Shown here: positions 1 to 64,000 of the stretch, piece by piece
Numbering within the stretch: the first letter of the stretch is position 1
How the letters are laid out: each line of letters starts with the position of its first letter
Source: Leptolyngbyaceae cyanobacterium
Lineage (GTDB): Bacteria > Cyanobacteriota > Cyanobacteriia > Phormidesmidales > Phormidesmidaceae
Assembly: GCA_965263355.1 (NCBI GenBank)
Contig: CBDHHL010000032.1
Location: 480,001-544,000 of the forward strand
Direction of reading: 5' to 3'
Length of the DNA stretch: 64,000 nt
Notes under the pieces: generated by a model
What the model was told of the DNA's origin: nothing
Databases searched by the model: none
The model's input: the letters and a program-made list of their open reading frames with translations, nothing else
Program-made: the position numbers and the translations under genes

Positions 1-60
1 CCCTAAGCGTATTATCCTTACTGACTTTCATTTTTGTTGTAGTATTTATCATGATTTCAA

Positions 61-147
61 CCAGGTCATTATGCGGGTTCAGTTGTTAGTGCACATACGA
101 TCAAAAATCACTTGCTAGTATTCTAGAGGTTTATTGTGGCGGTCATA
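61..147 (+). repeat. Copy 1 of ~85-bp imperfect direct repeat (copy 2 at 2220-2304)
   Basis: 29-bp identical core TCACTTGCTAGTATTCTAGAGGTTTATTG at 108-136 and 2267-2295; upstream flanks also align (gttcagttgttAGTgcacatac vs gttcagttgttCGGgcacatac). Confidence 0.9.
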
Positions 148-175
148 CTTAGGGTTCAGTGGGGAGGTGAGGTCA

Positions 176-811
176 GTGGATAAAGTATTTGTAAAAACCT
201 TTTTAAAGCTTTGTTTAGATCAGCAAATTCAACAGATGCTTGATAAATCTTACAAGAACTATCATGTCAAGGGCTTCAATAGCATTATTCTCTCTTGTTC
301 ACAGAACTTAACTGTAAGATTGTATGTTTGTCAGCCAGGTGAAACAGAGTTAAATCCAAACAACGATAACATTTTAGTCCATAATCACAGTTTTGATTTT
401 CAAACCCAGGTTTTGACGGGGTATGTAGACAATGCTGTTTATGAAACATCCGACTTCGCAACAAAAGAAGGGATTTGGCATAAATATATCTATGAAAGTG
501 CATTGAGAAGCAAAAAGCGAGAAATGAAGCTGACGTTCATTGAACAGACTAATTTAGAGCTGGTTGAAATTCAGCGAGTTGAGGCAGGATCATCCTATTT
601 CTTAAATCATAAAAAATTTCATCGTATTTTTGTTCCTAATGATCGTTTGGTCTCCATGCTGTTTTGGCAGCATCAAAAAGTTGAGCAAACCCCTATCATC
701 TTTAGCAAAATCCCACAGCCAGAAATTTTTCCAACAGACGGACTCTATCATCGTTTTTCTGGAGAAAACGAAATTCGTGATTTAGTTCATTTAATAATTG
801 AGAGCTTGTAA
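176..811 (+). CDS. Hypothetical protein, probable cupin/cysteine-dioxygenase-like fold
   Basis: ORF 134..811; GTG at 176 follows GGAGG and is the likelier start. VHNHSFDF..VLTG plus distal FHRI suggest a His-triad cupin. Stop overlaps the next start (TAATG). Confidence 0.6.
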   Translation: MDKVFVKTFLKLCLDQQIQQMLDKSYKNYHVKGFNSIILSCSQNLTVRLYVCQPGETELNPNNDNILVHNHSFDFQTQVLTGYVDNAVYETSDFATKEGIWHKYIYESALRSKKREMKLTFIEQTNLELVEIQRVEAGSSYFLNHKKFHRIFVPNDRLVSMLFWQHQKVEQTPIIFSKIPQPEIFPTDGLYHRFSGENEIRDLVHLIIESL

Positions 812-1368
812 TGCTACATTATGATTTCTGTTTGTGTATGGGGCGTTTTCAGCCCTTTCATGTAGGCCATTTTGATTTGGTACAAACGTCCTTAGAGAGG
901 GGTAAACGGGTGATTATCCTTCTAGGCAGTCATCTAAGCCGCCAAACCCTCAGAAACCCCTGGATTTCTGAGGAACGAGAGCAGATGATTCAAATGTGTT
1001 TAAGCCCCACTGAACAGGCTCGGGTGGATGTAGTACCTATTTGTGATTACGAAGCTAATGAGGAATGGTCATCTACAATTCACAGGGAGGTTTACAGTAT
1101 TGCCGATTTTTCACATAAAATTGCTATCGTTGGTCACCATGATGGAGGGCAGAAATTTTTCTCTCAGTGGTTTCCTAAATGGAAATATGTTGAAAAATTA
1201 CGTCAGCCAAATCTCAATGCAACTGATATTCGCATTGCCTATTTTGGCGGACTTCCAGAAACTCACTACTGCCATAAGCTACCCGCTGGAACATTGGATT
1301 ATTTGAGAGAGTTTAAGACGCAATCAATTTATCAGCAGCTTTGCTCAAAATATAAAGAACAAGAATAG
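811..1368 (+). CDS. NMN adenylyltransferase-like (NadM-type, HxGH nucleotidyltransferase), no Nudix domain
   Basis: GRFQPFHVGH, LGS..RNPW..EER..MI, NATDIR motifs. Confidence 0.85.
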   Translation: MLHYDFCLCMGRFQPFHVGHFDLVQTSLERGKRVIILLGSHLSRQTLRNPWISEEREQMIQMCLSPTEQARVDVVPICDYEANEEWSSTIHREVYSIADFSHKIAIVGHHDGGQKFFSQWFPKWKYVEKLRQPNLNATDIRIAYFGGLPETHYCHKLPAGTLDYLREFKTQSIYQQLCSKYKEQE

Positions 1369-1488
1369 AGGTAGTTTAGTTTTGACTTTTGCATTACTGT
1401 CGGGTACAGAATCCGATTACTATATTTGCTGGATTGCATATAACATATATAACTATCATTTCCTGTCACTGTGACTGAAGCAGCCATA

Positions 1489-1568
1489 GCATAACAACGA
1501 CGATAGAGCGGATAGAAAATCATGCCTAAGAGTTTAATATTGTTTTCTGCCACTCATCTTCATTAGGC
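1489..1568 (+). other. Degenerate attC-like hairpin directly before the GNAT start
   Basis: GCATAAC ... gatAgagcggAtagaaaa pairs with ttttctgccactcatc leaving two bulged bases; ends in ATTAGGC (near GTTRRRY); spacer lengths are non-canonical. Confidence 0.35.
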
Positions 1569-2159
1569 ATGTTTATGAATTTACACATCCGCGACATGGA
1601 TGCAGAGGATTTTGAATCTGTTTTCGAAATTAACCAGGAGTCAATGCTGAATGTATTTGAATTAAACGCAAATGAGTTTTTCCACCTGTTTGAATTATGC
1701 GAGTATGCAAAGGTAATCGAAATAGATCATAAGGTAGCAGGTTACATATTTGTACTGGGGAAAGGGCTGGAGTATGACGGAGAGGAATATAACTGGTTCT
1801 GTGAAAATTTAGGAAATGATTTCTTGTACATTGATCAGGTGGCTATAGGAGGAATATGGAGAGGAATAGGTTGTGGTAAAAAACTCTATAAAGACCTGGA
1901 GAATTATGCGGCTCGAAATCAAAAGAATGCGCTAGTATGCGAAGTTAATTACAAACCATTAAATCAAGACTCGATGGCCTTTCACGAAAGATTGGGGTTC
2001 AAAGAGATATCTCGTATGGAGACGCGCGGCATAATTGTGTCATTGCTAGTAAAGCAAAACATCTTGAATGATGCCCAAGTTAATCTGACTGATAAACTTG
2101 GTGGAAAAGCCATCTCAACGTGCAGAAGTAAACTTTTTATAGCAGCTGACTCCGTCTAA
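1569..2159 (+). CDS. GNAT family N-acetyltransferase
   Basis: FLYIDQVAI...RGIGCGKKLY (motif A), CEVNYKPLNQDSMAFHERLGF. Confidence 0.9.
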   Translation: MFMNLHIRDMDAEDFESVFEINQESMLNVFELNANEFFHLFELCEYAKVIEIDHKVAGYIFVLGKGLEYDGEEYNWFCENLGNDFLYIDQVAIGGIWRGIGCGKKLYKDLENYAARNQKNALVCEVNYKPLNQDSMAFHERLGFKEISRMETRGIIVSLLVKQNILNDAQVNLTDKLGGKAISTCRSKLFIAADSV

Positions 2160-2219
2160 CATTCGCAGAATCGGCCAGATTGAACATTCTGGAGTTAATA
2201 ACACAATGTTGACCGCCGC

Positions 2220-2304
2220 CCAGCTACGTTACGCAGTTCAGTTGTTCGGGCACATACAACCAAAACTCACTTGCTAGTATTCTAGAGGTTTATTGGTAGT
2301 CATA
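2220..2304 (+). repeat. Copy 2 of ~85-bp imperfect direct repeat
   Basis: Aligns with 61-147. Confidence 0.9.
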
Positions 2305-2600
2305 ATGGGTGGCCATCCAACTGCAGTCGAAGCGCCAAACAGTCCAGCTCCCTGTCTGTCACAAGTCAAAATATCGGATATATTGCCGTCTTGGCAGACA
2401 TCATTGTGGCAACATTCCGCGAGAACTGTTCGGCAGACGATTTCAGTTCCCATGATATCCACCTAAACCCATAGCCTGGTGGCTGGAATGAAGAAGAGTT
2501 GGAAGGCTTATCTATTCTTTTTCTTCAATTGAAGGCGTTTTTCAAAGTGGCACTCGAAGCAAATAAAGTTACACTTTTATTCTCTATATATACCTGCTTT
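2305..2600 (+). pseudogene. YfbM/DUF1877-like remnant
   Basis: Manual translation: MGGHPTAVEAP... then, after a frameshift, F..HDIHLNP*PGGWNEEELEGLSILFLQLKAFFKVALEANKVTLLF, resembling the YfbM C-terminus. Confidence 0.5.
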
Positions 2601-2914
2601 TCAACATTTTTTCAACATTCTCTATTCCAGTTCAAAGCTTTTGTCTGCGCCGTTTGAGAGTTTTGTATATTTTGGTCGATCATTTTTGTCTTGAGTTAGA
2701 CGATCAGTTGTTCTGTACTTGTAAAATTAAAAAAAATAAATTAAAGTAAAGCCTGATTTTTTATCTTTTTCTGCTATGGTTTTAAACGGCTTCGACACTA
2801 TTGCACTTGATGCTTGATAAGCAGTCTGCTTGCTTCTTTATGTATCTTGAGATCGCACTGCTGCAGATTATTATTAGCATTGTTCATTTTAGGTGGTAGT
2901 GAAACAAAGAAGTT

Positions 2915-4378
2915 GTGATGATAAGCAAACAAAAGATTATGAGTGGTGTAGACAGTTGGGTTTCCTCGCCTTATCATGAGCATTCGGAGCGTGCAGTAAA
3001 TGCAGATGAGCTTCGTGATGTATATATGCATTGGGCAAGTTCTTATGATGATGAAATGCTTGCTAACAATTTGCAGTCTTACAAATCGGTGACACAGGTT
3101 TCACTTGAAATGTTATCCAAAATGGACGCTCCCGTAGCAGGTAGGCCGTTACGTGTGATGGATGCTGGTTGCGGCACAGGACTCCTTGGACAGTATTTTT
3201 CAAAATCGCTCCAGGTAAGCGAACTCAAATCTTGCCAAGTTTATCTTGTAGGTGTAGACCTCAGCCCAGATATGCTACATATCGCAGAGAAAAAAGGCTG
3301 CTTCGATGAACTCCATGAGGGAAGCTTGAAAGATCTGCAGGCATTTGACGCATCCAGCTTTGATTTGATTATTTCCTCTGGTGTTTTCCTGGCAGGGCAC
3401 TGTGGTCCCGAAACGCTAACCCCCTTACTGAGTCACCTATGTCCGGGAGGATATGCGGTTTTCACGGTTCGATCATCCTTATTTCGAGAACATGAGGCAA
3501 GCTTTCTCTCCGCCATCACAGATGCTGGCTGCTCACTTCTGCAAGCGACCACGATGCCCTATTATGGGGAAATTGAAGCCCGCGTGCTGACTGTAAGGAA
3601 GCTATTGCATGAAGCTGATAATGAGCCATGGATGGCATGGAAGCAGCATTACGAAGCACAAGGCTTTGCCCCATTAGAGTTCAAAGCAGAGTCAGCCGAA
3701 CTCGCTGATTTTGATGCTTATATTGCCTCGCGTGTACAAGCGCAGCATCCCGGAAATATCTTTGATGATGAAGGCAATCTGCGGGCTGTTCATGGTTATG
3801 AACGGGGACTTATTTCCACACTCATGGCTAAACTTGCCAACCAGGCCAAAGGATTACTCGACTGTCGCTCTGTTTACCTCTATCAATTTCGGGTCAACTC
3901 TAAGCATCCCTCTCAGCAAGGCCGTGGCGGTTGGGCCCCTCATCGCGACTACGACTTTTGGCAAAGGATGGATGGTCTGCCATTGCCGCGATTAGTAGTT
4001 TTCCATATCTTTCTGACAGAGCAAACCTCAGATAATGGTGCGCTCGTCTTGTGTGACGGTAGCCACAAAGCCAATGTCGAACTATGTATTATCGATGATC
4101 AGGATTGGCGCGGAGGTTTTGGAGAAGTACTAAGCTATACGATCCCACCTGAGGCCTATGAAGATTGGTCGAAGAAAACACCGATGTTTGGCTCAGCAGG
4201 CAGTATCGTTGCTATGCATCCATTGACATGGCATGCCTCATCGCCCAATCGATCCAACGCCAATAGGGTAATTGCTTCAATAATTTTTAATGATCTCGAC
4301 AATCTGCCCAAGGATAAAGAAATGATGGGTAATCGCCCAGATTTTATAGTACATCGTCCTGATCAGTATGTCTGGTGA
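2915..4378 (+). CDS. Class I SAM methyltransferase fused to PhyH-family Fe(II)/2OG dioxygenase (proline-4-hydroxylase/EctD-like)
   Basis: N-half: Y.HWASSYD, MDAGCGTG, GVDLSPDML. C-half: RAVHG, YQFRVNSK, HRDYDFW..DG, WHAS, NR (HxD...H triad and 2OG Arg). Confidence 0.85.
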   Translation: MMISKQKIMSGVDSWVSSPYHEHSERAVNADELRDVYMHWASSYDDEMLANNLQSYKSVTQVSLEMLSKMDAPVAGRPLRVMDAGCGTGLLGQYFSKSLQVSELKSCQVYLVGVDLSPDMLHIAEKKGCFDELHEGSLKDLQAFDASSFDLIISSGVFLAGHCGPETLTPLLSHLCPGGYAVFTVRSSLFREHEASFLSAITDAGCSLLQATTMPYYGEIEARVLTVRKLLHEADNEPWMAWKQHYEAQGFAPLEFKAESAELADFDAYIASRVQAQHPGNIFDDEGNLRAVHGYERGLISTLMAKLANQAKGLLDCRSVYLYQFRVNSKHPSQQGRGGWAPHRDYDFWQRMDGLPLPRLVVFHIFLTEQTSDNGALVLCDGSHKANVELCIIDDQDWRGGFGEVLSYTIPPEAYEDWSKKTPMFGSAGSIVAMHPLTWHASSPNRSNANRVIASIIFNDLDNLPKDKEMMGNRPDFIVHRPDQYVW

Positions 4379-4549
4379 AGTTTCTAGCTAGCTTAGGATA
4401 GAACCAGGGATGGCTTGTCATGTCCTCCGGCTACAGGGGTCGACCAAATTGGCTTTCTGTGATTTCAATGGCGACGACAAAATGGATATAGTTCTTTCCA
4501 AGATTTTTATGATCGCATTTCTATCCGTGTGACATTGAAAATTAAACCA

Positions 4550-5188
4550 TTAGAGTCTAACTTTGGGGCAGGCAGGTGCTTCTTTAGTAACCGTGCAGGC
4601 CTTTAAACAAGGCTGTTGGTAGGCATCTTCCGTCTCCAGGGGTGGGGGTATTTGACCAAATACCATATCGCAACTGAGGTCTTCAAAGTTGGGTGTCATC
4701 GTTAGGGGGATGCCAAACTTTTCAGTAAAAAACTGTTGTGTGGGTAGTTTACACATGTTGATACACATGCCCACACAGCTACTTTGCTCTAAATAACGAC
4801 ACTTTTCAATGTGTACCGCACTTTTCTGTTGACGCGCTTGTCCTGACGCTGTTGTTACCTCGGCAAATTCCACGCTACAGGGACCGACTAGCCATTCAAA
4901 CAGTTGGGTGGCAAACCAGGCATTGAGTTCACATACTAACTGAGTAGGAGAGAAAAATGTACGAATTCCCCACAACACAGGGGCTGGCACTAATGACTGT
5001 AAAACGACGGCAACAAGTTTTTGCTGCTGTTTTGAGTTACGGCCCTGCATAATCTTTTGCGACAGCTCAACAAACCCGTCGTAGCCAGACTGATTGCTCC
5101 GTTCGCCCACGGCCCTAGACATTTTCCAAGCGAACAGACGAATAAAGAGCTGGTCAAAAAAAGAATCGTGATAGGTCGTTTTTTCCAC
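4550..5188 (-). CDS. D27-like beta-carotene isomerase family (DUF4033)
   Basis: F.WLVGP, KCRYLEQSSCVGMCINMCKLPTQ.FF, PNFEDLSC.M.FG..PP. Confidence 0.9.
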   Translation of the reverse strand: MEKTTYHDSFFDQLFIRLFAWKMSRAVGERSNQSGYDGFVELSQKIMQGRNSKQQQKLVAVVLQSLVPAPVLWGIRTFFSPTQLVCELNAWFATQLFEWLVGPCSVEFAEVTTASGQARQQKSAVHIEKCRYLEQSSCVGMCINMCKLPTQQFFTEKFGIPLTMTPNFEDLSCDMVFGQIPPPLETEDAYQQPCLKACTVTKEAPACPKVRL

Positions 5189-5270
5189 TACTGATTTTGC
5201 GTTAGTTTAGCCGTGTGTCTAGTAGTAGACTAAATCGAATGGACTGATTACAGCAATAGATAATTTCTGA

Positions 5271-5313
5271 TAACCATAGCCACTGCTTCAATTAAGAACA
5301 GTGGCTATGGTTA
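5271..5313. terminator. 15-bp perfect stem-loop downstream of 5336..5551
   Basis: TAACCATAGCCACTG / CAGTGGCTATGGTTA. Confidence 0.6.
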
Positions 5314-5335
5314 AGGTAGGGTTGTATTTGAATTG

Positions 5336-5551
5336 TTAGCCCTTATTCCGAACTCTGCGATTATGGCGAATCAGATCATGGAAGGTTGCATTATCAGATA
5401 GTTCTGAGGGGCTGGACACCTGCCGATTGGAGCGGGCACTTTTAGCCTGAGTGTCTAACCGAGTAGCTGCGATTGTATTGGCCTGGGCAGACGATGTGAT
5501 GGCAGTCGCTGCAATTAAAACGGTCAAAGCAGTCAAAAGATAGTGTTTCAT
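5336..5551 (-). CDS. Small secreted hypothetical protein
   Basis: Signal peptide ending in AQA; AAGGA upstream; hairpin downstream. Confidence 0.7.
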   Translation of the reverse strand: MKHYLLTALTVLIAATAITSSAQANTIAATRLDTQAKSARSNRQVSSPSELSDNATFHDLIRHNRRVRNKG

Positions 5552-5713
5552 GGGTCAAGTTCCTTATGAGTGAGATACACGCTGTTGAAACAACGGCATC
5601 GGATTATTTATTTGCTTGCTCACAAGGATGATTGCCGGATCTGAGTTGTCCCTTATACGAATCTGAATCAAATCGTAAATGTTGCTGTGGATGGCTGAGG
5701 AGGTGATTTATCT

Positions 5714-5860
5714 ATGGCTCCAAAAGACGTCCGCGACTACATCTACGACATGCCAGACCACATCGCTACCGCCGAGCGACTAATGGAGGGATGACCTTTG
5801 AAGAATTTGAGCAGGATAAGAAGCCGGTTTTGGCCCTTACGCGTGCCGTTGAAATTGTGA
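5714..5860 (+). pseudogene. HepT/DUF86 toxin 5' fragment
   Basis: MAPKDVRDYIYDM..HIATAERLMEG / frameshift / MTFEEFEQDKKPVLALTRAVEIV; truncated at the aroC 3' end; preceded by an MNT-like tail (EEVIYL). Confidence 0.65.
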
Positions 5861-5864
5861 CGGT

Positions 5865-6953
5865 CTATAGCAGTTCGCATTGACCATGGTGACGCAGTAA
5901 ATGATCGCAAAGCACCAGGGCCATCATCGCTTCTACCATGGGAACCGCCCGAGGCAGCACACAGGGGTCATGACGCCCACGCCCCGACAGGGTTGTTTCA
6001 TTGCCTTGCTGATCGACGGTCTTCTGCTCTTTAAGAATTGTGGCTGTAGGCTTAAAGGCCACTCGGATAATAATGTTCTCACCGTTGGAAATTCCCCCCT
6101 GGGTCCCGCCTGACCGATTGGTGCGGGTACGAATCGAGCCGTCAGCATCGGTATAAAACTCGTCATTATGCTGACTACCGGTGAGCAAGGTGCCAGCAAA
6201 GCCTGACCCCAACTCAAACCCTTTACTTGCCGGTAACGACATCATGCCTTTGGCCAGGTCGGCCTCCAGTTTGTCAAACACAGGTGAACCCAACCCCTTA
6301 GGAACCTGACGCGCTACGCACTCCACCACCCCGCCGATGGAATCACCCTCTTTGCGCACTTGATCAATGCGGGCAATCATTTCCTGGGCAAAGTCAGGGT
6401 TGGGACAGCGGACAATGTTGCTTTCTACCTGGTCCAGGGTGACGCTATTGGGGTCGATGGGAGCTTCCATATCTTGGATGCGTTTGACATAGCCGACAAT
6501 TTCTACGCCTGCAACTTGATGGAGGATTTTTTTTGCGATCGCACCCGCTGCCACCCGACCAATGGTTTCCCGAGCCGAGGACCGTCCACCGCCCTGATAG
6601 TTGCGAATACCGTATTTAGCATCGTAGGTAGCATCCGCATGGGAAGGACGATACTTCGTCGCCATTTCCCCATAGTCTTGGGGCCGCTGATCCTTATTGC
6701 GCACCAGCACTGTAATCGGTGTGCCCAGGGTCTTTCCCTGGAACACCCCAGAAACGATCTCACAGGTATCCGTCTCCTTACGGGGTGTGGTAATTTTGCT
6801 TTGCCCCGGTCGCCGTCGATCTAAATCCACCTGAATTTCCTCAGCAGAAATCTCTAACTGAGGTGGACAACCATCAATAACTACGCCTACACCCCCACCG
6901 TGGGATTCGCCAAAGGTAGTAATGCGGAATAGGTGACCAAAGGTGTTGCCCAT
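5865..6953 (-). CDS. aroC: Chorismate synthase
   Basis: [35 protein letters not shown]. Confidence 0.99.
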
Positions 6954-7041
6954 GGGTTTTCTCTAATCAGGATTGATTTAAAAAGCTTTTCAATCCTACC
7001 GTAGGACGAGCCACCCTTGCGGAGGGCGAGTATGGCTTACC

Positions 7042-7953
7042 TTAGCGTAAACGCCAATACTCAACCAAACTCATGTCATGGTCCATTTTCATAACGTTGC
7101 GAGGATTAACAGCCTTGCCCTTGAAATAAACGCCGTAATGCAGATGAGGTCCAGACGAACGACCGCTATTGCCTAAGTAGCCAACAATATCGCCACGCTT
7201 AACCTTAACGCCAGATTCAACTGCAAGCTTGGACATATGGGCGTAAAGAGTTTCATAGCCGTAGCCATGTTTGATACTGACAGTATTGCCATAGCCACCG
7301 TAGTATTCGGCTCGACTAACCACACCATCTGCGGTGGCAAAGATTGCTGTGCCGTAAGGGCCAACAAAGTCGGTACCTTCATGGGTTTCGTACCCATAGC
7401 CACCAAATGGATTACGCCGTACTCCAAACTCAGACGAAATATCCAGGGGACCACCAATGGGTAATCCATCTGGGAAGGCGGAGACCTTGGCCTCTTCAGC
7501 CGCTAGTGTTTCTTCCAAAGCGGGTCTAATACTGCCGTCTAGCAGGCTACTTAGCTGAGGTAGCTTTTCACTGGCCTTCTCGTACAACTCAATACCACTA
7601 GCGACAACGGCCACCCCGCCCCGTGGAGAACCATCATCGGGAACAGTATCTGACTCACCAAGCTCAGGTAAACCGGCCCGTTCCCGCAAATTTTCAATTT
7701 CTGAATCTAAAGTATTCAGCTCAGTTAATACCTGATGGGCCTGATCCGTTAGCTGGCGATTTTCATCTGTAAGCTGAACATTGCTTTGAAACAACGAAAA
7801 GATAACGGCACCTAGCCAACCCAAGGGGACACCAAGCAGGACAAAGCCAGCGATTATTCCAGCGAGGGGAGTAAATGTAATCGTGACAGGGGTCTGCCCA
7901 GAACGTGTAACTAAAACCGTGTAACTTTTCAGCAATTGCCGACGCATAGGCAT
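7042..7953 (-). CDS. M23 family metallopeptidase
   Basis: TM helix, coiled coil, HEGTD, YAHM, SSGPHLHY. Confidence 0.95.
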   Translation of the reverse strand: MPMRRQLLKSYTVLVTRSGQTPVTITFTPLAGIIAGFVLLGVPLGWLGAVIFSLFQSNVQLTDENRQLTDQAHQVLTELNTLDSEIENLRERAGLPELGESDTVPDDGSPRGGVAVVASGIELYEKASEKLPQLSSLLDGSIRPALEETLAAEEAKVSAFPDGLPIGGPLDISSEFGVRRNPFGGYGYETHEGTDFVGPYGTAIFATADGVVSRAEYYGGYGNTVSIKHGYGYETLYAHMSKLAVESGVKVKRGDIVGYLGNSGRSSGPHLHYGVYFKGKAVNPRNVMKMDHDMSLVEYWRLR

Positions 7954-8224
7954 TAAATCTAAGCGCTTAGCCCAAAAATGCCAGCCAAATGGCTAATACT
8001 TTGGAGCGCTATACCAATCTGTACGTTAAACAGCCTGATTATACGGGGATCATATCGATAAAATGAAAAGTAATTTGAAGAAACGTATGAAGTAGAGGAT
8101 GAGCATAAGTAAAACTTAATTGATCAGTATACGAACATAACTTAAGCTGTCCGGACTAACGTCTACTTCTTTAAAAATTGAGCAAATTGATCACTTTGAG
8201 CAGACTAGTGGTTGTGCATAGTCT

Positions 8225-9073
8225 GTGAAAATTTGGCTACAATACCTTAGATTAATAGGGTTTTCAGGCGTAGCTATGTCAGAAAAAGGGTCAGGTGCGA
8301 TTACTTGGTTGGATGTTAATAGTTGGCAATTTAACCTATCAGGACGGTCCATCTTGGTAGACCCTTGGCTATTAGGGGATCTTGTTTTTAATAATTTGGG
8401 TTGGCTAATTCGTGGCATTAGACCCCAGCCAGTTCCCATGCCCCAGCAAATAGATTTATTACTCCTGTCCCAGGGATTGGCCGATCATGCCCATCCAGAC
8501 ACCTTAGAGGCTTTGGACAAGTCAATTCCAGTGGTGGCATCGGTATCCGGGGCTAAAGTAGCGGCGGACAAGGGGTTTACGACGGTCATATCTCTGGAGC
8601 CTGGACAGCGCTATCAGTTGGGGGACGATGTGTTGGTCGAGGCCTTACCAGGAGCCCCCATTGGGCCTATTGCCAAGGAAAATGCGTACATTATCACAGT
8701 ATTGCGCACAGGGTTACGCCTTTATTACGAACCCCATGGTTACCCTGCGGCTGAACTGGATGACTGCCCACCGGTGGATGTGGCCATTACTCCCCTAGTT
8801 AGTTTGACCTTGCCGGTATTGGGGCCTGTTATTCGGGGGGGTGAGGGGGCATTAGAGCTGGCGCAAAAGACGAAACCCCAGTGGTTGCTGCCTACGGCTG
8901 CGGGGGGGGATGTTACCTACGAAGGTCTGTTGGCTAAATTGTTGACGGCGACTGGTGGTGCGGATTGGGTGCGATCGCAGCTAGCCCAAGCTAACCTTTC
9001 TACCGAAGTCAAACTCCTACGCCCTATGGAGACTCTCTCTTTAGATTTACAACCTCAGTCCGTAGCTGTCTAA
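8225..9073 (+). CDS. MBL-fold metallo-hydrolase (start may be ATG 8276)
   Basis: ILVDPWL, SQGLADHAH, YYEPHG. Confidence 0.85.
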   Translation: MKIWLQYLRLIGFSGVAMSEKGSGAITWLDVNSWQFNLSGRSILVDPWLLGDLVFNNLGWLIRGIRPQPVPMPQQIDLLLLSQGLADHAHPDTLEALDKSIPVVASVSGAKVAADKGFTTVISLEPGQRYQLGDDVLVEALPGAPIGPIAKENAYIITVLRTGLRLYYEPHGYPAAELDDCPPVDVAITPLVSLTLPVLGPVIRGGEGALELAQKTKPQWLLPTAAGGDVTYEGLLAKLLTATGGADWVRSQLAQANLSTEVKLLRPMETLSLDLQPQSVAV

Positions 9074-9095
9074 GCTATCGCCTTACCCAGACTCA

Positions 9096-9536
9096 ATGGC
9101 CGTTACGATTAAATTTCAAAAACTCTTTCCTGCTGCCGTCATCCCCGCCTATACCCACCCTGGCGATGCTGGAGCTGATTTAGTAGCTATCTATCACCAC
9201 CAGCTGGAGCCGTTGCATCGGCTGGCTATTCCCACTGGATTAGCCGCCGAAATTCCCCAGGGCTATGAAATGCAGGTGCGGCCCAAAAGTAGTCTGGCGC
9301 TCAAGCATGGTGTTACCGTTCTTAACAGCCCAGGCACCGTCGATGCAGGCTATCGGGGCGAAATCAAAGTCATTTTGATTAATTTGGGGTCAGCAGCCTT
9401 TGCAATTACTCCAGGGCAGCGCATTGCTCAAATTGTGATTGCCCCAGTTACTCAGGCTGAATTTGCCGTGACAGACCAGTTAAGCGACTCACCGCGAGGC
9501 ACTGGTGGCTTTGGCTCTACTGGAACAAGCTATTAA
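9096..9536 (+). CDS. dut: dUTP diphosphatase
   Basis: AGADL, GTVDAGYRGEI, RIAQ, RGTGGFGSTG; motif II reads KSS rather than RSG. Confidence 0.95.
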   Translation: MAVTIKFQKLFPAAVIPAYTHPGDAGADLVAIYHHQLEPLHRLAIPTGLAAEIPQGYEMQVRPKSSLALKHGVTVLNSPGTVDAGYRGEIKVILINLGSAAFAITPGQRIAQIVIAPVTQAEFAVTDQLSDSPRGTGGFGSTGTSY

Positions 9537-9603
9537 ACTTGGTTCACGTCCAGAACTGTAGTCTTGCTGTAGAGAAAACTCCAGGTTTCAACTTGGACGT
9601 GGT

Positions 9604-10155
9604 TTAGAAATCATCCAACACATCAAGATCAATATCCTCATCTTCAAGCATGTCGGACAGGGATGTTGGATTAGCATCAATGGGCTTAGGCGATGTTATG
9701 TTTTCAAACATAGCTTCATGGGCTTGGGCCGAGTGGCCATTGGTCGAGTGGCCATTAGTTGAATGGCCGTTAGCCGAGTGGCCATTAACTGACGCATAGT
9801 CATTATTTGAAGCGGCTGCGCCCCCTCCTCCCAGGGATTCACTCAACTTGGGCCCGTAGGCCTCGCCAGTTAAAAAATGTCGTCGGATCTGAAAAATTCT
9901 AAACTCCAGTTCGTCGATGGCATTGCGAGCTATTACTTGGGCTTCTTCTTTGGAGACATCGTCTTCATAGGCCCAAGGTAGATAGTAGGCTTTCAGTGCC
10001 CGCACGACCGACTCTCGCATGTTCACCATTTTGTTGTCGCGCAGATAGTTAACGATGCGCCCTTCAACGGTGTCAGGGTCAGAACTAATGCTAAAAGAAA
10101 CGCGTTTTCTGGTGGCAGGTACTTCTTTCTTAGGGGTGCTTTTCTTTTTAACCAT
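9604..10155 (-). CDS. Putative ParR-like partner of the adjacent actin-like ATPase
   Basis: Start overlaps the ATPase stop; basic N-terminus with a beta-strand then helices; disordered acidic tail with 4x15-nt NGHS(A/T) repeat at 9727-9786. Confidence 0.6.
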   Translation of the reverse strand: MVKKKSTPKKEVPATRKRVSFSISSDPDTVEGRIVNYLRDNKMVNMRESVVRALKAYYLPWAYEDDVSKEEAQVIARNAIDELEFRIFQIRRHFLTGEAYGPKLSESLGGGGAAASNNDYASVNGHSANGHSTNGHSTNGHSAQAHEAMFENITSPKPIDANPTSLSDMLEDEDIDLDVLDDF

Positions 10156-11263
10156 GACTCTTCCCCGCAGCAACTTTTTGGAACTTTAATGCCAGCCACT
10201 TTGCCCCACCATAACAGTCACAGAACCGTAACTGATCGATGTCTGCTTCTATCTCTAGATTGGCGGCGACTTCGTCCTGCAAATCTTCCAACCAGTTAAC
10301 GGTACAAAAGGTAGAGCGCTCTTCAAAGTATTCTTCTAACTCGTCCTCTAACTGGCTGGCTGTTCCACCACTAATCAGAACTTCATAGTTAGGCACACTA
10401 ACTGACGCTAGCCATTCATTCAGGCGATATTTCACTAGCTCCCAATAGTAGGCGGTGGCTTTTTCCTTACGGTCTGCTAGGGGATACGCTTTTTTAGGAC
10501 GATTGGGAAAGACGACTCGAGCTGAATTGTTGATCAAGGCATCATAGAGAAATGGATCGTCTGAATTGCAAGGCAGATCTTGGGCAACGGCTTTTAACAG
10601 TTGCTGATAGCCAAGGCGTTCAGTACTACTGGGTTCTCCCTGGGGCGGACGGCCACCGTTAAATAGCAAAAAACTCAGATCTCTATGGCCAAACATCAGC
10701 ACGACAAAGGTCTGTTTAGAGCGTTCTTTTTGTTGCGATCGCTGCACCTTGCGCCACTGTACTAAACCCGCCGCCTCAGGTAACACTTTCACATGGCCAA
10801 AGTCTAGAAAAATATCCCGACCGCGATAGGTAAACATCTTATGGCCCAGAATTTCATTGGTAAGGGCCTTATAGTCCGTCAGGTATTCATTAAACGGGAG
10901 GGCAATACCCACATCCAATGTCAGCCGTTCCAAATCATGCTGATGGGCAAACTCACCAATCACCCCCAGTGCCCGAATATGGGCCAGAGCACTTTTGGGT
11001 AAACTGCTGGTGGCCTTATTAGGGCGACCTTGAGCGTCGATACCCAAGGCGTAAGCCGGGGTCTCTGGATCGAGCTGTAGATAGCCGACTGATTCTAGGC
11101 CAGAGCCTATTTGTTCACCCTGCGCTTCAATAATGGCTAGCTCAGAAGGGGGCATATCCGCCACTAGAGGAGGGCACTGATAGGCATAGAACCGTTCGCC
11201 GTTATTAAGGACGGCCTTTGTGCCAGAGCTACCTAAATCGATAAAACATTGATATTTGGCCAT
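10148..11263 (-). CDS. ParM/StbA-family actin-like ATPase
   Basis: IDLGSSGTK (phosphate 1), VLPEAAG (connect 1), MFGHRD (phosphate 2 variant), ISGGTA (adenosine), RFCDCYG. Confidence 0.85.
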   Translation of the reverse strand: MAKYQCFIDLGSSGTKAVLNNGERFYAYQCPPLVADMPPSELAIIEAQGEQIGSGLESVGYLQLDPETPAYALGIDAQGRPNKATSSLPKSALAHIRALGVIGEFAHQHDLERLTLDVGIALPFNEYLTDYKALTNEILGHKMFTYRGRDIFLDFGHVKVLPEAAGLVQWRKVQRSQQKERSKQTFVVLMFGHRDLSFLLFNGGRPPQGEPSSTERLGYQQLLKAVAQDLPCNSDDPFLYDALINNSARVVFPNRPKKAYPLADRKEKATAYYWELVKYRLNEWLASVSVPNYEVLISGGTASQLEDELEEYFEERSTFCTVNWLEDLQDEVAANLEIEADIDQLRFCDCYGGAKWLALKFQKVAAGKSHG

Positions 11264-11786
11264 GGGGATATGGGCAGAAACTTGCCAGGTAGTACGTTAG
11301 TACGCTTATTCTAGTGAATATATTTTAGTTCAACAGTGGCTGGCAATATATGGCAAACGATACGTTTGTTGGTAGCTTTCCCAAGCATGCCTACATATCG
11401 TTAATGGCCAGCAAAACCAAGTGAAACACTAACAGGAATTGACTAGATCCAGACAATTATAGATTCAGACACTACATATAGCGCTTGATTTGATATTGGA
11501 CTACTAAAGGGCACTATGATAACGTCCAAACGTAGTTTTGTGAAGTAATTTTTTGTGTAGTCGTCATCTAAGTGGATTAAGTGGAGTCAAATTCAGTTGG
11601 CTGAACGTAGTCGAAGCCAGCTGCTTTTCTGCTTTATGTTAGGTAGTAGCCCCTAAGCGGTGAGTTGTAATGGATCCGACTGCATAACAGACGCTTTTAG
11701 CAAAATGGCATGACCTATCAGCGGATCGACAGCAGGCCGTATTGGATTTTGTGGAGATGCTCCACCAGCAGCAGTTTGTGAAAGCG

Positions 11787-12211
11787 ATGCCCCAACCAAT
11801 GGCCCAGGCAAGTGCTCGTAAAACCGTGTCTGTACCAGAGTCTGAACGTCAGCGCATAATTGCCAGAGTCCAAGAGGCCTGGGCGCTGCGCCCCCAGATA
11901 CTAGAGCGGATGAAGATCAGGCAGGCGCAAAAATAGGAAGCAGCTCGTAAAACGGCTGAGGGATTGAAAAAGGATTTTGGTGTAACGCGCGTGGTATTGT
12001 TTGGCTCATTGCTGGACCACACACAGATGCATGATCGGTCGGATATTGACTTGGCAGTATGGAACTTACCCAATAATCAGTTATTTCAGGCGATGGCGGC
12101 AGTTAACTACATCCTTAGCCCCTATGATTTCCCACCGATTGATTTAGTCCCGATTGAGAAGGCTTATCCATTATTCGGCAGGTCATTGAGCTGGAAGGAG
12201 TAGAAATGTGA
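11787..12211 (+). pseudogene. MNT nucleotidyltransferase antitoxin, disrupted
   Basis: ORFs 11742 and 11964 are in one frame split by TAG at 11934-11936; LFGS...SDIDLAV; a 3' frameshift restores IRQVIELEGVEM*; no HEPN partner before the IS. Confidence 0.8.
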
Positions 12212-12293
12212 GCTACTGTGCGATGGTTGACCGAATCAGTGAGGCATATCATTTCAGTTCTTTTAGGACACTTGGCGTATCATTAGACTGAGC

Positions 12294-13284
12294 GGTAGTC
12301 CATTTTAGTAAAGGTCAGAGAAAATTAGGGGGTGAGCAGAGTCAATCAATCTCTCCCTAACCAATCGGTTGTACTCGTGGATGAAGGTCCAAATCGCACC
12401 ACTGTGGTTCTCCAGCTTATTCGAGAACGACAGTGGGTATCGCACCAGGCACGATACCCACTGTCGTAGCGTGTTGTTCAACCGCTCAATATAACTGGTT
12501 AATCCGCTATCTTTGTCCACCGCAAAGTGACGATTGCTTGGAATGATCGTTTCGTAAGCGTCCCAATGATCAGTGTAGACCTTGGCACACTGTCGGTAAA
12601 CACCGGGTAAGGATTGCCATAATTGCAGGACCGATGCCCGTGAACGGTCTCCGATATGACATCCCAGAATTTCTCTAAGTAGGTAGGCAAAATAACTTAC
12701 ACAAGAACTTTTCAAGGATGACACTTTTGAAAAGGCCCCCAACCCCCAATTCTGGGGGGCTTCGGAACTTAAAGTCCCCCAGAATTGGGGGATTTAGGAG
12801 GCTTCCAGGATTTTGAAATTAATTGTGCTCATCTATTTAGTATCTGCATCCGTCACCGGCCAGACCCACTGCTTATTGTCTTTGTCATCCAACAAACGAC
12901 CACAGTTCGTCTATCTGCACCGTCAGCTTGCCCTTGGGCTTAGGTACTACCGACGCACTTTCTTGGGAACCGTCGCATAGGTAGCGTTAACGTATGCTTG
13001 GAGCCATCGCTCTGAAACCTGGGTGACTCGGGCGATACCAGCCAATGGAATCTTCTCAAGCAGTAGCAAGTCGACCAAGCCAAAGGTGTCTTTATCTTTA
13101 GGTTTCCACTGAGGGTCTTCGACAAACTGTCGCCCTCAGTCCTTGCATTTGTAGTTCTGCTTGGCACGACGAGTCAGACCGTTTTTGATAATGTCATGGG
13201 AGCCGCAAGTCAGACACGTCATTCCCGTTTATTTGAGATCCTTTTGGGATTTTAAAGGCTAAGTCTGATATCTGATGCACCACT
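12294..13284 (-). mobile_element. IS1-family element, degenerate
   Basis: InsA-like MTCLTCGSHDIIKNG..KQNYKCKD* from ~13221; InsB-like YTDHWDAY, TSYIERLNNTLRQ; ends GGTAGTCC and GATGCACCACT; stops and an internal insertion. Confidence 0.9.
12676..12839. mobile_element. MITE-like insertion with TA duplication inside the IS1, carrying a GC-rich palindromic repeat
   Basis: TA-AGTAGGTAGGCAAAATAA ... TAATTGTGCTCATCTATT-TA; removal restores the transposase reading ADTREILG; internal CCCCCAATTCTGGGGG/CCCCCAGAATTGGGGG. Confidence 0.8.
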
Positions 13285-13328
13285 TACAAAAAGTTGTCAC
13301 AATGATAGCAACTGAATTTTACTTAACC

Positions 13329-13649
13329 TCAAGCAGCTAAAACCTTAGACTCAAATTCTTGTTGATCTATAAAAGTTTTAAAGACTCGATCCATTTTTGT
13401 TAGTTCAAAGATGATTTTGACCTGCTCTGTCAGGCCGCAAAGATAAATCTGCTTCCCTTTGGCTCGAACAAGTTTTAGCATAGCGACCATGGCACCAATA
13501 CCAGTACTGTTCATAAATGTCACCTGTTTCATATCTAACAGAAAAATATCAATATCCTGATGTAGTAAGTCACTTACTTGAAGCTTGAGTTCGTTAGTTG
13601 TAGCACCATCTAGAATGCCTGTTGGTTCAAGTTTTTTAAGGTTAGCCAT
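13329..13649 (-). CDS. STAS-domain anti-sigma factor antagonist (RsbV/SpoIIAA-like)
   Basis: G.LD, LDMKQVTFMNSTGIG (phosphoacceptor Ser retained), IFELTKMDRVF. Confidence 0.93.
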   Translation of the reverse strand: MANLKKLEPTGILDGATTNELKLQVSDLLHQDIDIFLLDMKQVTFMNSTGIGAMVAMLKLVRAKGKQIYLCGLTEQVKIIFELTKMDRVFKTFIDQQEFESKVLAA

Positions 13650-13803
13650 TGTCGAAAGGATCTCCTAAATTGCGACAGTAATGTACTGAAAGATATTAGG
13701 CTAGAAGCTGGGTGCCTCTGATTGTGGCACTTAGTTGTGTCGTAGGAACTACAAAAATACTTTTGGTGAATTTTGTAGAAAGAACGGCCTCAAAAGTTAT
13801 GGC

Positions 13804-16206
13804 TTAAGAGACTGTCTCGGGTTGCCAATAGGCTGCCCGGATAACAACCCAAAGTAACGCTAAGTGATAGCATCCCCATCCAACATTGACCAGGTATGTT
13901 AAGGGATCTGGCCATTGTCCTAAAATTAGCTGTATTAGTCCCCACAGCATACCTGCAATAGTAAGGGTAAAAACAATTAACTGTATGCGTACAAGCCCCC
14001 AAAACACCCCAGATTTTCGTTGCTTGGGTGTAACCTTAAATGAGACTTTTTTACCAGTCAAAACACTCCAAACAGCCTGAATTTGCAATGGAAAAAGAGC
14101 GATAGCATATTGTTCATTACGCCATATTTCTTGTTTGGGCACTTCCCATGCTGCAGCCAGTAAGTTAAGACGGTTAATCAGATAAGTTGGGGCAAAGTGT
14201 AGTATAAATGCTGGGCCATAACTAGTCACAGGGCTAAGCCCTGTAAAGAATGAAATAATTGGGCAGACTAAAAAGATAATTACAAAAAAGCCTGCAAAAT
14301 AGCTGTACATCGTCTGAAAATACTGAAGCCGTTGCCAGAATGTGAGACCTGACTTGAATAAAGGATTATCTCTGACTAGTACCTGTATGGTTCCTTGAGC
14401 CCAGCGTAATTTTTGGGTTAGCGTGGAACTGAGGTCGTCAGGGGCAAGTCCCTCTGCCAAAACTTCATGGTGATAAACAGATTGCCAGCCAGCTGAATGG
14501 AGGCGCATCGCTGTATTCATGTCTTCTGTAATACTAATGCTTGAGACTCCACCAATTAGATCAAATTCATCCAATCGGCTTTCATCAGCTGCAAAATCAT
14601 CAGCAAAATGCTGCAATCCCATACTCACCAACGCTTCTCGTCGTAAAATTGCATTAGTTCCGGTATAAAAGGCGGCATTCATGCCATCCTTAGCTTGTTG
14701 AATAGGGCCATAGAAAAAATGAGCGTCATGGCCAAAGGGATCACCTTTAGGTAAGTTGTAAAATGCCTGAGGAGTCTGCACAAAGGCAACTTTATTTAAC
14801 TCATAGCGCCCTTGATCCAAATTAAAGTGGAAAAAGTTAGGCAGTACCCGCTGCAAAAATTGCGGCTTAGGAATATGGTCTGCATCTAAAGTAACAATAA
14901 AGTCACCCTGGGTTTCACCACAGAAAATAGCATGGTTAATATTCCCTGCTTTAGCATGGTGAGGACGATCTTTAGGCTTTTTGCGGGCAATGTAGCGACA
15001 ACGAGCTAAATCACTTAAAGCAAAGGTTTTCTTATCAATTTGTGCCTCTAACTTACGAATATTTGCTTCCAGCATTGCAGTTGCAGTAGAGTTTTCTGAC
15101 TGACTGAGTAACAGCAGCTGTCGTAGGCTTTGTATGTGCCCTTGAGTTTGCCAAGATTTCGAGTCTTCTAAGGAATCCTTTGAAACAAATTTCTTAATCA
15201 TTATCAGACAGTTGCGATCATCGGGATCACGGACATATGCCAAATGATCTGCAAGCTGTCTCAAAATGCTGATGCCACGACCACGTTCTGCATCTTGATC
15301 AATTTCATCCGGTAGTGTTTGCAAATGTTTCTCAAAATCAAAGGGAGCACCTCGATCCCAAATTCGTATGATAATTGCGAAGTTAAGAATGACGACTTCT
15401 AAATCGATCGGAGTCTCTGATACCAGATGCTTGTGGGCATGACTGACTACATTATCGAATCCTTCACCTAATAAGGTTTGAGCTGAAAACCAAGCATCGT
15501 CAGGGATTATAGACTGTTTTAGGGTGCTAAACCAATCCATGATTGACTCTAATTCATTAAAATCGGTTTTCACTCGAATTTTTTGACAGCTGAGATTCTT
15601 TTCTACAGTTTCTAAATCCTGTCGTAGATACTGTATTTGCTCTAGACGGCTGCTTAAATAATAGCGTTCAGCCTCTATCTGTTCAGCTGTGAGCTGTAAG
15701 GCAGGTGACTTAAGGTCTAGAAGACAGAGTTGTTCTGCCATAGCTCGCATATCCGGAGAATTTCCATCATCCAGTATATAAATCCGCAGCTTATTGGCAG
15801 GATAGGCCATCTTTAAAGCCGATTCCGCCGTTTCTTTGACAATGTCAACGGGCTCACTATAACAAGTGATAAAAATATCAACAGTTGGATAGTTAGCTTT
15901 CGGTAACGTTGGGGTGAGTTGATCAAGGTTTTTGACCCGACGCTCAATCGGTCGCCATAGCCCAACTAAAAAAAGTACGCCGCCAACGAACATGTATACT
16001 TCAGCTAATACCAGCGGCACTGAAAACCAGAGAGCATCTGTATTGAGGGACTGAGTTAACCGCCACTGCAAATACCATGCACCAACAATTAGATTTACTA
16101 AAACCAAGTAACGAAAAAGTAAGGTGCGATCGCGCAAACGCACTTGGATATTGTTCATCAGTGGTTTCTGATCCAGCTGACTAATAAAGCTACTCATTAT
16201 CAACAA
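13804..16206 (-). CDS. Cellulose-synthase-like processive GT2 with inserted HATPase_c (RsbW/SpoIIAB-like) domain; no PilZ
   Basis: DDG, HAKAGN, DADH, QTPQ, TED, QKLRW, FKVTPK and TM helices. Insert aa ~208-340 has EGFDNVVSHA, IWDRGAPFD, ERGRGISIL. Protein ends just after the last TM. Confidence 0.92.
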   Translation of the reverse strand: MLIMSSFISQLDQKPLMNNIQVRLRDRTLLFRYLVLVNLIVGAWYLQWRLTQSLNTDALWFSVPLVLAEVYMFVGGVLFLVGLWRPIERRVKNLDQLTPTLPKANYPTVDIFITCYSEPVDIVKETAESALKMAYPANKLRIYILDDGNSPDMRAMAEQLCLLDLKSPALQLTAEQIEAERYYLSSRLEQIQYLRQDLETVEKNLSCQKIRVKTDFNELESIMDWFSTLKQSIIPDDAWFSAQTLLGEGFDNVVSHAHKHLVSETPIDLEVVILNFAIIIRIWDRGAPFDFEKHLQTLPDEIDQDAERGRGISILRQLADHLAYVRDPDDRNCLIMIKKFVSKDSLEDSKSWQTQGHIQSLRQLLLLSQSENSTATAMLEANIRKLEAQIDKKTFALSDLARCRYIARKKPKDRPHHAKAGNINHAIFCGETQGDFIVTLDADHIPKPQFLQRVLPNFFHFNLDQGRYELNKVAFVQTPQAFYNLPKGDPFGHDAHFFYGPIQQAKDGMNAAFYTGTNAILRREALVSMGLQHFADDFAADESRLDEFDLIGGVSSISITEDMNTAMRLHSAGWQSVYHHEVLAEGLAPDDLSSTLTQKLRWAQGTIQVLVRDNPLFKSGLTFWQRLQYFQTMYSYFAGFFVIIFLVCPIISFFTGLSPVTSYGPAFILHFAPTYLINRLNLLAAAWEVPKQEIWRNEQYAIALFPLQIQAVWSVLTGKKVSFKVTPKQRKSGVFWGLVRIQLIVFTLTIAGMLWGLIQLILGQWPDPLTYLVNVGWGCYHLALLWVVIRAAYWQPETVS

Positions 16207-16509
16207 AAAATAATTATGTAAGTGACTCTAGGTTCTCTAAATTAATTGCCTCTATATTTCCATGACTCTCAAGCTCTTGAATCACATTAAGATTGAAAGT
16301 CAATTCCTAGTAATGGCAGCAGTAGACGCCTAAGTTAACAATCATTTGTGGGGCAGTACTAATGAGTTTTCCCGTTAGTCTAAATGGATGAACAATATTA
16401 CTTTATTAACCCCTAGAACCATAATGTTTTATTATCTGATGAGGTTGTAGACATCATTATTAAGCCTTTTACTCAGAAGACTGGTACGCCCCATGAACAT
16501 GGGCAATGC

Positions 16510-18246
16510 TTAACCATTGTCACCGATCAATAAACCAATAAGTCCAATGAGCGAAGCATTATAGTCGATAGCATATTCATTCGTTGCATACGACTTCTCA
16601 TCATCTAAGTAACTCAATATACCTAAGCCTTTTGGAGCAATATTATCTTGAGCATCAGAATTCGGACCTCCAACGACTAGACCAGGAATCAGTAAGCCTT
16701 TAGCACGGGCAAATAGATGGTTTACATGACGTACTGGACGAGCCCCAATACCTGTCACAAAAGTTTGATTAAAAGGATTACGACCTAGTAAGAAATGAAG
16801 CTGATCTAACGCAGCAATTTGGTAACGCTGATCCTGACTAATCTGGTATGCATAGACTAGGGTAATCCCCTCTTCTGCTGCCAGTTTATTAGAGCCCCAG
16901 ATAAAACGATGATTGGCTAAGCGGTAACCGTTATTTTCGACCCTCGCTAGAATCTCATTAGCTCTTTCTAGTAACTTTTTGTCAATGATGGCTTGAAACT
17001 CTCGTGAAATAGGCTGCCGCTGCTGCAATCGGTAATCTACTAACGCTAACGGTGATAAATTTTTCCATTCAAATAAGGTATAGGGGATCTTGGGTAAATA
17101 GAGTTCTACATACTGTTGGTATTTTTTAGCTCCAGTTGAAATATAGAGTTCTGTAGCTGCCCAGAAACGGTCATCAATATCAGTGTTAAGACTCTCTTCT
17201 TGATCAATATCTGAACCCAAGTATTTTCCTGAACCGCTATCATCACTTTCGATCCAATCAACCTGCATAGTAGATTGATTCTCCAAGTATTGCCAGGCTA
17301 GGTTTGCAGCGGTTTGATATTGATTAGCAAGGTTAGAATCAAATGTTTCAAAGACTCGGGCGGCCATGGCCATGACACCAGCAAACTTACCTGTTTCAGG
17401 GGTAGAAATCCCATAGATATAACGAATTTGTCGATCTTCATCAGGTGCTAATCCAATGGGCCATTCTGTTCCAGAAAGTTTTCGATAGACACCCCCATCG
17501 GACCGCTGCATCCTTAACATCCAGTCCAGTCCAAATTTCATTTCATCTAGAATATCGGGAGTGCCGTTACCGCTTTCTGGAATTGTCAATTGTCTATCCC
17601 AAAATAGACTGGGATTTTGTTCATAAAGACTCAGAATACGGGCAATCGTTGTCGCAGTTGTGGCAACATACTTGCCATAATCTCCTGCATCATGCCAGCC
17701 TCCTGTTGCGTCGATTTGATCGCTTGCTTGGTGTAAGTCATCGGCACGAGCTAAGTTGTGATCGTATAAGTGACAAGGAGCGTGGTACAAACCTGTAATA
17801 GGATCGTCTAGAATGACGCCACAACGTTGTAAATAATAAGATCTTAGCAATGATATAAATGTTGCTTGGTATGCATTAGTAGAAATACTAAATGGAGCAG
17901 ACTCTACAGAACCTGCTCGGACTAAGTATTCTCCAGGTTGCCGGAAATCACTCAAGTCAACGGATTGCAAGTTATCTCCACTCAGATGATCAGCCTGTAC
18001 TACAGTAGGTGTATCTAGTTCACTTATCTGTCCATCAGTTAAGCTAACCAACTCCAGAGGGATACTCTTAGGAGCATTGGCTAAAAAGACAACTTTTGGC
18101 CATTGTGGATGATATCCCACTTGGTTTAATAATACTTTCATAGGAGATTTCGGAGACTGAGCTTGCCCTGAAAATTTTGTACTACAAGCAATAATTAGAA
18201 AAATTGCAATGGTTGTTAAAATTAGGAGTTTATAAATACGTTGCAT
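16510..18246 (-). CDS. GH9 endoglucanase, probable lipoprotein
   Basis: Lipobox IIAC; NQVGY Ig-like module; GGWHDAGDYGK; YLDDEKSYATNEYAIDYNA. Confidence 0.93.
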   Translation of the reverse strand: MQRIYKLLILTTIAIFLIIACSTKFSGQAQSPKSPMKVLLNQVGYHPQWPKVVFLANAPKSIPLELVSLTDGQISELDTPTVVQADHLSGDNLQSVDLSDFRQPGEYLVRAGSVESAPFSISTNAYQATFISLLRSYYLQRCGVILDDPITGLYHAPCHLYDHNLARADDLHQASDQIDATGGWHDAGDYGKYVATTATTIARILSLYEQNPSLFWDRQLTIPESGNGTPDILDEMKFGLDWMLRMQRSDGGVYRKLSGTEWPIGLAPDEDRQIRYIYGISTPETGKFAGVMAMAARVFETFDSNLANQYQTAANLAWQYLENQSTMQVDWIESDDSGSGKYLGSDIDQEESLNTDIDDRFWAATELYISTGAKKYQQYVELYLPKIPYTLFEWKNLSPLALVDYRLQQRQPISREFQAIIDKKLLERANEILARVENNGYRLANHRFIWGSNKLAAEEGITLVYAYQISQDQRYQIAALDQLHFLLGRNPFNQTFVTGIGARPVRHVNHLFARAKGLLIPGLVVGGPNSDAQDNIAPKGLGILSYLDDEKSYATNEYAIDYNASLIGLIGLLIGDNG

Positions 18247-18294
18247 AATCTTGGGAGTAAAGTATCGTCCTGAGACGCATTTGACTTGGTAAAT

Positions 18295-18460
18295 CCTGAC
18301 TTTTCCTGCTAAGTCCTATGACCGCCCAATATCAAGGATCTATAATCAGATTTTTCTCAATAAGGTTGATTTATTGAGAATAGCTCACGAGCTGATAGGG
18401 GTTTCACGTAGCGAAAATCGGGCAGATTTTTAGCTCCAAAAGATAACGGGAAAAGTCAGG
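18295..18460. mobile_element. 166-bp MITE with 17-bp TIRs and 6-bp target duplication
   Basis: CCTGACTTTTCCTGCTA ... TAACGGGAAAAGTCAGG (15/17 match), flanked both sides by GTAAAT (18289-18294, 18461-18466). Confidence 0.85.
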
Positions 18461-18486
18461 GTAAATCAATACATTTTACTGTGAAT

Positions 18487-20907
18487 TTAGCTAGATCCTT
18501 TAACGGAATTATGGCTAGTTGTAGGAGGGATAATTTGGAATAAGAACGAATTATCTGCTAGGAAGTTGTCGTGATCATCATGCAGAGTTACTGTGAACTC
18601 ATATTCACCCAATTGAGTAGGGGTATAGTGTGCTATCTCCAAACGTTGATTACTATCAGCAGCTACGTTATAGGTAAAGTGTTTAGTAGCAATCACCTCA
18701 TTTTGATAACTAAGCGTAAAGGTTATCTGTGTATTTGGAAAATCTTTCCATAGATCATTAATTATCCATACTGGCAAATCGACATTCTCACCAATATGCC
18801 AGTTCTGTTGAGTCCACTCGATACTCGGTAGCAATGGTTGATAGGCACGTCTAAGAGACTCAAAGGCAAGTTTTGGTGTGCGCCAATAGTCTACAATTCC
18901 CCAATTAATTGAAGGCCAGTTTTCAGTAAACATGAACTGGAAAATACCTGAAACCGGCTGATATTTCTGTCTCCGATAAGCTTCCGCAGCAAACTGGTTA
19001 ACTAAGGCCTGATACTGTTGAGTGTTCTTAACAAATTCGCTAGGGCTTTCCCCCATAGTTACTTGAGCTAGATTAAATGTCTCATGTTGCTGAAAATTGT
19101 GATATTCCCATTTAGCCCAGTCATGTTCGTTATCTGGCCAGAGTTCATCTTCTGAAAAGATACGACGAAGTGCACTAATACTGGGTAAAGCCTGGGCTCC
19201 AAATTCAGTAATCAGGGGTTCTTCTGTTGATTCAGCATACTTTTCAAACGTATTTGAATACCACCCCCACCATGGATGTTCTGAAGTTAACGAGGCTTTA
19301 TGTAAATAACGAGACGAATCGTATCCCTTTAAGGCATTGAACAGCGCACGGTCAAGCTGATAGTTTTGTTTAGGATTATAGGTCTTATATTTATATTGCA
19401 TCCAGTCTGCATCCCAGGGTGGTTCATTATGCATACTCCAGGCAAATATAGATGGGTGGTTATACAGTGTGTGGATCATCGCTTTCCCCTGACGAATTGC
19501 TTCTTTTTGGAAACTGCTGTCATCCACATATCCCCATTGCAAGGGGAAGTCTTGCCAAACTAAGATGCCGTTGCGATCGCATCCTTCATAAAACTCTTTA
19601 CCCGTAACATGAGCATGCACCCTGACTGCATTAATATTAGCTTTTTTTATCAGGCCAATATCAAAAAGATATTTATCTGCAGTCATTTCGCTCAGCCACT
19701 GGCTGGCTATGTAGTTAGTCCCTCGTAAAAATAATCTCTTTCCATTTAGTTTCCAGATCTGTTGTTTTTGATCCCACTCTACGGAACGAAAGCCAAAAAC
19801 AGTTTCATGTTGATCTAAAATCTTTGTAGAGTCAGTAATTTCTAACTTAAGACGATATAGATTGGGCTCACCATGCTCCCAGTCCCACCAAAGTTTAGGG
19901 TGGTCTTGCTTTAGATTAATTTTAAAAGAATTATACTTTGGATGAATACGACGTTGAATACGCACATGTTCCCCAGGATTACCTAAAAAATTTTCAGGCA
20001 TCAATTGAACATCCAAGGTAATTTTCTCGTTTTGTGTCCCTTGATAGTCAAGATTTATATCTAGCTCTGCTGTTGCCTCATTACTATTGTGATTCAATTT
20101 GGGTGTCACTCGTACATTATCAATTGCTAGCGTATATGAGCTTTTCAGGTAAACAGGGGCCCAAATACCTCCGGTATTTTTTTCTTGACCACGGTCTGTC
20201 CAAGCTCCTCCAGGACGAGTATCGTGATGAGTAAAAATTCCTTTAATAAGACGTTTATGTAAAGACCAATCCTGTCTCTGTTCTTCTAGGGGACTATTAA
20301 CTCGAACCATTAAAATATTTGAACCGTTTGAGTTTAGAAATCGATCAACTTGAAAATCGAAAGGTTCAAAGTAGCCCTGGTGTGAACCTAGATAATGACC
20401 ATTTAGCCAGACATCAGCTTCATAATCTACCCCCTCAAATACAAGCTTGACGACATTATCTCCAGGCATCAAACTCGGAGGCACTTCAAAAGCACGCTGA
20501 TACCACACAACACCATGCAGGTCCTGCCCCTGCAGATACCAGTTACCAGGCACATAAAGAGTTTGCCAGGTTATGTTTGTAAAATCAGGTAAAACCTCAT
20601 TGTGGGGAGCAAGGAGATATGAAGATTCATTTTGCTGCTCAATTGTCTCAGCCCAAAATTTCCAATCCCCATTTAAGGAAAACTGGTTGTTAATGTCATG
20701 ACCATTAGGCATAAAATGAGCATTAACCAATGACGTCGATTGAAAATTAAGACCCAGCACAGCTAAAATCACAACAATAGCAATGACTACTCGTTGACTT
20801 CCGAGCATAAGTTTACGAGTTATCCTAATAATCATTTTTATTTTTTCTTTCGCTATAAGGGCTTCCTTAGCATCTTTTCCCATTGAGACTAATCTTTCTG
20901 GCAGCAA
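18487..20907 (-). CDS. GH2 glycoside hydrolase (beta-mannosidase/galactosidase-like), secreted; true start probably downstream
   Basis: FEGVDY..VWLNG, GGIW.PV, RGTN, WQDF, HNEP (acid/base), TEFG (nucleophile). Confidence 0.9.
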   Translation of the reverse strand: MLPERLVSMGKDAKEALIAKEKIKMIIRITRKLMLGSQRVVIAIVVILAVLGLNFQSTSLVNAHFMPNGHDINNQFSLNGDWKFWAETIEQQNESSYLLAPHNEVLPDFTNITWQTLYVPGNWYLQGQDLHGVVWYQRAFEVPPSLMPGDNVVKLVFEGVDYEADVWLNGHYLGSHQGYFEPFDFQVDRFLNSNGSNILMVRVNSPLEEQRQDWSLHKRLIKGIFTHHDTRPGGAWTDRGQEKNTGGIWAPVYLKSSYTLAIDNVRVTPKLNHNSNEATAELDINLDYQGTQNEKITLDVQLMPENFLGNPGEHVRIQRRIHPKYNSFKINLKQDHPKLWWDWEHGEPNLYRLKLEITDSTKILDQHETVFGFRSVEWDQKQQIWKLNGKRLFLRGTNYIASQWLSEMTADKYLFDIGLIKKANINAVRVHAHVTGKEFYEGCDRNGILVWQDFPLQWGYVDDSSFQKEAIRQGKAMIHTLYNHPSIFAWSMHNEPPWDADWMQYKYKTYNPKQNYQLDRALFNALKGYDSSRYLHKASLTSEHPWWGWYSNTFEKYAESTEEPLITEFGAQALPSISALRRIFSEDELWPDNEHDWAKWEYHNFQQHETFNLAQVTMGESPSEFVKNTQQYQALVNQFAAEAYRRQKYQPVSGIFQFMFTENWPSINWGIVDYWRTPKLAFESLRRAYQPLLPSIEWTQQNWHIGENVDLPVWIINDLWKDFPNTQITFTLSYQNEVIATKHFTYNVAADSNQRLEIAHYTPTQLGEYEFTVTLHDDHDNFLADNSFLFQIIPPTTSHNSVKGSS

Positions 20908-21131
20908 AGAACGCTGACCTTTCTTCCTTAAGAATTCTGCTGTATTTTTCTATGTAAAAATATAACTTGTTTAAAGATACAAAAGGTGCGTAATTCTCCT
21001 AAATATTAGTAAGAATATAAGGATTTTGTTGAATGCTTTATCAGTGATTTAACTGATAAAGCGTTCACTCTATGAGAGTCTAAACCTTGATTTTGTGTGA
21101 CTAAAATATTCCCACAAAGCTAATCCCTGTT

Positions 21132-24068
21132 CTATTCAATCATTGTTTGAAGGAGTCTTATTCCTTCACTAAGAGCCTCTTCAAGCTTTGGAATACAATT
21201 TTCAAGCACCATATTCCCAGCACGACTTTCATTCTCGATATCTTGACACAGATGTTGGACTGCAACCATGCCCAGTGCTGCGCTACTCGACTTTAAGGTA
21301 TGGGCCGCATAAGCAATTTGTTCAATATCTTGAGCATGTACAGCATTTTTAAGAGATTTTGCCAGCTGGGGACTTTCCTTTAAGTAAATCTCAACAAATA
21401 ATTTTAGATTTTCAGGCGTCAATCCACCTAAAGGAGCCAATGTCTTTTCTAGGATACTTTTATCCAGATAAGTTATCTGGTTATCAGTACCTAATACCGC
21501 TGAGGGTTCCTGGGAATCACCAAGTGTTTTATCAGAGGCGATATCCTCAAGCTGTGGAGCAGGATAAGAGTTTTCAATGGAGCAGCGTTCTAAAGCCTCT
21601 AGCAGTTCTTCAATTTGGAGAGGTTTACTAATATAGTCATCCATACCCGCTGCCAGAAATTTCTCCCGGTCTCCTGTCATAGCATTGGCTGTCACTGCAA
21701 TGATGTAAGGCTGCTCATCCTCTGACCATGATTGCCGGATGGCCTTTGTCGCGGCTAAACCGTCCATTTCCGGCATTTGAATATCCATCAAAATGACATC
21801 GTATGCTTGGCGTTTTAGACAGTCGAGTACCTCTAATCCATTGCTAACTAAGTCCGGACGGTATCCCAATTTAGCCAACCATTGCTGAGCAAGCTGTTGG
21901 TTCACCATATTATCTTCAGCTACCAAAATCTTACATGGCAACCTTTGGGCCATTGTACTATCTATCTGTTTGCCCTTGGTTACTAGGGGTTGGTAAGTTA
22001 CTTTACCCGTAATGCCATAGGTCAAAGCATTGTACAGATCATTTTGACGGCATGGCTTATTTAGAAAAACAGCAATTCCTGCCCGCAATGCTTTTTCCTT
22101 AAGATCATAAGTACGGACAGAAGTAAGCATTATCATTGGTAAATTAGGGCACTGATGCTTTAGTTTTGAAGCCAACGTTAGACCATCCATGCCCGGCATT
22201 TGCATGTCTAAAATAGCAACATCAAAAGGCCGTTCTATTTGCCCAATTACGCCTAAGGCCTCGTAGCCTGATCGAGCCGAAAATACATCCATCTCCCATT
22301 GTTCTACTTGATGAGTGAGGATCTTGCGATTAGTCTCATTATCATCCACAAGTAACAACCGCTTACCCTTAAGTTCAACTCTTGGCAGTTCTGAATTAAT
22401 CTCTGAAATAGCCTGGGCTTTGATAGTAAAGAAAAATTTTGATCCCTTATTCAGCTCACTCTCAACCCAAATATCTCCTCCCATGGCGTGACAAAGACGT
22501 CTACTAATCGCCAGCCCCAAGCCAGTCCCCCCATATTTACGTGTAGTTGATGAGTCAACTTGTTGAAATGCGTCAAAAAGCGACTCTACCCGATCTGCTG
22601 GAATTCCGATACCAGTGTCACTTACACAACAGCGAATAAGATATAGGGCTTTATCAGAAGTAGCCTCATCTGATATGGGCTCCGCAAAAACCCTGATCAC
22701 AATTTCACCTTCGTGGGTAAATTTAATAGCATTACCTAATAAATTCACTAGAATTTGGCGTAGCCTTGTTACGTCCCCAACCAAGCTCACAGGCACATCC
22801 AAATCAATCTGGTAGGCTAGTTCTAGCCGCTTTTCAGATGCCTTGGGTACAACTAAATCCAAACACTCTTCAATACAGGACCTTAAATTAAAAGGGCATT
22901 CTTCTAACTCTAGTTTGCCAGATTCGATTTTAGAAAAGTCAAGAATATCGTTAATAATACGTAGCAGGCTGTCACCACTATGACGAATAGTAGACGCAAA
23001 GCCAATTTGTTGATCATTGAGCTCAGTATCTAGCAACAGGCCCGTCATACCAATCACCCCATTCATGGGTGTACGAATTTCATGGCTCATGGTAGCCAGG
23101 AAATCACTTTTGGCCTGTGCAGCGGCTTCGGCTATATCTTTTGCTTCTTTAAGAGATTGTTCACGGGTAACTACCTCGTAGGCCATATGTTGAAAGGCAC
23201 GGGCAAGTTCTCCAGGTTCATCTGATCGTTTAGCAATAGGATTTAGAATAGTAAATTTCTGTTGCCAGTCGTCTAAAGTGGGAAGTGAACTTCCACGGAC
23301 CTGTTTTGCTAAATGGGTGAGTTTTTTCAGGGGGTGAACCACCTTCTGTTTTAGTAAGCGGTTCATAAGGAATATGATTGTAGCCATTATGCCAATAATG
23401 ATGGCCATAACCAGCTTCAGGTAATGGTACCCCTGCTGTAGTAACGTATCAGCAGGAATATAAATGGTTTGAGCAGCAACTACTTCGTTTAATTTCCAGT
23501 TATATCCTTGTTTACTGCCATAGGTCTTTATCATGCTTTGGGGAGCATCATCGACACGGCCATGACATTCTAAACAACTACTTTTCTTAATGGCTAAAGG
23601 ACGAGCTATATAAAAAAGCTCCTTACCATCCTGTTCTCGATATCCACTAAGTTCTTCAGGGGCATCATCCTGGCGAAAAGCATTGACTATATTGGTTTCA
23701 AAGTCATCTGCCTGGTCCCTAGGGTTTGATGGATTTAACGTCGCTTCTTTATATAGAAAATTACTATACTCAGGAGATTCTCGAAAATGTTCAAATACTT
23801 CTCTAGCACCATAGGCCGGTACAGTTTCTCTGATAAATGAGCTAGATTGAGCTAACTGATCAGCCAGTTGGGGTTTGATGCTTTCGCTTGTATAGTTCCG
23901 CACGGCATTCATGGTTTGAATCATCATATGTGCCCGTGCTTTGATCTCGACTTTGGCCAGCTGTTGCATTGCGCTAGAAAGTGCAAGGCCGCTAATGACT
24001 ATCCCACCAATAAAAACGATAGTAAAAAACAGTGTGAACTGTCTATTCAGCGTTTGATTTTTGGCCAT
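21132..24068 (-). CDS. Hybrid histidine kinase: DUF3365 (c-heme) sensor-HAMP-HisKA-HATPase-REC-REC-Hpt
   Basis: [13 protein letters not shown] and CLECH between two TMs; [17 protein letters not shown]; two D.QMP receivers; AHTLKSSS. Confidence 0.93.
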
Positions 24069-24291
24069 TGGTTGCCAGTAAGAGTTCTTATAGATCTTGA
24101 TAGTTCCGTAATTTAAAAGAAAACTATCTATTTCATTATTATGAAGTTAAATTACGCTGTCATCAGAATTAATGAGGAGTTATTGATTTTCCCTTTAAAT
24201 AACAATTTCCCTAGTATTTTTCTGGCCTACAGCCATATGGACTATAAATAGTTTTTTCAGGGGCGCACCGTGGTACTCCCCTAGCATCTAC

Positions 24292-26131
24292 TTACGCGAA
24301 GAATGAGAACCCTGCTCCAAAATTATTGATAACTTGCTGGTCTAAAACAGCAATTAACTCATTTTGGTTAGGCGATGTCTGATACCATAATTCAGTGGAG
24401 GCACCATCAGAAGAGATACCTAACTGATAAGCTGCAGCAGCATCTACTAGCTGAACAGTATCCTGTTGCAGGTCAAAGTCTGTAATAAGAGCATAGTCCA
24501 ATAACCCTAAGCTTGTACTGTCACCATCATCATAGAAAAGTTGACCTGCCTCACCTAGAACAAAGAGATCTGCCCCACTGCCACCCGTTAGAGTATCGAT
24601 TTCTCCCAGACCGGCATTGACCGTATCAGTACCGGTTAGGGTATCATCGCCGCTACCACCTAGGAGCGTGTTATTCCCATATCCACCTTGGAGAATGTCA
24701 TTACCTGCTTCACCGGCAATGTGGCCCAGTGCCTTTGAGAGGGTGTCATCCTTAGATCCCCCATGAAGAGTTCCTTCCTTATCTTGGTAAACGCGAATAT
24801 AATCAATTTCAAAAGCACTGGTCTCAGGCGTTGTCTCATCGGGGTTACCAGGCCAGTAACCACCGACAGCCATATTGGCTAATAGATACATAGAGACATC
24901 GGGAATATCATGGTCAATGCTATACAGGGCCTGATCGTCCACAAACCAGGTTAGTTCGTCAGCCGTCCATTCCACACCAAATGTATGAAAGCCAGCGGAG
25001 AAGTCCATACCGCTAAAGGTTTGCTCACCTTTTTCTAGGGCAATATTACCATTGTCGTCTGTGTAGTGGAGACTGTTGAACACCGTGTCAGTACGGTGCC
25101 CCAGGGTTTCCACGATGTCAATCTCAGGGGGCCAACCACCATGGGTAGGTAGCATCCAAAAGGCAGGCCATAGCCCCTGACCTGCAGCGACTTGAGCCCG
25201 CATTTCCATATAGCCATAGGTAAAGGCGTAGTTATCGTCACTGTTTAGGATGCCGGAGGTATAATCAAAGGTTTTAACCGGATAAAAGCCAGTAACTGTG
25301 TCTTGAACATCAAGGGTAAGGGGCTGATCAAGCTTTTCACTAACGATACTCAAGACACCGTCGTTAAAATCAAAGGCATCATACTCTACGCCGTCAATAA
25401 CCTCATTCTCTCCCACATAGGCCTGATGTTCACCGTTCCAGGGGTTAGTGCGACCACCGTAGACATTGTGACTATATTTGGTGCTCCACTTGCTACTGTC
25501 CAGGGTAGACAAATCAAACTCATCACTAAATACTAGTTCCCAATCGCTCTAAGGTGTCATTACCATCGCCGCCGAAAATGGTGTCATTATGTTCATCTCC
25601 CTGAATAAAGTCGTCCCCCCCATTGCCATAGAGAGTGTCTTCGTCTTCACCACCAGAAATTTCATCGTTATCGTTCCCCCCAAAGATGCGATCGCGACCA
25701 CGACCACCCCTTAATTTATTCCGACCACCCTCACCAAAGATCTCATCATCGCCATCATTGCTATCTATTTCGTCATCCCCCTCTCCACCAAAGAGTCTAT
25801 CGCGACCATTGCCACCTCGGATGCGATCACGACCATGGCCACCAAAGATTTCGTCATCGCCATCATCGCCATCTATTTTGTCATGACCCTCCCCACAAAA
25901 AAGTTTATCTTTGCCACGACCGCCAAAGAGACTATCGTTACCTAGACCTCCATAAACCTCGTCATCACCATCGTCTCCAAACAATGTGTCATTGCCGTTA
26001 TAACCATAAAGCCTATCGTTGCCACCTTTCCCTCGGACTTCATAGTCAACGTTGTCCTCCTATCCACCCCAAACATCATCACCGTCGTTAAGGTAAGAGA
26101 TGATTTTTCTTATTCTGGAAATTAGTGACAT
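24292..26131 (-). pseudogene. RTX-repeat + GH16 (laminarinase-type) secreted protein, disrupted
   Basis: ATG 26131, in-frame TAG 26060-26062, GGxGxD repeats to ~25550, frameshift into DWELVFSDEF; GH16 GLWPAFW and EIDIVE intact; RTX-type C-terminus. Confidence 0.8.
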
Positions 26132-26592
26132 AATTCGCTGCGCTTTTGGTAGATAACTCGAAACAAGTATTAATCTCGACACTCAAATGTGCTTTGTGAT
26201 ACTTTTTCGCTGCTGTCACTATTAAAGCTTGTGTGGAATCAATAGCCCTTGAGGGATATTTGCCATATGGAATGGCTTTCATTATGTGGTTATCGTTAAC
26301 CTAAATTTTTCTACAGATAGGGTCAGATAAGTTTTAAGGTGTGTTAACTCTGATGGGATAACTCTGATGATTAATAGGCTTGAGGCTTGATAAGAGTTCT
26401 GAAGGGTTAAAATCAAGCTTTCTTTAAGGGAATGGGTAATATAAGAATAAATTAGTCAAGTTTAGGGAGTGCATTTTTCTAGAAACAAGGTATGAGAATA
26501 AACTAAAAGAAATCGGACAATAACCAATTTTACCTTTATCACTGGAACATTGCTTCAGCTTGTAATACTCAAAACAGGTAATAAATATGTAG

Positions 26593-27933
26593 ATGTTGCC
26601 TAGCAATTGCCCCCTCACATTTTTAAGGCTTACTGACTATCCGTGGAGGCAGTATTTTTTTTTGTGCCTGTTCCTTAGTGGTGTGATTTTCTCAGAAAAG
26701 GCGTGGGCCAAACCAGAATTGGAGGATTCAGTCCCCTACACCTTGCCAGCGAATATCGAAGCGTTATCCGATTTTTCAACATTACCAGTTTCGGAGTTAG
26801 AGATAACGTCAATACCCTATACGTTGCCGCCATCTGATTTATATACTTTAGAAGCTAGGGAAGCTGCCATAAATAGCAATCTGGAACTCAACTACAACCC
26901 AGAAAACACGGATGTTTTATACCTGGCTGCTCCGGAAAATCTTAACCCAGGTCTTTACATTCCACCACCGGTTGAGCCATTACCCGACGCCTCATCTCCA
27001 GAACCAGAAGAGTCTGAATCGGTTATGCCAGATTCTGAAGCTGTTGAATCTACAGAGTCTCCCTTTATTCCAATTTGGGAAGTCGATGGTTTAACGGTTA
27101 ATTTATCGGATGACTTTAGCAATTTTGATCAGGGTAATCGAATTATTGAACCAACTGTAACAGGTACGTTGCCCAATGGGGATAGCCTTGCCATCACCAC
27201 AGGTTTTAATAGGTATGCTCAACCAGATGTTGATACTGTCTTTAATATTCCTCTCAAGGCATCATGGACTGGAGAAATGGGCAACTTTACCACAAAGGCT
27301 GGGGGAGGTGTGGATCTCTTTAATCAGTTGCCGCTTGCCCTTAATCTTAATGCGAGTACATCTGTGCCCATAGGAAAGAAAGCTACACTTTCCTTCTTTG
27401 TAGACTATGAGCCCTATAAGTTTAATGCCACTACTATCAATAATCAGATAAAAGCCTGGCGATATGGTCCCAATCTGTATTGGCAGATTACTCCTGATAT
27501 GTACCTTTTTTCCCTGGTACGCTGGGGGCGCTACAACGATGGCAATCAAGAACAACAATCGTTTAGTCGAGTAGAAAAGAAACTCGGAGATTTTTATGTC
27601 GCCGGTAATTTGTTTACCTGGCAGTATCGAGAAGACGCTGAATCTGCCAGTGGCTACTTTTCGCCTCCTGATTTTTTAGTTACCAACGCTGAAGTTGGTT
27701 GGAAAGGAGAAGTTTTAGATTGGCTGGACTGTGGTGCAGCAGCTTCTTGGGGACGACAACGACTAAACAGCAGTTGGGCGTCAGCTTATAGTTACAACGC
27801 CAAATGCACCTTTGAGATTGCAGAGTCCCTTGAAATGGATTTGGGATATGCCTTTAGTAATGTGATTGCTCAAACAGGTGGCAGTGCCTTTAATAACCGT
27901 GCAATTACAGGCCAGGTGCGTGCTAAATTTTAA
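26593..27933 (+). CDS. Outer-membrane beta-barrel, BcsC/PgaA C-terminal-like
   Basis: Signal peptide (AWA), Pro/Glu-rich linker, amphipathic strands, Y.DGN, GYFSP, C-terminal Phe. Confidence 0.65.
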   Translation: MLPSNCPLTFLRLTDYPWRQYFFLCLFLSGVIFSEKAWAKPELEDSVPYTLPANIEALSDFSTLPVSELEITSIPYTLPPSDLYTLEAREAAINSNLELNYNPENTDVLYLAAPENLNPGLYIPPPVEPLPDASSPEPEESESVMPDSEAVESTESPFIPIWEVDGLTVNLSDDFSNFDQGNRIIEPTVTGTLPNGDSLAITTGFNRYAQPDVDTVFNIPLKASWTGEMGNFTTKAGGGVDLFNQLPLALNLNASTSVPIGKKATLSFFVDYEPYKFNATTINNQIKAWRYGPNLYWQITPDMYLFSLVRWGRYNDGNQEQQSFSRVEKKLGDFYVAGNLFTWQYREDAESASGYFSPPDFLVTNAEVGWKGEVLDWLDCGAAASWGRQRLNSSWASAYSYNAKCTFEIAESLEMDLGYAFSNVIAQTGGSAFNNRAITGQVRAKF

Positions 27934-28248
27934 AGCTTTGATTATGACCAACATTCTGTAGGGCATCACGCTTCAAAAGTCTTGCAGTATGAGAGTTACT
28001 GAATTTTGAAAACGTTCAGTGCAATCGTCGTTCTCTCTGAAGATTTACTAGAGCAATATGGTATTTGAAGGCACATCCTTTTTTTGCCTTTTGCATCTAT
28101 TAATTCGAAACAAAACTTTGATGGTCTGAGAGGACTAGTTAAGTCTTAAAGCAACTGTGCTTTACGCTTGTTCTTCTTGTTTTGTTTGAAATTTCCTGTC
28201 AGGAAATCTCTGGCCAATTTCAATCTGCTAATTCGATAATCCTTAATC

Positions 28249-31200
28249 ATGGGCTCAAAATCAAACTCTTCTGTTATTGATAATGTCCTGAGGGGCAGTG
28301 TCTTCAGTGATGTCCTCATCGGTCTAGAATTCAACGATGAGATTCAAGGATATGAGGAGAATGATGTTTGGCTGAGTGGTGAAGCCGGTAATGATCTGGT
28401 AGTCGGTGGGGCTGGTAATGATATTTTGTCAGGTGGTGAGGGAAATGATTTACTGCATGGAGATTTTTCGGAAGGAAGTGGTTGGGAGTTAGGTGATGAC
28501 GGTAATTATTCGTATACTCCTCTGAATTTTGTTACTAATTCGCTACAAAGTAGTGGATACGATGAGGCGTTTCCTCCTGGCGATAATTTAGCTATTTACA
28601 ACGATTTGATATTTGGTGGTTTGGGCAATGACATCATTCTTGGTAGTTGGGGCGATGATGCTATCTCAGGCGGCTTAGGTAATGACATTATCAATGGTGG
28701 CATTGGTAATGACTATTGGCTTGCAGGTGGAGCTGGCAACGACACTATCAATGGAGATGATGGGCACGACATTCTAGAGGGTGGAGCTGGCAACGATATT
28801 CTGAATGGTGGTAATGGTAACGATATTCTGACTGGTGGGACAGGTCAGGATACTCTTTATGCAGGCGATGGTGAAGATATCGCTGATGGTGGCGAGGGCT
28901 CTGACCTGGTTGACGGTGGGGATGGAAATGATCAGCTGACTGGTGGCCTTGGCAATGACAAGATTTTAGGTGGAGACGGGCATGACACCATGGATGGTGG
29001 GGATGGCGAAGATACTCTCATTGGCGGGGCCGGTGACGACTACTCCATGCTTGGCGGCAGTGGCAATGATGCCCTCTACGGTGAGGCTGGCCATGATTTT
29101 ATGGATGGTGGTGCTGGCAATGATGTCATGTACGGTGGCCGTGAAGATGATGTCATGCTGGGTGGTGAGGGTACTGACCATATCTACGGAGGGGAAGGCA
29201 TTGATCGTATCGATGGCGGTGCTGGTGTTGATGTGATCGAGGGTAACTCGGGTGATGATGACATCCACGGGGGAGATAACGATGATGAGATCGCAGGCGG
29301 CACCGGTCAAGACATCCTCTACGGTGACGCTGGTAATGACATTGTGAATGGCGGCGAAGGCCATGACTTTATAGATGGTGGCGAAGGCTCTGACACCCTG
29401 GACGGTAGTGCTGGCATGGATGTCATTGAAGGCGGCTCTGGTAATGACCTGATCCGTGGCGGTGCTGACAACGACAGCTGGTTATCCGGTGGCGCTGGCC
29501 AAGATGAGATATATGGTGATGCCGGTGACGATGTACTGTCCGGCGGTGACGATAATGACCAGCTCCAGGGCGGCATCGGAAATGACGTTCTTATGGGAGA
29601 TGGGGGCAACGACGTTCTCCTAGGTGGAGAAGGCGATGATTACTGGCTTGATGGGGGCGACGGTAATGACACTATTAACGCTGGTGCGGGCCATGATGTC
29701 GCCACGGGTGGAGTTGGTGATGATGTTGTTATCGGTGATGACGGTAATGACACCCTTTTAGGGGATACCGGTAACGATCAGCTTTTTGGTGACGCTGGTG
29801 ACGATATTCTCGATGGGGGTGACGGTGCGGACCGCCTCGAAGGGGATATCGGTAATGACACCCTCAAAGGGGGCGACGGTGCTGACCTGATCCGGGGTGG
29901 TGACGGGGTTGATTATGTTGAAGGCGGAGCGGGTGACGATAACATTACTGGCGATGCAGGTGACGATAGCCTACTGGGGGATGCAGGCGCTGACATTGTG
30001 GATGGGGGCACTGGTCACGATTACCTGGCCGGGGGAGCTGGGGCAGACATTCTGATCGGCGGTGCTGATAACGACACTATTCAAGCTGGAGACGACAACG
30101 ACACTCTCTACGGTGATGATGGTTACGACATTCTAGAAGGGGGCGACGGTAGTGACACCCTCAGTGGCGGTAACCAGGAGGATATTCTCAAAGGAGACGC
30201 TGGTAACGATGTTTTAGATGGGGGTGATGGCCATGATGTTTTAGACGGTGGGGCCGACAATGATTTACTCCAGGGGCAAACCGGTAATGATGCATTGACT
30301 GGTGATACAGGCAATGACACCCTGCAGGGTGGTCTCGGTGATGACTACCTCAGTGGCGGTGCTGATAATGATGTGCTTGAAGGCGGTGCCGGTATTGATG
30401 TCCTAGAAGGCGGTGACGGAGCCGATGCGCTCTATGGGGGAGCTGGTGATGATGGCTGGTTATCTGGACAAACTGGCGCTGATATCATTGATGGCGGTGC
30501 TGGCCATGATGTGTTGAGCGGTGGTGCTGGTGTCGATCAATTGCAAGGAGGAGCTGGCAATGACACCGTCTTCTTTGATGCCGCTGACACCGTAGTCAAG
30601 GGAGATGCAGGCTACGATGTGGCCATTGTGGAAACCGCTGACGGTGCTAGTTTAGACCTGGGCGCGAACAGCTTTAACGAGGCCCATGGTAATGCCGGTA
30701 ACGACACCTTTACTAATACGAATGGAGCAGGTGGTCCCAGCAGTGAGAGTGTTGCCATGTTTGGTAATGCCGGAGATGACGCCCTAACAGGTGGCTCTGC
30801 TAATGATTACCTAGATGCTGGTGCAGGAAATGACGTTGCCAGTGGCGGAGCGGGTGATGACTACGCTCTGGGTGGTGAAGGGGCAGATGCCCTTGGTGGA
30901 GACGCAGGCAACGATCTTCTAAAGGGTAACGCGGGCAACGATACGTTGGAGGGTGGTGATGGCCACGACACTATTGATGGCGGTGATGGAGCGGATATTC
31001 TTCTCGGTGGAGCAGGGCACGACACTGTAAAATTTGATGCGGCAGATACGGTAGACGGCGGTGCTGGTTACGATGTCGCCAAAGCCCAGGGAGATGTTGG
31101 TGTCACTCTAGATTTAGGCGCTAGCCAGATTGAGTTGGCCTACGGGACAGAAGGGGCTGATGTCTTTACCAATTCCAGTAACAACAGCGTTGAAATTCAT

Positions 31201-33648
31201 GGAGAAGGGGGTAACGACACCATCATTGGGGGAACTGGCCATGAGATTTTAGAGGGTGGTGCTGGGGATGATGAGATCGCAGCCGGAACTGGCAATGACG
31301 TCGTTCTAGGCGGTACCGGAGACGATGACCTCCAGGGAGAGGGCGGCAACGACACCATCACAGGTGGAGAAGGCGCTGATACTCTCTCCGGAGGCGACGG
31401 CAATGACACCCTGAATTTTGACGCCAATGACATCCTGGACGGCGGCAGCGGCAGTGATGTTGGTGTTTACCAGGGAACTACTGGCATTAACCTCAACATT
31501 GATGACGTCAGCCTGGAAGAAATTCACGGCAATATTGGGGATGACACCTTTAAATCAACCGTCGGTAATGCGGTCAAGATTTTCAGTGGTGCTGGTAACG
31601 ACACCCTAGAAACTGGTAACGGTAACGATCAGCTCTTTGGTGGCAAAGGTGACGACACCATTATATCCACAGGTGGTCACAACTACATCGAGGGTGGCAC
31701 AGGCAGCGATACCATCACCACAGGTGACGGTAACGATACACTAGTGGCCGATGCTGGAGATGATGTTTTGGTAGCTGGTGATGGCCATGATGTCTTAAAG
31801 GGCGGCGCTGGTGCCGATAGTCTTAATGCAGGTGCTGGCAATGACACCCTCTACTTTGATGCTGACGACACATTGGTAGATGCAGGTGCTGGCAACGAAG
31901 ATACAGCCTATTACGAGAGCAGTGATGCTCTCACCATTGATTTGGATGCGACAGGTATTGAAACACTCCACAGTAATGCAGGTGACGATATTATCACGGC
32001 CAACAGTAGTCAGGATTTCACCGTTTACGGTGAGAGGGGTAATGACACCATTACTACTGGTAGTGGTGACGATACTCTCGACGGTGGCAGTGGTGATGAC
32101 GTTATTGACGGTGGCGGTGGTAGCAACACGCTACTCGGTGGAGTTGGTAATGATATTCTCACAAGTGGTAATGGCAATGACATCCTCGATGGCGGCAGTA
32201 GTGATGACATTCTGACCACGAGTGGAGGAAAAAACGCCTTACTCGGTGGCGACGGCAATGATGTACTAACCACTGGTAGTGGCAACGATACTCTGGATGG
32301 TAGTACCGGTAACGACAGTTTGGATGCGGGTGCTGGTAACGATACCTTAGATGGTGGCAGCGGTGCCGACCAGTTAATCGCTGGCAGCGGTAACGATAAG
32401 CTCTATTTTGATGCTGACGACACTATTATTGATGGAGGAACTGGTAATGATACTGGTTATTTCCAGAGCAATACGAACCTGGTAATGAATGTCACTAATG
32501 CGGGCATTGAAAGACTCTATGCCAACAGCGGTAACGATCAACTCTCAGCTACTGGTAATAGTCAGGCCAAACTTTACGGTAAAGATGGTAATGACACTAT
32601 TACCTCCGAAGGTGGCAATGACCGATTAGACGGTGGAAATGGTGATGACATTCTGACAACTACTGGTGGTAACAATACCCTGAAAGGGGGTAACAACGAT
32701 GACCAGCTTACTTCCGGCATTGGTAATGATATCCTTGACGGCGGCAGTGGTAACGACATCCTACTCACCACTGGTGGCAACAACACCCTGAAAGGGGGTA
32801 GCGGTAACGATACCCTAACCGCTGGAGATGGGATAGATATTCTAGATGGTGGTTCTGGCAATGACATCCTTGATGGTGGTGTCGGCGATGATGCTCTGAC
32901 AGGTGGGAATGACATCGATATTCTCTACGGTGGCGGTGGCAATGATGCTCTTGCTGGTGGTCTGGGGGATGACAGCCTCTATGGTGGTGAAGGCAATGAT
33001 ACCCTCAATGCTGAGGTCGGTGATGATCTACTTGATGGAGGAGCTGGTAATGACCAAATCTTTGGTAGTACAGGTAACAACCAAATTGAGGGAGGCACTG
33101 GGAACGATGAACTCTATGGCGTCGCTGGTGAAAATACACTCCTCGGTGGTGAAGGCAGTGACCAAATCTATGGTGGTACTGGTAAAGATCAACTCTATGG
33201 AGATGCGGGTAACGACTCACTAGATGGTGGCGAAGATAGTGATGAGCTGTTTGGTGGTACAGGTAATGACACACTGCTAGGCGGTAATGGAGCCGATGTC
33301 CTCAGAGGGGCTGCAGATGGTTTCGGTGAGGTAGATATTCTCACTGGAGGTGGCGGTAGCGATTACTTTATCCTCGGTGAATCAGGGCAGGTCTTTTATG
33401 ACGATGGCGATCTACTGACATCTGGATCATCTGACTATGCTTTAATCACTGACTTTAACGGTTCAGAGGATATTCTCCAGTTGAGCGGTTCAGCCAGTGA
33501 TTATGTACTTGGCTCCTCAGGCTCCAATACGAATATCTATCTAGATAGCGATGGTACTGGCAGCTTGAGTGGAACAGATGAGTTGATTGCTACTGTAGAG
33601 GGTACTTTAGGAATGGATCTATCTAACACATCAATTCTGTACGTGTAG
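28249..33648 (+). CDS. Giant RTX/hemolysin-type Ca2+-binding repeat protein (1799 aa)
   Basis: Very many GGxGxDxLx nonapeptides, no Sec signal, C-terminal DILTGG..D.FILG...YDDG...DYALITDF module. Confidence 0.95.
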   Translation: MGSKSNSSVIDNVLRGSVFSDVLIGLEFNDEIQGYEENDVWLSGEAGNDLVVGGAGNDILSGGEGNDLLHGDFSEGSGWELGDDGNYSYTPLNFVTNSLQSSGYDEAFPPGDNLAIYNDLIFGGLGNDIILGSWGDDAISGGLGNDIINGGIGNDYWLAGGAGNDTINGDDGHDILEGGAGNDILNGGNGNDILTGGTGQDTLYAGDGEDIADGGEGSDLVDGGDGNDQLTGGLGNDKILGGDGHDTMDGGDGEDTLIGGAGDDYSMLGGSGNDALYGEAGHDFMDGGAGNDVMYGGREDDVMLGGEGTDHIYGGEGIDRIDGGAGVDVIEGNSGDDDIHGGDNDDEIAGGTGQDILYGDAGNDIVNGGEGHDFIDGGEGSDTLDGSAGMDVIEGGSGNDLIRGGADNDSWLSGGAGQDEIYGDAGDDVLSGGDDNDQLQGGIGNDVLMGDGGNDVLLGGEGDDYWLDGGDGNDTINAGAGHDVATGGVGDDVVIGDDGNDTLLGDTGNDQLFGDAGDDILDGGDGADRLEGDIGNDTLKGGDGADLIRGGDGVDYVEGGAGDDNITGDAGDDSLLGDAGADIVDGGTGHDYLAGGAGADILIGGADNDTIQAGDDNDTLYGDDGYDILEGGDGSDTLSGGNQEDILKGDAGNDVLDGGDGHDVLDGGADNDLLQGQTGNDALTGDTGNDTLQGGLGDDYLSGGADNDVLEGGAGIDVLEGGDGADALYGGAGDDGWLSGQTGADIIDGGAGHDVLSGGAGVDQLQGGAGNDTVFFDAADTVVKGDAGYDVAIVETADGASLDLGANSFNEAHGNAGNDTFTNTNGAGGPSSESVAMFGNAGDDALTGGSANDYLDAGAGNDVASGGAGDDYALGGEGADALGGDAGNDLLKGNAGNDTLEGGDGHDTIDGGDGADILLGGAGHDTVKFDAADTVDGGAGYDVAKAQGDVGVTLDLGASQIELAYGTEGADVFTNSSNNSVEIHGEGGNDTIIGGTGHEILEGGAGDDEIAAGTGNDVVLGGTGDDDLQGEGGNDTITGGEGADTLSGGDGNDTLNFDANDILDGGSGSDVGVYQGTTGINLNIDDVSLEEIHGNIGDDTFKSTVGNAVKIFSGAGNDTLETGNGNDQLFGGKGDDTIISTGGHNYIEGGTGSDTITTGDGNDTLVADAGDDVLVAGDGHDVLKGGAGADSLNAGAGNDTLYFDADDTLVDAGAGNEDTAYYESSDALTIDLDATGIETLHSNAGDDIITANSSQDFTVYGERGNDTITTGSGDDTLDGGSGDDVIDGGGGSNTLLGGVGNDILTSGNGNDILDGGSSDDILTTSGGKNALLGGDGNDVLTTGSGNDTLDGSTGNDSLDAGAGNDTLDGGSGADQLIAGSGNDKLYFDADDTIIDGGTGNDTGYFQSNTNLVMNVTNAGIERLYANSGNDQLSATGNSQAKLYGKDGNDTITSEGGNDRLDGGNGDDILTTTGGNNTLKGGNNDDQLTSGIGNDILDGGSGNDILLTTGGNNTLKGGSGNDTLTAGDGIDILDGGSGNDILDGGVGDDALTGGNDIDILYGGGGNDALAGGLGDDSLYGGEGNDTLNAEVGDDLLDGGAGNDQIFGSTGNNQIEGGTGNDELYGVAGENTLLGGEGSDQIYGGTGKDQLYGDAGNDSLDGGEDSDELFGGTGNDTLLGGNGADVLRGAADGFGEVDILTGGGGSDYFILGESGQVFYDDGDLLTSGSSDYALITDFNGSEDILQLSGSASDYVLGSSGSNTNIYLDSDGTGSLSGTDELIATVEGTLGMDLSNTSILYV

Positions 33649-33702
33649 TCAACAAAAGCCGATAGACAATATCGCCTTAATGCTCATTTTGAGGAAATCA
33701 AC

Positions 33703-33987
33703 ATGCTTGAATTTAAGGGATTTCACCCTAAGGATATTTCAAATGAAATTGCACTTAAACTAACAAACTCAGGGGTGCATTACCATAACTTAAATAGTGG
33801 CGCTTTTCAGTTCATCCCGTATACAGAGATTGCTGGATTCTCTGGTTGGCGACCTGGATACGGCTCTCTCCATATCTACAGCAGTAATCCAAACTTGATG
33901 ATCCACTTAAACTTTGCAGCGGAAGTAGCAGAGCAGGCCCTATCGCAAATTCAAAGTTTCCTTCAAGAAAAAATGATAACTGCCTAA
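33703..33987 (+). CDS. Hypothetical protein
   Basis: GAGGA RBS; 94 aa; followed by a hairpin. Confidence 0.6.
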   Translation: MLEFKGFHPKDISNEIALKLTNSGVHYHNLNSGAFQFIPYTEIAGFSGWRPGYGSLHIYSSNPNLMIHLNFAAEVAEQALSQIQSFLQEKMITA

Positions 33988-34019
33988 ACTAGACTTTAAA
34001 TCATTGCATGCTTGAAAAA

Positions 34020-34058
34020 ATAAAGTCCTCAACGGCCTTAAGGTCTTGAGGACTTTAT
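34020..34058. terminator. Intrinsic terminator-like hairpin
   Basis: ATAAAGTCCTCAA / TTGAGGACTTTAT with A-run on the left. Confidence 0.7.
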
Positions 34059-34449
34059 TATGATGTAGGTCTGGACTGTATTATAAGTGCAGTGGAGTAG
34101 GTATAACTAATTGTCGGTCTTAAAATATAGGCGTTAAATGCAACAACATCCATAGTGAGAGTGCCAGGATAGTAGTGTTCAAATTCATGCCCTAATTCTA
34201 ACAACCATTAGGGCAACCATTAGGGGCAAACACCCATCGAAACAAGGTTGTAAGAACAGCTTTTCCCTTCCATATAGCTTGACATACATAGCTAACAGCA
34301 ATAGTGATCACTGAAACTCTTAGCTTACTAATGACCATGTACGCAGAAACTTGCTAAAGTTTCTGCAGATTTCTATATTGTTCAAGCTCTAGGAAATTTT
34401 GGAAGGAAGTTCCCTAAATAATAAAGATTATGTAATTAAAGTATACTTA

Positions 34450-35778
34450 TTAGTTCTCGATCACATCTAAGATAGCTTGATTGCCAAGCGCCTTGTAGTA
34501 AATAATTTCTAAGATAAGGCCGTTAGTATTACCGGTTAAGATGGTGTTTATTTCCTCACTCTCTTCATAGAGACCAGCGTAGAATCCACCTCCGTCAGGA
34601 TCTTGGAGATCTTTTACAGCCTTGATTAGCTTTAAAGTATAAGGTTTTTTGGGAAATAGGTAATACCACCCAAACGCCGCTTTTGTACTAAGCGTGCGTA
34701 GTTCTGGATGGGGCTCATTTTCTTCTGTAATTACAGCCCATGGAGTTCCATTAGCATAAAGAGTGCTATAGAGAAAATGAGGAGCTTGATCAATGTTGTC
34801 TTCAGAGACAGCGGTGAGGTACCCTGTTTCTTTATATCTATTTTCCTGGGCAGCTAGGATGTCTTCTGCATACTCAGCCAGAGTTTCATCCCATCCAAAC
34901 TCAATGGCTTCTAGAATATAAGACTCACTAACTACATAGTTATTAGCGTCAGTTTCTTCAAAATTACGCTGGTCTACAGGGATTTTCACCCCGCTCACAT
35001 CTACCAGTTTCATCGGTTCTGTTTCTAGTGCCTTTGGAACCTCCAATCCCCAAAGCTCATAGCCACGGGCAGCATATTCTTCGTAACCAAGGCGGCCCTC
35101 CTGTACGGGTAAAAGTTTACCATTAGATTTAAAGACCGCACCATAGAGCTGGCCCTCTTTGATAGAACGAGGAAGTTGCCAACCCGACATCAGGTCAGAA
35201 ATCCAATTGTCATATTGGGGATGGCATGTGCGAATGATATGTAGGGCTGTAAGAAAGCGACCAATGTCTAAAGCCGACCAGCCTAATCCTTTTTTGGTGG
35301 GATTGTTTCCATAGTCTACCATCTCTCCGGTAGCACTGTTGTACACCTTATTGGGCAGTGCCCCCTCCACTAGCGGTAGCTCTCCAAGAGAGGTTAAAAA
35401 TTGATTGAGTTGCAGATCAAACTCACCTTGATCAATTAATCCCATCCATCGAACTGCATTCAAGGCCATTAAGTAATTACCTTGATCCCAAAGAGTCCCA
35501 GAGGGAAACTGATTGGCAGAGTTGGTAAATCCGGTTTCTGGTTGCCGATTATTGACAAAGTACTGCCAGGCTGCAGATGCATAGACTTTCTCTTGTTCAG
35601 TTAGAGGAGCGGTTAACTGGCCACAAAGGTTATTGGATGTCTCTTTTGCGGTTGCAGCTTGAGAATCAGACTTGGGACTGTCGATTTCAATGGTGCCACT
35701 AGTACAAGCTGACAAACCACCCATTACTAAAATAATAGCAAATAGACCTTTCAAAATTTGAGATTGATAGAAATTCAT
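34450..35778 (-). CDS. DUF3131-domain lipoprotein
   Basis: Lipobox LSAC; AWQYF..N..PETG, TLWDQG, LPNKVYN, GWSALDIGR, QEGRLGYEEY, NTNG.ILE. Confidence 0.85.
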   Translation of the reverse strand: MNFYQSQILKGLFAIILVMGGLSACTSGTIEIDSPKSDSQAATAKETSNNLCGQLTAPLTEQEKVYASAAWQYFVNNRQPETGFTNSANQFPSGTLWDQGNYLMALNAVRWMGLIDQGEFDLQLNQFLTSLGELPLVEGALPNKVYNSATGEMVDYGNNPTKKGLGWSALDIGRFLTALHIIRTCHPQYDNWISDLMSGWQLPRSIKEGQLYGAVFKSNGKLLPVQEGRLGYEEYAARGYELWGLEVPKALETEPMKLVDVSGVKIPVDQRNFEETDANNYVVSESYILEAIEFGWDETLAEYAEDILAAQENRYKETGYLTAVSEDNIDQAPHFLYSTLYANGTPWAVITEENEPHPELRTLSTKAAFGWYYLFPKKPYTLKLIKAVKDLQDPDGGGFYAGLYEESEEINTILTGNTNGLILEIIYYKALGNQAILDVIEN

Positions 35779-35783
35779 ATTTC

Positions 35784-37000
35784 CTAAGAGATATGCGCGA
35801 GTGGGTGACCGTTTTGAGTTTTGTACAACAAACTTTCAAGGATAATGGCGTTAGTATTGACATTGATCGCTTTGTTAGGACCAAGGTCTGGGTTCTCGTA
35901 TCGTCCTGATAGATACCCCTTGTGCTCATCGGCAAGGTTTTGCACTGCTTGTCTGAGGGTTTGGCAGTAATCGTTGTCGGGCAAAAGGCTACTCCAGGCA
36001 AAGGCTGCTTTTGCACTTAGAAAACGCAGATCAGGATGAGTGTTTCCTTTTACATCTGTTGCTGGCCAGGTCTGACCATCAGCATAAACACTGTAATAGA
36101 GAAAATAGGGTTTGCGATCCAGGGCATCTTCGTTTACTACAGTTAGTATGCCCGTGTTAGCATATCGATTTGCTTGAACCTGTAGAAGATTTTCAAGCTG
36201 GGGTTGAGTGGTATCAGGCAACCCTACTTCTATCCCTAAAAGTAAGTATGGATCATTGGTTAGATGATTGCTCGCTCCTGAAGAATTGAGATCGCGCTGA
36301 TCCACTATCAGGTCTACCTGATCAACAGTAACCCCCTGGGTTGGCGGGTTATAAGCGCTTTATCAGCTTCAATTCCCCATAGTTTGAAGCCATAGGCGGC
36401 ATATTGTTCATAACCTAATCGCCCTTCTTGCCAATACTGCAAACCATTACGGCCAGCTCCACTACCCCATAGCCAGCCATCTTTTACAGACTTGTTTAAG
36501 TCATAACGGGTCACGATGGTATTGATGCGATCGCGCAGCTCCGGATAATGGGTTTTAAGTGTGTATAAAGCCACCAGATATCGGCCCAAATCTAACGCAA
36601 ACCAGCCACTTGTCCCGTTGGGGTCAGGGCGATTACTTAATGTCCGCATGGTGGCTGTGTTGGTGCTATAGGCTTTATTCGGTAACCCTGTTGTCGGTAA
36701 GGGTAACTGTTCCAGAGTGCGTAACAGAATCGATAGTTTTTCAACCAATTCTGTTTCAGAAATTAGCCCTAGTTGACGAGCAGCATGGATTCCTAAGAGC
36801 GCACTCCCCTGGTCTCACCAGGTGGCCCAAGGCAGTCCATCAACAGCATTCACCAACCCGGTATCAGGATTCCAGTTATTCTCAAAATAGGTCCACGCTC
36901 GACGAGCCGCTACTCGATCCAGAGAATCTGCCATATGTTCCACACTGTCTAAGGGAAGAGACGGGCTAGCTAACTCAGATATCTCAAGAGATGGAGGAGC
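35784..37000 (-). pseudogene. Third DUF3131 domain, detached from the 39948 gene and disrupted
   Basis: Continues the upstream gene if the A8 run (37001-37008) were A9; TGA for Trp at 36815-36817; frameshift near 36352; the same DUF3131 motifs. Confidence 0.8.
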
Positions 37001-39948
37001 TTTTTTTTCTCCTCAATTAGGGCAATTTCTTCATTCAAACCTCTAGAAGTTTCAGCGATATTGGTCTCTCCTCCTTTAGCAACCCAGTATGCTCCCTGGT
37101 CATCGGCAACCATTTCGATGGTTGGTTGAGAGCCTTCGGGAAGGCCTAGCCCCAGTTCATCTCCGTCACGAATGGCATCCCACCACGGAGAGTCCATATC
37201 GTCATGGGGATAGATTAGAGGTTGCTGTTGAGTGTTTTTATGCAGTAAGGCTTGGAGAATTAGACTATTAGTGGAGCCCGTAAACCCAATGGCTCTACGA
37301 CCACCGTTTTCGTAAAAGCCCTCGTAATAACCAAGCTGTTGATTATACAAATCTAGAGTTGCTAGCCAAAGGTCTCGACCATAGTCACTATCAGGAAATA
37401 GGGTGTGATAGGCAAAGGCAACAGCTGTACTCACCACTCGAGAATGGGGAATAACGTCTCCATTATCGTCTACAGCAACCCAAGAACGACCATCGGAGAC
37501 AAGTGTACTATGCACCACATAAGGAGCTTCATTCACTAGGGTAGTTCCTGAAGCACTAAATATACCTGTGTGTTCATACCGAGTGGCTTCGGCCTGGTAA
37601 ATCGCGTCTACTAAGGCACTGATTTGGGGATCAAAGCCAAATTCTAGGCCATATAAGATAAAGGGTGTACTGGTGGTATTTAACAGTTCATTTCGACGAC
37701 GTTGCTCTGGCTGAGACCGATTAGTGGGAACTGCTTGTTCTTCTAGCTTAGTGGTGACATAGTTGCCGCCAACGGCTGAGCGAGAAGCATCAAATCCCCA
37801 CAGCTGAAAAGCCCGGGCGGCATATTCTTCATAGCCAAGGATTTCTGCAGGCTTGACTCGGATGCGATCTCGACCCCGATCATCCTGAGCCAAACGAGCA
37901 TTAGCAATACGGCCATTTCTAACCACTCGTAGATAAGACCAGTCCAAAGCTAACTTATCTACAACATCAGTATATTCGGGATGACAGGTTTTAAGTGTGT
38001 GCAAAGATGCCAATAGTCTTCCAATATCCAGGCCAGACCAGCCATCTCCTTGAGGAATGGAATTACCACCATAATCAATAGGTTCTAGAGAAAGGGTGCT
38101 GTAGGAACGATGAGGAAGCTCTCCAGCAAACAGTTCAATCTCCTGTAAAGCTCCTAGTAAATGCCGAATTCGTTCATCAAACTTTTTAGCATTAATCACA
38201 TCCATTGCCCGAGCAGCATGAAGCGATGCCAAATAATCTCCTATCCCCCAAAGAGTGACACCATCTAGATCACTACGATCAGGGACTAACCCTGAAGGAG
38301 TGTGGTTAGCTTCAAAATATTGCCATGCTGTTTTGGCATAACGCATATCTGTAACATTTAAAGGAGACACTACGGATGAGCAAGCCGAGGAGCGAGGTTT
38401 TTCCACCGGCTCAATAGCCGCAATCGTAACCCCCTCATGAGAAGCAGGCGGTGGTGGAGCAGCTGGAGCAGATTCCGCTGGTGGCGGTGGTTCAGGATTA
38501 CTGGCTGTTTCTGGAGGAGCTGCAGGTGGCGGTGGTTCAGCTGGTGGTGGTTCAGGGCTACTAGCTGTTTCTGGGGGTGGAGGTAAATCTCCTGTATTTT
38601 CCCCCGCTGGCACAGTAGGCACTGAAATAGGAGCACTGCCACTCGCCAACATGGGTATATAACCACGAGCTTTATAGTAAAGAATCTCCAAAATCAGTCC
38701 ATTACTATTACCAGTGAGAATATCATTAATAGGGGGCTGAGCATCATATAGGCCCGATTCATAAATACCTGCATAGTAACCCCGCCCAGAATTAGTTGTA
38801 TCCTTTACATGGTCAAAAATCTTGTGGGCATAGGGATCGTCAGGATAAACATAGCGCCATCCAAACGCAGACTTGGCACTTAAAGTACGCAGTTCAGGAT
38901 GCAGCTCATTATTCTCAGTAATAACGGCCCAGGGCACACCATTGGAATAGACGGTACTGTATAAAAAATAAGGAGCTTGATTAATATTGTCTTCGGAAAC
39001 AGCCGTTAACAGCCCAGTATCTTCAAAGCGTCGTTTCTGCGCTTCAAAGACCCTACGAGCATAATCTGCTTGATCTCCCTCCAGACCAAATTCAATAGCA
39101 TCCAGAATGTAAGACTCACTAACTACATAGTTGTTAGCATTTGTTGTCTGAAAATCCCTTGTATCGTACGGGATTTTTAGCCCATAAATATCTACAAAAT
39201 CAAACGGTTCATATGCGATCGCTTGAGGAGCATCAAATCCCCACAGTGCATACCCTCTCGCAGCATACTCCTCGTATCCTAAGCGTCCTTCCTGTACAGG
39301 TAGTGTACTATCGTCTGGCAAGACAGTAGCTCCATAGAGCATCCCATCTCTGACAGACGCCGCAATATTCCAGCTAGCAAGAATGCCAGCCATCCACTCA
39401 GAATACTGGGGATGACACGTACGTAAAATATGGAATGCTGCTAAAAGGCGACCGATATCCAGAGCTGACCAACCAATGCCTCGCTCTAATGGATTGTTAC
39501 CATAGTCCACCATCTCCCCAGTAGCACTGTTATAAACCTTGTTCGGTAGCGTATCTTCAAATAGACGCAGCTCTCCCAAACCAGCAAGAAATTTATTTAA
39601 TCGGCTATCAAACTCTCCCTGCTCAATTAACCCCATCCACCTAGCCGCATTCATAGCTGCCAGATAATTACCTAAGTCCCATAGCGTACCAGATGGATAA
39701 CCACCTGCAGAGTTGGACAATCCAGTGGATTCTTGAACATTATCCACAAAATAATTCCAGGCTGATTGAGCATAGCCCATTTCCTCTGGGGTCAGGGGTT
39801 GTGTAATTGCAGCACATTGCTCTGGACCATTTTGAGCCACAACGGGAGAGATCTGGAAAATAGATATCCATAGGGTAATAAATACTCCTACAAGCCAATA
39901 GGCAATAAATCTGATCCAGAATCGATGGCGAGTTAATAGTATTAACAC
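36970..39948 (-). CDS. Tandem DUF3131-domain protein (two intact domains, Pro-rich linker), C-terminally frameshifted
   Basis: Two copies of AW.YF, TLW..G.YL, GWS.LDIGR, GYEEYAAR; PPPPETAS repeats at ~38445-38585. Confidence 0.85.
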   Translation of the reverse strand: MLILLTRHRFWIRFIAYWLVGVFITLWISIFQISPVVAQNGPEQCAAITQPLTPEEMGYAQSAWNYFVDNVQESTGLSNSAGGYPSGTLWDLGNYLAAMNAARWMGLIEQGEFDSRLNKFLAGLGELRLFEDTLPNKVYNSATGEMVDYGNNPLERGIGWSALDIGRLLAAFHILRTCHPQYSEWMAGILASWNIAASVRDGMLYGATVLPDDSTLPVQEGRLGYEEYAARGYALWGFDAPQAIAYEPFDFVDIYGLKIPYDTRDFQTTNANNYVVSESYILDAIEFGLEGDQADYARRVFEAQKRRFEDTGLLTAVSEDNINQAPYFLYSTVYSNGVPWAVITENNELHPELRTLSAKSAFGWRYVYPDDPYAHKIFDHVKDTTNSGRGYYAGIYESGLYDAQPPINDILTGNSNGLILEILYYKARGYIPMLASGSAPISVPTVPAGENTGDLPPPPETASSPEPPPAEPPPPAAPPETASNPEPPPPAESAPAAPPPPASHEGVTIAAIEPVEKPRSSACSSVVSPLNVTDMRYAKTAWQYFEANHTPSGLVPDRSDLDGVTLWGIGDYLASLHAARAMDVINAKKFDERIRHLLGALQEIELFAGELPHRSYSTLSLEPIDYGGNSIPQGDGWSGLDIGRLLASLHTLKTCHPEYTDVVDKLALDWSYLRVVRNGRIANARLAQDDRGRDRIRVKPAEILGYEEYAARAFQLWGFDASRSAVGGNYVTTKLEEQAVPTNRSQPEQRRRNELLNTTSTPFILYGLEFGFDPQISALVDAIYQAEATRYEHTGIFSASGTTLVNEAPYVVHSTLVSDGRSWVAVDDNGDVIPHSRVVSTAVAFAYHTLFPDSDYGRDLWLATLDLYNQQLGYYEGFYENGGRRAIGFTGSTNSLILQALLHKNTQQQPLIYPHDDMDSPWWDAIRDGDELGLGLPEGSQPTIEMVADDQGAYWVAKGGETNIAETSRGLNEEIALIEEKKKLLHLLRYLS

Positions 39949-40041
39949 TTCTATGGGGACAACCTATAAGAATATCGGATGCAGATCAAAACTAATTTGA
40001 TGTGTAATGGAAGGATGCCCTAAAAAGGAAAACAACTATAT

Positions 40042-40281
40042 TCATTTGGAACTCGAATGTTGCCCTGTCCTTAAATAATCAAAAATTGAACAAATCTGGA
40101 TCTCTAAATGACTTTCTAAAGGTACAGTCAAAGATGATTTGACTGCAGAACTAGTCCTGGGAGATAAACGTTTACTAACATATTCCAGAGTAATGATTAG
40201 CCCTACTGCCGTTGTAATACCCCCAATCACTGTAAGCACAACCCAAATGGTTGGAGGACCTATAAAGTTATCTTGATTCAT
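40042..40281 (-). CDS. Small single-TM hypothetical protein, possibly a gene fragment
   Basis: Hydrophobic helix IWVVLTVIGGITTAVGLIITL; co-oriented upstream of the DUF3131 genes. Confidence 0.4.
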   Translation of the reverse strand: MNQDNFIGPPTIWVVLTVIGGITTAVGLIITLEYVSKRLSPRTSSAVKSSLTVPLESHLEIQICSIFDYLRTGQHSSSK

Positions 40282-40540
40282 ATATATTAAGGATTTTGAG
40301 TATATAACAATATTGTTCTGAAATAAACAGTGATGATGACTTTAGTTGATAGGAGGGGTGGAGTTTCTAAATTAGCGTTTACCCTTGCCAAATATAATCG
40401 GTGATTTCAACTATTTCTAATACAAGATGTTATATCTTGTTGGGTCCTCAAATCTTGTGGGTATATCTAAATTAGCATCTACAACAGTTTAAAAAACAGA
40501 GTATTCCAAGCTTTTGTGCAAGCCTAAAATCATAAAATAG

Positions 40541-41716
40541 ATGAAAACCAATGCTTCTTCAATTCTACTAATAGATGACGATCTATTCTCACGTAAACTT
40601 CTGCAAGCAATGTTGCAAAAGGTAGGTTATCAAGTTATCGAGGCTGATAGCGGCGATAAAGGTCTGGAACTCTATCAGAAAATTTCTCCTGCACTAATTT
40701 TGCTAGACGCCAAAATGCCTGGCATGAGTGGATTTGATTGTTGCCGCAAAATCCGTCAACTTCCTGAAGGAAAACATATTCCTATTCTGATGGTGACTGG
40801 ACTTGAGGATCAAATGTCAGTCGAGGAGGCGTTTGCTTCTGGTGCTACTGACTATGTAACAAAACCTGTCCAAATGCCTATTTTAGCAGGGCGTGTACGT
40901 TATTTATTAAAAGCTTGGCAGGCCGAGAAAGAAGTTCGAGAAAGCAATGAACGGTTCCGGTTAGAGTTACATCGAGCAGCTGAATATGTGGAAGCACTTC
41001 TCCCTAATAACGATGATTCTAAAAAAAAGGAGAATATTCAGGCAAATATTCAGATCAACGTCCAGTATCAACCTTCGAATACCTTAGGTGGTGATGCTTT
41101 TGACTATGTTTGGTTAGATGATGAACATCTAATGTTCCATTTACTAGACGTAGCAGGGCATGGGGTTAAATCTGCATTATTATCAGTATCTGTTCTGAAT
41201 ATTTTGCGAAAACAGACATTACAAGGAGCTAATTTTTATAGACCTGAAACAGTTCTTGAAGCTTTGAATGGTGTTTTCCAAGTTAGTGATGATGGTGAAG
41301 ATTATTTCACTTTCTGGTATGGGGTTTATAACATTACTAACCGAGAATTAACATTTGCTTCTGCAGGTCACCCTCCTGCTGTGTTGGCTATGCCTGAGGG
41401 TGACGATTATAAGACCTGCTATTTAGATAGCGATGGTATTGCTATTGGACTGTTACCTGACTTTCCTTTTGATGTAAGGAAATTTGAAATCCCGGTTGGC
41501 AGTAGTCTTTATCTTTTTAGTGATGGAGTCTATGAGATTCCTATGGGAGATGACCATGAAATTTGGGGATTAGACTCTTGGACACAAGCTTTGAGAGGGC
41601 ATAAAGAGGCTAAATCTGAAAACCTAAAACCTTTGTTAGATGAAGCTTGCCGTATAAATGGTGGAACTAGTCTAGAAGATGATTTTTCAGTTCTCGAAAT
41701 TTGTTTCTTACAATAA
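40541..41716 (+). CDS. REC-PP2C (SpoIIE/RsbU-type) Ser phosphatase
   Basis: REC (IDDD, LLDAKMP, KP); GGDAF, DVAGHG, SAGHPP, SDGVYE, DDFS. Confidence 0.95.
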   Translation: MKTNASSILLIDDDLFSRKLLQAMLQKVGYQVIEADSGDKGLELYQKISPALILLDAKMPGMSGFDCCRKIRQLPEGKHIPILMVTGLEDQMSVEEAFASGATDYVTKPVQMPILAGRVRYLLKAWQAEKEVRESNERFRLELHRAAEYVEALLPNNDDSKKKENIQANIQINVQYQPSNTLGGDAFDYVWLDDEHLMFHLLDVAGHGVKSALLSVSVLNILRKQTLQGANFYRPETVLEALNGVFQVSDDGEDYFTFWYGVYNITNRELTFASAGHPPAVLAMPEGDDYKTCYLDSDGIAIGLLPDFPFDVRKFEIPVGSSLYLFSDGVYEIPMGDDHEIWGLDSWTQALRGHKEAKSENLKPLLDEACRINGGTSLEDDFSVLEICFLQ

Positions 41717-42404
41717 CTCTTTAGGTGAATAAACTTGTTATTTTTACGACTTGAGTGACTCTACATATTAGTGGAGGTTATAGATTTGAAATTGTTGACA
41801 TACTTTCTAGGATAGCTAAGCCATGCGGTATGATGATGTTCGATCAAAACAGGTCTTTAATGAGGTTGCGATCGCTAAGTTCAAAGGCTTTCAAATAGCC
41901 ATTCCTTCAAGAACGCAAACAGTCCCCCGAAAAATTTTCTCTACTTGGGTACCTCTCCCCAAACGCACTTATCACACTAAAGGAGGGATAATTTGGGATA
42001 GGCAGTTAAGCTTTTCCTTGTCAAAACTCAGAATTCAAAGTTTTTTTGCAAAATCTTCTGTATTTCCAGAGTTAAAGCGTTTAGCAGTAGGTGTCCCCAT
42101 TTCTTTTGAAATTCAAAGCACAGAGCCTTTACCCAGAGGTATTTGCAAGCAGGCAATGTTAACTTGCCGAATGTCTAGGGAAGAGAACATTTACTACAGC
42201 ATATTCCGAGACGTTACTCCCAAGTTTGTCAAAATCTTTCCCTGTCAGAGTATTATGCATTTAACTGATAAAATAGGTTTTGCCTCAATATTGAGAGAGA
42301 AGAAATAAAATCATAAACCACATATTACCTAAATCCTCAAGAAGTAGTGGTGTGGGAATAACATGTAAATAATTAAAGATGGTAAACAAGCTATCAACCT
42401 TTTT

Positions 42405-42836
42405 ATGAAAATAAGATTGACTATTCATGAGTTATTAGAAGGTTACAGGGTAGGTCAGCGAGATTTTCAAGATGTCGATCTGAGCGATATGATTTTAAGC
42501 TGGTCTGATTTAAGCAATATAGATTTGAGTGGTGCTAACCTATCTATTTCTATTATTGAAGGGATTTGTTTAGAAAATGCCAAATTACATCAAGTCAATT
42601 TGAGTCGCTCAGATATTACGGCTGCCAATCTTTGTTGTGCTGACCTCAGCCAAGCAAATCTCTATAAAGCAGATTTAAGGGGAGCTGACCTGACAGGGGC
42701 TAATTTGAGTCATGCAGATTTACGAAGTGCAGATTTAACTGGAGCTAACCTTAAAAACGCTAAGTTTTTGAAAACCAATCTTACCAGCACTCGATTCCGA
42801 AAGTCAGATTTAAATGATGCATTTTTTTACCCATAG
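42405..42836 (+). CDS. Pentapeptide repeat protein
   Basis: Y..GQRDF start, A(D/N)LxG repeats. Confidence 0.93.
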   Translation: MKIRLTIHELLEGYRVGQRDFQDVDLSDMILSWSDLSNIDLSGANLSISIIEGICLENAKLHQVNLSRSDITAANLCCADLSQANLYKADLRGADLTGANLSHADLRSADLTGANLKNAKFLKTNLTSTRFRKSDLNDAFFYP

Positions 42837-42898
42837 CTTTATTTCAATACACTCTAGGTAAAAAAAGCATAGATAAACATATCGTCAAAATAAGGAGA

Positions 42899-43273
42899 AT
42901 GGCAATGGCTACTGTCGTTAGACCCCAGACAATTGAAGAACTTAAGGCAATTAGTGCAGTACCTATTGTAATTGCCAATAGTCAAGGCTTAATCACCTAT
43001 ATCAATGACTGTTTTGAAAGGGTTTTGGAATGGTCCCAGGATGATGTCATAGGTGAACTGATCACTATTATTCTTCCTAGTAGCTTTAAAGACTCTCACA
43101 ATTTGGCCTTTTCCCGATTTCAGGCATCGGAAAAGGCCAATGTTTTGAATCACCCCCTGGAGTTAATGACTATTACCAAAAGTCAACAGGAAATCATGAC
43201 CGAACACTACATCATTGCAGAGAAAGTAAACGATGATTGGTTGTTTGGAGCCATGCTTACTCCCCTCAATTAA
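42899..43273 (+). CDS. Stand-alone PAS domain protein
   Basis: G.ITYIN..FE..L.W..D.VIG..I..I.P; AAGGAG RBS. Confidence 0.85.
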   Translation: MAMATVVRPQTIEELKAISAVPIVIANSQGLITYINDCFERVLEWSQDDVIGELITIILPSSFKDSHNLAFSRFQASEKANVLNHPLELMTITKSQQEIMTEHYIIAEKVNDDWLFGAMLTPLN

Positions 43274-43313
43274 GTAAGTAGATTCTCCAGGTCCCTAAAT
43301 AGAGGTCTCCTAA

Positions 43314-46300
43314 ATGTCTATAGAGGCTGATCCCAAGGCATTAGTAAGTCAACTGCATACGCTACGCAAAACTCTGGGCAAGATGGAGGTGGCTTTAGAT
43401 GCTGTTACTGATGCTATTGTCTGGACGGATGAACGAGGACGGATACAGTGGTGTAATGCTTTATTTGAGAAGCTGGTTCAGAAGCAGCAGCTAATGCTGT
43501 TGAGTAAACATCTAATTGATATATTACCGCTTTCTCAAGATGATCAAGGATTAACATCAGAGGATCATCCAGGCAATTTAGCCTTGTCGCAACAATGTCA
43601 AGGAACTAATTTCTATGATTTCTATCAAGACAACATTTTACGAATTCTTGAAATTTCCTGGGCCTCAGTCCAATTTGAAGATGCACGCTCAACGAGTGCA
43701 GTACTAGCAATTCGTGATGTTACTGAAAGAAAGAAAGCAGAATCAGAACTTGCACAATATCGAAAGCAGCTTGAGTCTTTAGTTGAACAGCGAACGGTTG
43801 AGCTAAGTAATGTCAATGAACATTTGCAGGCTGAGTTGTTAGAACGTCAGCGAGTTGAACAACTTTTAGTTCAAAGTGAAGCCGCCATTCGTGCTCTTTA
43901 TGAAGTAACTGCATCCCCTAAATTAGACTTTAACCAAGCAATCGAGGAATTGCTCAACTTTGGCTGTGAACAATTTAATTTGCCGATGGGGGTTTTGTCC
44001 AGGGTTCAGAGTAAACAGTATGAAGTATATCTGGCTCGATTGCCAAATCAAAAATCTGTTCGAGGAATACTTTTAAATCTTGATCATACCTATTGCCAGG
44101 ATGTAATTGCTAGTAATAAAACCCTTTGTATTCTTGCCGCGGGCAACACATCTTGGGCGAATAGTGCCTGTTACCAAAGCTTAAAGTTAGAAACTTATTT
44201 TGGTACACCTGTCTTGGTTGATAGCCAAGTTTATGGCACCCTTAATTTCTCTAGTCAAACGATTCGAGAAGAACCTTTTAGTGCTCTGGACAAAGAACTT
44301 TTGCGGCTTATGGCGCAATGGGTTGGTCGAGAAATAGAACGACAGCAAGTAGCGATCACTCTAGCTACGGCAAGAGACGATGCACTGGCAGCTACTAAGA
44401 CTAAGAGTGAATTTTTGGCGACGATGAGTCATGAAATCCGTACGCCTATGAATGCTGTTATTGGTATGACCAGCCTTTTGCTGGATACAGCGTTAACAGA
44501 TGAGCAGCGTAATTTTGTGACCACTGTTCGCAATAGTGGTAATGCATTATTAACACTAATCAACGATATACTAGATTTTTCTAAAATTGAGTCTGGTCAC
44601 CTTGAACTTGAATCTCATCCGTTTGATTTACGGTCATGTATTGAAGAAGCGTTTGATCTAATTGCTGCAAAAGCAGCTGAGAAGAAATTAGAGCTAGCCT
44701 TTCATATTGATTCAGTGATTCCCGATAGGTTTGTAGGAGATGTTACCCGTCTACGGCAGGTTTTGGTAAATCTCTTAGGAAATGCAGTTAAGTTTACCCA
44801 TCAAGGAGAGATCTCCATTTCCGTAACGAATTGGAAATCTTCATTGCCAGCTGAGATAGGTTCACAATCGCTAACTGAAACCCATCAGAGTCTCTGTTTT
44901 GCGGTTAAAGATACAGGCATTGGTATTCCTACCCAAAGAATAGAACGGTTATTTAAGGCATTTAGCCAAGTAGATTCTTCCACTACGCGTAAGTATGGTG
45001 GCACAGGTCTAGGGTTAGCTATTTGTAAACAGTTGACCGAAATGATGGGAGGTAAGATTTGGGTCGAGAGTCAAGTATCTCAAGGTAGCACATTCTTCTT
45101 TACAGTTATATTACAGGCTGCTTTAGAAAAAAGTAGCCATAAAAGAATTTTATCTCCATCTCAATTGGTTGGTAAACGATTATTAATCGTTGATGATAAT
45201 GCCACTAATCGTCAGATTTTAGAAAAGCAAACTCATTCTTGGGGGATGCTGACTCGAACAGCTTGCTCAGGTATGGAAGCTTTGGACTATTTTGAAAAGG
45301 GAGAAGTCTTTGATTTAGCTATTTTGGACATGCAAATGCCTGAAATGGACGGGATGACCCTGGCTCAAAAAATTCATGACCTCCCATATCAAGAATCATT
45401 GCCTTTGATGATGCTAACCTCTGTAGGGAAATATCAACTTTCTCAAGCAGATATTGAGAAACATTTTGTAGCATTTTTAAATAAGCCAATCAAGCAAGCT
45501 CAGTTATTAGAGAATTTAGTCAGACTTTGTACAGATAAGTTCGTTAAGTTTGAGCAGCCTAAAAAATTAGTAACAACAATTGATCACCATCTTGCTGAAA
45601 AGTATCCATTGCAAATTTTGCTGGCTGAGGATAATGGTGTTAATCAACAGTTGGCGACACAATTGCTCAAAAAAATGGGCTATCGTGCAGATGTTGTGGG
45701 TAATGGATTGGAAGCAATTAATGCTTTGGAGCGCCAATACTATGATGTGATCTTGATGGATTTACAGATGCCTGAAATGGATGGATTAACAGCCACACAA
45801 AAGATTTGTGAGCAATGGTCTGCTGCCAAGAGGCCTTGGATTATTGCTGTTACTGCAAACGCTATGCAAGGTGATCGTGAGGCTTGCCTGAAAGCTGGGA
45901 TGGATGACTATATTAGTAAGCCTATTCAGATTGAAGAGCTAGTAGCAGCATTACAGCAAGTGCCCTCCCAAGAAGTTCAAGAAAGCTGTAAAGAACAACT
46001 ATCATCAATACGGACTGAAGACAAAGAGCAAGAGCAGAAAGAAATTCAGATGCCTGCTCAAGTAATACAACCCCCTACTGTGAATGAGAATGCACAGACA
46101 ATAGAATCACCCATAGATCGGCATCAACTGTGTAATTTAATATCGATGATGGGAGGGGAAATAAGCGTCTTTAAGCAATTAGTTGATACCTATGTTAGTG
46201 AGTCTCCTGATCTGATCCAACGAATGGACCAAGCAGCTATGCAGAATGATGCTTCTGCCCTAGAACATAGTGCTCATACTTTAAAATCAAGTAGCCATTC

Positions 46301-46475
46301 TCTAGGAGCAATTGAATTATCTAACTTGTGTATGAGATTAGAAAAGATGGGACGTGAAAAACAAATAGATAACGCAATGAAACTGCTAGAAGATTTACAT
46401 GGAGAATATCAAAAAATCGAAACTATTTTAACAGCAAATGTGGATGAATTGATTTTGTATTGTAACGTTAGTTAA
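43314..46475 (+). CDS. Cytoplasmic hybrid histidine kinase PAS-GAF-HisKA-HATPase-REC-REC-Hpt
   Basis: [23 protein letters not shown], two receivers, AHTLKSSS. Confidence 0.95.
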   Translation: MSIEADPKALVSQLHTLRKTLGKMEVALDAVTDAIVWTDERGRIQWCNALFEKLVQKQQLMLLSKHLIDILPLSQDDQGLTSEDHPGNLALSQQCQGTNFYDFYQDNILRILEISWASVQFEDARSTSAVLAIRDVTERKKAESELAQYRKQLESLVEQRTVELSNVNEHLQAELLERQRVEQLLVQSEAAIRALYEVTASPKLDFNQAIEELLNFGCEQFNLPMGVLSRVQSKQYEVYLARLPNQKSVRGILLNLDHTYCQDVIASNKTLCILAAGNTSWANSACYQSLKLETYFGTPVLVDSQVYGTLNFSSQTIREEPFSALDKELLRLMAQWVGREIERQQVAITLATARDDALAATKTKSEFLATMSHEIRTPMNAVIGMTSLLLDTALTDEQRNFVTTVRNSGNALLTLINDILDFSKIESGHLELESHPFDLRSCIEEAFDLIAAKAAEKKLELAFHIDSVIPDRFVGDVTRLRQVLVNLLGNAVKFTHQGEISISVTNWKSSLPAEIGSQSLTETHQSLCFAVKDTGIGIPTQRIERLFKAFSQVDSSTTRKYGGTGLGLAICKQLTEMMGGKIWVESQVSQGSTFFFTVILQAALEKSSHKRILSPSQLVGKRLLIVDDNATNRQILEKQTHSWGMLTRTACSGMEALDYFEKGEVFDLAILDMQMPEMDGMTLAQKIHDLPYQESLPLMMLTSVGKYQLSQADIEKHFVAFLNKPIKQAQLLENLVRLCTDKFVKFEQPKKLVTTIDHHLAEKYPLQILLAEDNGVNQQLATQLLKKMGYRADVVGNGLEAINALERQYYDVILMDLQMPEMDGLTATQKICEQWSAAKRPWIIAVTANAMQGDREACLKAGMDDYISKPIQIEELVAALQQVPSQEVQESCKEQLSSIRTEDKEQEQKEIQMPAQVIQPPTVNENAQTIESPIDRHQLCNLISMMGGEISVFKQLVDTYVSESPDLIQRMDQAAMQNDASALEHSAHTLKSSSHSLGAIELSNLCMRLEKMGREKQIDNAMKLLEDLHGEYQKIETILTANVDELILYCNVS

Positions 46476-46480
46476 GCCAG

Positions 46481-46573
46481 TAAGTAGGTGGTCATGGATA
46501 GACGTAGCTCTGAATCATTGAGATGCTTATTTAAAGGCTCTCAATATCCTGAGTAGTTTTGGCCACCTACTTA
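46481..46573. mobile_element. Short MITE-like element, same end family as 12676-12839
   Basis: TA-AGTAGGTGGTCA ... TGGCCACCTACT-TA. Confidence 0.75.
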
Positions 46574-46719
46574 CAACTTGTATTCTTCAATTGATTAGCA
46601 ACTGTTAATTGAGTAGATATTTTTAGCATTGTGAGTGAAATAGGCGATTTTTATCATAAATTATCTGATTTAATCTGAAAAAATTTACTGTGGTTATACC
46701 ACCAAAAAATTAAAGAACT

Positions 46720-47727
46720 ATGGATGCAGCATTAAAAATGACTTCTTCTTCTAATAATGTTCCATTAATTTTAATTGTGGATGATGATGTCGTTTCGAAT
46801 TTTATGCTTTCTGAGATCTTGAATAAAGACGGTTATCAAACTTTGGTAGTTGAAGATGGACAGGCTGCTTTATCTGCATGTCAAAAAGGATTGCCAGATA
46901 TTATTTTAATGGATGCCATTATGCCCATTATGAATGGGTTTAATTGTTGTCAGTCACTACATATATTGTATGGTGATAGTTGTCCTCCAACTCTGATGAT
47001 CACGGGTTTAAATGATACTGAATCCGTGGAGCGTGCCTATGAGGTAGGAGCAGTAGATTATGTGACAAAGCCATTTCATTGGGCTGTACTACGTGGGCGT
47101 GTCCGTCAAGCAATTAATGCCCATCTCGCTCATCAAAAGCTCAAACAGGCGTTAGCAAAAGAGCGATTACTTCTTCAAGAGCTTAAACTTGCTAATCAGC
47201 AACTTCATCGTCTTGCATCTCTTGATGGTCTAACTAGTATTGCTAATCGTCGTGTATTTAATGAAAGACTTGAGAATGAATGGAAGAGACTATGTCGAGA
47301 GCAAGCACCACTGGGGCTTATTTTAATTGATATTGACTGTTTTAAGGCATACAACGATACTTATGGGCATTTAAATGGAGATAAGTGTCTACGTCAAGTT
47401 GCTAATGTAATTCACACCTGTGCACGTCGTCCTGCTGACATAGCAGCTCGCTATGGAGGAGAAGAATTTGCCTTAATCTTACCTAATACAAGTCTTGAAG
47501 GTGTTATGCATGTTGGTGAATCAATACAGCGACAACTTCATAAACTAGCTATTCCCCATACTTCGTCTGTAGTAGAATCTATAGTCACTGTCAGTATTGG
47601 TGCAATATCTGTTGTGCCAACCCATGTCGACTCGCCTCAAACTTTAATTAATTGGGCTGATCAAGCACTATATAGTGCTAAAAATAATGGTCGAAATCGC
47701 ATTGCATCTGCTTCCGAGCTACTGTAG
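46720..47727 (+). CDS. REC-GGDEF diguanylate cyclase
   Basis: DGLT, DIDCFK.YNDTYGH..GD, RPAD I-site, GGEEF. Confidence 0.95.
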   Translation: MDAALKMTSSSNNVPLILIVDDDVVSNFMLSEILNKDGYQTLVVEDGQAALSACQKGLPDIILMDAIMPIMNGFNCCQSLHILYGDSCPPTLMITGLNDTESVERAYEVGAVDYVTKPFHWAVLRGRVRQAINAHLAHQKLKQALAKERLLLQELKLANQQLHRLASLDGLTSIANRRVFNERLENEWKRLCREQAPLGLILIDIDCFKAYNDTYGHLNGDKCLRQVANVIHTCARRPADIAARYGGEEFALILPNTSLEGVMHVGESIQRQLHKLAIPHTSSVVESIVTVSIGAISVVPTHVDSPQTLINWADQALYSAKNNGRNRIASASELL

Positions 47728-47804
47728 TAGCCCCATTTTTGAATAGGACTTATGAGGAGAGATGACGTAAACGTCTTTGAAAAATCGCAGGTGATGCTAA
47801 GAAA

Positions 47805-47976
47805 GAGTTCGTAAATTATTGTGAAGGCCTCCTAAATGGCACATCTTCCGACCCTGTATAACCAGTAGTGTCGTGAGCACTGGAGGATTTTATGAGCCGT
47901 CTTCCTGTTGGTTAATCAATCGATGACGATGGACGTCAAAGACTCCTCAGGTTGCTTAATATTAGTTTACGAACTC
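47805..47976. mobile_element. Possible 172-bp MITE / internally deleted IS
   Basis: GAGTTCGTAAA ... TTTACGAACTC terminal inverted repeats; internal GGAGG-ATG stub; no clear target duplication. Confidence 0.5.
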
Positions 47977-48142
47977 AATCTAATATAACTTGCATGACAT
48001 TGAACATGCATAACCACCAATCTTCAATTTGGCTTTTCCATATGTAGACTTAGCCAACATCAGGTGGACAGCAGATCTCAAACATGCCTCAATGCGATAC
48101 ATTATTTTCATGTAGACACCTAGTCTCACCATTTGAAAGGCT

Positions 48143-48180
48143 AAAACCCTTAAAATCACATTGGTGAATTCAAGGGTTTT
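48143..48180 (-). terminator. Hairpin after the PEP-CTERM gene
   Basis: AAAACCCTT..ATCAC / GTGAAT..AAGGGTTTT. Confidence 0.55.
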
Positions 48181-48219
48181 GAATTAATCAATGTGTCCCA
48201 CAGGACTTCATTGTTATTC

Positions 48220-48969
48220 CTAGATTTTGCGTTTAAGAGAGAGGCTACCGACGGTAGAGACTCCCGCCAAAACCAAGAGGGAAGACGTAGGCTCTGGCAC
48301 ATTAGCAGAGTCAGCTGGAGCAATTTCAAACAAATCAAGGGTAGCATCAATTTCTTCAGGACCAGCGATCGCTAGTTCAATGGCACCCACATTGGTAAAA
48401 TCGGCATTTCCAACAAAATTGGAAAAGAGAAAACTTGCGTTTAAGGGAGAAGAATTAGAAACAGGGGTATCGAAAACCTGGCTAAGGCTTGAGGTATTGC
48501 TATTGGTGTCATAGACTGTAAAAGCAAGCTCCAAACCACCAAGGTCAGCAGAAAGAATATCTAGAAAGAAACCATCTAGGTTCGTACCTCCATCTTGGGT
48601 GATGTCGATTCCACCTAAACCTGTTGAATTAACCGTACTTGGATCGTCATCACCGTCCCAAACAATTAACCCAGCTCCGAGAGTACCTACATTATTACTG
48701 AAACTGAGTACACCATTATCCACTTTTAAGCGGGTTTCCAGAAAATTGTCTGCATTTCCCAATGCTTCTAGATCCCGGAATCCACCTAAAATTCCGCTGC
48801 TAGAGTTAACTTGGCTGTTAGAAGGTATGAAACCAGATATATCCAGAAGACCAACATCTTGTGCAGCTGAAAAGTCATCTAGGACAATTGTTCCTGCCTG
48901 AGCACTGCCTACTCCGAGTAGTGCTACAGTGACTGAGCAGCCTAGAAGTAGGCTAAAGCTGTTGCGCAT
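48220..48969 (-). CDS. PEP-CTERM sorting domain protein
   Basis: Signal peptide (AQA); C-terminal VPEPTS + hydrophobic stretch + KRK. Confidence 0.9.
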   Translation of the reverse strand: MRNSFSLLLGCSVTVALLGVGSAQAGTIVLDDFSAAQDVGLLDISGFIPSNSQVNSSSGILGGFRDLEALGNADNFLETRLKVDNGVLSFSNNVGTLGAGLIVWDGDDDPSTVNSTGLGGIDITQDGGTNLDGFFLDILSADLGGLELAFTVYDTNSNTSSLSQVFDTPVSNSSPLNASFLFSNFVGNADFTNVGAIELAIAGPEEIDATLDLFEIAPADSANVPEPTSSLLVLAGVSTVGSLSLKRKI

Positions 48970-49503
48970 ATCATGAAATCTCCAAGTGATGAACTACTGA
49001 AACATCGTAAAGGCGTTACTAATCGAGGGATAAAACAGATACGGGAACATACTTATATCTATGACCGCCTTGAATAATACTCAAATCAAAAATCCTGAGG
49101 ATATTCTGATTTATAATTGATTATTTATACCAATCGTAGTTTTTCCTTTTTGCTATAGACATCAGGAGATCCACTATTTCTCTAGAGAATTTTGCATTTT
49201 AATCTTCATTAGGCCCCTTGCAAAAATGATTATGTATTAGAGTGCTGTGCTTTGTAGTCTCTCTGAGGCAAAAATCAGTCACCAAAAGTGGCCAAGGGTC
49301 TGAAGTACACACCATTTTGCAGACAATAGCCTAAAAGCGCTTCAGGTCCTTTGGGCACAAACCCAGGTGGCCACTAATCGAGTAGTCACCTATTTCTTCA
49401 ATTGACTCTAGCAACATAGTCGGACGAAAAATACTGCAGCTTAACAGGCTGGATTAAGCACACAGCCTTGGATGTGGCATGATGTTCTGACTTATCTCAC
49501 TTT

Positions 49504-50553
49504 TTACTGAGGCACAACCGGAAATTCCACACAAACAATGGTACTGACTTCGGGTTGACTACTAATCTGTAGGTTTCCTCCTTGTAATTCAGCAATATAC
49601 TTGGCAATCACTAATCCTAACCCAATGCCTTGCTGTTCATATATTGATCGTTCAAATTGATTATAAGCAGCGACTTCAGCAATTTGTTCTGGTGTCATAC
49701 CACGCCCATGGTCTTGAATGCTCAAAATCATTTGCTCGCTTTCCCAGTGATTAGTAATAATGACCGAATCACCAGATTCAGAAAACTTGAAGGCGTTATC
49801 AATGAGTTCTTCCAGTAATTTCTCGTAAAAGAATGGTGATGTTATAATGTTGCCAGGTTGTAATTTGAGGCAAAGATCAGACTGACGCTCTGATTTTGCT
49901 GATAGATTGCCGGCTCGTTTACGAAAGTGATTCTGTTTGACTGGGTGTATAGTTAAGTGGACTAGATCGGTATAGACCAAAAATTTAGTAATAGTGGCCA
50001 GGAGACGTTCGCTAGAGACTAAAATTTCATTGCTGAGTTCTTGCACCTCAGGGTCGGGCATTGTGTTCAAAATTTCAGCAAAGCCAATGATGCCATTGAG
50101 AGGGGTGTTAAGCTCATGGGGGATGGAGCGAGCAATGTTAGTGCTTAATGCGGCGAGTTGCGCCTGTGATTGTTGACGTCGTACCTCCTTTTTATCTAGC
50201 CTTGTGTGGATACAATTTAGCAAGTCTTCAGTTCTAACAGGTTTAGTTAAATAATCATCTGCTCCTAAATTCATTCCTTTGCGAATATTAAGACGATGAG
50301 ATTTAGCTGTTAGAAAAATAAACGGTATAGTTGCTGTTGAACTCTTTTTCTTTAATCTTTGTAAGACCTGATGTCCATCAATAACAGGCATCATAATGTC
50401 ACAGAGTATGATATCAGGTAATATTTTCTCTGCAATTGCAGCTCCCTTAAGACCATTTTCAGCTACTAGTACATCAAAATCACTTAGCTCTAAAATTCGT
50501 TTTAAGCTTGATCGGATCTTTTCTTCGTCTTCAATAATTAGAATTCTCATCAT
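49504..50553 (-). CDS. REC-histidine kinase
   Basis: CDIMMP; PHELNTPLNG; DNAFKF; GIGLGL. Confidence 0.9.
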   Translation of the reverse strand: MMRILIIEDEEKIRSSLKRILELSDFDVLVAENGLKGAAIAEKILPDIILCDIMMPVIDGHQVLQRLKKKSSTATIPFIFLTAKSHRLNIRKGMNLGADDYLTKPVRTEDLLNCIHTRLDKKEVRRQQSQAQLAALSTNIARSIPHELNTPLNGIIGFAEILNTMPDPEVQELSNEILVSSERLLATITKFLVYTDLVHLTIHPVKQNHFRKRAGNLSAKSERQSDLCLKLQPGNIITSPFFYEKLLEELIDNAFKFSESGDSVIITNHWESEQMILSIQDHGRGMTPEQIAEVAAYNQFERSIYEQQGIGLGLVIAKYIAELQGGNLQISSQPEVSTIVCVEFPVVPQ

Positions 50554-50642
50554 AATGAATCCCTTTTGCTGAATCTATTTTGTTACCAAACCAACTAAAT
50601 AGGTCAGTAAGCTTGTCAATATCTAAATTAACGATGTTCTTA

Positions 50643-52394
50643 TTAATTTAGATATTGACAAAAAGAGAACTCTTGTAATAGCTGACGAAATTCATCGACC
50701 GGGCATGGTGCACTGAATAAATAACCTTGCACAGTATCACATCCATACTCCTGCAAGATTTTTAACTCTTCTACCTGTTCTATCCCTTCTGCTACAACGT
50801 TTAAATGGAGCTTTTGAGCAAGTTTAGTGATTGTTTCTACAATGGTCAATGAGTCGATGTCTTGGGTGATTTTACGAATAAAGCACCGATCAATTTTGAG
50901 AGTATCAAATGGAAAGCTTTGTAAATAGCTGAGGCCAGCATAACCAGTACCAAAATCATCAATAGAAAGATGAATTCCCAGCTCTTTTAGCTGTTCCATA
51001 ATATTGCGGGTTTCATCGGGATATTTAACAAAAGCACTTTCGGTGAGTTCCAGTTCAAGACAATGGGGAGGTAACTGTGTTTCCTTAAGTACTGTTTGTA
51101 TTTGTTGAAAAAGTTGATGATTGCAAAGCTGGATTGGTGAGAGGTTAACTGACACTTTAAAGTTATCAACTCCTTCCAAACGCCAGATCTGGGCTTGTTG
51201 ACAGGCTGTATGTAGAACCCAAGCGCCAATAGCGTGAATAGATCCACTTGCTTCAGCAATTGGAATAAATTCGAGAGGAGAAATCGCACCCAAGGCTGAG
51301 TTTGGCCAGCGAATTAGGGCTTCAGCACCAACGATCTGATTTTTTTCAATACTTACTTGAGGTTGAAAGTATAGTTCAAACTCCTGTTGTTTAACAGCTA
51401 CGTGTAACAGATTTTCAATCTGGTAGCGTCTGGACAGTTGACTCTGTAACGATGGATCGTAATATTGATAACTTTGTTTTTTTCGGAGTGCCTGCTGAAG
51501 AGCAATTTCAGCATTGTTTAAGAGAAATTCCCAGTCTTCGCCATCCTGTGTTGCTAGGGCAATTCCAAAGTATCCCTGTGCCTTGATTGACTGTTGATTA
51601 CAGTTGAAGGTTTCTTTGAGAGTTTCTAATAATCCATAAATAATATCAGTAATATCATCCGTTTGAGCAGTTGTAGCCAAGAGTAACGCTAAATGGTGGC
51701 TACCAAGCTGAGTAATACTTACCTTAGTGCCCTGTGTTTCAAAGTATTGCTTAAAGCGAATAATAACTTTGACCACAAGGCAATGTGCTGTTGTATGGCC
51801 ATAGCTACTACTAATTTCCAGGTATTGTCCTATTTGAAATAGTAGTAAGGGAATGACAGAGGATTGTATGCTTTTGAGGGTTTTAACCTGAATCTTAAAC
51901 TGTTTTTGAATATCATCTAGTTGGTTAATCGAGGCTTTAAGGGCACCAAGCTGGGGATGGGGATGTAATAATGCTTCTAATTTTTTAAGCTCTTGCTGGT
52001 AGGGAAGAGATAATGACTTTCGCCGCTTTAGTCGGGTTTCAATTGACGTCAAAACATCTTCAAATTTAAAGGGCTTAGTAATATAGTCGTCTGCACCTAA
52101 GTTCATGCCCTGCCGTAAATCTTCTAATGAGACTTTAGCAGTTAAGAAAATAAACGGAATGGAATCAGTGCTGATATCTGCAGCCAGTTTTTGCCTAACG
52201 CTATACCCATCTAATTCAGGCATCATAATGTCGCACAAAATAAGATCGGGAAGATGTGACTGTGCCATTACTATCCCCTGCCGTCCATTTTCAGCAGTAA
52301 AGACTTGAAAGTCATTAAGCCTGAGAAATCGCTCTAGACTCAGACAGATTTGTGGTTCATCTTCAATAACCAGGATACTAACCATGGAATGCAA
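50643..52394 (-). CDS. REC-(degenerate GGDEF)-EAL c-di-GMP phosphodiesterase
   Basis: CDIMMP; GGDEF position reads GSHHL; EALIRW, DDFGTG, AEGIE, QGY intact. Confidence 0.92.
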   Translation of the reverse strand: MHSMVSILVIEDEPQICLSLERFLRLNDFQVFTAENGRQGIVMAQSHLPDLILCDIMMPELDGYSVRQKLAADISTDSIPFIFLTAKVSLEDLRQGMNLGADDYITKPFKFEDVLTSIETRLKRRKSLSLPYQQELKKLEALLHPHPQLGALKASINQLDDIQKQFKIQVKTLKSIQSSVIPLLLFQIGQYLEISSSYGHTTAHCLVVKVIIRFKQYFETQGTKVSITQLGSHHLALLLATTAQTDDITDIIYGLLETLKETFNCNQQSIKAQGYFGIALATQDGEDWEFLLNNAEIALQQALRKKQSYQYYDPSLQSQLSRRYQIENLLHVAVKQQEFELYFQPQVSIEKNQIVGAEALIRWPNSALGAISPLEFIPIAEASGSIHAIGAWVLHTACQQAQIWRLEGVDNFKVSVNLSPIQLCNHQLFQQIQTVLKETQLPPHCLELELTESAFVKYPDETRNIMEQLKELGIHLSIDDFGTGYAGLSYLQSFPFDTLKIDRCFIRKITQDIDSLTIVETITKLAQKLHLNVVAEGIEQVEELKILQEYGCDTVQGYLFSAPCPVDEFRQLLQEFSFCQYLN

Positions 52395-52647
52395 TTAAAT
52401 GATTTTGGATTTCTTTGAGGAGGATATAAAAAATGCTAAGACCGCTAACACATTTGATAAGAATCTAAATCTTTTTAGGCCTTCTAGCGTGATTGATGAC
52501 AATAAGTTCGCTCCTTAGTTAGTTTGAATTTAGGTAAATCAGTGATTCCCCTGATGACTTTTGGTATTTTGGTATGACTTACTTCTGGTTTGTTGAGAAG
52601 TCTCACTTTAAGTTGATACCCTTTTTGAGATATTGCTACTCTTAAGT

Positions 52648-55563
52648 CTAGACAGTTTTGCTACTTTCATAACCTACTTCCTGCCATTGGCTGGGAATTG
52701 TGACTGTGAAACGACTGCCTTGTCCAAGGGTACTGTTGACTTTGATATTACCTTGGTGAATATTTACGAGGTGTTTAACAATGGATAGCCCAAGTCCTGT
52801 GCCTGGAATTGTTTCAACGTTAGCAGCTCGGTGAAAGGGCTCAAATAAATATTTCTGATCTTCTTCAGGAATGCCAATCCCCTCATCAATGACACTAAAC
52901 TCAATAGTGTTGGGCAAAAGCTTTAATTGAAAGGTAACTGTACTGTCCTCAGGAGAATATTTAATGGCATTTGTAAGCAAGTTGGTCAAGATCTGCTGAA
53001 GTATTTTGCTATCGAATTGAGTACTATTACTATGTCTCTGGTTTTGGGTGCGGGTATCTTGTATCAAAAATTTACAGTTATGATTTGATGTATTCATACC
53101 AATGGTTTGACTAAGTTTTTGACTAAATTTAACAACATCGAGCATCTGCAAATTAATCTTAATGGTGCCAGCTTCAGCTTTGTTTACTATCAGAACTTCG
53201 TCAATTAACTTAGTCATGTGATCGACATAGTTCAAGATAGTACTTAAACATTCTTGCTTTTCGAGTTCATCAAGTTTATTCCCAAATAGTTTCAACAATT
53301 CTGTATGGTTTGAGATAACAGCTAGGGGGGTACGAAATTCATGGGAGGTATTGGATACAAATCTTGATTTCAAGTTATTGAGTTCTCGTTCCTGCTCTAG
53401 TGTTTTGATGATTTTAGCTTCAACTTTTTTGAGATCGCTAATGTCAACGTTAATGCCAATCATGCTTTTGGGTTTGCCTGTGTCACCGTGCTGCACTAAA
53501 CCATTTGCTTTGATATAGCGCACTTGACCACTGGGGTGAATGACTCGAAATTCGATATCGAGTTCTTTGTTCTCGATAATTGATTTTTGGAATTGGGCTT
53601 GAGCTTCTGCAGAATCATCTGGGTGAAGCCGAGTCGACCAATCGGTAAGATCTCCTGTGAACGCTTCAGGCTGAATACCGTAGAGTTCGCACATGCGCTT
53701 ATCCCATGTCAATTGCTCGTTGATAAAATTCCATTCCCAAATACCGATACCACCGGATTTCACAGCCAAACTTAAACGGGTTGAAAGATTATGAAGTGCA
53801 GTTTCGGCTGCTTTGCGATCGCTAATATCCTGACAGACACAAATTAGAAGATCGTCATCGGTGAGGGTGAAGGAAAGCCCCTGGGCAAAGGTAAAACCAT
53901 CTTTGCGAGTAGCGATGGCCTCCCCCTGCCAGACGCGATCTCGTTGTAAAATAGGAAAGACTTTTTGCTCAAAGCGTTTTACCTCTTCAGGGCTATAAAG
54001 CTTATGCCAGGATTGCCCAATTAACTCTTCTGCCGTTTCATAGCCAAAGATCTGAAGATGGGCTGGATTAAGGTATTGGAAGCGATCACTTTCGATAATA
54101 GCAATACCATTTACTGCGGCTTCAATACTGACTAACTGTTTAGCAATTTGTTGCTCAGCAGCTTGGCGGGCTACTTCAGCTTCTCGTTTTTGACGCTCAA
54201 GGCGATACCCTTCAATCAGGTTGCTACAAGTAGTTAAAAGAGGTTGTAAGAACTCAATGAGAGTAGCATCGTAGCCCTCGGGGCAGTTGGCAATGCCGAC
54301 TATACCAATCAATTGAGAAGCACTAAAGAAAGGAATACCTAAAAAGGTATTGAGCGGTGGATGCCCTTTAGGTGTCCCCCCTCGTCTTGGGTCGGTGCTG
54401 GGGTTCTTGGCAATGACAGGTTCGCCCGTCATGATTACCTCACCCAAGAAGGGTTTCATGTTGGTGAATGTCATTCCCGTTGCTTGTTGTTCGCCATATA
54501 ATTTCCGCGTTTCTTCGTTCCAGGCAATATTAGTCATACTGTGGGCTTTCAGGTAAGGAACCCCTCGCACCTTCAGAAAGCTATCTTCCATGGTGGCACT
54601 GCCATCTGTTTGGAAGTGAACTTCTCCGATAAACCCATATTCACTATTGGTTAGTTCCAATAAGTTAGACAGTAACTTATCGAAGATGATGCTGCGATTC
54701 CCTGCCGTAATAAATTGTGTCTGAGCGTCGCTGATGGTTTGTAATAGGGTATTACGTTGCCATAACGCTGTTTCGGATGCTTGTTGGAGCTGATCTGCCA
54801 TATGGTTAAACGCATTAGCAATCTGGGCAAGTTCATCCACCCCCTGTAATTGTGTCCGTTCACTTAGATTTCCTTGGGCTCGGCTATTTGTAATGGCTAC
54901 TAGGTGCTGGGCTCGGCGCGTCACTGTACTGTTAAAGAAAAACCATGCGAGCCCACACAAAGCTGCTAAGAGCCCACTGGTCTGTAATGAGCGCCATGCT
55001 GCATCTTGTTTCGCTGTCTGTTTTAGTTCCAGTAAATCGTAGACCATGACTAAAGCACCAATTTGAGATGATCGCAGTTCACCCGATTTTGGTTGTAGCC
55101 TTACTGGATAAAAGACATGTAAATATTTTCGATCCTTTGTGATTTTAACCTGTCCTGCAAGTTTTTTTCTTGCCTGAGCCACTAATCCCTTGCAATGTAA
55201 TTCTTTTGTCAGAGATACCTCATTTAAGTGTTGACCTCGCAACGTATAATCCGTAGCTAAAGCAACCCGATCATTAACATCGATCAACATCGCCAATATC
55301 AGATGGGGATCTCCCCCCATCTGACTAACTACAAGATTGGCACCTTCCAGAGGGTTTCCATCGTCCCTTTTAGTTCGGTATATAAATTCCAACAGAGCAG
55401 AGGTTTTACTGCCCAAAAACTCTGCCTTTTGGATTGTTTGCTTTTCTACTCGCCGGTTTGCCACCAACACTTCCTGCCGAAAAGCATAGAAGCCAGTAAT
55501 ACTACCCAGTAACAGTAGAACTGCTGAAATCGAATACTTTAATGGCAATAGAAGATATTTCAT
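52648..55563 (-). CDS. Membrane histidine kinase HAMP-GAF-PAS-PAS-HisKA-HATPase
   Basis: Two TMs, DEL..IA..FN.M, GAF (PKGHPPL..FLGIP), PAS folds, SHEFRTPL, GTGLGL. Confidence 0.92.
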   Translation of the reverse strand: MKYLLLPLKYSISAVLLLLGSITGFYAFRQEVLVANRRVEKQTIQKAEFLGSKTSALLEFIYRTKRDDGNPLEGANLVVSQMGGDPHLILAMLIDVNDRVALATDYTLRGQHLNEVSLTKELHCKGLVAQARKKLAGQVKITKDRKYLHVFYPVRLQPKSGELRSSQIGALVMVYDLLELKQTAKQDAAWRSLQTSGLLAALCGLAWFFFNSTVTRRAQHLVAITNSRAQGNLSERTQLQGVDELAQIANAFNHMADQLQQASETALWQRNTLLQTISDAQTQFITAGNRSIIFDKLLSNLLELTNSEYGFIGEVHFQTDGSATMEDSFLKVRGVPYLKAHSMTNIAWNEETRKLYGEQQATGMTFTNMKPFLGEVIMTGEPVIAKNPSTDPRRGGTPKGHPPLNTFLGIPFFSASQLIGIVGIANCPEGYDATLIEFLQPLLTTCSNLIEGYRLERQKREAEVARQAAEQQIAKQLVSIEAAVNGIAIIESDRFQYLNPAHLQIFGYETAEELIGQSWHKLYSPEEVKRFEQKVFPILQRDRVWQGEAIATRKDGFTFAQGLSFTLTDDDLLICVCQDISDRKAAETALHNLSTRLSLAVKSGGIGIWEWNFINEQLTWDKRMCELYGIQPEAFTGDLTDWSTRLHPDDSAEAQAQFQKSIIENKELDIEFRVIHPSGQVRYIKANGLVQHGDTGKPKSMIGINVDISDLKKVEAKIIKTLEQERELNNLKSRFVSNTSHEFRTPLAVISNHTELLKLFGNKLDELEKQECLSTILNYVDHMTKLIDEVLIVNKAEAGTIKINLQMLDVVKFSQKLSQTIGMNTSNHNCKFLIQDTRTQNQRHSNSTQFDSKILQQILTNLLTNAIKYSPEDSTVTFQLKLLPNTIEFSVIDEGIGIPEEDQKYLFEPFHRAANVETIPGTGLGLSIVKHLVNIHQGNIKVNSTLGQGSRFTVTIPSQWQEVGYESSKTV

Positions 55564-55626
55564 GGTGTCTAACTTAGAGACTCATTTTGGTAAAACTAGT
55601 TCTGGTAAAGATACTTCAATCTTTAG

Positions 55627-56643
55627 TTATGGTAGAGCTTTAACTAAACGATTATCTAAAAGTGACGCTGTCTCCAATTCTCGTTGCAATAATTCCTTTT
55701 CAATCATTAGTTCAGATAATTTTCTTGTCACGTTTAACAGTGTGGGATCGGTTTTACCCAACAAATCTTGATTTTCCTTCAAGTTCGGGATATGGAGCAG
55801 TTCTAGCGAAGCCAGAAATTGTTCGGGGTCTACGCCTTCCCGAGGAGCCATCCGTTCTGCTGCATCCTGAGGGTTCTTGTGCAGATAATCAAGGGCACGA
55901 AACCAGCCCTGCACCAGTACATCAAGTGTTTTTTCCTGATTTTCCAAAACTGTTTTTGAGACAACCAGAACATCCACGATTTCCCCTGGAATTTGTGTAC
56001 TGTCAAACACCAAATTGGCTCCAGCTGCCAGAAGATTAGATCGCACAGGTTCAAAGGTTACCACTGCATCCACGGTACCCTGTTCGAATGCCTTTTCATG
56101 TTCAGATACTCCTAGAGAGACAATCTCCACATCCTGGGGAGATAATCCCACCTGCGCTAAGGCCCGTGTAATGACAAATGCCCCCAGAGCAGTGGATTCT
56201 ACTCCTACTTTCTGACCCTTAACCTCGGCCAATGTTTCAATGTCTGACTTAGTAATAATAGCATCTCCCCCAGCAGACACATCAGTAATCAGCACTACCC
56301 GAATATCGGGATTGGTCTCTGCCAATGCAAGGGTTTCATCTAAAGTCAGGGCTGCTACCTCTAGATGACCATTGCGCAAGGCCCGACTAACTTCTGTCGC
56401 TGATGGATAATCTACTAATTGAATCGAGCTATTGTCGTAGTAGCCCAGATCGCGAGCTAAATAGAGACTTTCATATCCTGGCCATACATTTGCACCCACT
56501 CGTAGAGGGAGGGGAGGAGTTTGCATGCAACTACCAAGCATTGCCAGTAAACAGATGGTGGAAGCAAAGAGGAAGAACTGTTTATGAAGTTTCATATACG
56601 ATGTGACGGTGAGACAGCGTAAAAAATAAAGTATCTGTAACAA
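55627..56643 (-). CDS. NMT1/SsuA-type substrate-binding lipoprotein
   Basis: Lipobox LGSC; WPGY, D.SAGGD, VTFEP, IPGEIVDV. Confidence 0.88.
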   Translation of the reverse strand: MLQILYFLRCLTVTSYMKLHKQFFLFASTICLLAMLGSCMQTPPLPLRVGANVWPGYESLYLARDLGYYDNSSIQLVDYPSATEVSRALRNGHLEVAALTLDETLALAETNPDIRVVLITDVSAGGDAIITKSDIETLAEVKGQKVGVESTALGAFVITRALAQVGLSPQDVEIVSLGVSEHEKAFEQGTVDAVVTFEPVRSNLLAAGANLVFDSTQIPGEIVDVLVVSKTVLENQEKTLDVLVQGWFRALDYLHKNPQDAAERMAPREGVDPEQFLASLELLHIPNLKENQDLLGKTDPTLLNVTRKLSELMIEKELLQRELETASLLDNRLVKALP

Positions 56644-56657
56644 CTATGGAGATATTT

Positions 56658-59600
56658 TTATAGATCTACCTCCTGCCATTGGATGGGAATTGTGATCGTA
56701 AAACAACTACCTTCTCCAGGGGCACTTTTTAAATTTATCCAGCCCTGATGGATGGTGATGAGATATTTAACAATGGATAACCCCAGTCCTGTGCCTTGGA
56801 TAGTGCCCACATTAGTAGCCCGGTGAAAGGGCTCAAATAAATATTTCTGATCTTCTTCAGGAATGCCTATGCCTTGATCAAGAATACTAAATTCAATGGC
56901 CTTAGGCAAAAGCTCTAACTGAAAAGTTACAGTGCTACCTCCAGGAGAGTATTTAATGGCATTGGTTAATAAGTTGGTCAGGCTTTGTTGAATTATTTTG
57001 CTGTCAATTTGAGCACTGTGGATATGTTTTTGCGATTGAGAACGAGTGTCTTTTATCACAAATTCTAAGTGATGATTTGGTGCACTTAGGCTAATTGTTT
57101 GACTGAGTTGTTGGCTAAACTCAACAATATCCAAAGGTTTAAGTTTGAGTCTAATCTTGCCAGATTCAGCTCTACTGATTATCAAAACCTCGTCAATTAA
57201 TTCAGTCATGTGATCGACATAGGCCAAGATAGTGTTTAAGCAATTTTGTTTGTCCACTTCATCAAGTTTGCCTCCAAATTGTTTCAATAATTCTGTATTA
57301 CTTGAGATTACGGTTAGGGGAGTTCGAAATTCATGGGAGGTGTTAGAAATAAAACGGGATTTCATTTCATTGAGCTCTCGTTCATGCTCGAGCATTTTGA
57401 TGATTTCAGTTTCAACTTTTTTGCGTTCACTAATATCGCGAAAAAGCCCACGGGTATAGACTGCCTGTCCATCAACCACACAGCAATTTATGTTGCCTTC
57501 AACGTCAATGATACGACCATTTTTAGCAACAAAGCTAATTTCAACCTTATTAAGGCTTTGCAGTTGCCCCATTTTCAGCTGTTTCATCAATGTCATACAG
57601 TGTTCCTGACAGTCCGGATGCAATATATCAAAGATTGTGAGCTGCTCTAAATCCTGAGCAGTATAGCCCAGTGTTTCTAACCAAGACCTATTGACAAATT
57701 CGAATGAACCATCGATTAGCGAGACACTTTGAATCATGTCGTTGGCACTGTCAAAGATATCTTGTAATTGTGTTTGGCTTTTAAGTAACAGGTTTGAGAG
57801 GGCTTTACGTCGTTTGATTTCAGTTTGTAAATGTTTAATAGTCTTAGCAAGCATCGCAGTACGTTCGTTAACCCGTTGTTCTAGTTCGTTGGCAAGTACC
57901 TGTAGTTGGCAAGCCGTTTGATATCTTTCGAGTTCTGCGCCAGCTCGGGCTCCAAAAATCTTTAGCAGATTGATCATCCACTTGGGATTTTTCAAGGGGC
58001 GATCGTGGATGACGGAGAGATTGCCAATGGGCTTACCCGCACTATTGTGAAGGCCAATGCCAAGATAGCTTTCTGCGTTTAAGCTGCTAAATAGCTCATT
58101 ACCTGGATAAAGGTAAAGCAGCGACTCAGGATGATAACATTGCCCTTGTTGGAGGGCCTGCATGCAACAGGGAACCTGCTCATAGGGGTATTGATTAACC
58201 GTTTGTAAGTGGCCATCGGCACAAAAGGCTAGAACTGCGAAGCCATCTGATTTAGCCTCAGAAACAGAAGCATAGCGAACATTTAAAGCTTTGGTAATGT
58301 GTTGGACTAACTCCTTGAAAAAGTCATGTTCGATAACAGCGGCGGTACCTTCAACAATCTGGTGCAAGGATGCTTCTGCCTGTTGTCTTTTATACTCTTC
58401 TTCTTTGAGATTTGTAATATCTAAAATTGTTCCATGGGAAAGGATCGCTTTTCCATCGTCATCCTGTATTGTTTCGCATTCTTCCTGCACATACTTGATG
58501 CGGCCATCGGGCATTAGTAATCGATGGATAATGCTGTAAGGAGTGCCATCTTGCACATGTTGGTTATAAGCCTGATTGACCATTTCTCGGTCGTCTGGAT
58601 GGATGGCTGCTAGAAATGCTTCATAAGAAGCGTCAAACTGATTTTGGTTAATTTCAAAGATGCGAAAGACTTCATTAGACCAGTACAAATTATTAGTTTG
58701 GAGATTGAGGTCCCAGTAGCCGAGCTTGACCATCCGTTGAGCTTGTTGAAGGCGCTGAGCCGTTACTTGCAGCTGAGCTTCGACTTGTTTACGTTCGCTA
58801 ATGTCGCGAACTATTGCCAGAACTTCTGTTTGGTTAATGGCAACAATCCGAGCTTCTTGCCAGCGTAGATCTCCTCCAATATTAATTTCAAAGTCATAGA
58901 TTTGCACCTCGCCGGTTTCTAATGCCTGACGCACATAAGTCATCCATTGTTCGGCGAGTTCCAGTGGTAACAAGTCATAAATGTTGATCCCGCTATAGGC
59001 GAGATCAGGCTGAATAAACTGAGTTTCGTCAGACATTACTAGATCGAAGTAGTTACCCTCAGCATCCTGACAAATCAACAAATCTGGAATTACCTCAATT
59101 AAGGCCTGATAGCGACTTTTTCTGACATGTAAAGTAGTTTTTGCTTGCTGTTTTTCTGTTATGTCAGCTGCCATTGCAATCGCAATCTGCCGACCATCAG
59201 GTAGCTTACCAAGTGATGCTGAATTAAAGTTCCAGACACGCTGTTGGCTATCGTGGGTCGTAATTATATAGTCTCCTTCTTCCAAACGAGACTTCAAGCT
59301 GTACTGTTGAGAAATTATATTTTCAATCGCAATGGTATTCTGCTCGTTATACGCCAGCTCTACCCAGGCTTGGATTGTTGGAATATCCGTGTGGGTATAC
59401 CCTGTAAGCTCTGTCCAGGTTGAGCTGATTTGTAAAACTTCGCCATCCTCAGCGTGGATCATGATCGGTATTGGGGCATCTGCGATCGCGCGCCGGAATA
59501 GTTGTTCACTCTCACGTAATGCTAATTCCGACTGCTTGCGATTGCTAATATTTGTCAGACTACCAACATAACTACTAATTTTGCCAGTGTCCTCCCATTC

Positions 59601-60911
59601 TGGTTGGGCTTGTCCATAGACCCACTTAATTGAGCCATCGGGGAGCTGCAATCGAAATTCTTGTTCCCAGGGGTGACCCATTTGAACCATTTGCTGCCAA
59701 CTACTCACCACCTGGTCTTGATCGTCAGAATAAATTCCTTGTATCCAACCCTGGCCCAAGGTTTCCCGGTAGGATATACCGGTCAATTCTGTCCAATGTT
59801 TGTTAATGTAAGTGCATGCGCCAAAGGTATCAGCTCGAAAAATTACGATAGGAAGTGTAGCGACTAAAGAGGTATAGCGCTTCTCGATCTCACGCAAGTG
59901 GAGTTCTGTTTGTTGGTGAGTAACTAACTTGCGATTTAGCTCTTCCTGCAGTTTAGTGTTATGTGATTCGAATAATTGTAACTTCTCAGTTTCCAGGCGT
60001 TCGACCTGTTGCTGTAAAAGGCTGATCATCTCAACCATTTCTGCAGGATTCAAGACTTGTAAGATCGCTGTTTGGGTTAAAATCCCAGCTAGGCTGCCAT
60101 CTCCATGGGTAATGACCAGATGTGTAATCCGATGTTCAAACATGAGCTGATACGCCTGCCACAGACTAAGTTCGGGTGACGCGCAAAAGACGGGGTAGCT
60201 CATCACGCTCTGGGTCGTGAGATGCGTAAAGTCTAAGAGTAATGCCTGAAATTGAATAATATCTCCCTTGGTAACAATGCCAAGAGGAAACGTCTTATCC
60301 TCAATTGTTTCTGTAATGACAACACAACTGATCTGATGTTGATTCATCAATTGAGCAATTGATTGCAAAGTAGTGGTTGGTGTAGCTTGAATGACATCAC
60401 GAGTCATCATTTCTGCTGTGTGGTGTAGACGTAATAAGTCAGTAGGTTGCAGAGACTGGCGAATACTTTCAAGGGTCAAAATACCGACTAACTTATTGTC
60501 ATCATCAACAATGGGTAAGTGGTGGATGTGATGCTGTTGTAAGATTCGAAGGGCAGCGAATAAGTCGTTTGCTTTTTCCTGGCTAACAGTAATGAGTGGG
60601 CATGTCATCACTGTTTCAACGGTACGATTTGCAATAGTGTTTTCTGTTGCAGCTAAGCGTACGAGGTCACGCTCAGTAAGAATACCAATAGGCTTGCCGT
60701 CTTCTACTATAACGACACAGCTTGGCATCAATGACGATTGTTCAAGGGAATATTCGTGGGACGTATTCGCTTCGGTTGTACTAGATGCAATGCTGTGGGG
60801 GAAACTATACGTCTGGCAATTATTGCTCATTAAGGCAATGACTTCACTTAAGTGGGTTTGCTTACTCACGGTTAAGGGGGGCATTTGCAGAAGACGCTCT
60901 CCGTATGACAT
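56658..60911 (-). CDS. Cytoplasmic histidine kinase with 4 CBS, multiple PAS and a GAF domain
   Basis: GILTERD CBS repeats, PAS motifs, SHEFRTPL, NAIKYS, GTGLGL. Confidence 0.92.
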   Translation of the reverse strand: MSYGERLLQMPPLTVSKQTHLSEVIALMSNNCQTYSFPHSIASSTTEANTSHEYSLEQSSLMPSCVVIVEDGKPIGILTERDLVRLAATENTIANRTVETVMTCPLITVSQEKANDLFAALRILQQHHIHHLPIVDDDNKLVGILTLESIRQSLQPTDLLRLHHTAEMMTRDVIQATPTTTLQSIAQLMNQHQISCVVITETIEDKTFPLGIVTKGDIIQFQALLLDFTHLTTQSVMSYPVFCASPELSLWQAYQLMFEHRITHLVITHGDGSLAGILTQTAILQVLNPAEMVEMISLLQQQVERLETEKLQLFESHNTKLQEELNRKLVTHQQTELHLREIEKRYTSLVATLPIVIFRADTFGACTYINKHWTELTGISYRETLGQGWIQGIYSDDQDQVVSSWQQMVQMGHPWEQEFRLQLPDGSIKWVYGQAQPEWEDTGKISSYVGSLTNISNRKQSELALRESEQLFRRAIADAPIPIMIHAEDGEVLQISSTWTELTGYTHTDIPTIQAWVELAYNEQNTIAIENIISQQYSLKSRLEEGDYIITTHDSQQRVWNFNSASLGKLPDGRQIAIAMAADITEKQQAKTTLHVRKSRYQALIEVIPDLLICQDAEGNYFDLVMSDETQFIQPDLAYSGINIYDLLPLELAEQWMTYVRQALETGEVQIYDFEINIGGDLRWQEARIVAINQTEVLAIVRDISERKQVEAQLQVTAQRLQQAQRMVKLGYWDLNLQTNNLYWSNEVFRIFEINQNQFDASYEAFLAAIHPDDREMVNQAYNQHVQDGTPYSIIHRLLMPDGRIKYVQEECETIQDDDGKAILSHGTILDITNLKEEEYKRQQAEASLHQIVEGTAAVIEHDFFKELVQHITKALNVRYASVSEAKSDGFAVLAFCADGHLQTVNQYPYEQVPCCMQALQQGQCYHPESLLYLYPGNELFSSLNAESYLGIGLHNSAGKPIGNLSVIHDRPLKNPKWMINLLKIFGARAGAELERYQTACQLQVLANELEQRVNERTAMLAKTIKHLQTEIKRRKALSNLLLKSQTQLQDIFDSANDMIQSVSLIDGSFEFVNRSWLETLGYTAQDLEQLTIFDILHPDCQEHCMTLMKQLKMGQLQSLNKVEISFVAKNGRIIDVEGNINCCVVDGQAVYTRGLFRDISERKKVETEIIKMLEHERELNEMKSRFISNTSHEFRTPLTVISSNTELLKQFGGKLDEVDKQNCLNTILAYVDHMTELIDEVLIISRAESGKIRLKLKPLDIVEFSQQLSQTISLSAPNHHLEFVIKDTRSQSQKHIHSAQIDSKIIQQSLTNLLTNAIKYSPGGSTVTFQLELLPKAIEFSILDQGIGIPEEDQKYLFEPFHRATNVGTIQGTGLGLSIVKYLITIHQGWINLKSAPGEGSCFTITIPIQWQEVDL

Positions 60912-61080
60912 CTTTTATCTTTAGCATTCCCTACCTATCCCAATTAAAGGGTAGTGTTTTTTTGTACAGGGCGTAGAAAAATAATATGGAATAAAGTGTG
61001 AGCAGCGCTGTGGGCGCTGGTTCCGTCAGATGGGCAGCCTATATCCTTTGCGTGATAATAGCTAAACAGCATATCGAATC

Positions 61081-61820
61081 GATAACGACTGTGATCATGA
61101 GAGTCCCTTGTCCAAAATCCCTATGCGGGCAGCAGGCACCTGTTTGGTGGTGAAATGGACCCGCACAAAGTTGTGGACCAACCAAAAGACCTCCAAGGTT
61201 CGTTGCAAATGCTTTCGTGCTTTCGCATAGATATTGGTTTTACGACGAAAGGCCGCATTACGTCGCCTCATCGACGCATTGAAGGCCTCAGCATGATTCG
61301 CATGAATGGTCTTCTCCTCCACGTCATGTTCTGTCTAAGGATGTTCCGGGACTGGGGCTTGATACTTTTTACGGGGACGACCTGGACGTTTCTTAGACCC
61401 CTTGTTTTTGAGACGCACTCGCACCCCTTTGGGTAATCGTTTCTTGGGACGACCCGGTTTACCCGTACGAATCGCCTCACAACAGATGTCGAAGAGGATA
61501 TTGCCATACACTCATGCACTAACGAATAGAGCATCAACGTGGGCTTAAGGTGAGCCAAACGATGTTCCCAATTGAGCACACTTTTCTTCGAGACGTGAAA
61601 TGTGCGCGCCGTTGCATTCAGACTCATGCCCTCACTTCTGGCCGTCAGGATCTCAATGTTATGGGGGGATGGGTTACCCATTCTTCCTATCTTTTGAGGT
61701 CTGTTGTTTGCCATAGGCATCACTGGAGCCCATCGCATCACTCAGCTGCATATGCGTTCAGTCCCAAAAAATGAGCATTAACACTTAGGCTTTCCCCATA
61801 AAAAATGTTTGACCACTATT
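61081..61820 (-). mobile_element. IS1-family-like transposase remnant with internal deletion
   Basis: HTH SEGMSLNATARTF..SKKSV..WE and C-terminal HANHAEAFNASMRRR..AFRRKTN.YAK...HNFVR.H; frameshifted; ends approximate. Confidence 0.8.
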
Positions 61821-61876
61821 TGTCTTATGTTATGTGTTTTATCTACTACCTAAACTTACTGAGGTATAGGTAGCGT

Positions 61877-62341
61877 CTAAAGCAAGTCAGTTAAAATTTT
61901 CTGGATATTTTCATGGGAATAAGCAGCTTTGGGATGGGCATGCATGCCCGGTTTTTGAAAATAAGGCCGTTCCCCATTCATGTGCCCCCATTCAATGGCG
62001 ACCTGACGGGCAAACTCATACAGTACCTGGGGCTGCTGAATAATATCTGTCACAATTGCTTGCAGTGTCATCAACGGTTCATCCAGGTATTTACCCACAC
62101 GCCCATCGGTTTTGATCCAGTGTTTTAGGCAAGTCTGAACTGCGCCATGTCTATCGACCAGGTGTTGATCAATAAACCCATTGATAACCGCTAGAGCCCT
62201 TAAGGGGCGAGGGACTGCAGCCTGACTGCCTTTAAGAAATGAGCTGCCCTCACGGCCAATGGCTTCACTCAGGCTAAATTTACGCCCTACCCGGATCTGC
62301 CATTGTAGGTCTTGAGGTAAGGAGTTTTCAGAAGCAGGCAT
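61877..62341 (-). CDS. Conserved cyanobacterial-type hypothetical protein
   Basis: GRKFSLSEAIGR, LYEFARQV..EWG...ERPYFQ.PG. Confidence 0.75.
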   Translation of the reverse strand: MPASENSLPQDLQWQIRVGRKFSLSEAIGREGSSFLKGSQAAVPRPLRALAVINGFIDQHLVDRHGAVQTCLKHWIKTDGRVGKYLDEPLMTLQAIVTDIIQQPQVLYEFARQVAIEWGHMNGERPYFQKPGMHAHPKAAYSHENIQKILTDLL

Positions 62342-62435
62342 CGGCGGTTAGGGTAGCTAAAATCACCGTATTAGAATATATGAGCCCTGTCTAGTGGTTC
62401 ATAATGGCAGAACCTTATAATGCGTTATGTAGCCC

Positions 62436-64000
62436 ATGGCTGGTGATTACAGTGAGCTGAATCCTAGAACCTATATTCCTGATTTGTCGCCTTTGCGGGA
62501 GGTGCACCAAGATCATTTTATTGTGTGCGGTCTGGGTAGCTTAGGTCAGCAGATAATCCTCAATTTGACTAAGTTTAGTTTTGATTCCTTTGAGGTCCAA
62601 ATTGCTGGAATTGATAGAAGTCCAGTAACGGAATGGGAGGTGGAAAACCTGCCGGATATGCTCAGTCAATCACCGATTGTCGGGGATTGTCGTCGGGATC
62701 ATGTTTTGCAAAAGGCAGGGATTGAACGATGTCGTGCGATTTTGATTGCCACCAGTGATGAAAGCACCAATGTACAAACGGCCATCGCTGTAAGAAGGCT
62801 AAATCCCAAAGTTCATATTGTGGTGCGTTCGTCACGCCAGGGGTTAAATCGATTGCTCAGTCGTCAGCTTGGGCGATTTGTTGCTCTAGATGCCACGGAA
62901 CTACCGGCCATGACCTTTGCCCTGGCTGGGTTAGAGGATAATACGCTGAGTGTATTTAATATTGATACTTTTCAGTTTCGGGTGGTAGAACGGCAGATTA
63001 CGGCCCAGGATCCTCAATATTGCAATATGCCGGTCCATCGGCTGCACCGACAGCAAATGCGGTTGCTAAATCTAAAACCCTTTAGTAATCCTCATCAGCC
63101 TATTGGTTGGGCGACAACGGCGTCGTCTATGTTTCATCGCTGGCAGCCCCATGTCAGGGTACAGGCGGGTGATCAGGTTGCCTATGTTGAGGTGCAAACC
63201 CTCACCCATAGTCAGATTCAAAATATTCCTAAACGGTCTGGCCCCTGGCATAAGTTCCGTCAAGGCATTGGCGATGTGCTGGATGGGGAATGGAAACGGC
63301 GATGGTGGAACTTTTGGCAGAGTCCAGATCAGCAGTCGCTGCGGCGAATGGTTGCGATCGCACTCACCACCGCCCTGGTGCTCTGGACCACCGGTACCCT
63401 GCTGCTCAAATTCAATATTCCTGGCATCAGTCTTACCAAAGCAGTTGTGCTAGGGGCTGTGCTAATTCTGGGCGGCTATGGCGATGTGTTTGGTGGATTT
63501 GACGAAAGTCAGGCCCCAGGTTGGGTACTGATTGCCTGTCTGATGATTGCCACCACCAGTTTGCTGATGGTAATTGGTGTTTTGGGTTGGCTGGCGGACC
63601 AGTTGCTCAGTTCTCGATTTGAGTTCTTGCAACGGCGACCCAGAGTGCCTAAAGAAAACCATGTAATCGTGGTGGGATTGGGACGTGTGGGCAAGCGCGT
63701 TAGTCGAATTTTGCAAGATCTACGTCAGCCGCTGGTAGCCATCACCCACCAGTTAGATAATCCCGCTCTACGGAACCAAATTCCTCTGTTGGAAGGACCG
63801 ATGTTGCAGCAGTTGCAAGAGGCCAATCTCTCCAATGCCCTCAGTGTCATTGCGGTCACGGACGATCCGGTCCTTAACCTAGAGGTGGCCCTGATTGCAG
63901 CAGAAGCCTTAGAACAGGAAAAGCGACCGTTTACACCGGTCATTCGCACTCTGAGCCAGCTATTTAGTGACAATATCACAGCATTTTTGCCCCAGGCACG
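62436..64000 (+). CDS. RCK/TrkA_N-containing potassium channel, runs off the window (absent from ORF track)
   Basis: Manual translation from ATG 62436: FIVCGLGSLGQ, TM helices, LGGYGD filter, second RCK HVIVVGLGRVG. Confidence 0.9.
   Translation, partial: MAGDYSELNPRTYIPDLSPLREVHQDHFIVCGLGSLGQQIILNLTKFSFDSFEVQIAGIDRSPVTEWEVENLPDMLSQSPIVGDCRRDHVLQKAGIERCRAILIATSDESTNVQTAIAVRRLNPKVHIVVRSSRQGLNRLLSRQLGRFVALDATELPAMTFALAGLEDNTLSVFNIDTFQFRVVERQITAQDPQYCNMPVHRLHRQQMRLLNLKPFSNPHQPIGWATTASSMFHRWQPHVRVQAGDQVAYVEVQTLTHSQIQNIPKRSGPWHKFRQGIGDVLDGEWKRRWWNFWQSPDQQSLRRMVAIALTTALVLWTTGTLLLKFNIPGISLTKAVVLGAVLILGGYGDVFGGFDESQAPGWVLIACLMIATTSLLMVIGVLGWLADQLLSSRFEFLQRRPRVPKENHVIVVGLGRVGKRVSRILQDLRQPLVAITHQLDNPALRNQIPLLEGPMLQQLQEANLSNALSVIAVTDDPVLNLEVALIAAEALEQEKRPFTPVIRTLSQLFSDNITAFLPQA

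Follow-up and report, generated by a model that had tools for sequence, protein, structure and literature searches.

The 64,000-nt window analysed here, the whole stretch of Leptolyngbyaceae DNA, encodes a conserved system that makes and exports a β-glucan. Its synthase is likely under the direct control of a partner switch rather than of c-di-GMP, a reading to which we give a probability of roughly 55%. We infer direct control from the architecture of the synthase, which carries a SpoIIAB/RsbW-type kinase inside its catalytic domain, and from the genes that travel with it. The conserved core consists of a PilZ-less synthase with kinase insert, a STAS protein, a PP2C phosphatase, three to four DUF3131 domains and a BcsC/PgaA-like barrel. 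GH9, GH2, GH16, RTX and heme kinase genes are optional, each occurring near the synthase in 3–7 of 80 loci. Pfam profiles run against the 41 proteins of the window placed every gene named in an initial annotation at its coordinates and, as that annotation had claimed, matched no sigma factor and no BcsB among them. The features are:

13329..13649, minus strand: STAS-only anti-anti-sigma-type protein, core (106 aa; PF01740, E 5e-17)
13804..16206, minus strand: processive GT2 synthase without PilZ, from the cyanobacterial "CesA with PCR domain" family, core (800 aa)
15187..15585, minus strand: SpoIIAB/RsbW-type kinase domain within the synthase (HATPase_c_2, PF13581, E 1.7e-15, residues 219–338)
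16510..18246, minus strand: GH9 endoglucanase-like protein with lipoprotein-like signal, accessory (PF00759, E 1e-78)
18487..20907, minus strand: GH2 glycosidase, accessory (Pfam)
21132..24068, minus strand: Tll0287-type (CxxCH) hybrid kinase with REC-REC-Hpt, accessory, candidate input (Pfam)
24292..26282, minus strand: RTX-GH16, accessory, reading frame interrupted by frameshifts and a stop (GH16 portion 24292–25542)
26593..27933, plus strand: TPR-less outer-membrane β-barrel, BcsC/PgaA-like, predicted polysaccharide porin, core in cyanobacteria
28249..33648, plus strand: giant RTX repeat protein, accessory, possible adhesin (1799 aa; 52 PF00353 stretches; 7/80 loci)
34450..35778, minus strand: single-DUF3131 lipoprotein, core (predicted (α/α)6 barrel, SGL clan; D171, E233, E326, Y337)
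35784..36969, minus strand: multi-DUF3131 gene, third domain, disrupted in the dominant strain
36970..39948, minus strand: tandem DUF3131 protein, core (992 aa)
40541..41716, plus strand: REC-PP2C (SpoIIE) phosphatase, core (Asp56 and DVAGHG, SDG and EDD motifs intact)
42899..46475, plus strand: PAS-only protein and PAS-GAF hybrid kinase (REC-REC-Hpt), second candidate input (Pfam)
46720..47727, plus strand: REC-GGDEF diguanylate cyclase (Pfam)

The synthase retains the D,D,D,QxxRW catalytic motifs of cyanobacterial CesA with PCR domain (DDG 146, HAKAG 417, DADH 441, TED 560 and QKLRW 598). Its structure model best matches BcsA, plant CesA and CslF6, and by sequence BcsA (311 bits) is a far better match than OpgH/MdoH (35 bits). 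The kinase domain (approximately residues 208–340) caps a hairpin of two helices (165–205 and 346–395 in the model) that forms a helical U1–U2 insertion resembling the P-CR. The pairing of GT2 and kinase domains proposed earlier is real but is not a terminal fusion, as the kinase lies between DDG 146 and DADH 441; 46 of 80 loci have such an in-frame insertion within the catalytic domain. The fold matches SpoIIAB (1TH8_A, target TM 0.73), and the ATP-binding boxes comprise E248/N252/H258 (N-box), D284/G286 (G1) and ERGRG 307–311 (G2). Their E, N, H, D, G, E, R and G are invariant in 39/39 aligned sequences, and the G1 Asp is kept in 45/45 fused domains. Split-form synthases have the same hairpin without a kinase. 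Of 28 stand-alone Nostoc-type kinases, 27 lack the G1 Asp, which counts against our preferred reading.

The remaining switch components are also intact. Ser48 of the STAS protein, the putative phospho-acceptor, aligns with the SpoIIAA DSSG motif, and this Ser is invariant in 63/63 aligned locus STAS proteins. The triad of kinase, STAS and PP2C was correctly described as complete: its motifs are intact and its linkage to the synthase is conserved, as is the linkage to DUF3131 and to the porin-like barrel, the latter present in 28 of the 44 loci whose flanks extend 9 kb or more in both directions. STAS lies within 1.5 kb downstream of the synthase in 27/37 fused and 30/31 split loci, and PP2C adjoins DUF3131 in 4/4 extended regions holding DUF3131. 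In a search of 301 genomes, 17 of the 18 with the synthase also have full-length DUF3131, and 17 of the 18 with full-length DUF3131 also have the synthase. Co-occurrence, the check suggested at the outset, is far above chance for the core; for the accessory block it is not. A stand-alone kinase is found nearby in 25/29 split loci vs 0/32 fused loci, a contrast that reflects a single evolutionary event and so counts as one observation, not 61.

The heme hybrid kinase was initially proposed as the input. Its Tll0287-type sensor domain lies near the synthase in 6/80 loci, and the PAS and PAS-GAF kinase genes, 3′ of the phosphatase and beyond the region first annotated, are an equally good candidate (sensor region in 8/80 loci; gene order kept in two relatives). 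The sensor is interchangeable.

In the mechanism we propose, an interchangeable hybrid histidine kinase would phosphorylate the REC-PP2C, which would dephosphorylate STAS Ser48. Free STAS would bind the built-in kinase domain and lift an inhibitory clamp, which may be a kinase-mediated dimer, and re-phosphorylation of STAS by the kinase domain would reset the switch. This phosphorylation is predicted; binding has been published for the orthologs HcyC and HcyA (PMC9127174). Dephosphorylated STAS is somewhat more probably the "on" state than the "off" state, a polarity that has precedents. All4160/HenR/Alr3423 (PMC13555669; bioRxiv 10.64898/2026.04.08.717354) and Vibrio fischeri SypA/SypE (PMC8256260) are partner switches with polysaccharide output in which the dephosphorylated STAS is active, and HmpV is likewise active when unphosphorylated. 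In All4160 it is the STAS, not the kinase, that is fused, to a priming sugar transferase, whereas here the kinase lies inside the synthase; Alr3760 did not bind the All4160 STAS. The glucan chain would then cross the inner membrane, and DUF3131 barrels in the periplasm would cut and re-join it, probably making or acting on β-1,2 links. The outer-membrane barrel would be the exit for part of the chain. The system resembles Bcs (BcsA-B-C-Z) in its GT2 synthase fold, BcsC-like barrel and periplasmic glucanases, and differs in having no PilZ, no BcsB and no barrel TPR, with a DUF3131 array and a partner switch instead.

DUF3131 is predicted to fold most like the clan of β-1,2-glucan enzymes that includes GH189. 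Comparison of its model with 48,161 chains returned eight top matches that all belong to the SGL clan or CGS (Z 35.9–24.7; next 21.6), led by 8WY1 (GH189; Z 35.9, rmsd 2.9 over 348 residues). Foldseek also ranks the SGL clan first, an HMM match to 8WY1 has E 0.0011, and identity to the SGL clan and GH189 is 11–14%. E326 aligns with WGISE and is Glu in 120/120 copies of three types and Thr in 54/54 copies of the fourth. In our model of the array, three types are predicted to be active and one is degenerate. We take the WGISE Glu to be the GH189 nucleophile (E1442), with which the counted 86-residue spacing agrees. Motif and helix position make E233 (169/175; 152/161) the candidate for the acid Glu (XcSGL E239), with E227 as an alternative; profile alignment left the register unfixed. 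Y337 (compare XcSGL Y367) aligns with the CGS YQY motif, and the position of XcSGL F286 may be acidic (E285). Domain 1 of the 992-aa tandem protein carries the putative catalytic set and domain 2 is of the conserved degenerate type. The predicted barrel and motif order are common to the SGL clan (GH144, 162, 189, 192–194; PMC12102758). One group in that clan is inactive on β-1,2-glucan, which counts against a β-1,2 reading of DUF3131. Unlike CGS and Opg enzymes, DUF3131 proteins are exported and multi-copy, and partner a BcsA-like rather than OpgH- or CGS-type synthase.

All four annotated DUF3131 domains are present, the third not intact, with two frameshifts and one in-frame stop. A short-read contig from run X1 (depth 17.8) contains all three breaks, one from X3 (depth 22.5) keeps both frameshifts and lacks the stop, and one from X2 (depth 3.4) shows insertions at the two frameshift sites and, like X3, no stop. 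The broken domain appears to be a pseudogene of the strain rather than an artefact of assembly. The present strain has lost one DUF3131 type, so it may make a simpler product, or its locus may be in decay.

On the strength of the fold models, the product is likely other than plain cellulose, and the glucan is likely remodelled with β-1,2 links. The same doubt had first been drawn from the hydrolase mix, which is weak evidence (GH9 in 6/80, GH2 in 4/80 and GH16 in 3/80 loci); it is sustained instead by the DUF3131 fold and by OpgC at proteobacterial copies. The latter, together with a low-salinity defect in Synechococcus PCC 7002, parallels the OpgH/G/D/C system.

Both halves of the system have published relatives, partly contrary to the initial impression that it was uncharacterised. 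Cyanobacterial "cellulose synthase with PCR domain" proteins (Alr3757, Npun_F1469 and SYNPCC7002_A2118; PMC12430437, PMC4851311) share with our synthase the lack of PilZ, the U1–U2 insertion and D,D,D,QxxRW. A2118 has 788 aa and an extra ~90-aa insertion relative to the Nostoc enzyme, as the fused form predicts. Knockout of the PCC 7002 synthase slows growth at low salinity only (PMC4851311). In the accessible portions of these two papers, the insertion is not recognised as a kinase, partner genes are unnamed and the product is taken as cellulose. The switch corresponds to HcyA-D of Nostoc punctiforme (STAS, PP2C, RsbW-type kinase and hybrid kinase; PMC9127174), with which the split-form switch genes are identified by primer match: the HcyC cloning primer exactly matches the cluster kinase start in 2 loci, a flank primer from the same study falls in the cluster PP2C in 13/80 genome loci, and the conserved STAS Ser corresponds to S49 of HcyA. 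Two findings count against the link: the hcyA upstream primer matches none of the loci collected here, and Npun_F1469, the review's N. punctiforme synthase tag, is ~210 tags from hcyA. Gene order is as in split loci; HcyC stands alone where the kinase here is inside the synthase, and the HcyA-D readout is hormogonia where our proposed output is polymer synthesis. As far as the accessible text of PMC4851311 and PMC9127174 goes, neither joins synthase and switch, and to that extent the initial impression holds.

Related loci extend beyond cyanobacteria. Of eight proteobacterial plasmid loci opened, six have a related synthase, 2–3 DUF3131, PP2C and an RsbW-type kinase; five of these include STAS and four OpgC or an acyltransferase. 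Their synthases (motifs QRxKY/SED) lack the hairpin, so the kinase–synthase contact must differ there, which counts against our preferred reading. So do distant DUF3131 proteins in Sulfitobacter and Mesorhizobium, which lie beside another GT2 with switch genes absent. Accessory block 3b of Klebsiella pneumoniae, described in one sentence in the accessible text (PMC12974863), holds a cellulose synthase, three DUF3131, a hybrid kinase and an anti-sigma factor with its antagonist, the same kinds of genes as here, and differs by OpgC. The gene set, present in this block and on plasmids of enterobacterial and marine origin, may mark an envelope glucan that has gone unrecognised. More tentatively, and with less than even odds, these loci could form a cross-phylum glucan secretion class in which the kinase occupies the P-CR position, DUF3131 is a new retaining SGL-clan branch making a mixed or branched β-1,4/β-1,2 envelope glucan, and the HcyC target is the synthase.

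The PilZ-less cyanobacterial synthase is a candidate ancestor of plant CesA, and the accessible part of the CesA review offers no explanation of how it is switched on. A built-in kinase would supply an answer open to direct testing in the tractable strains PCC 7002 and Anabaena PCC 7120, and offers a candidate target for the sigma-less HcyA-D switch. DUF3131 gains a predicted fold and candidate catalytic residues, and the cellulose identity of the cyanobacterial polymer is put in doubt; if this is right, the "plant-like" synthase makes something other than plain cellulose.

Direct gating could instead serve a synthase of plain cellulose, with DUF3131 as a guide or editing glucanase replacing BcsB and BcsZ without β-1,2 chemistry. 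Every cellulose-synthase motif is present, GH9 occurs at some loci, one DUF3131 type is degenerate in all 54 copies, and no BcsB lies within 1 Mb of the synthase in 5/5 genomes (3/5 related genomes have one elsewhere, each >1 Mb away). The PCC 7002 layer is moreover reported to be cellulase-sensitive and bound by a cellulose-binding domain, which counts against a non-cellulose product. Given the DUF3131 fold, we consider this unlikely. A little less probable still is that the switch acts on another target, in transcription or hormogonium development, the synthase merely tethering the kinase at the membrane or sharing its regulon. Loss of hcyA yields fewer UV-A-induced hormogonia, a phenotype that counts against our preferred reading (PMC9127174, whose accessible text reports no polymer effect), alr3758, which is induced in heterocysts, has been interpreted as a sigma regulator, STAS lies away from the synthase in 10/37 fused loci, and the genomes checked have 12–33 Sigma70_r2 matches each. 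The nearest such match, however, is at least 60 kb from the synthase in 5/5 genomes, and HcyC, which binds HcyA, bound none of the three sigma factors tested (SigC, SigF and SigJ; PMC9127174). The triad also remains beside the synthase in Proteobacteria, which make no hormogonia, and the in-frame catalytic-domain insertion likewise speaks against another target.

Two further readings seem very improbable. In the first, the switch would act via c-di-GMP made by a diguanylate cyclase, the arrangement that Baena et al. 2019 announce in their title for mixed-linkage glucan in Sinorhizobium, and the window does contain the REC-GGDEF protein and a GGDEF-EAL protein (50643–52394). No PilZ was matched on the synthase at E ≤ 0.01, however, its chain stops a few residues past the last membrane helix, and the REC-GGDEF gene is linked in close relatives only (2/80 loci plus L081, L084 and L085). 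Equally remote is an insert that serves mainly for dimerisation, much as the plant P-CR, whose U1–U2 position it occupies, forms oligomers, with phosphorylation incidental; loss of the G1 Asp from most stand-alone kinases would fit, whereas the invariant ATP-site residues of fused copies and the invariant STAS Ser argue against it.

The barrel gives no sequence match to the PDB, and BCSC_C matches it weakly in 23/30 aligned members at E ≤ 0.05 (best 1.9e-5); its look-alikes in a structure atlas are YaiO/PgaA barrels (score 0.96). Among the accessory genes, the annotated RTX-GH16 is present but split rather than intact, its GH16-side break being covered by no short-read contig, and the best NCBIfam match of the GH16 part is EglC, under that model's cut-off. 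GH2 is also found near the Pantoea and Salmonella copies, and a giant repeat protein comparable to that of our window lies beside the Vibrio copy of the cluster.

Every gene listed in the initial annotation was found by ORF and family scans of the window, among them a synthase that carries a kinase inside its P-CR-like hairpin:

13804-16206: GT2 synthase with the full cellulose-synthase motif set and without PilZ

The HATPase_c_2 domain occupies synthase residues 219–338, with DDG on one side and DADH on the other. In the predicted structure (mean pLDDT 77, built on 39 sequences), long helices (165–205 and 346–395) flank this domain. Foldseek pairs the body of the model with BcsA, plant CesA and CslF6; for the insert, the match is SpoIIAB (1TH8_A, target TM 0.73). 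Residues 90–460 as query retrieved 731 proteins, with PF13581 and GT2 together in 120/120 of the matches listed; judged by sequence, the kinase–synthase fusion is a protein family, not a single case. Across all 39 aligned fused proteins, three N-box residues (Glu, Asn, His), two of the G1 box (Asp, Gly) and three of the G2 box (Glu, Arg, Gly) never vary.

A genome scan, from which the best 80 of 274 related stretches were retained, yielded 46 loci of this fused form, 33 split loci, whose ~660-aa synthases have the hairpin and lack the kinase, and one partial locus. Where the DNA extends that far, a STAS gene lies within 1.5 kb downstream of the synthase in 27 of 37 fused loci and in 30 of 31 split ones, and its Ser is invariant (63/63 aligned locus STAS); where a genome has no adjacent STAS, homologs elsewhere were indistinguishable from paralogs. 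In loci that continue for 4 kb or more downstream, a stand-alone kinase (~140 aa) is present in 25/29 split loci and 0/32 fused loci, and PP2C in 27/29 and 16/32, respectively. Related loci are not independent: a tree built from 74 synthase cores groups the split synthases in a single clade, and a kinase tree with 85 rows does the same for the 28 stand-alone kinases of the cluster, so the fused/split contrast represents one event. The kinase tree gave no resolution on whether the stand-alone copies originated from the insert, and the direction, fusion or fission, is unrooted. All 45 fused domains retain the G1 Asp, against only 1/28 stand-alone kinases; in 25 of these 28 (loci L045–L080, e.g. 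L076:9423-9839) Ser replaces it, and HcyC/Alr3760-type proteins may therefore be weak or dead kinases serving as adaptors.

The co-occurrence across cyanobacteria that the initial annotation had proposed as a check was borne out for the core genes. Forty-four loci have 9 kb or more of sequence on each side; STAS is present in 41 of them, DUF3131 in 37, PP2C in 31 and the outer-membrane barrel in 28. Across 301 cyanobacterial genomes (synthase threshold E ≤ 1e-80; full-length DUF3131 only, two fragment-only genomes set aside), the synthase and DUF3131 each occur in 18, of which 17 are common to both; with the centre genome left out, the overlap is 16/17 each way versus 0.96 expected. PP2C and DUF3131 sit outside the 10-kb flank of the synthase in the window's own clade. 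Extended regions place PP2C adjoining DUF3131 in 4/4 genomes in which DUF3131 was retrieved, and a fifth region showed neither. The claimed lack of a sigma factor and of BcsB likewise held in 5/5 genomes, within 60 kb and 1 Mb of the synthase, respectively. Some histidine-kinase core is present in 46/80 loci. In Nostoc-type loci the synthase is also followed by a PIG-L deacetylase-like gene (24 loci, e.g. L074:2302-3015) and preceded by a GH26-like one (10 loci, e.g. L056:7360-8472). Downstream of the hybrid kinase, nine Nostoc loci (L050, L052, L056 and six others) share a set of three genes, which encode a Rab-like small GTPase, a member of the OmpA family and a coiled-coil protein.

The hydrolases and the heme kinase were rejected as core components of the system on their rarity (3–7 of 80 loci each): near the synthase, GH9 is found in 6 loci, GH2 in 4, GH16 in 3, an RTX C-terminus in 7 and the Tll0287 sensor in 6. 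In the close relative L002, the barrel adjoins the synthase and the GH9–GH2–kinase–GH16 block is absent. The barrel has a weak BCSC_C match in 23/30 members and a likeness to YaiO/PgaA barrels; sequence search against the PDB gave no match, and the barrel profile found no proteobacterial barrels (row 1 of the barrel alignment is a truncated window fragment). Heme-type sensors recur beside the switch, as an annotated globin (L132:14798-15232, no Pfam match), an annotated H-NOX (L133:4049-4591) and Tll0287 (window 21132-24068), and oxygen, NO or redox may be a shared input.

The cluster is conserved across two phyla. DUF3131 matches occur in 28 plasmid records, of which nine were examined, eight of them proteobacterial. 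Six of these eight (Pantoea, Salmonella, Vibrio, two Paracoccus and Pseudooceanicola) encode a related ~605-aa synthase with two to three DUF3131 domains, a SpoIIE phosphatase and a stand-alone RsbW-type kinase. STAS is present in five of the six, with IS66 at the STAS position in Pantoea, and OpgC or another acyltransferase in four. All six synthases lack the hairpin and have QRxKY and SED motifs; these stand where others have QxxRW and TED (proteobacterial loci L127–L134) and may alter acceptor binding or linkage. On the Sulfitobacter and Mesorhizobium plasmids, a distant DUF3131 neighbours another GT2, and the switch genes are absent. A distant DUF3131 subfamily of this kind (L130:8672-11092, L135:1275-4106) is fused to other domains, next to a different GT2 and with no switch genes nearby. 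A Klebsiella block is listed in the available part of PMC12974863.

The DUF3131 model (pLDDT 95) places this domain close to enzymes of beta-1,2-glucan metabolism. Among 48,161 chains compared, a GH189 domain ranks first (Z 35.9, rmsd 2.9, 348 residues), followed by full cyclic beta-1,2-glucan synthase (CGS; 32.2), GH144 (31.2, 31.0, 30.2), GH192 (28.7), GH194 (28.3) and GH162 (24.7); the next chain scores 21.6, and Foldseek is concordant. A single-sequence PDB search found nothing, the likeness surfacing via profile and fold alone. Profile comparison with a small GH144 set, some rows of which are probably wrong frames, gave no signal (probability 0.25). Against the CGS profile an initial probability of 64% became 89% and then 95% once the CGS helical insert was removed and the alignment deepened, although this does not fix the register of the acid. 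The final alignment (95%, E 3e-8) sets E326 (numbering of the single-DUF3131 lipoprotein, window 34450-35778) opposite the WGISE motif, whose Glu we take to be the GH189 nucleophile. Of 175 locus domains, 174 sort into four types; D171 is invariant and E233 is found in 169/175. E326 is present in 120/120 copies of three types and is Thr in 54/54 of the fourth, in which D98 and Y337 are changed as well; across 161 diverse domains, E233 is kept in 152 and E/D326 in 148. DUF3131 is thus predicted to be a retaining, possibly transglycosylating enzyme, its putative acid, E233, being assigned by eye. PF10091 (CGS/GH144) occurs in 13/301 genomes and is shared with synthase genomes only in G202, too few to interpret. 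G202 is the sole sampled synthase genome without a DUF3131 match and has a CGS-sized PF10091 protein (C134:20257-20895), which may be chance or incompleteness. The SGL clan of beta-1,2-glucan enzymes is defined in PMC12102758, whose main text, in the part available, does not contain 'DUF'.

The cluster is real and only partly known, a variant of synthase-dependent glucan secretion systems. The initial annotation's suggestion that it may be uncharacterised stands in part: components have been studied separately in print, while our search of the open-access literature found no paper that brings them together, describes the kinase insert or treats DUF3131 as an SGL-clan member. As far as the available portions of the sources go, Alr3757, Npun_F1469 and A2118 lack PilZ and carry, between U1 and U2 of the synthase, a PCR domain (PMC12430437), A2118 having a ~90-aa insertion; its mutant lost a cellulase-sensitive, CBD-labelled periplasmic layer and grew slowly at low salinity (PMC4851311). 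In the HcyA–D switch of Nostoc punctiforme, the RsbW-type kinase HcyC binds the STAS protein HcyA and not SigC, SigF or SigJ (PMC9127174); 'cellulose' and 'glycosyl' are absent from the available text. The split-form switch genes are orthologous to HcyA–D. The XbaI primer of PMC9127174 ('hcA' in its table) equals the opening 29 bases of the L076 cluster kinase, the same stretch occurring in L064; a flank primer falls in the cluster PP2C in 13/80 genome loci with 2–3 mismatches, and HcyA S49 is the conserved STAS Ser. In the portions available, alr3758 was interpreted as a sigma regulator (PMC4192349), and alr3756-57 and alr3760-61 were listed separately (PMC12267927). PMC13712970 does not mention Hcy, 3758, 3760 or cellulose.

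The results comprise the anatomy of the cluster, its conservation and linkage, the predicted folds and the orthology to HcyA–D, and on them a mechanism can be proposed in which the synthase would be the target of the partner switch. Free STAS would turn the synthase on, a direction suggested by anti-sigma logic, by three precedents (All4160, SypA and HmpV) and by the opposition of HcyA to HcyC. Sigma-less switches with polysaccharide output have precedent in All4160 (PMC13555669 and the preprint bioRxiv 10.64898/2026.04.08.717354) and PMC8256260, in the parts available. That DUF3131 acts on the synthase product, with beta-1,2 links present, is a tentative proposal at a little under even odds. 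Four points speak against accepting the mechanism outright: the fused/split contrast arose only once, the proteobacterial synthases have no hairpin, evidence from PCC 7002 favours beta-1,4 links, and the phenotype of the HcyA–D system concerns hormogonia.

Two cluster genes are broken in the window: the third DUF3131 domain (35784-37006) and the RTX-GH16 (24292-26282). Both DUF3131 frameshifts are present in contigs from short-read runs X1 and X3, and the stop in X1 too; the low-depth X2 contig appears intact at these sites. Assembly error was rejected as the origin of the DUF3131 breaks on the read contigs that carry them, although runs X1–X3 come from one study and may include the window's source; none of the read contigs spanned the break on the GH16 side of the RTX-GH16 gene. 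In the relative L082/L084, the multi-DUF3131 gene lies in pieces ~170 kb apart. With two cluster genes broken in the dominant strain, selection on the locus may be relaxed in this lineage.

Elsewhere in the window, a degraded IS1-like element (12305-13300) lies directly downstream of STAS, with more short broken frames towards 11300. An actin-like gene (ParM-type, weak ALP_N match) and a small downstream partner (9604-11263) resemble a plasmid segregation pair, on a chromosome-sized contig. A second signalling cluster (49504-60911, minus strand) comprises a REC-HK, a REC-GGDEF-EAL protein, a HAMP-GAF-PAS kinase, an NMT1-like binding protein and a CBS-PAS-GAF kinase.

Follow-up and report, generated by a model that had tools for sequence, protein, structure and literature searches.

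The window analysed here, a 64,000-nucleotide stretch of DNA from a Leptolyngbyaceae cyanobacterium, encodes a cellulose-synthase-like glycosyltransferase in which an anti-sigma-type serine kinase domain, complete by domain identity and fold and predicted to be active as a kinase, is nested in the catalytic domain. A predicted STAS partner is encoded next door, and together these features point to a phosphorylation switch, not c-di-GMP, as the control of the enzyme. Our preferred reading, to which we give a probability of about 0.6, is that a sigma-factor-free partner switch is hard-wired into a 'PCR-type' synthase by a kinase at the tip of its helical hairpin. The observations behind it, all made in silico, are domain identity and fold, the conserved ATP-binding residues and acceptor serine, gene linkage, and the complementary distribution of fused and unfused forms.

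Table 1. Positions in the window of the synthase gene, its internal features and the neighbouring genes discussed in the text
Feature	Position	Strand	Details
Cellulose-synthase-like GT2 gene	13804..16206	-	800 aa, single uninterrupted ORF
Whole insert	14980..15732	-	aa 159-409; plant P-CR position; from phmmer against BcsA
Outgoing helical arm	15583..15705	-	aa 168-208; single helix, pLDDT about 90
RsbW/SpoIIAB-type HATPase_c_2 serine-kinase domain (predicted)	15187..15582	-	aa 209-340
N-box	15433..15465	-	E248-H258 (E248..N252..H256-A-H258); aligns with the N-box of RsbW and SpoIIAB
G1 box	15337..15357	-	D284-x-G286...D290
G2 box / ATP lid	15274..15291	-	A306-E-R-G-R-G311
Return arm	15013..15162	-	helices aa 349-368 and 375-398
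Second insert, before TED	14557..14625	-	22 residues, aa 528-546 and 548-550; plant CSR position
STAS anti-sigma-antagonist-type protein	13329..13649	-	106 aa; 154 nt downstream of synthase
Codon of STAS Ser48	13506..13508	-	predicted phospho-acceptor; motif FMNSTGIG
GH9 endoglucanase	16510..18246	-	Glyco_hydro_9 9.6e-79; directly upstream of synthase
Hybrid histidine kinase	21132..24068	-	Tll0287-like sensor, HisKA, HATPase_c, two REC, Hpt; candidate REC-PP2C input
DUF3131 genes	34450..39948	-	one apparently split; directly upstream of synthase in other genomes
Response-regulator PP2C (SpoIIE-type) phosphatase	40541..41716	+	SpoIIE 3.3e-39, Response_reg 4.9e-26; candidate third switch component

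The synthase and its inserted domain

Pfam searches with the 800-residue synthase returned Cellulose_synt (3e-36) and three GT2 families, and PilZ was absent from the eight Pfam families listed at E ≤ 1. All the motifs of a processive GT2 are intact: D146-D147-G148, HAKAGN at residues 417–422, D441-A-D443, T560-E-D562 and the QxxRW motif (Q598, R601 and W602). These were invariant in 20 homologues and again across 76 sequences. An earlier note on this DNA, made from its letters, had described the D,D,D,QxxRW motifs as intact and PilZ at the C terminus as missing, and both descriptions hold.

A first AF2 model of the synthase, which drew on 20 close sequences, predicted the GT core poorly (pLDDT <50 at residues 461–606) and was discarded; the model from 76 sequences gave a pLDDT of 83.7. 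In this model a GT-A domain is fused to a BcsA-like membrane channel, with two predicted membrane helices at the N-terminal side and five at the C-terminal side. The model superposed on Escherichia coli BcsA (9fmz_A; Z 34.0, rmsd 2.1, 472 residues) and on 4p00_A (Z 30.3). The two BcsA structures share the catalytic core and channel with it at Z 30–34 and rmsd 2.1–2.4 over 472–482 residues, and have the same D,D,D,QxxRW motifs. Plant CesA chains aligned over 512–532 residues, compared with 472–482 for BcsA, at Z 28–29. The C-terminal PilZ domain that marks c-di-GMP-gated BcsA is lacking: the modelled chain ends eight residues past the last membrane helix, and the alignment to BcsA stops at chain residue 580, just short of the query C-terminus. 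The putative regulatory module of the window synthase differs from that of BcsA in both place and kind.

The two properties that define the PCR type, lack of a PilZ domain and extra sequence inserted between U1 (DDG) and U2 (DAD), are both found in the synthase. By these sequence characters it is a member of the PilZ-less, plant-like PCR-type family of cyanobacterial cellulose synthases, with a nested kinase. The sections of review PMC12430437 available to us name alr3757, Npun_F1469 and SynPCC7002_A2118 as members and likewise place the PCR domain between U1 and U2; to this arrangement the window protein adds a whole RsbW-type kinase domain at the hairpin tip. The protein is 54–61% identical to proteins of ∼660 residues from Nostoc, Nodularia and Pseudanabaena, including 59–60% for the homologues of those Nostoc species that share their gene order with the published alr3757 neighbourhood. 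A family member is reported as a cellulose maker in the same sections of that review, and the GH9 gene adjoins the synthase gene; we infer that the product is cellulose or a related beta-glucan.

In a phmmer alignment with solved BcsA, query residues 37–158 corresponded to BcsA 61–178 and query residues 410–792 to BcsA 205–561. Therefore, 251 residues of the synthase occupy the place of 26 in BcsA. The earlier note had set this insert at 15007–15729 (residues 160–400), with the HATPase_c domain at 15187–15585 (residues 208–340); the kinase motifs that it described are confirmed. The second insert, before TED, leaves BcsA with two gaps in the alignment, one of 19 residues and one of 3. That the two inserts match the P-CR and CSR positions of plant CesA, as had been claimed, is borne out by the BcsA alignment and by what we could see of PMC12430437, as a likeness of position alone. 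No kinase domain is present at the P-CR in plant CesA. The PCR-type lineage has been discussed as the one closest to plant CesA.

The inserted domain was identified by PF13581 (HATPase_c_2) at residues 219–338, with an E-value of 1.7e-15 and 57.6 bits against a gathering cut-off of 27.4. The NCBIfam RsbW equivalog model scored 33.7 where 145 is required, and the domain is thus no orthologue of RsbW. A profile built from it nevertheless matched RsbW (1.7e-10) and SpoIIAB (2.4e-8) with the N-box, G1 and G2 aligned; a single-sequence search of PDB sequences with the insert gave only chance coiled-coil matches (E>0.5). Foldseek with the model listed cellulose synthases first, then SpoIIAB (TMt 0.71–0.73), RsbW (TMt 0.80–0.84) and UsfX, placing the predicted fold with RsbW and SpoIIAB at an overall TM of 0.71–0.84. 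The best RsbW match was 6m36_C (TMt 0.84, rmsd 2.2). The GHKL fold expected from the sequence was thus recovered by modelling and by profile comparison, as a Bergerat fold with the N-box Glu and Asn and with the G1 and G2 boxes.

Among inserted domains covering the sites, E248 and N252 of the N-box were each conserved in 45 of 45, D284 and G286 of G1 in 47 of 47, G309 of G2 in 46 of 47 and G311 in 47 of 47. The second glycine of the canonical DxGxG G1 box is not conserved. The catalytic residues are kept even in clades that have no adjacent STAS gene. Near-invariance of the ATP-binding residues, together with that of the STAS serine described below, is the pattern that purifying selection would leave.

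Fused and unfused relatives

The fusion is not peculiar to this assembly. We examined the loci of the best 80 of 268 relatives, drawn from cyanobacterial genome assemblies that include one complete genome, and found the fusion at 46 of the 80. PF13581 and GT2 occurred together in 30 of the 31 protein clusters recovered with the insert. Such recurrence of the architecture, together with a Pfam score at double the curated threshold, shows that the fusion is not a chance match. The other 34 loci encode a form of ∼660 residues, which we read as the published PCR-type synthase; it has both helical arms and no kinase domain. Alignment of the two forms showed that the kinase domain substitutes only for the loop at the hairpin tip, accounting for ∼135 extra residues, and that both arms are present in the unfused homologues too.

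The two forms are complementary in gene content. Among these 80 loci, a separate kinase gene was found at 21 of the 34 unfused loci but at none of the 46 fused loci. The 13 unfused loci where no kinase gene was seen include eight with about 6 kb of downstream sequence. In all three unfused genomes searched, the cluster-linked kinase was the top genome-wide match to the kinase domain of the window, with E-values of 1e-31, 3.5e-33 and 1.4e-27 against 4e-19, 1e-19 and 2e-21 for the next paralogues. As the same kinase is a separate gene of the cluster in unfused relatives, the fusion would hard-wire a partner-switch module to the synthase. Kinases of this type often occur as stand-alone proteins (137 of the 401 cyanobacterial genomes sampled have a match at E ≤ 1e-10), and the kinase-domain tree is poorly resolved. 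The contrast between fused and unfused forms represents few evolutionary events, namely two changes on the synthase tree.

A STAS gene lies directly downstream of the synthase at 31 of the 46 fused and 31 of the 34 unfused loci, in line with the linkage that the earlier note had proposed. It is missing there from 15 fused loci, 12 of which have at least 1.4 kb of sequence at that place. Both of the fused genomes without an adjacent STAS that were searched contain an unlinked STAS gene (51% identity), which in one of them adjoins a PAS-PP2C gene. The neighbours of the unfused homologues fit the published gene names: alr3758 for STAS, alr3760 for the kinase and alr3761 for a histidine kinase.

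The STAS partner and other neighbouring genes

The gene next to the synthase does encode a STAS protein, as had been supposed: its product matched PF01740 (5e-17) and the TIGR00377 anti-sigma antagonist model (64.7 bits; cut-off 53.45). In a scan of positions 12700–16700, promoter and terminator hits did not exceed chance, and the interval that separates the synthase gene from the STAS gene contained no terminator-like site. The acceptor serine was kept in 32 of 32 fused-type and 31 of 31 unfused-type STAS proteins (63 of 63 in total).

Complexes of kinase residues 203–346 with STAS were modelled in three runs, with three controls and our own alignments supplied. The ipSAE was 0.70 (0.70, 0.75 and 0.66 in the three runs) and that of the best control was 0.01; of 157 solved complexes, 116 attain the ipSAE mark applied, as do 2 of 215 mismatched pairs. 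Contacts agreed between runs to at least 94%, and partner pLDDT was at least 91. In the model Ser48 sits on the N-box, contacting E248, D251 and I314, and kinase residues 304–311 (the G2 box and ATP lid) fall within the predicted interface. The predicted complex thus supports binding of STAS by the inserted kinase, though the result may reflect the model's memory of the solved RsbV–RsbW and SpoIIAA–SpoIIAB complexes. With those systems (6m36, 6m37, 1th8 and 1tid) the window pair shares the fold, N-box, G1 and G2 boxes, acceptor serine and predicted geometry. Unlike RsbW and SpoIIAB, however, the window domain is inserted in a membrane enzyme rather than being a free dimer, and has no linked sigma factor.

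A STAS protein with an acceptor serine, a GHKL serine kinase and a PP2C phosphatase are all present within the window. The candidate phosphatase, REC-PP2C, lies 24 kb from the synthase. At three other loci (L046, L049 and L071) the components are tightly clustered, with a REC-PP2C gene between STAS and kinase; at L036 and L023 it follows STAS, and it is present at all four annotated unfused loci. The window REC-PP2C is 38% (L049) and 35% (L071) identical to the cluster-linked proteins over their full length. Hybrid kinases flank the cluster at L004, L014, L046, L049 and L071. L041 likewise has a GH9 gene, placed after the fused synthase. Pairs of DUF3131 genes are found upstream of the synthase at L023, L036, L041, L049 and L072; at L046 they are close by, on the other strand. 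DUF3131 had no match among PDB sequences, and the listing from a literature search contained nothing evidently related.

Alternative readings, mechanism and meaning

The nearest relatives of the inserted domain in structure and sequence, SpoIIAB, RsbW and UsfX, are true anti-sigma factors, and alr3758, beside alr3757, has been interpreted as an antagonist with heterocyst sigma factors as its targets (PMC4192349, as far as its text was available). The domain might therefore be a membrane-tethered anti-sigma factor that holds an alternative sigma factor at the synthase until STAS frees it, the output being transcription and the synthase a mere anchor or sensor. We consider this unlikely: no sigma-factor gene was found among window ORFs of at least 100 aa or among 57 annotated neighbours in 9 loci, the module is linked to the synthase in fused and unfused forms alike, and there is precedent for a module of this kind controlling a glycosyltransferase directly. 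That precedent, in the portions of PMC13555669 and preprint 10.64898/2026.04.08.717354 available to us, is HenR/All4160/Alr3423 of Anabaena PCC 7120, a sigma-free set of STAS, RsbW-like kinase and REC-PP2C whose proposed direct target is a polysaccharide glycosyltransferase. The topology there is the opposite. In the HenR module a free kinase goes with a STAS domain joined to a Bac_transf-type sugar transferase, whereas in the window the kinase is nested in a processive GT2 and STAS is free; the 106-residue STAS is a separate protein and the enzyme bears the kinase, unlike the All4160/XssP type. In the same portion of PMC13555669 Alr3760 appears as no more than one of five kinases tested as candidates; All2284 and Alr3423 are the interactors named there. 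In the Vibrio fischeri syp system, cited in the accessible part of the preprint, a partner switch is likewise tied to polysaccharide genes, and its output is something other than a known sigma factor. Unlike in the window enzyme, the kinase of the syp locus is not part of a synthase. Its partner-switch components are SypE and SypA.

It is also improbable that the main substrate of the kinase is the synthase itself or another protein of the cluster, with STAS as a competing pseudo-substrate or regulator. Plant CesA is regulated by phosphorylation, and the conservation of the catalytic residues in clades without an adjacent STAS would suit this explanation. Against it, the acceptor serine of STAS never varies in the proteins compared, Ser48 is placed on the catalytic Glu in the model, and STAS partners are recognised targets of kinases in this family (according to the available part of preprint 10.64898/2026.04.08.717354).

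A structural or oligomerisation role, in which the domain would join synthase subunits and bind ATP without any part in signalling, seems to us no more probable. RsbW/SpoIIAB-type proteins are dimers, the plant P-CR joins CesA trimers, the domain is borne by a long helical hairpin situated where plants have the P-CR, and the 12 fused loci with enough downstream sequence yet no neighbouring STAS would fit. However, unlinked STAS genes were found in both such genomes searched, and a purely structural module would not be expected to keep a near-invariant catalytic Glu, Mg-binding Asn and G boxes. An assembly chimera or annotation artefact, for which we found no supporting evidence, is rejected, given a single uninterrupted frame and the recurrence of the fusion at 46 of 80 loci from different assemblies, a complete genome among them, and in 30 protein clusters.

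Under the partner-switch reading, the synthase would take the role held by the sigma factor in Bacillus. Unphosphorylated STAS would bind the embedded kinase and alter the state of the synthase; the kinase would then phosphorylate Ser48 and STAS would depart; and the REC-PP2C, itself driven by hybrid histidine kinases, would regenerate STAS. Whether synthesis would thereby be switched on is a guess made by analogy with All4160: we tentatively take unphosphorylated STAS to be the activator, at somewhat less than even odds. More speculative still, and less likely than not, is an extension to all PCR-type cyanobacterial synthases. The hairpin at the P-CR position might then be a docking arm for an RsbW-type kinase acting as an 'anti-synthase', and the fusion would merely add a covalent link to a complex that exists anyway; in this lineage c-di-GMP and PilZ would have given way, as master control of cellulose synthesis, to a STAS/PP2C phospho-switch that takes its input from two-component signalling.

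Our literature searches turned up no earlier account that links a cyanobacterial cellulose synthase to a kinase or partner switch; among the matches listed, only the Anabaena HenR preprint was relevant. The available sections of the 2025 review PMC12430437 contain no occurrence of kinase, STAS or anti-sigma, and treat as an open gap how the PilZ-less, plant-like synthase works and with what it interacts. In the accessible parts of PMC4192349 and PMC13555669, the genes adjacent to alr3757 have so far been interpreted as sigma-factor regulators or listed as mere candidates. Taken as a Rosetta stone, the fusion assigns to the enzyme the STAS, kinase and phosphatase genes that neighbour alr3757-type synthases. 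It offers a directly testable model for post-translational control of cellulose synthesis without c-di-GMP, and would extend partner-switch control of glycosyltransferases to a processive synthase. It would also provide, in one polypeptide, a system for structural study of the influence that a regulatory module in the place of the P-CR exerts on the catalytic core.

Architecture of the synthase and its insert

The synthase matched Cellulose_synt at 3e-36 together with several GT2 families in Pfam, and nested among these glycosyltransferase families was HATPase_c_2 (PF13581) at aa 219–338 (E 1.7e-15, 57.6 bits against a curated cut-off of 27.4). PilZ was not among the Pfam families listed. In NCBIfam, CelA matched at 1.6e-92 without reaching the cut-off of that family, and RsbW matched weakly at aa 247–350. 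When aligned to a solved BcsA, synthase residues 37–158 and 410–792 corresponded to chain residues 61–178 and 205–561, with 251 synthase residues at the place where BcsA has 26. A second insert of 22 residues (aa 528–550) precedes TED. The DDG, HAKAGN, DAD, TED and Q..RW motifs were invariant among 20 homologues and likewise among 76. The earlier note had described a PilZ-less GT2 enzyme with intact motifs and a kinase domain nested within it, and each of these points was borne out; the positions it gave were accurate, being equivalent to synthase aa 160–400 for the insert and aa 208–340 for the kinase domain.

The insert was predicted with high confidence in both AF2 models (pLDDT mostly 85–94), the second of which took 76 sequences as input (pLDDT 83.7, pTM 0.74 for the synthase). 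The synthase model resembled E. coli BcsA (472 aa aligned with rmsd 2.1 and Z 34.0), R. sphaeroides BcsA (Z 30.3 over residues 60–580 of the chain, ending ahead of the PilZ domain of BcsA) and plant CesA (Z 28–29 across 512–532 aa). In a Foldseek search, all matches that followed the cellulose synthases were anti-sigma kinases: RsbW (6m36_C, TMt 0.84, rmsd 2.2; 6m37, TMt 0.80), SpoIIAB (1tid, 1th8 and 1til, TMt 0.71–0.73), the sigF anti-sigma factor 8jzt and UsfX (8ih8). A profile of 24 inserted domains matched RsbW at 1.7e-10 and SpoIIAB at 2.4e-8, with the N-box, G1 and G2 boxes lining up motif by motif. Both comparisons agree with the anti-sigma-type kinase fold previously proposed for the insert.

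Features of the synthase and its neighbourhood (nucleotide positions are those of the window)
Feature	Position	Strand	Remarks
Acidic repeat protein	9604–10173	-	189 aa; overlapped by the ALP_N ORF
Actin-like (ALP_N) protein	10148–11263	-	26.2 bits, just under the Pfam cut-off of 26.3
IS1-type transposase fragment	12305–12742	-	directly downstream of STAS
STAS protein	13329–13649	-	106 aa, downstream of synthase; PF01740 5e-17; TIGR00377 over its cut-off
Cellulose-synthase-like gene	13804–16206	-	one unbroken ORF, 800 aa
Insert relative to BcsA	14980–15732		synthase aa 159–409
Outgoing arm	aa 168–208		one 41-residue helix (AF2 models)
Alpha/beta domain of insert	aa 209–340		AF2 models
Two return helices	aa 349–368, 375–398		AF2 models
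GH16 fused to RTX repeats	24292–25984	-	
Putative exit pore	26593–27933	+	446 aa; no significant Pfam family
RTX protein	28249–33648	+	1799 aa; 46 RTX-repeat matches
DUF3131 part	35784–36305	-	profile positions 205–366
DUF3131 part	36314–36748	-	profile positions 58–191
REC-PP2C	40541–41716		beside the DUF3131 genes
REC-GGDEF	46720–47727	+	
REC-GGDEF-EAL	50643–52394	-	

Fused and unfused forms

A search in which only the insert counted towards the score returned 31 protein clusters, 30 of which had lengths of 726–802 aa and contained PF13581 with GT2 families. All the insert-bearing clusters with an organism name were cyanobacterial, and their names in public databases were generic only. The best 80 of 268 relatives, one genome per species, were then classed by ORF and phmmer analysis: 46 loci were fused (i.e. 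with the kinase domain inside the synthase) and 34 had a ∼660-aa form without it. The fusion is thus not confined to this assembly, and its recurrence at 46 loci refutes an artefact. Full inserts in a 786–812-aa frame were present in three of 401 evenly sampled cyanobacterial genomes, the centre genome being one of the three. The fused form is therefore uncommon, yet it is spread across several orders.

One fused gene, in a Leptolyngbyaceae MAG (L017:5977–8355), is in two ORFs with one in-frame stop at 7138–7140; either the gene is a pseudogene or the stop is a sequencing error. This split gene and four loci with ORFs below 640 aa (L029, L042, L043 and L045) were left out of the synthase tree (76 rows, kinase columns removed). 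Two changes in the fused state were needed on this tree, only one of which is forced by well-supported branches.

The fused form can be understood from the unfused one. In the alignment, the ∼660-aa proteins have both helical arms and lack nothing but residues ∼208–345, where they have a short loop; the kinase therefore sits at the tip of a hairpin that was already there. PCR-type synthases are already known; the available text of a review describes them as lacking PilZ and having a plant-like insertion between U1 and U2 (PMC12430437). Architecture and gene order place the ∼660-aa form, putatively, in this type.

By Pfam, the order in Nostoc (L049), Nodularia (L046) and Pseudanabaena (L071) was synthase (with DUF3131 genes close by), STAS, a SpoIIE-type REC-PP2C on the opposite strand, a stand-alone HATPase_c_2 protein of 138–142 aa and a hybrid histidine kinase. 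This matches the published description of Anabaena alr3758–alr3761, where, in the portions of the sources available, alr3758 is an anti-sigma antagonist (PMC4192349), Alr3760 is one among five candidate Ser kinases (PMC13555669) and alr3760–alr3761 form an operon with a sensor kinase. A separate kinase ORF was found in 21 of the 34 unfused loci (five of the other 13 have <2.2 kb of downstream sequence) and in none of the 46 fused loci; on these counts, the fused domain stands in for the separate gene and vice versa.

In all three unfused genomes searched, nothing else in the genome matched the window's domain as well as the cluster-linked kinase, which led by 6 to 14 orders of magnitude. The next kinase paralogue in the fused-type Leptolyngbya PCC 7375 reached only 2.4e-15. 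On a weakly resolved kinase-domain tree (75 rows, 133 columns), nine paralogues fell outside the inserted and cluster-linked kinases, and the inserted domains required one change (support 77). All 47 inserted domains have the G1-box Asp (D284 in the window's synthase), whereas 14 of the 21 stand-alone kinases in the clusters have Ser there. The Acaryochloris marina genome (G001) also has a second STAS gene 1.4 kb from a stand-alone kinase gene, at C1:1124906–1127010 and far from the fused synthase; this kinase shares 40% identity with the window's domain, and the pair is probably a separate partner switch.

The putative STAS partner and the predicted complex

The linkage to STAS that had been suggested was seen in homologues: in 31 of the 46 fused loci and 31 of the 34 unfused ones, a same-strand STAS gene lay no more than 1.1 kb downstream of the synthase. 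Three of the 15 fused loci without one have <0.8 kb of downstream sequence, and the remaining 12 come mostly from Acaryochloris, Pleurocapsa and Thermosynechococcus-like clades. Both genomes searched from this group have an unlinked STAS, 51% identical to the window's and with the same NS motif, which in one of them adjoins a PAS-PP2C gene. The acceptor Ser was conserved in every STAS protein compared (fused type 32/32, unfused type 31/31). Across its full length, the window's REC-PP2C shares 38% and 35% identity with cluster-linked phosphatases.

Synthase residues 203–346 and STAS were predicted to form a complex with an ipSAE of 0.70 (runs 0.70, 0.75 and 0.66), the best of three controls reaching 0.01. 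Of 157 solved complexes, 116 attain this ipSAE mark, as do 2 of 215 mismatched pairs, counts that are rough here as the alignments were self-made. At least 94% of contacts were common to the runs, with partner pLDDT of at least 91. In the model, STAS Ser48 contacts E248, D251 and I314, and the ATP lid (304–311) lies within the interface. Because like complexes have already been solved, this pass shows likeness to known pairs and is not proof that this copy binds. Kinase residue 251 and STAS residue 47, which touch in the model, covary across 53 loci, being D/N in 29 of 32 fused loci and T, A or I/D in 20 of 21 unfused loci; D at both positions occurred in none of the 53. This charge swap, resting on very few evolutionary events, fits a real contact.

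Neighbourhood and proposed regulation

The window's cluster is stretched out, with GH9, GH2, hybrid kinase and GH16/RTX genes between the synthase and the DUF3131/PP2C block. The IS1-type fragment beside STAS, and the 18–25 kb separating the synthase from REC-PP2C and DUF3131 genes that are adjacent to it in other genomes, suggest a rearrangement. The two complementary DUF3131 parts, flanked by two intact DUF3131 genes, look like the halves of a single gene broken by a stop or frameshift. The GH16/RTX and RTX proteins also have counterparts beside the fused synthase in two other loci (L041 and L004). The 446-aa protein shares 45% identity with a 418-aa protein that lies, unannotated, beside the Nodularia cluster (L046:4304–5557), and both terminate in K-F. 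Such an ending is frequent among outer-membrane barrels, and the 446-aa protein is a possible exit pore for the system. The two GGDEF proteins lie in the same signalling-rich neighbourhood, though the synthase has no PilZ. The ALP_N and acidic proteins resemble a plasmid-type segregation pair.

Our literature search found no description of a kinase or partner switch tied to a cyanobacterial cellulose synthase, the Anabaena HenR preprint being the only relevant item among the matches listed. The available text of the 2025 PCR-type review (PMC12430437) makes no mention of kinase, STAS or anti-sigma. Partner-switch-like control of a cyanobacterial glycosyltransferase was described in 2026 for the STAS-fused All4160, in the accessible parts of both reports (PMC13555669; 10.64898/2026.04.08.717354).

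The inserted domain might act as a kinase for another substrate. It might also be a tethered anti-sigma factor, but there was no sigma gene among the window's ORFs of 100 aa or more, nor among 57 annotated neighbours. A purely structural module is opposed by the conserved catalytic residues: among 47 inserted domains, two of them truncated so that they do not reach across the N-box, E248 and N252 were kept in 45/45, D284, G286 and G311 in 47/47, and G309 in 46/47.

We favour a partner switch in which the synthase would take the sigma factor's place. Unphosphorylated STAS would bind the embedded kinase and alter the state of the enzyme, phosphorylation of Ser48 by that kinase would make STAS depart, and REC-PP2C, controlled by hybrid histidine kinases, would reset it. 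That STAS binding activates the synthase is a guess by analogy with All4160, for which phosphorylation is inhibitory in the accessible part of the preprint (10.64898/2026.04.08.717354). The hairpin, which lies between DDG and HAKAGN, could shift against the nucleotide-binding face and so carry the signal from its domain to the active site; dimerisation is another possible route. Judging from the enzyme family and the GH9 neighbour, the product would be cellulose or a related beta-glucan.
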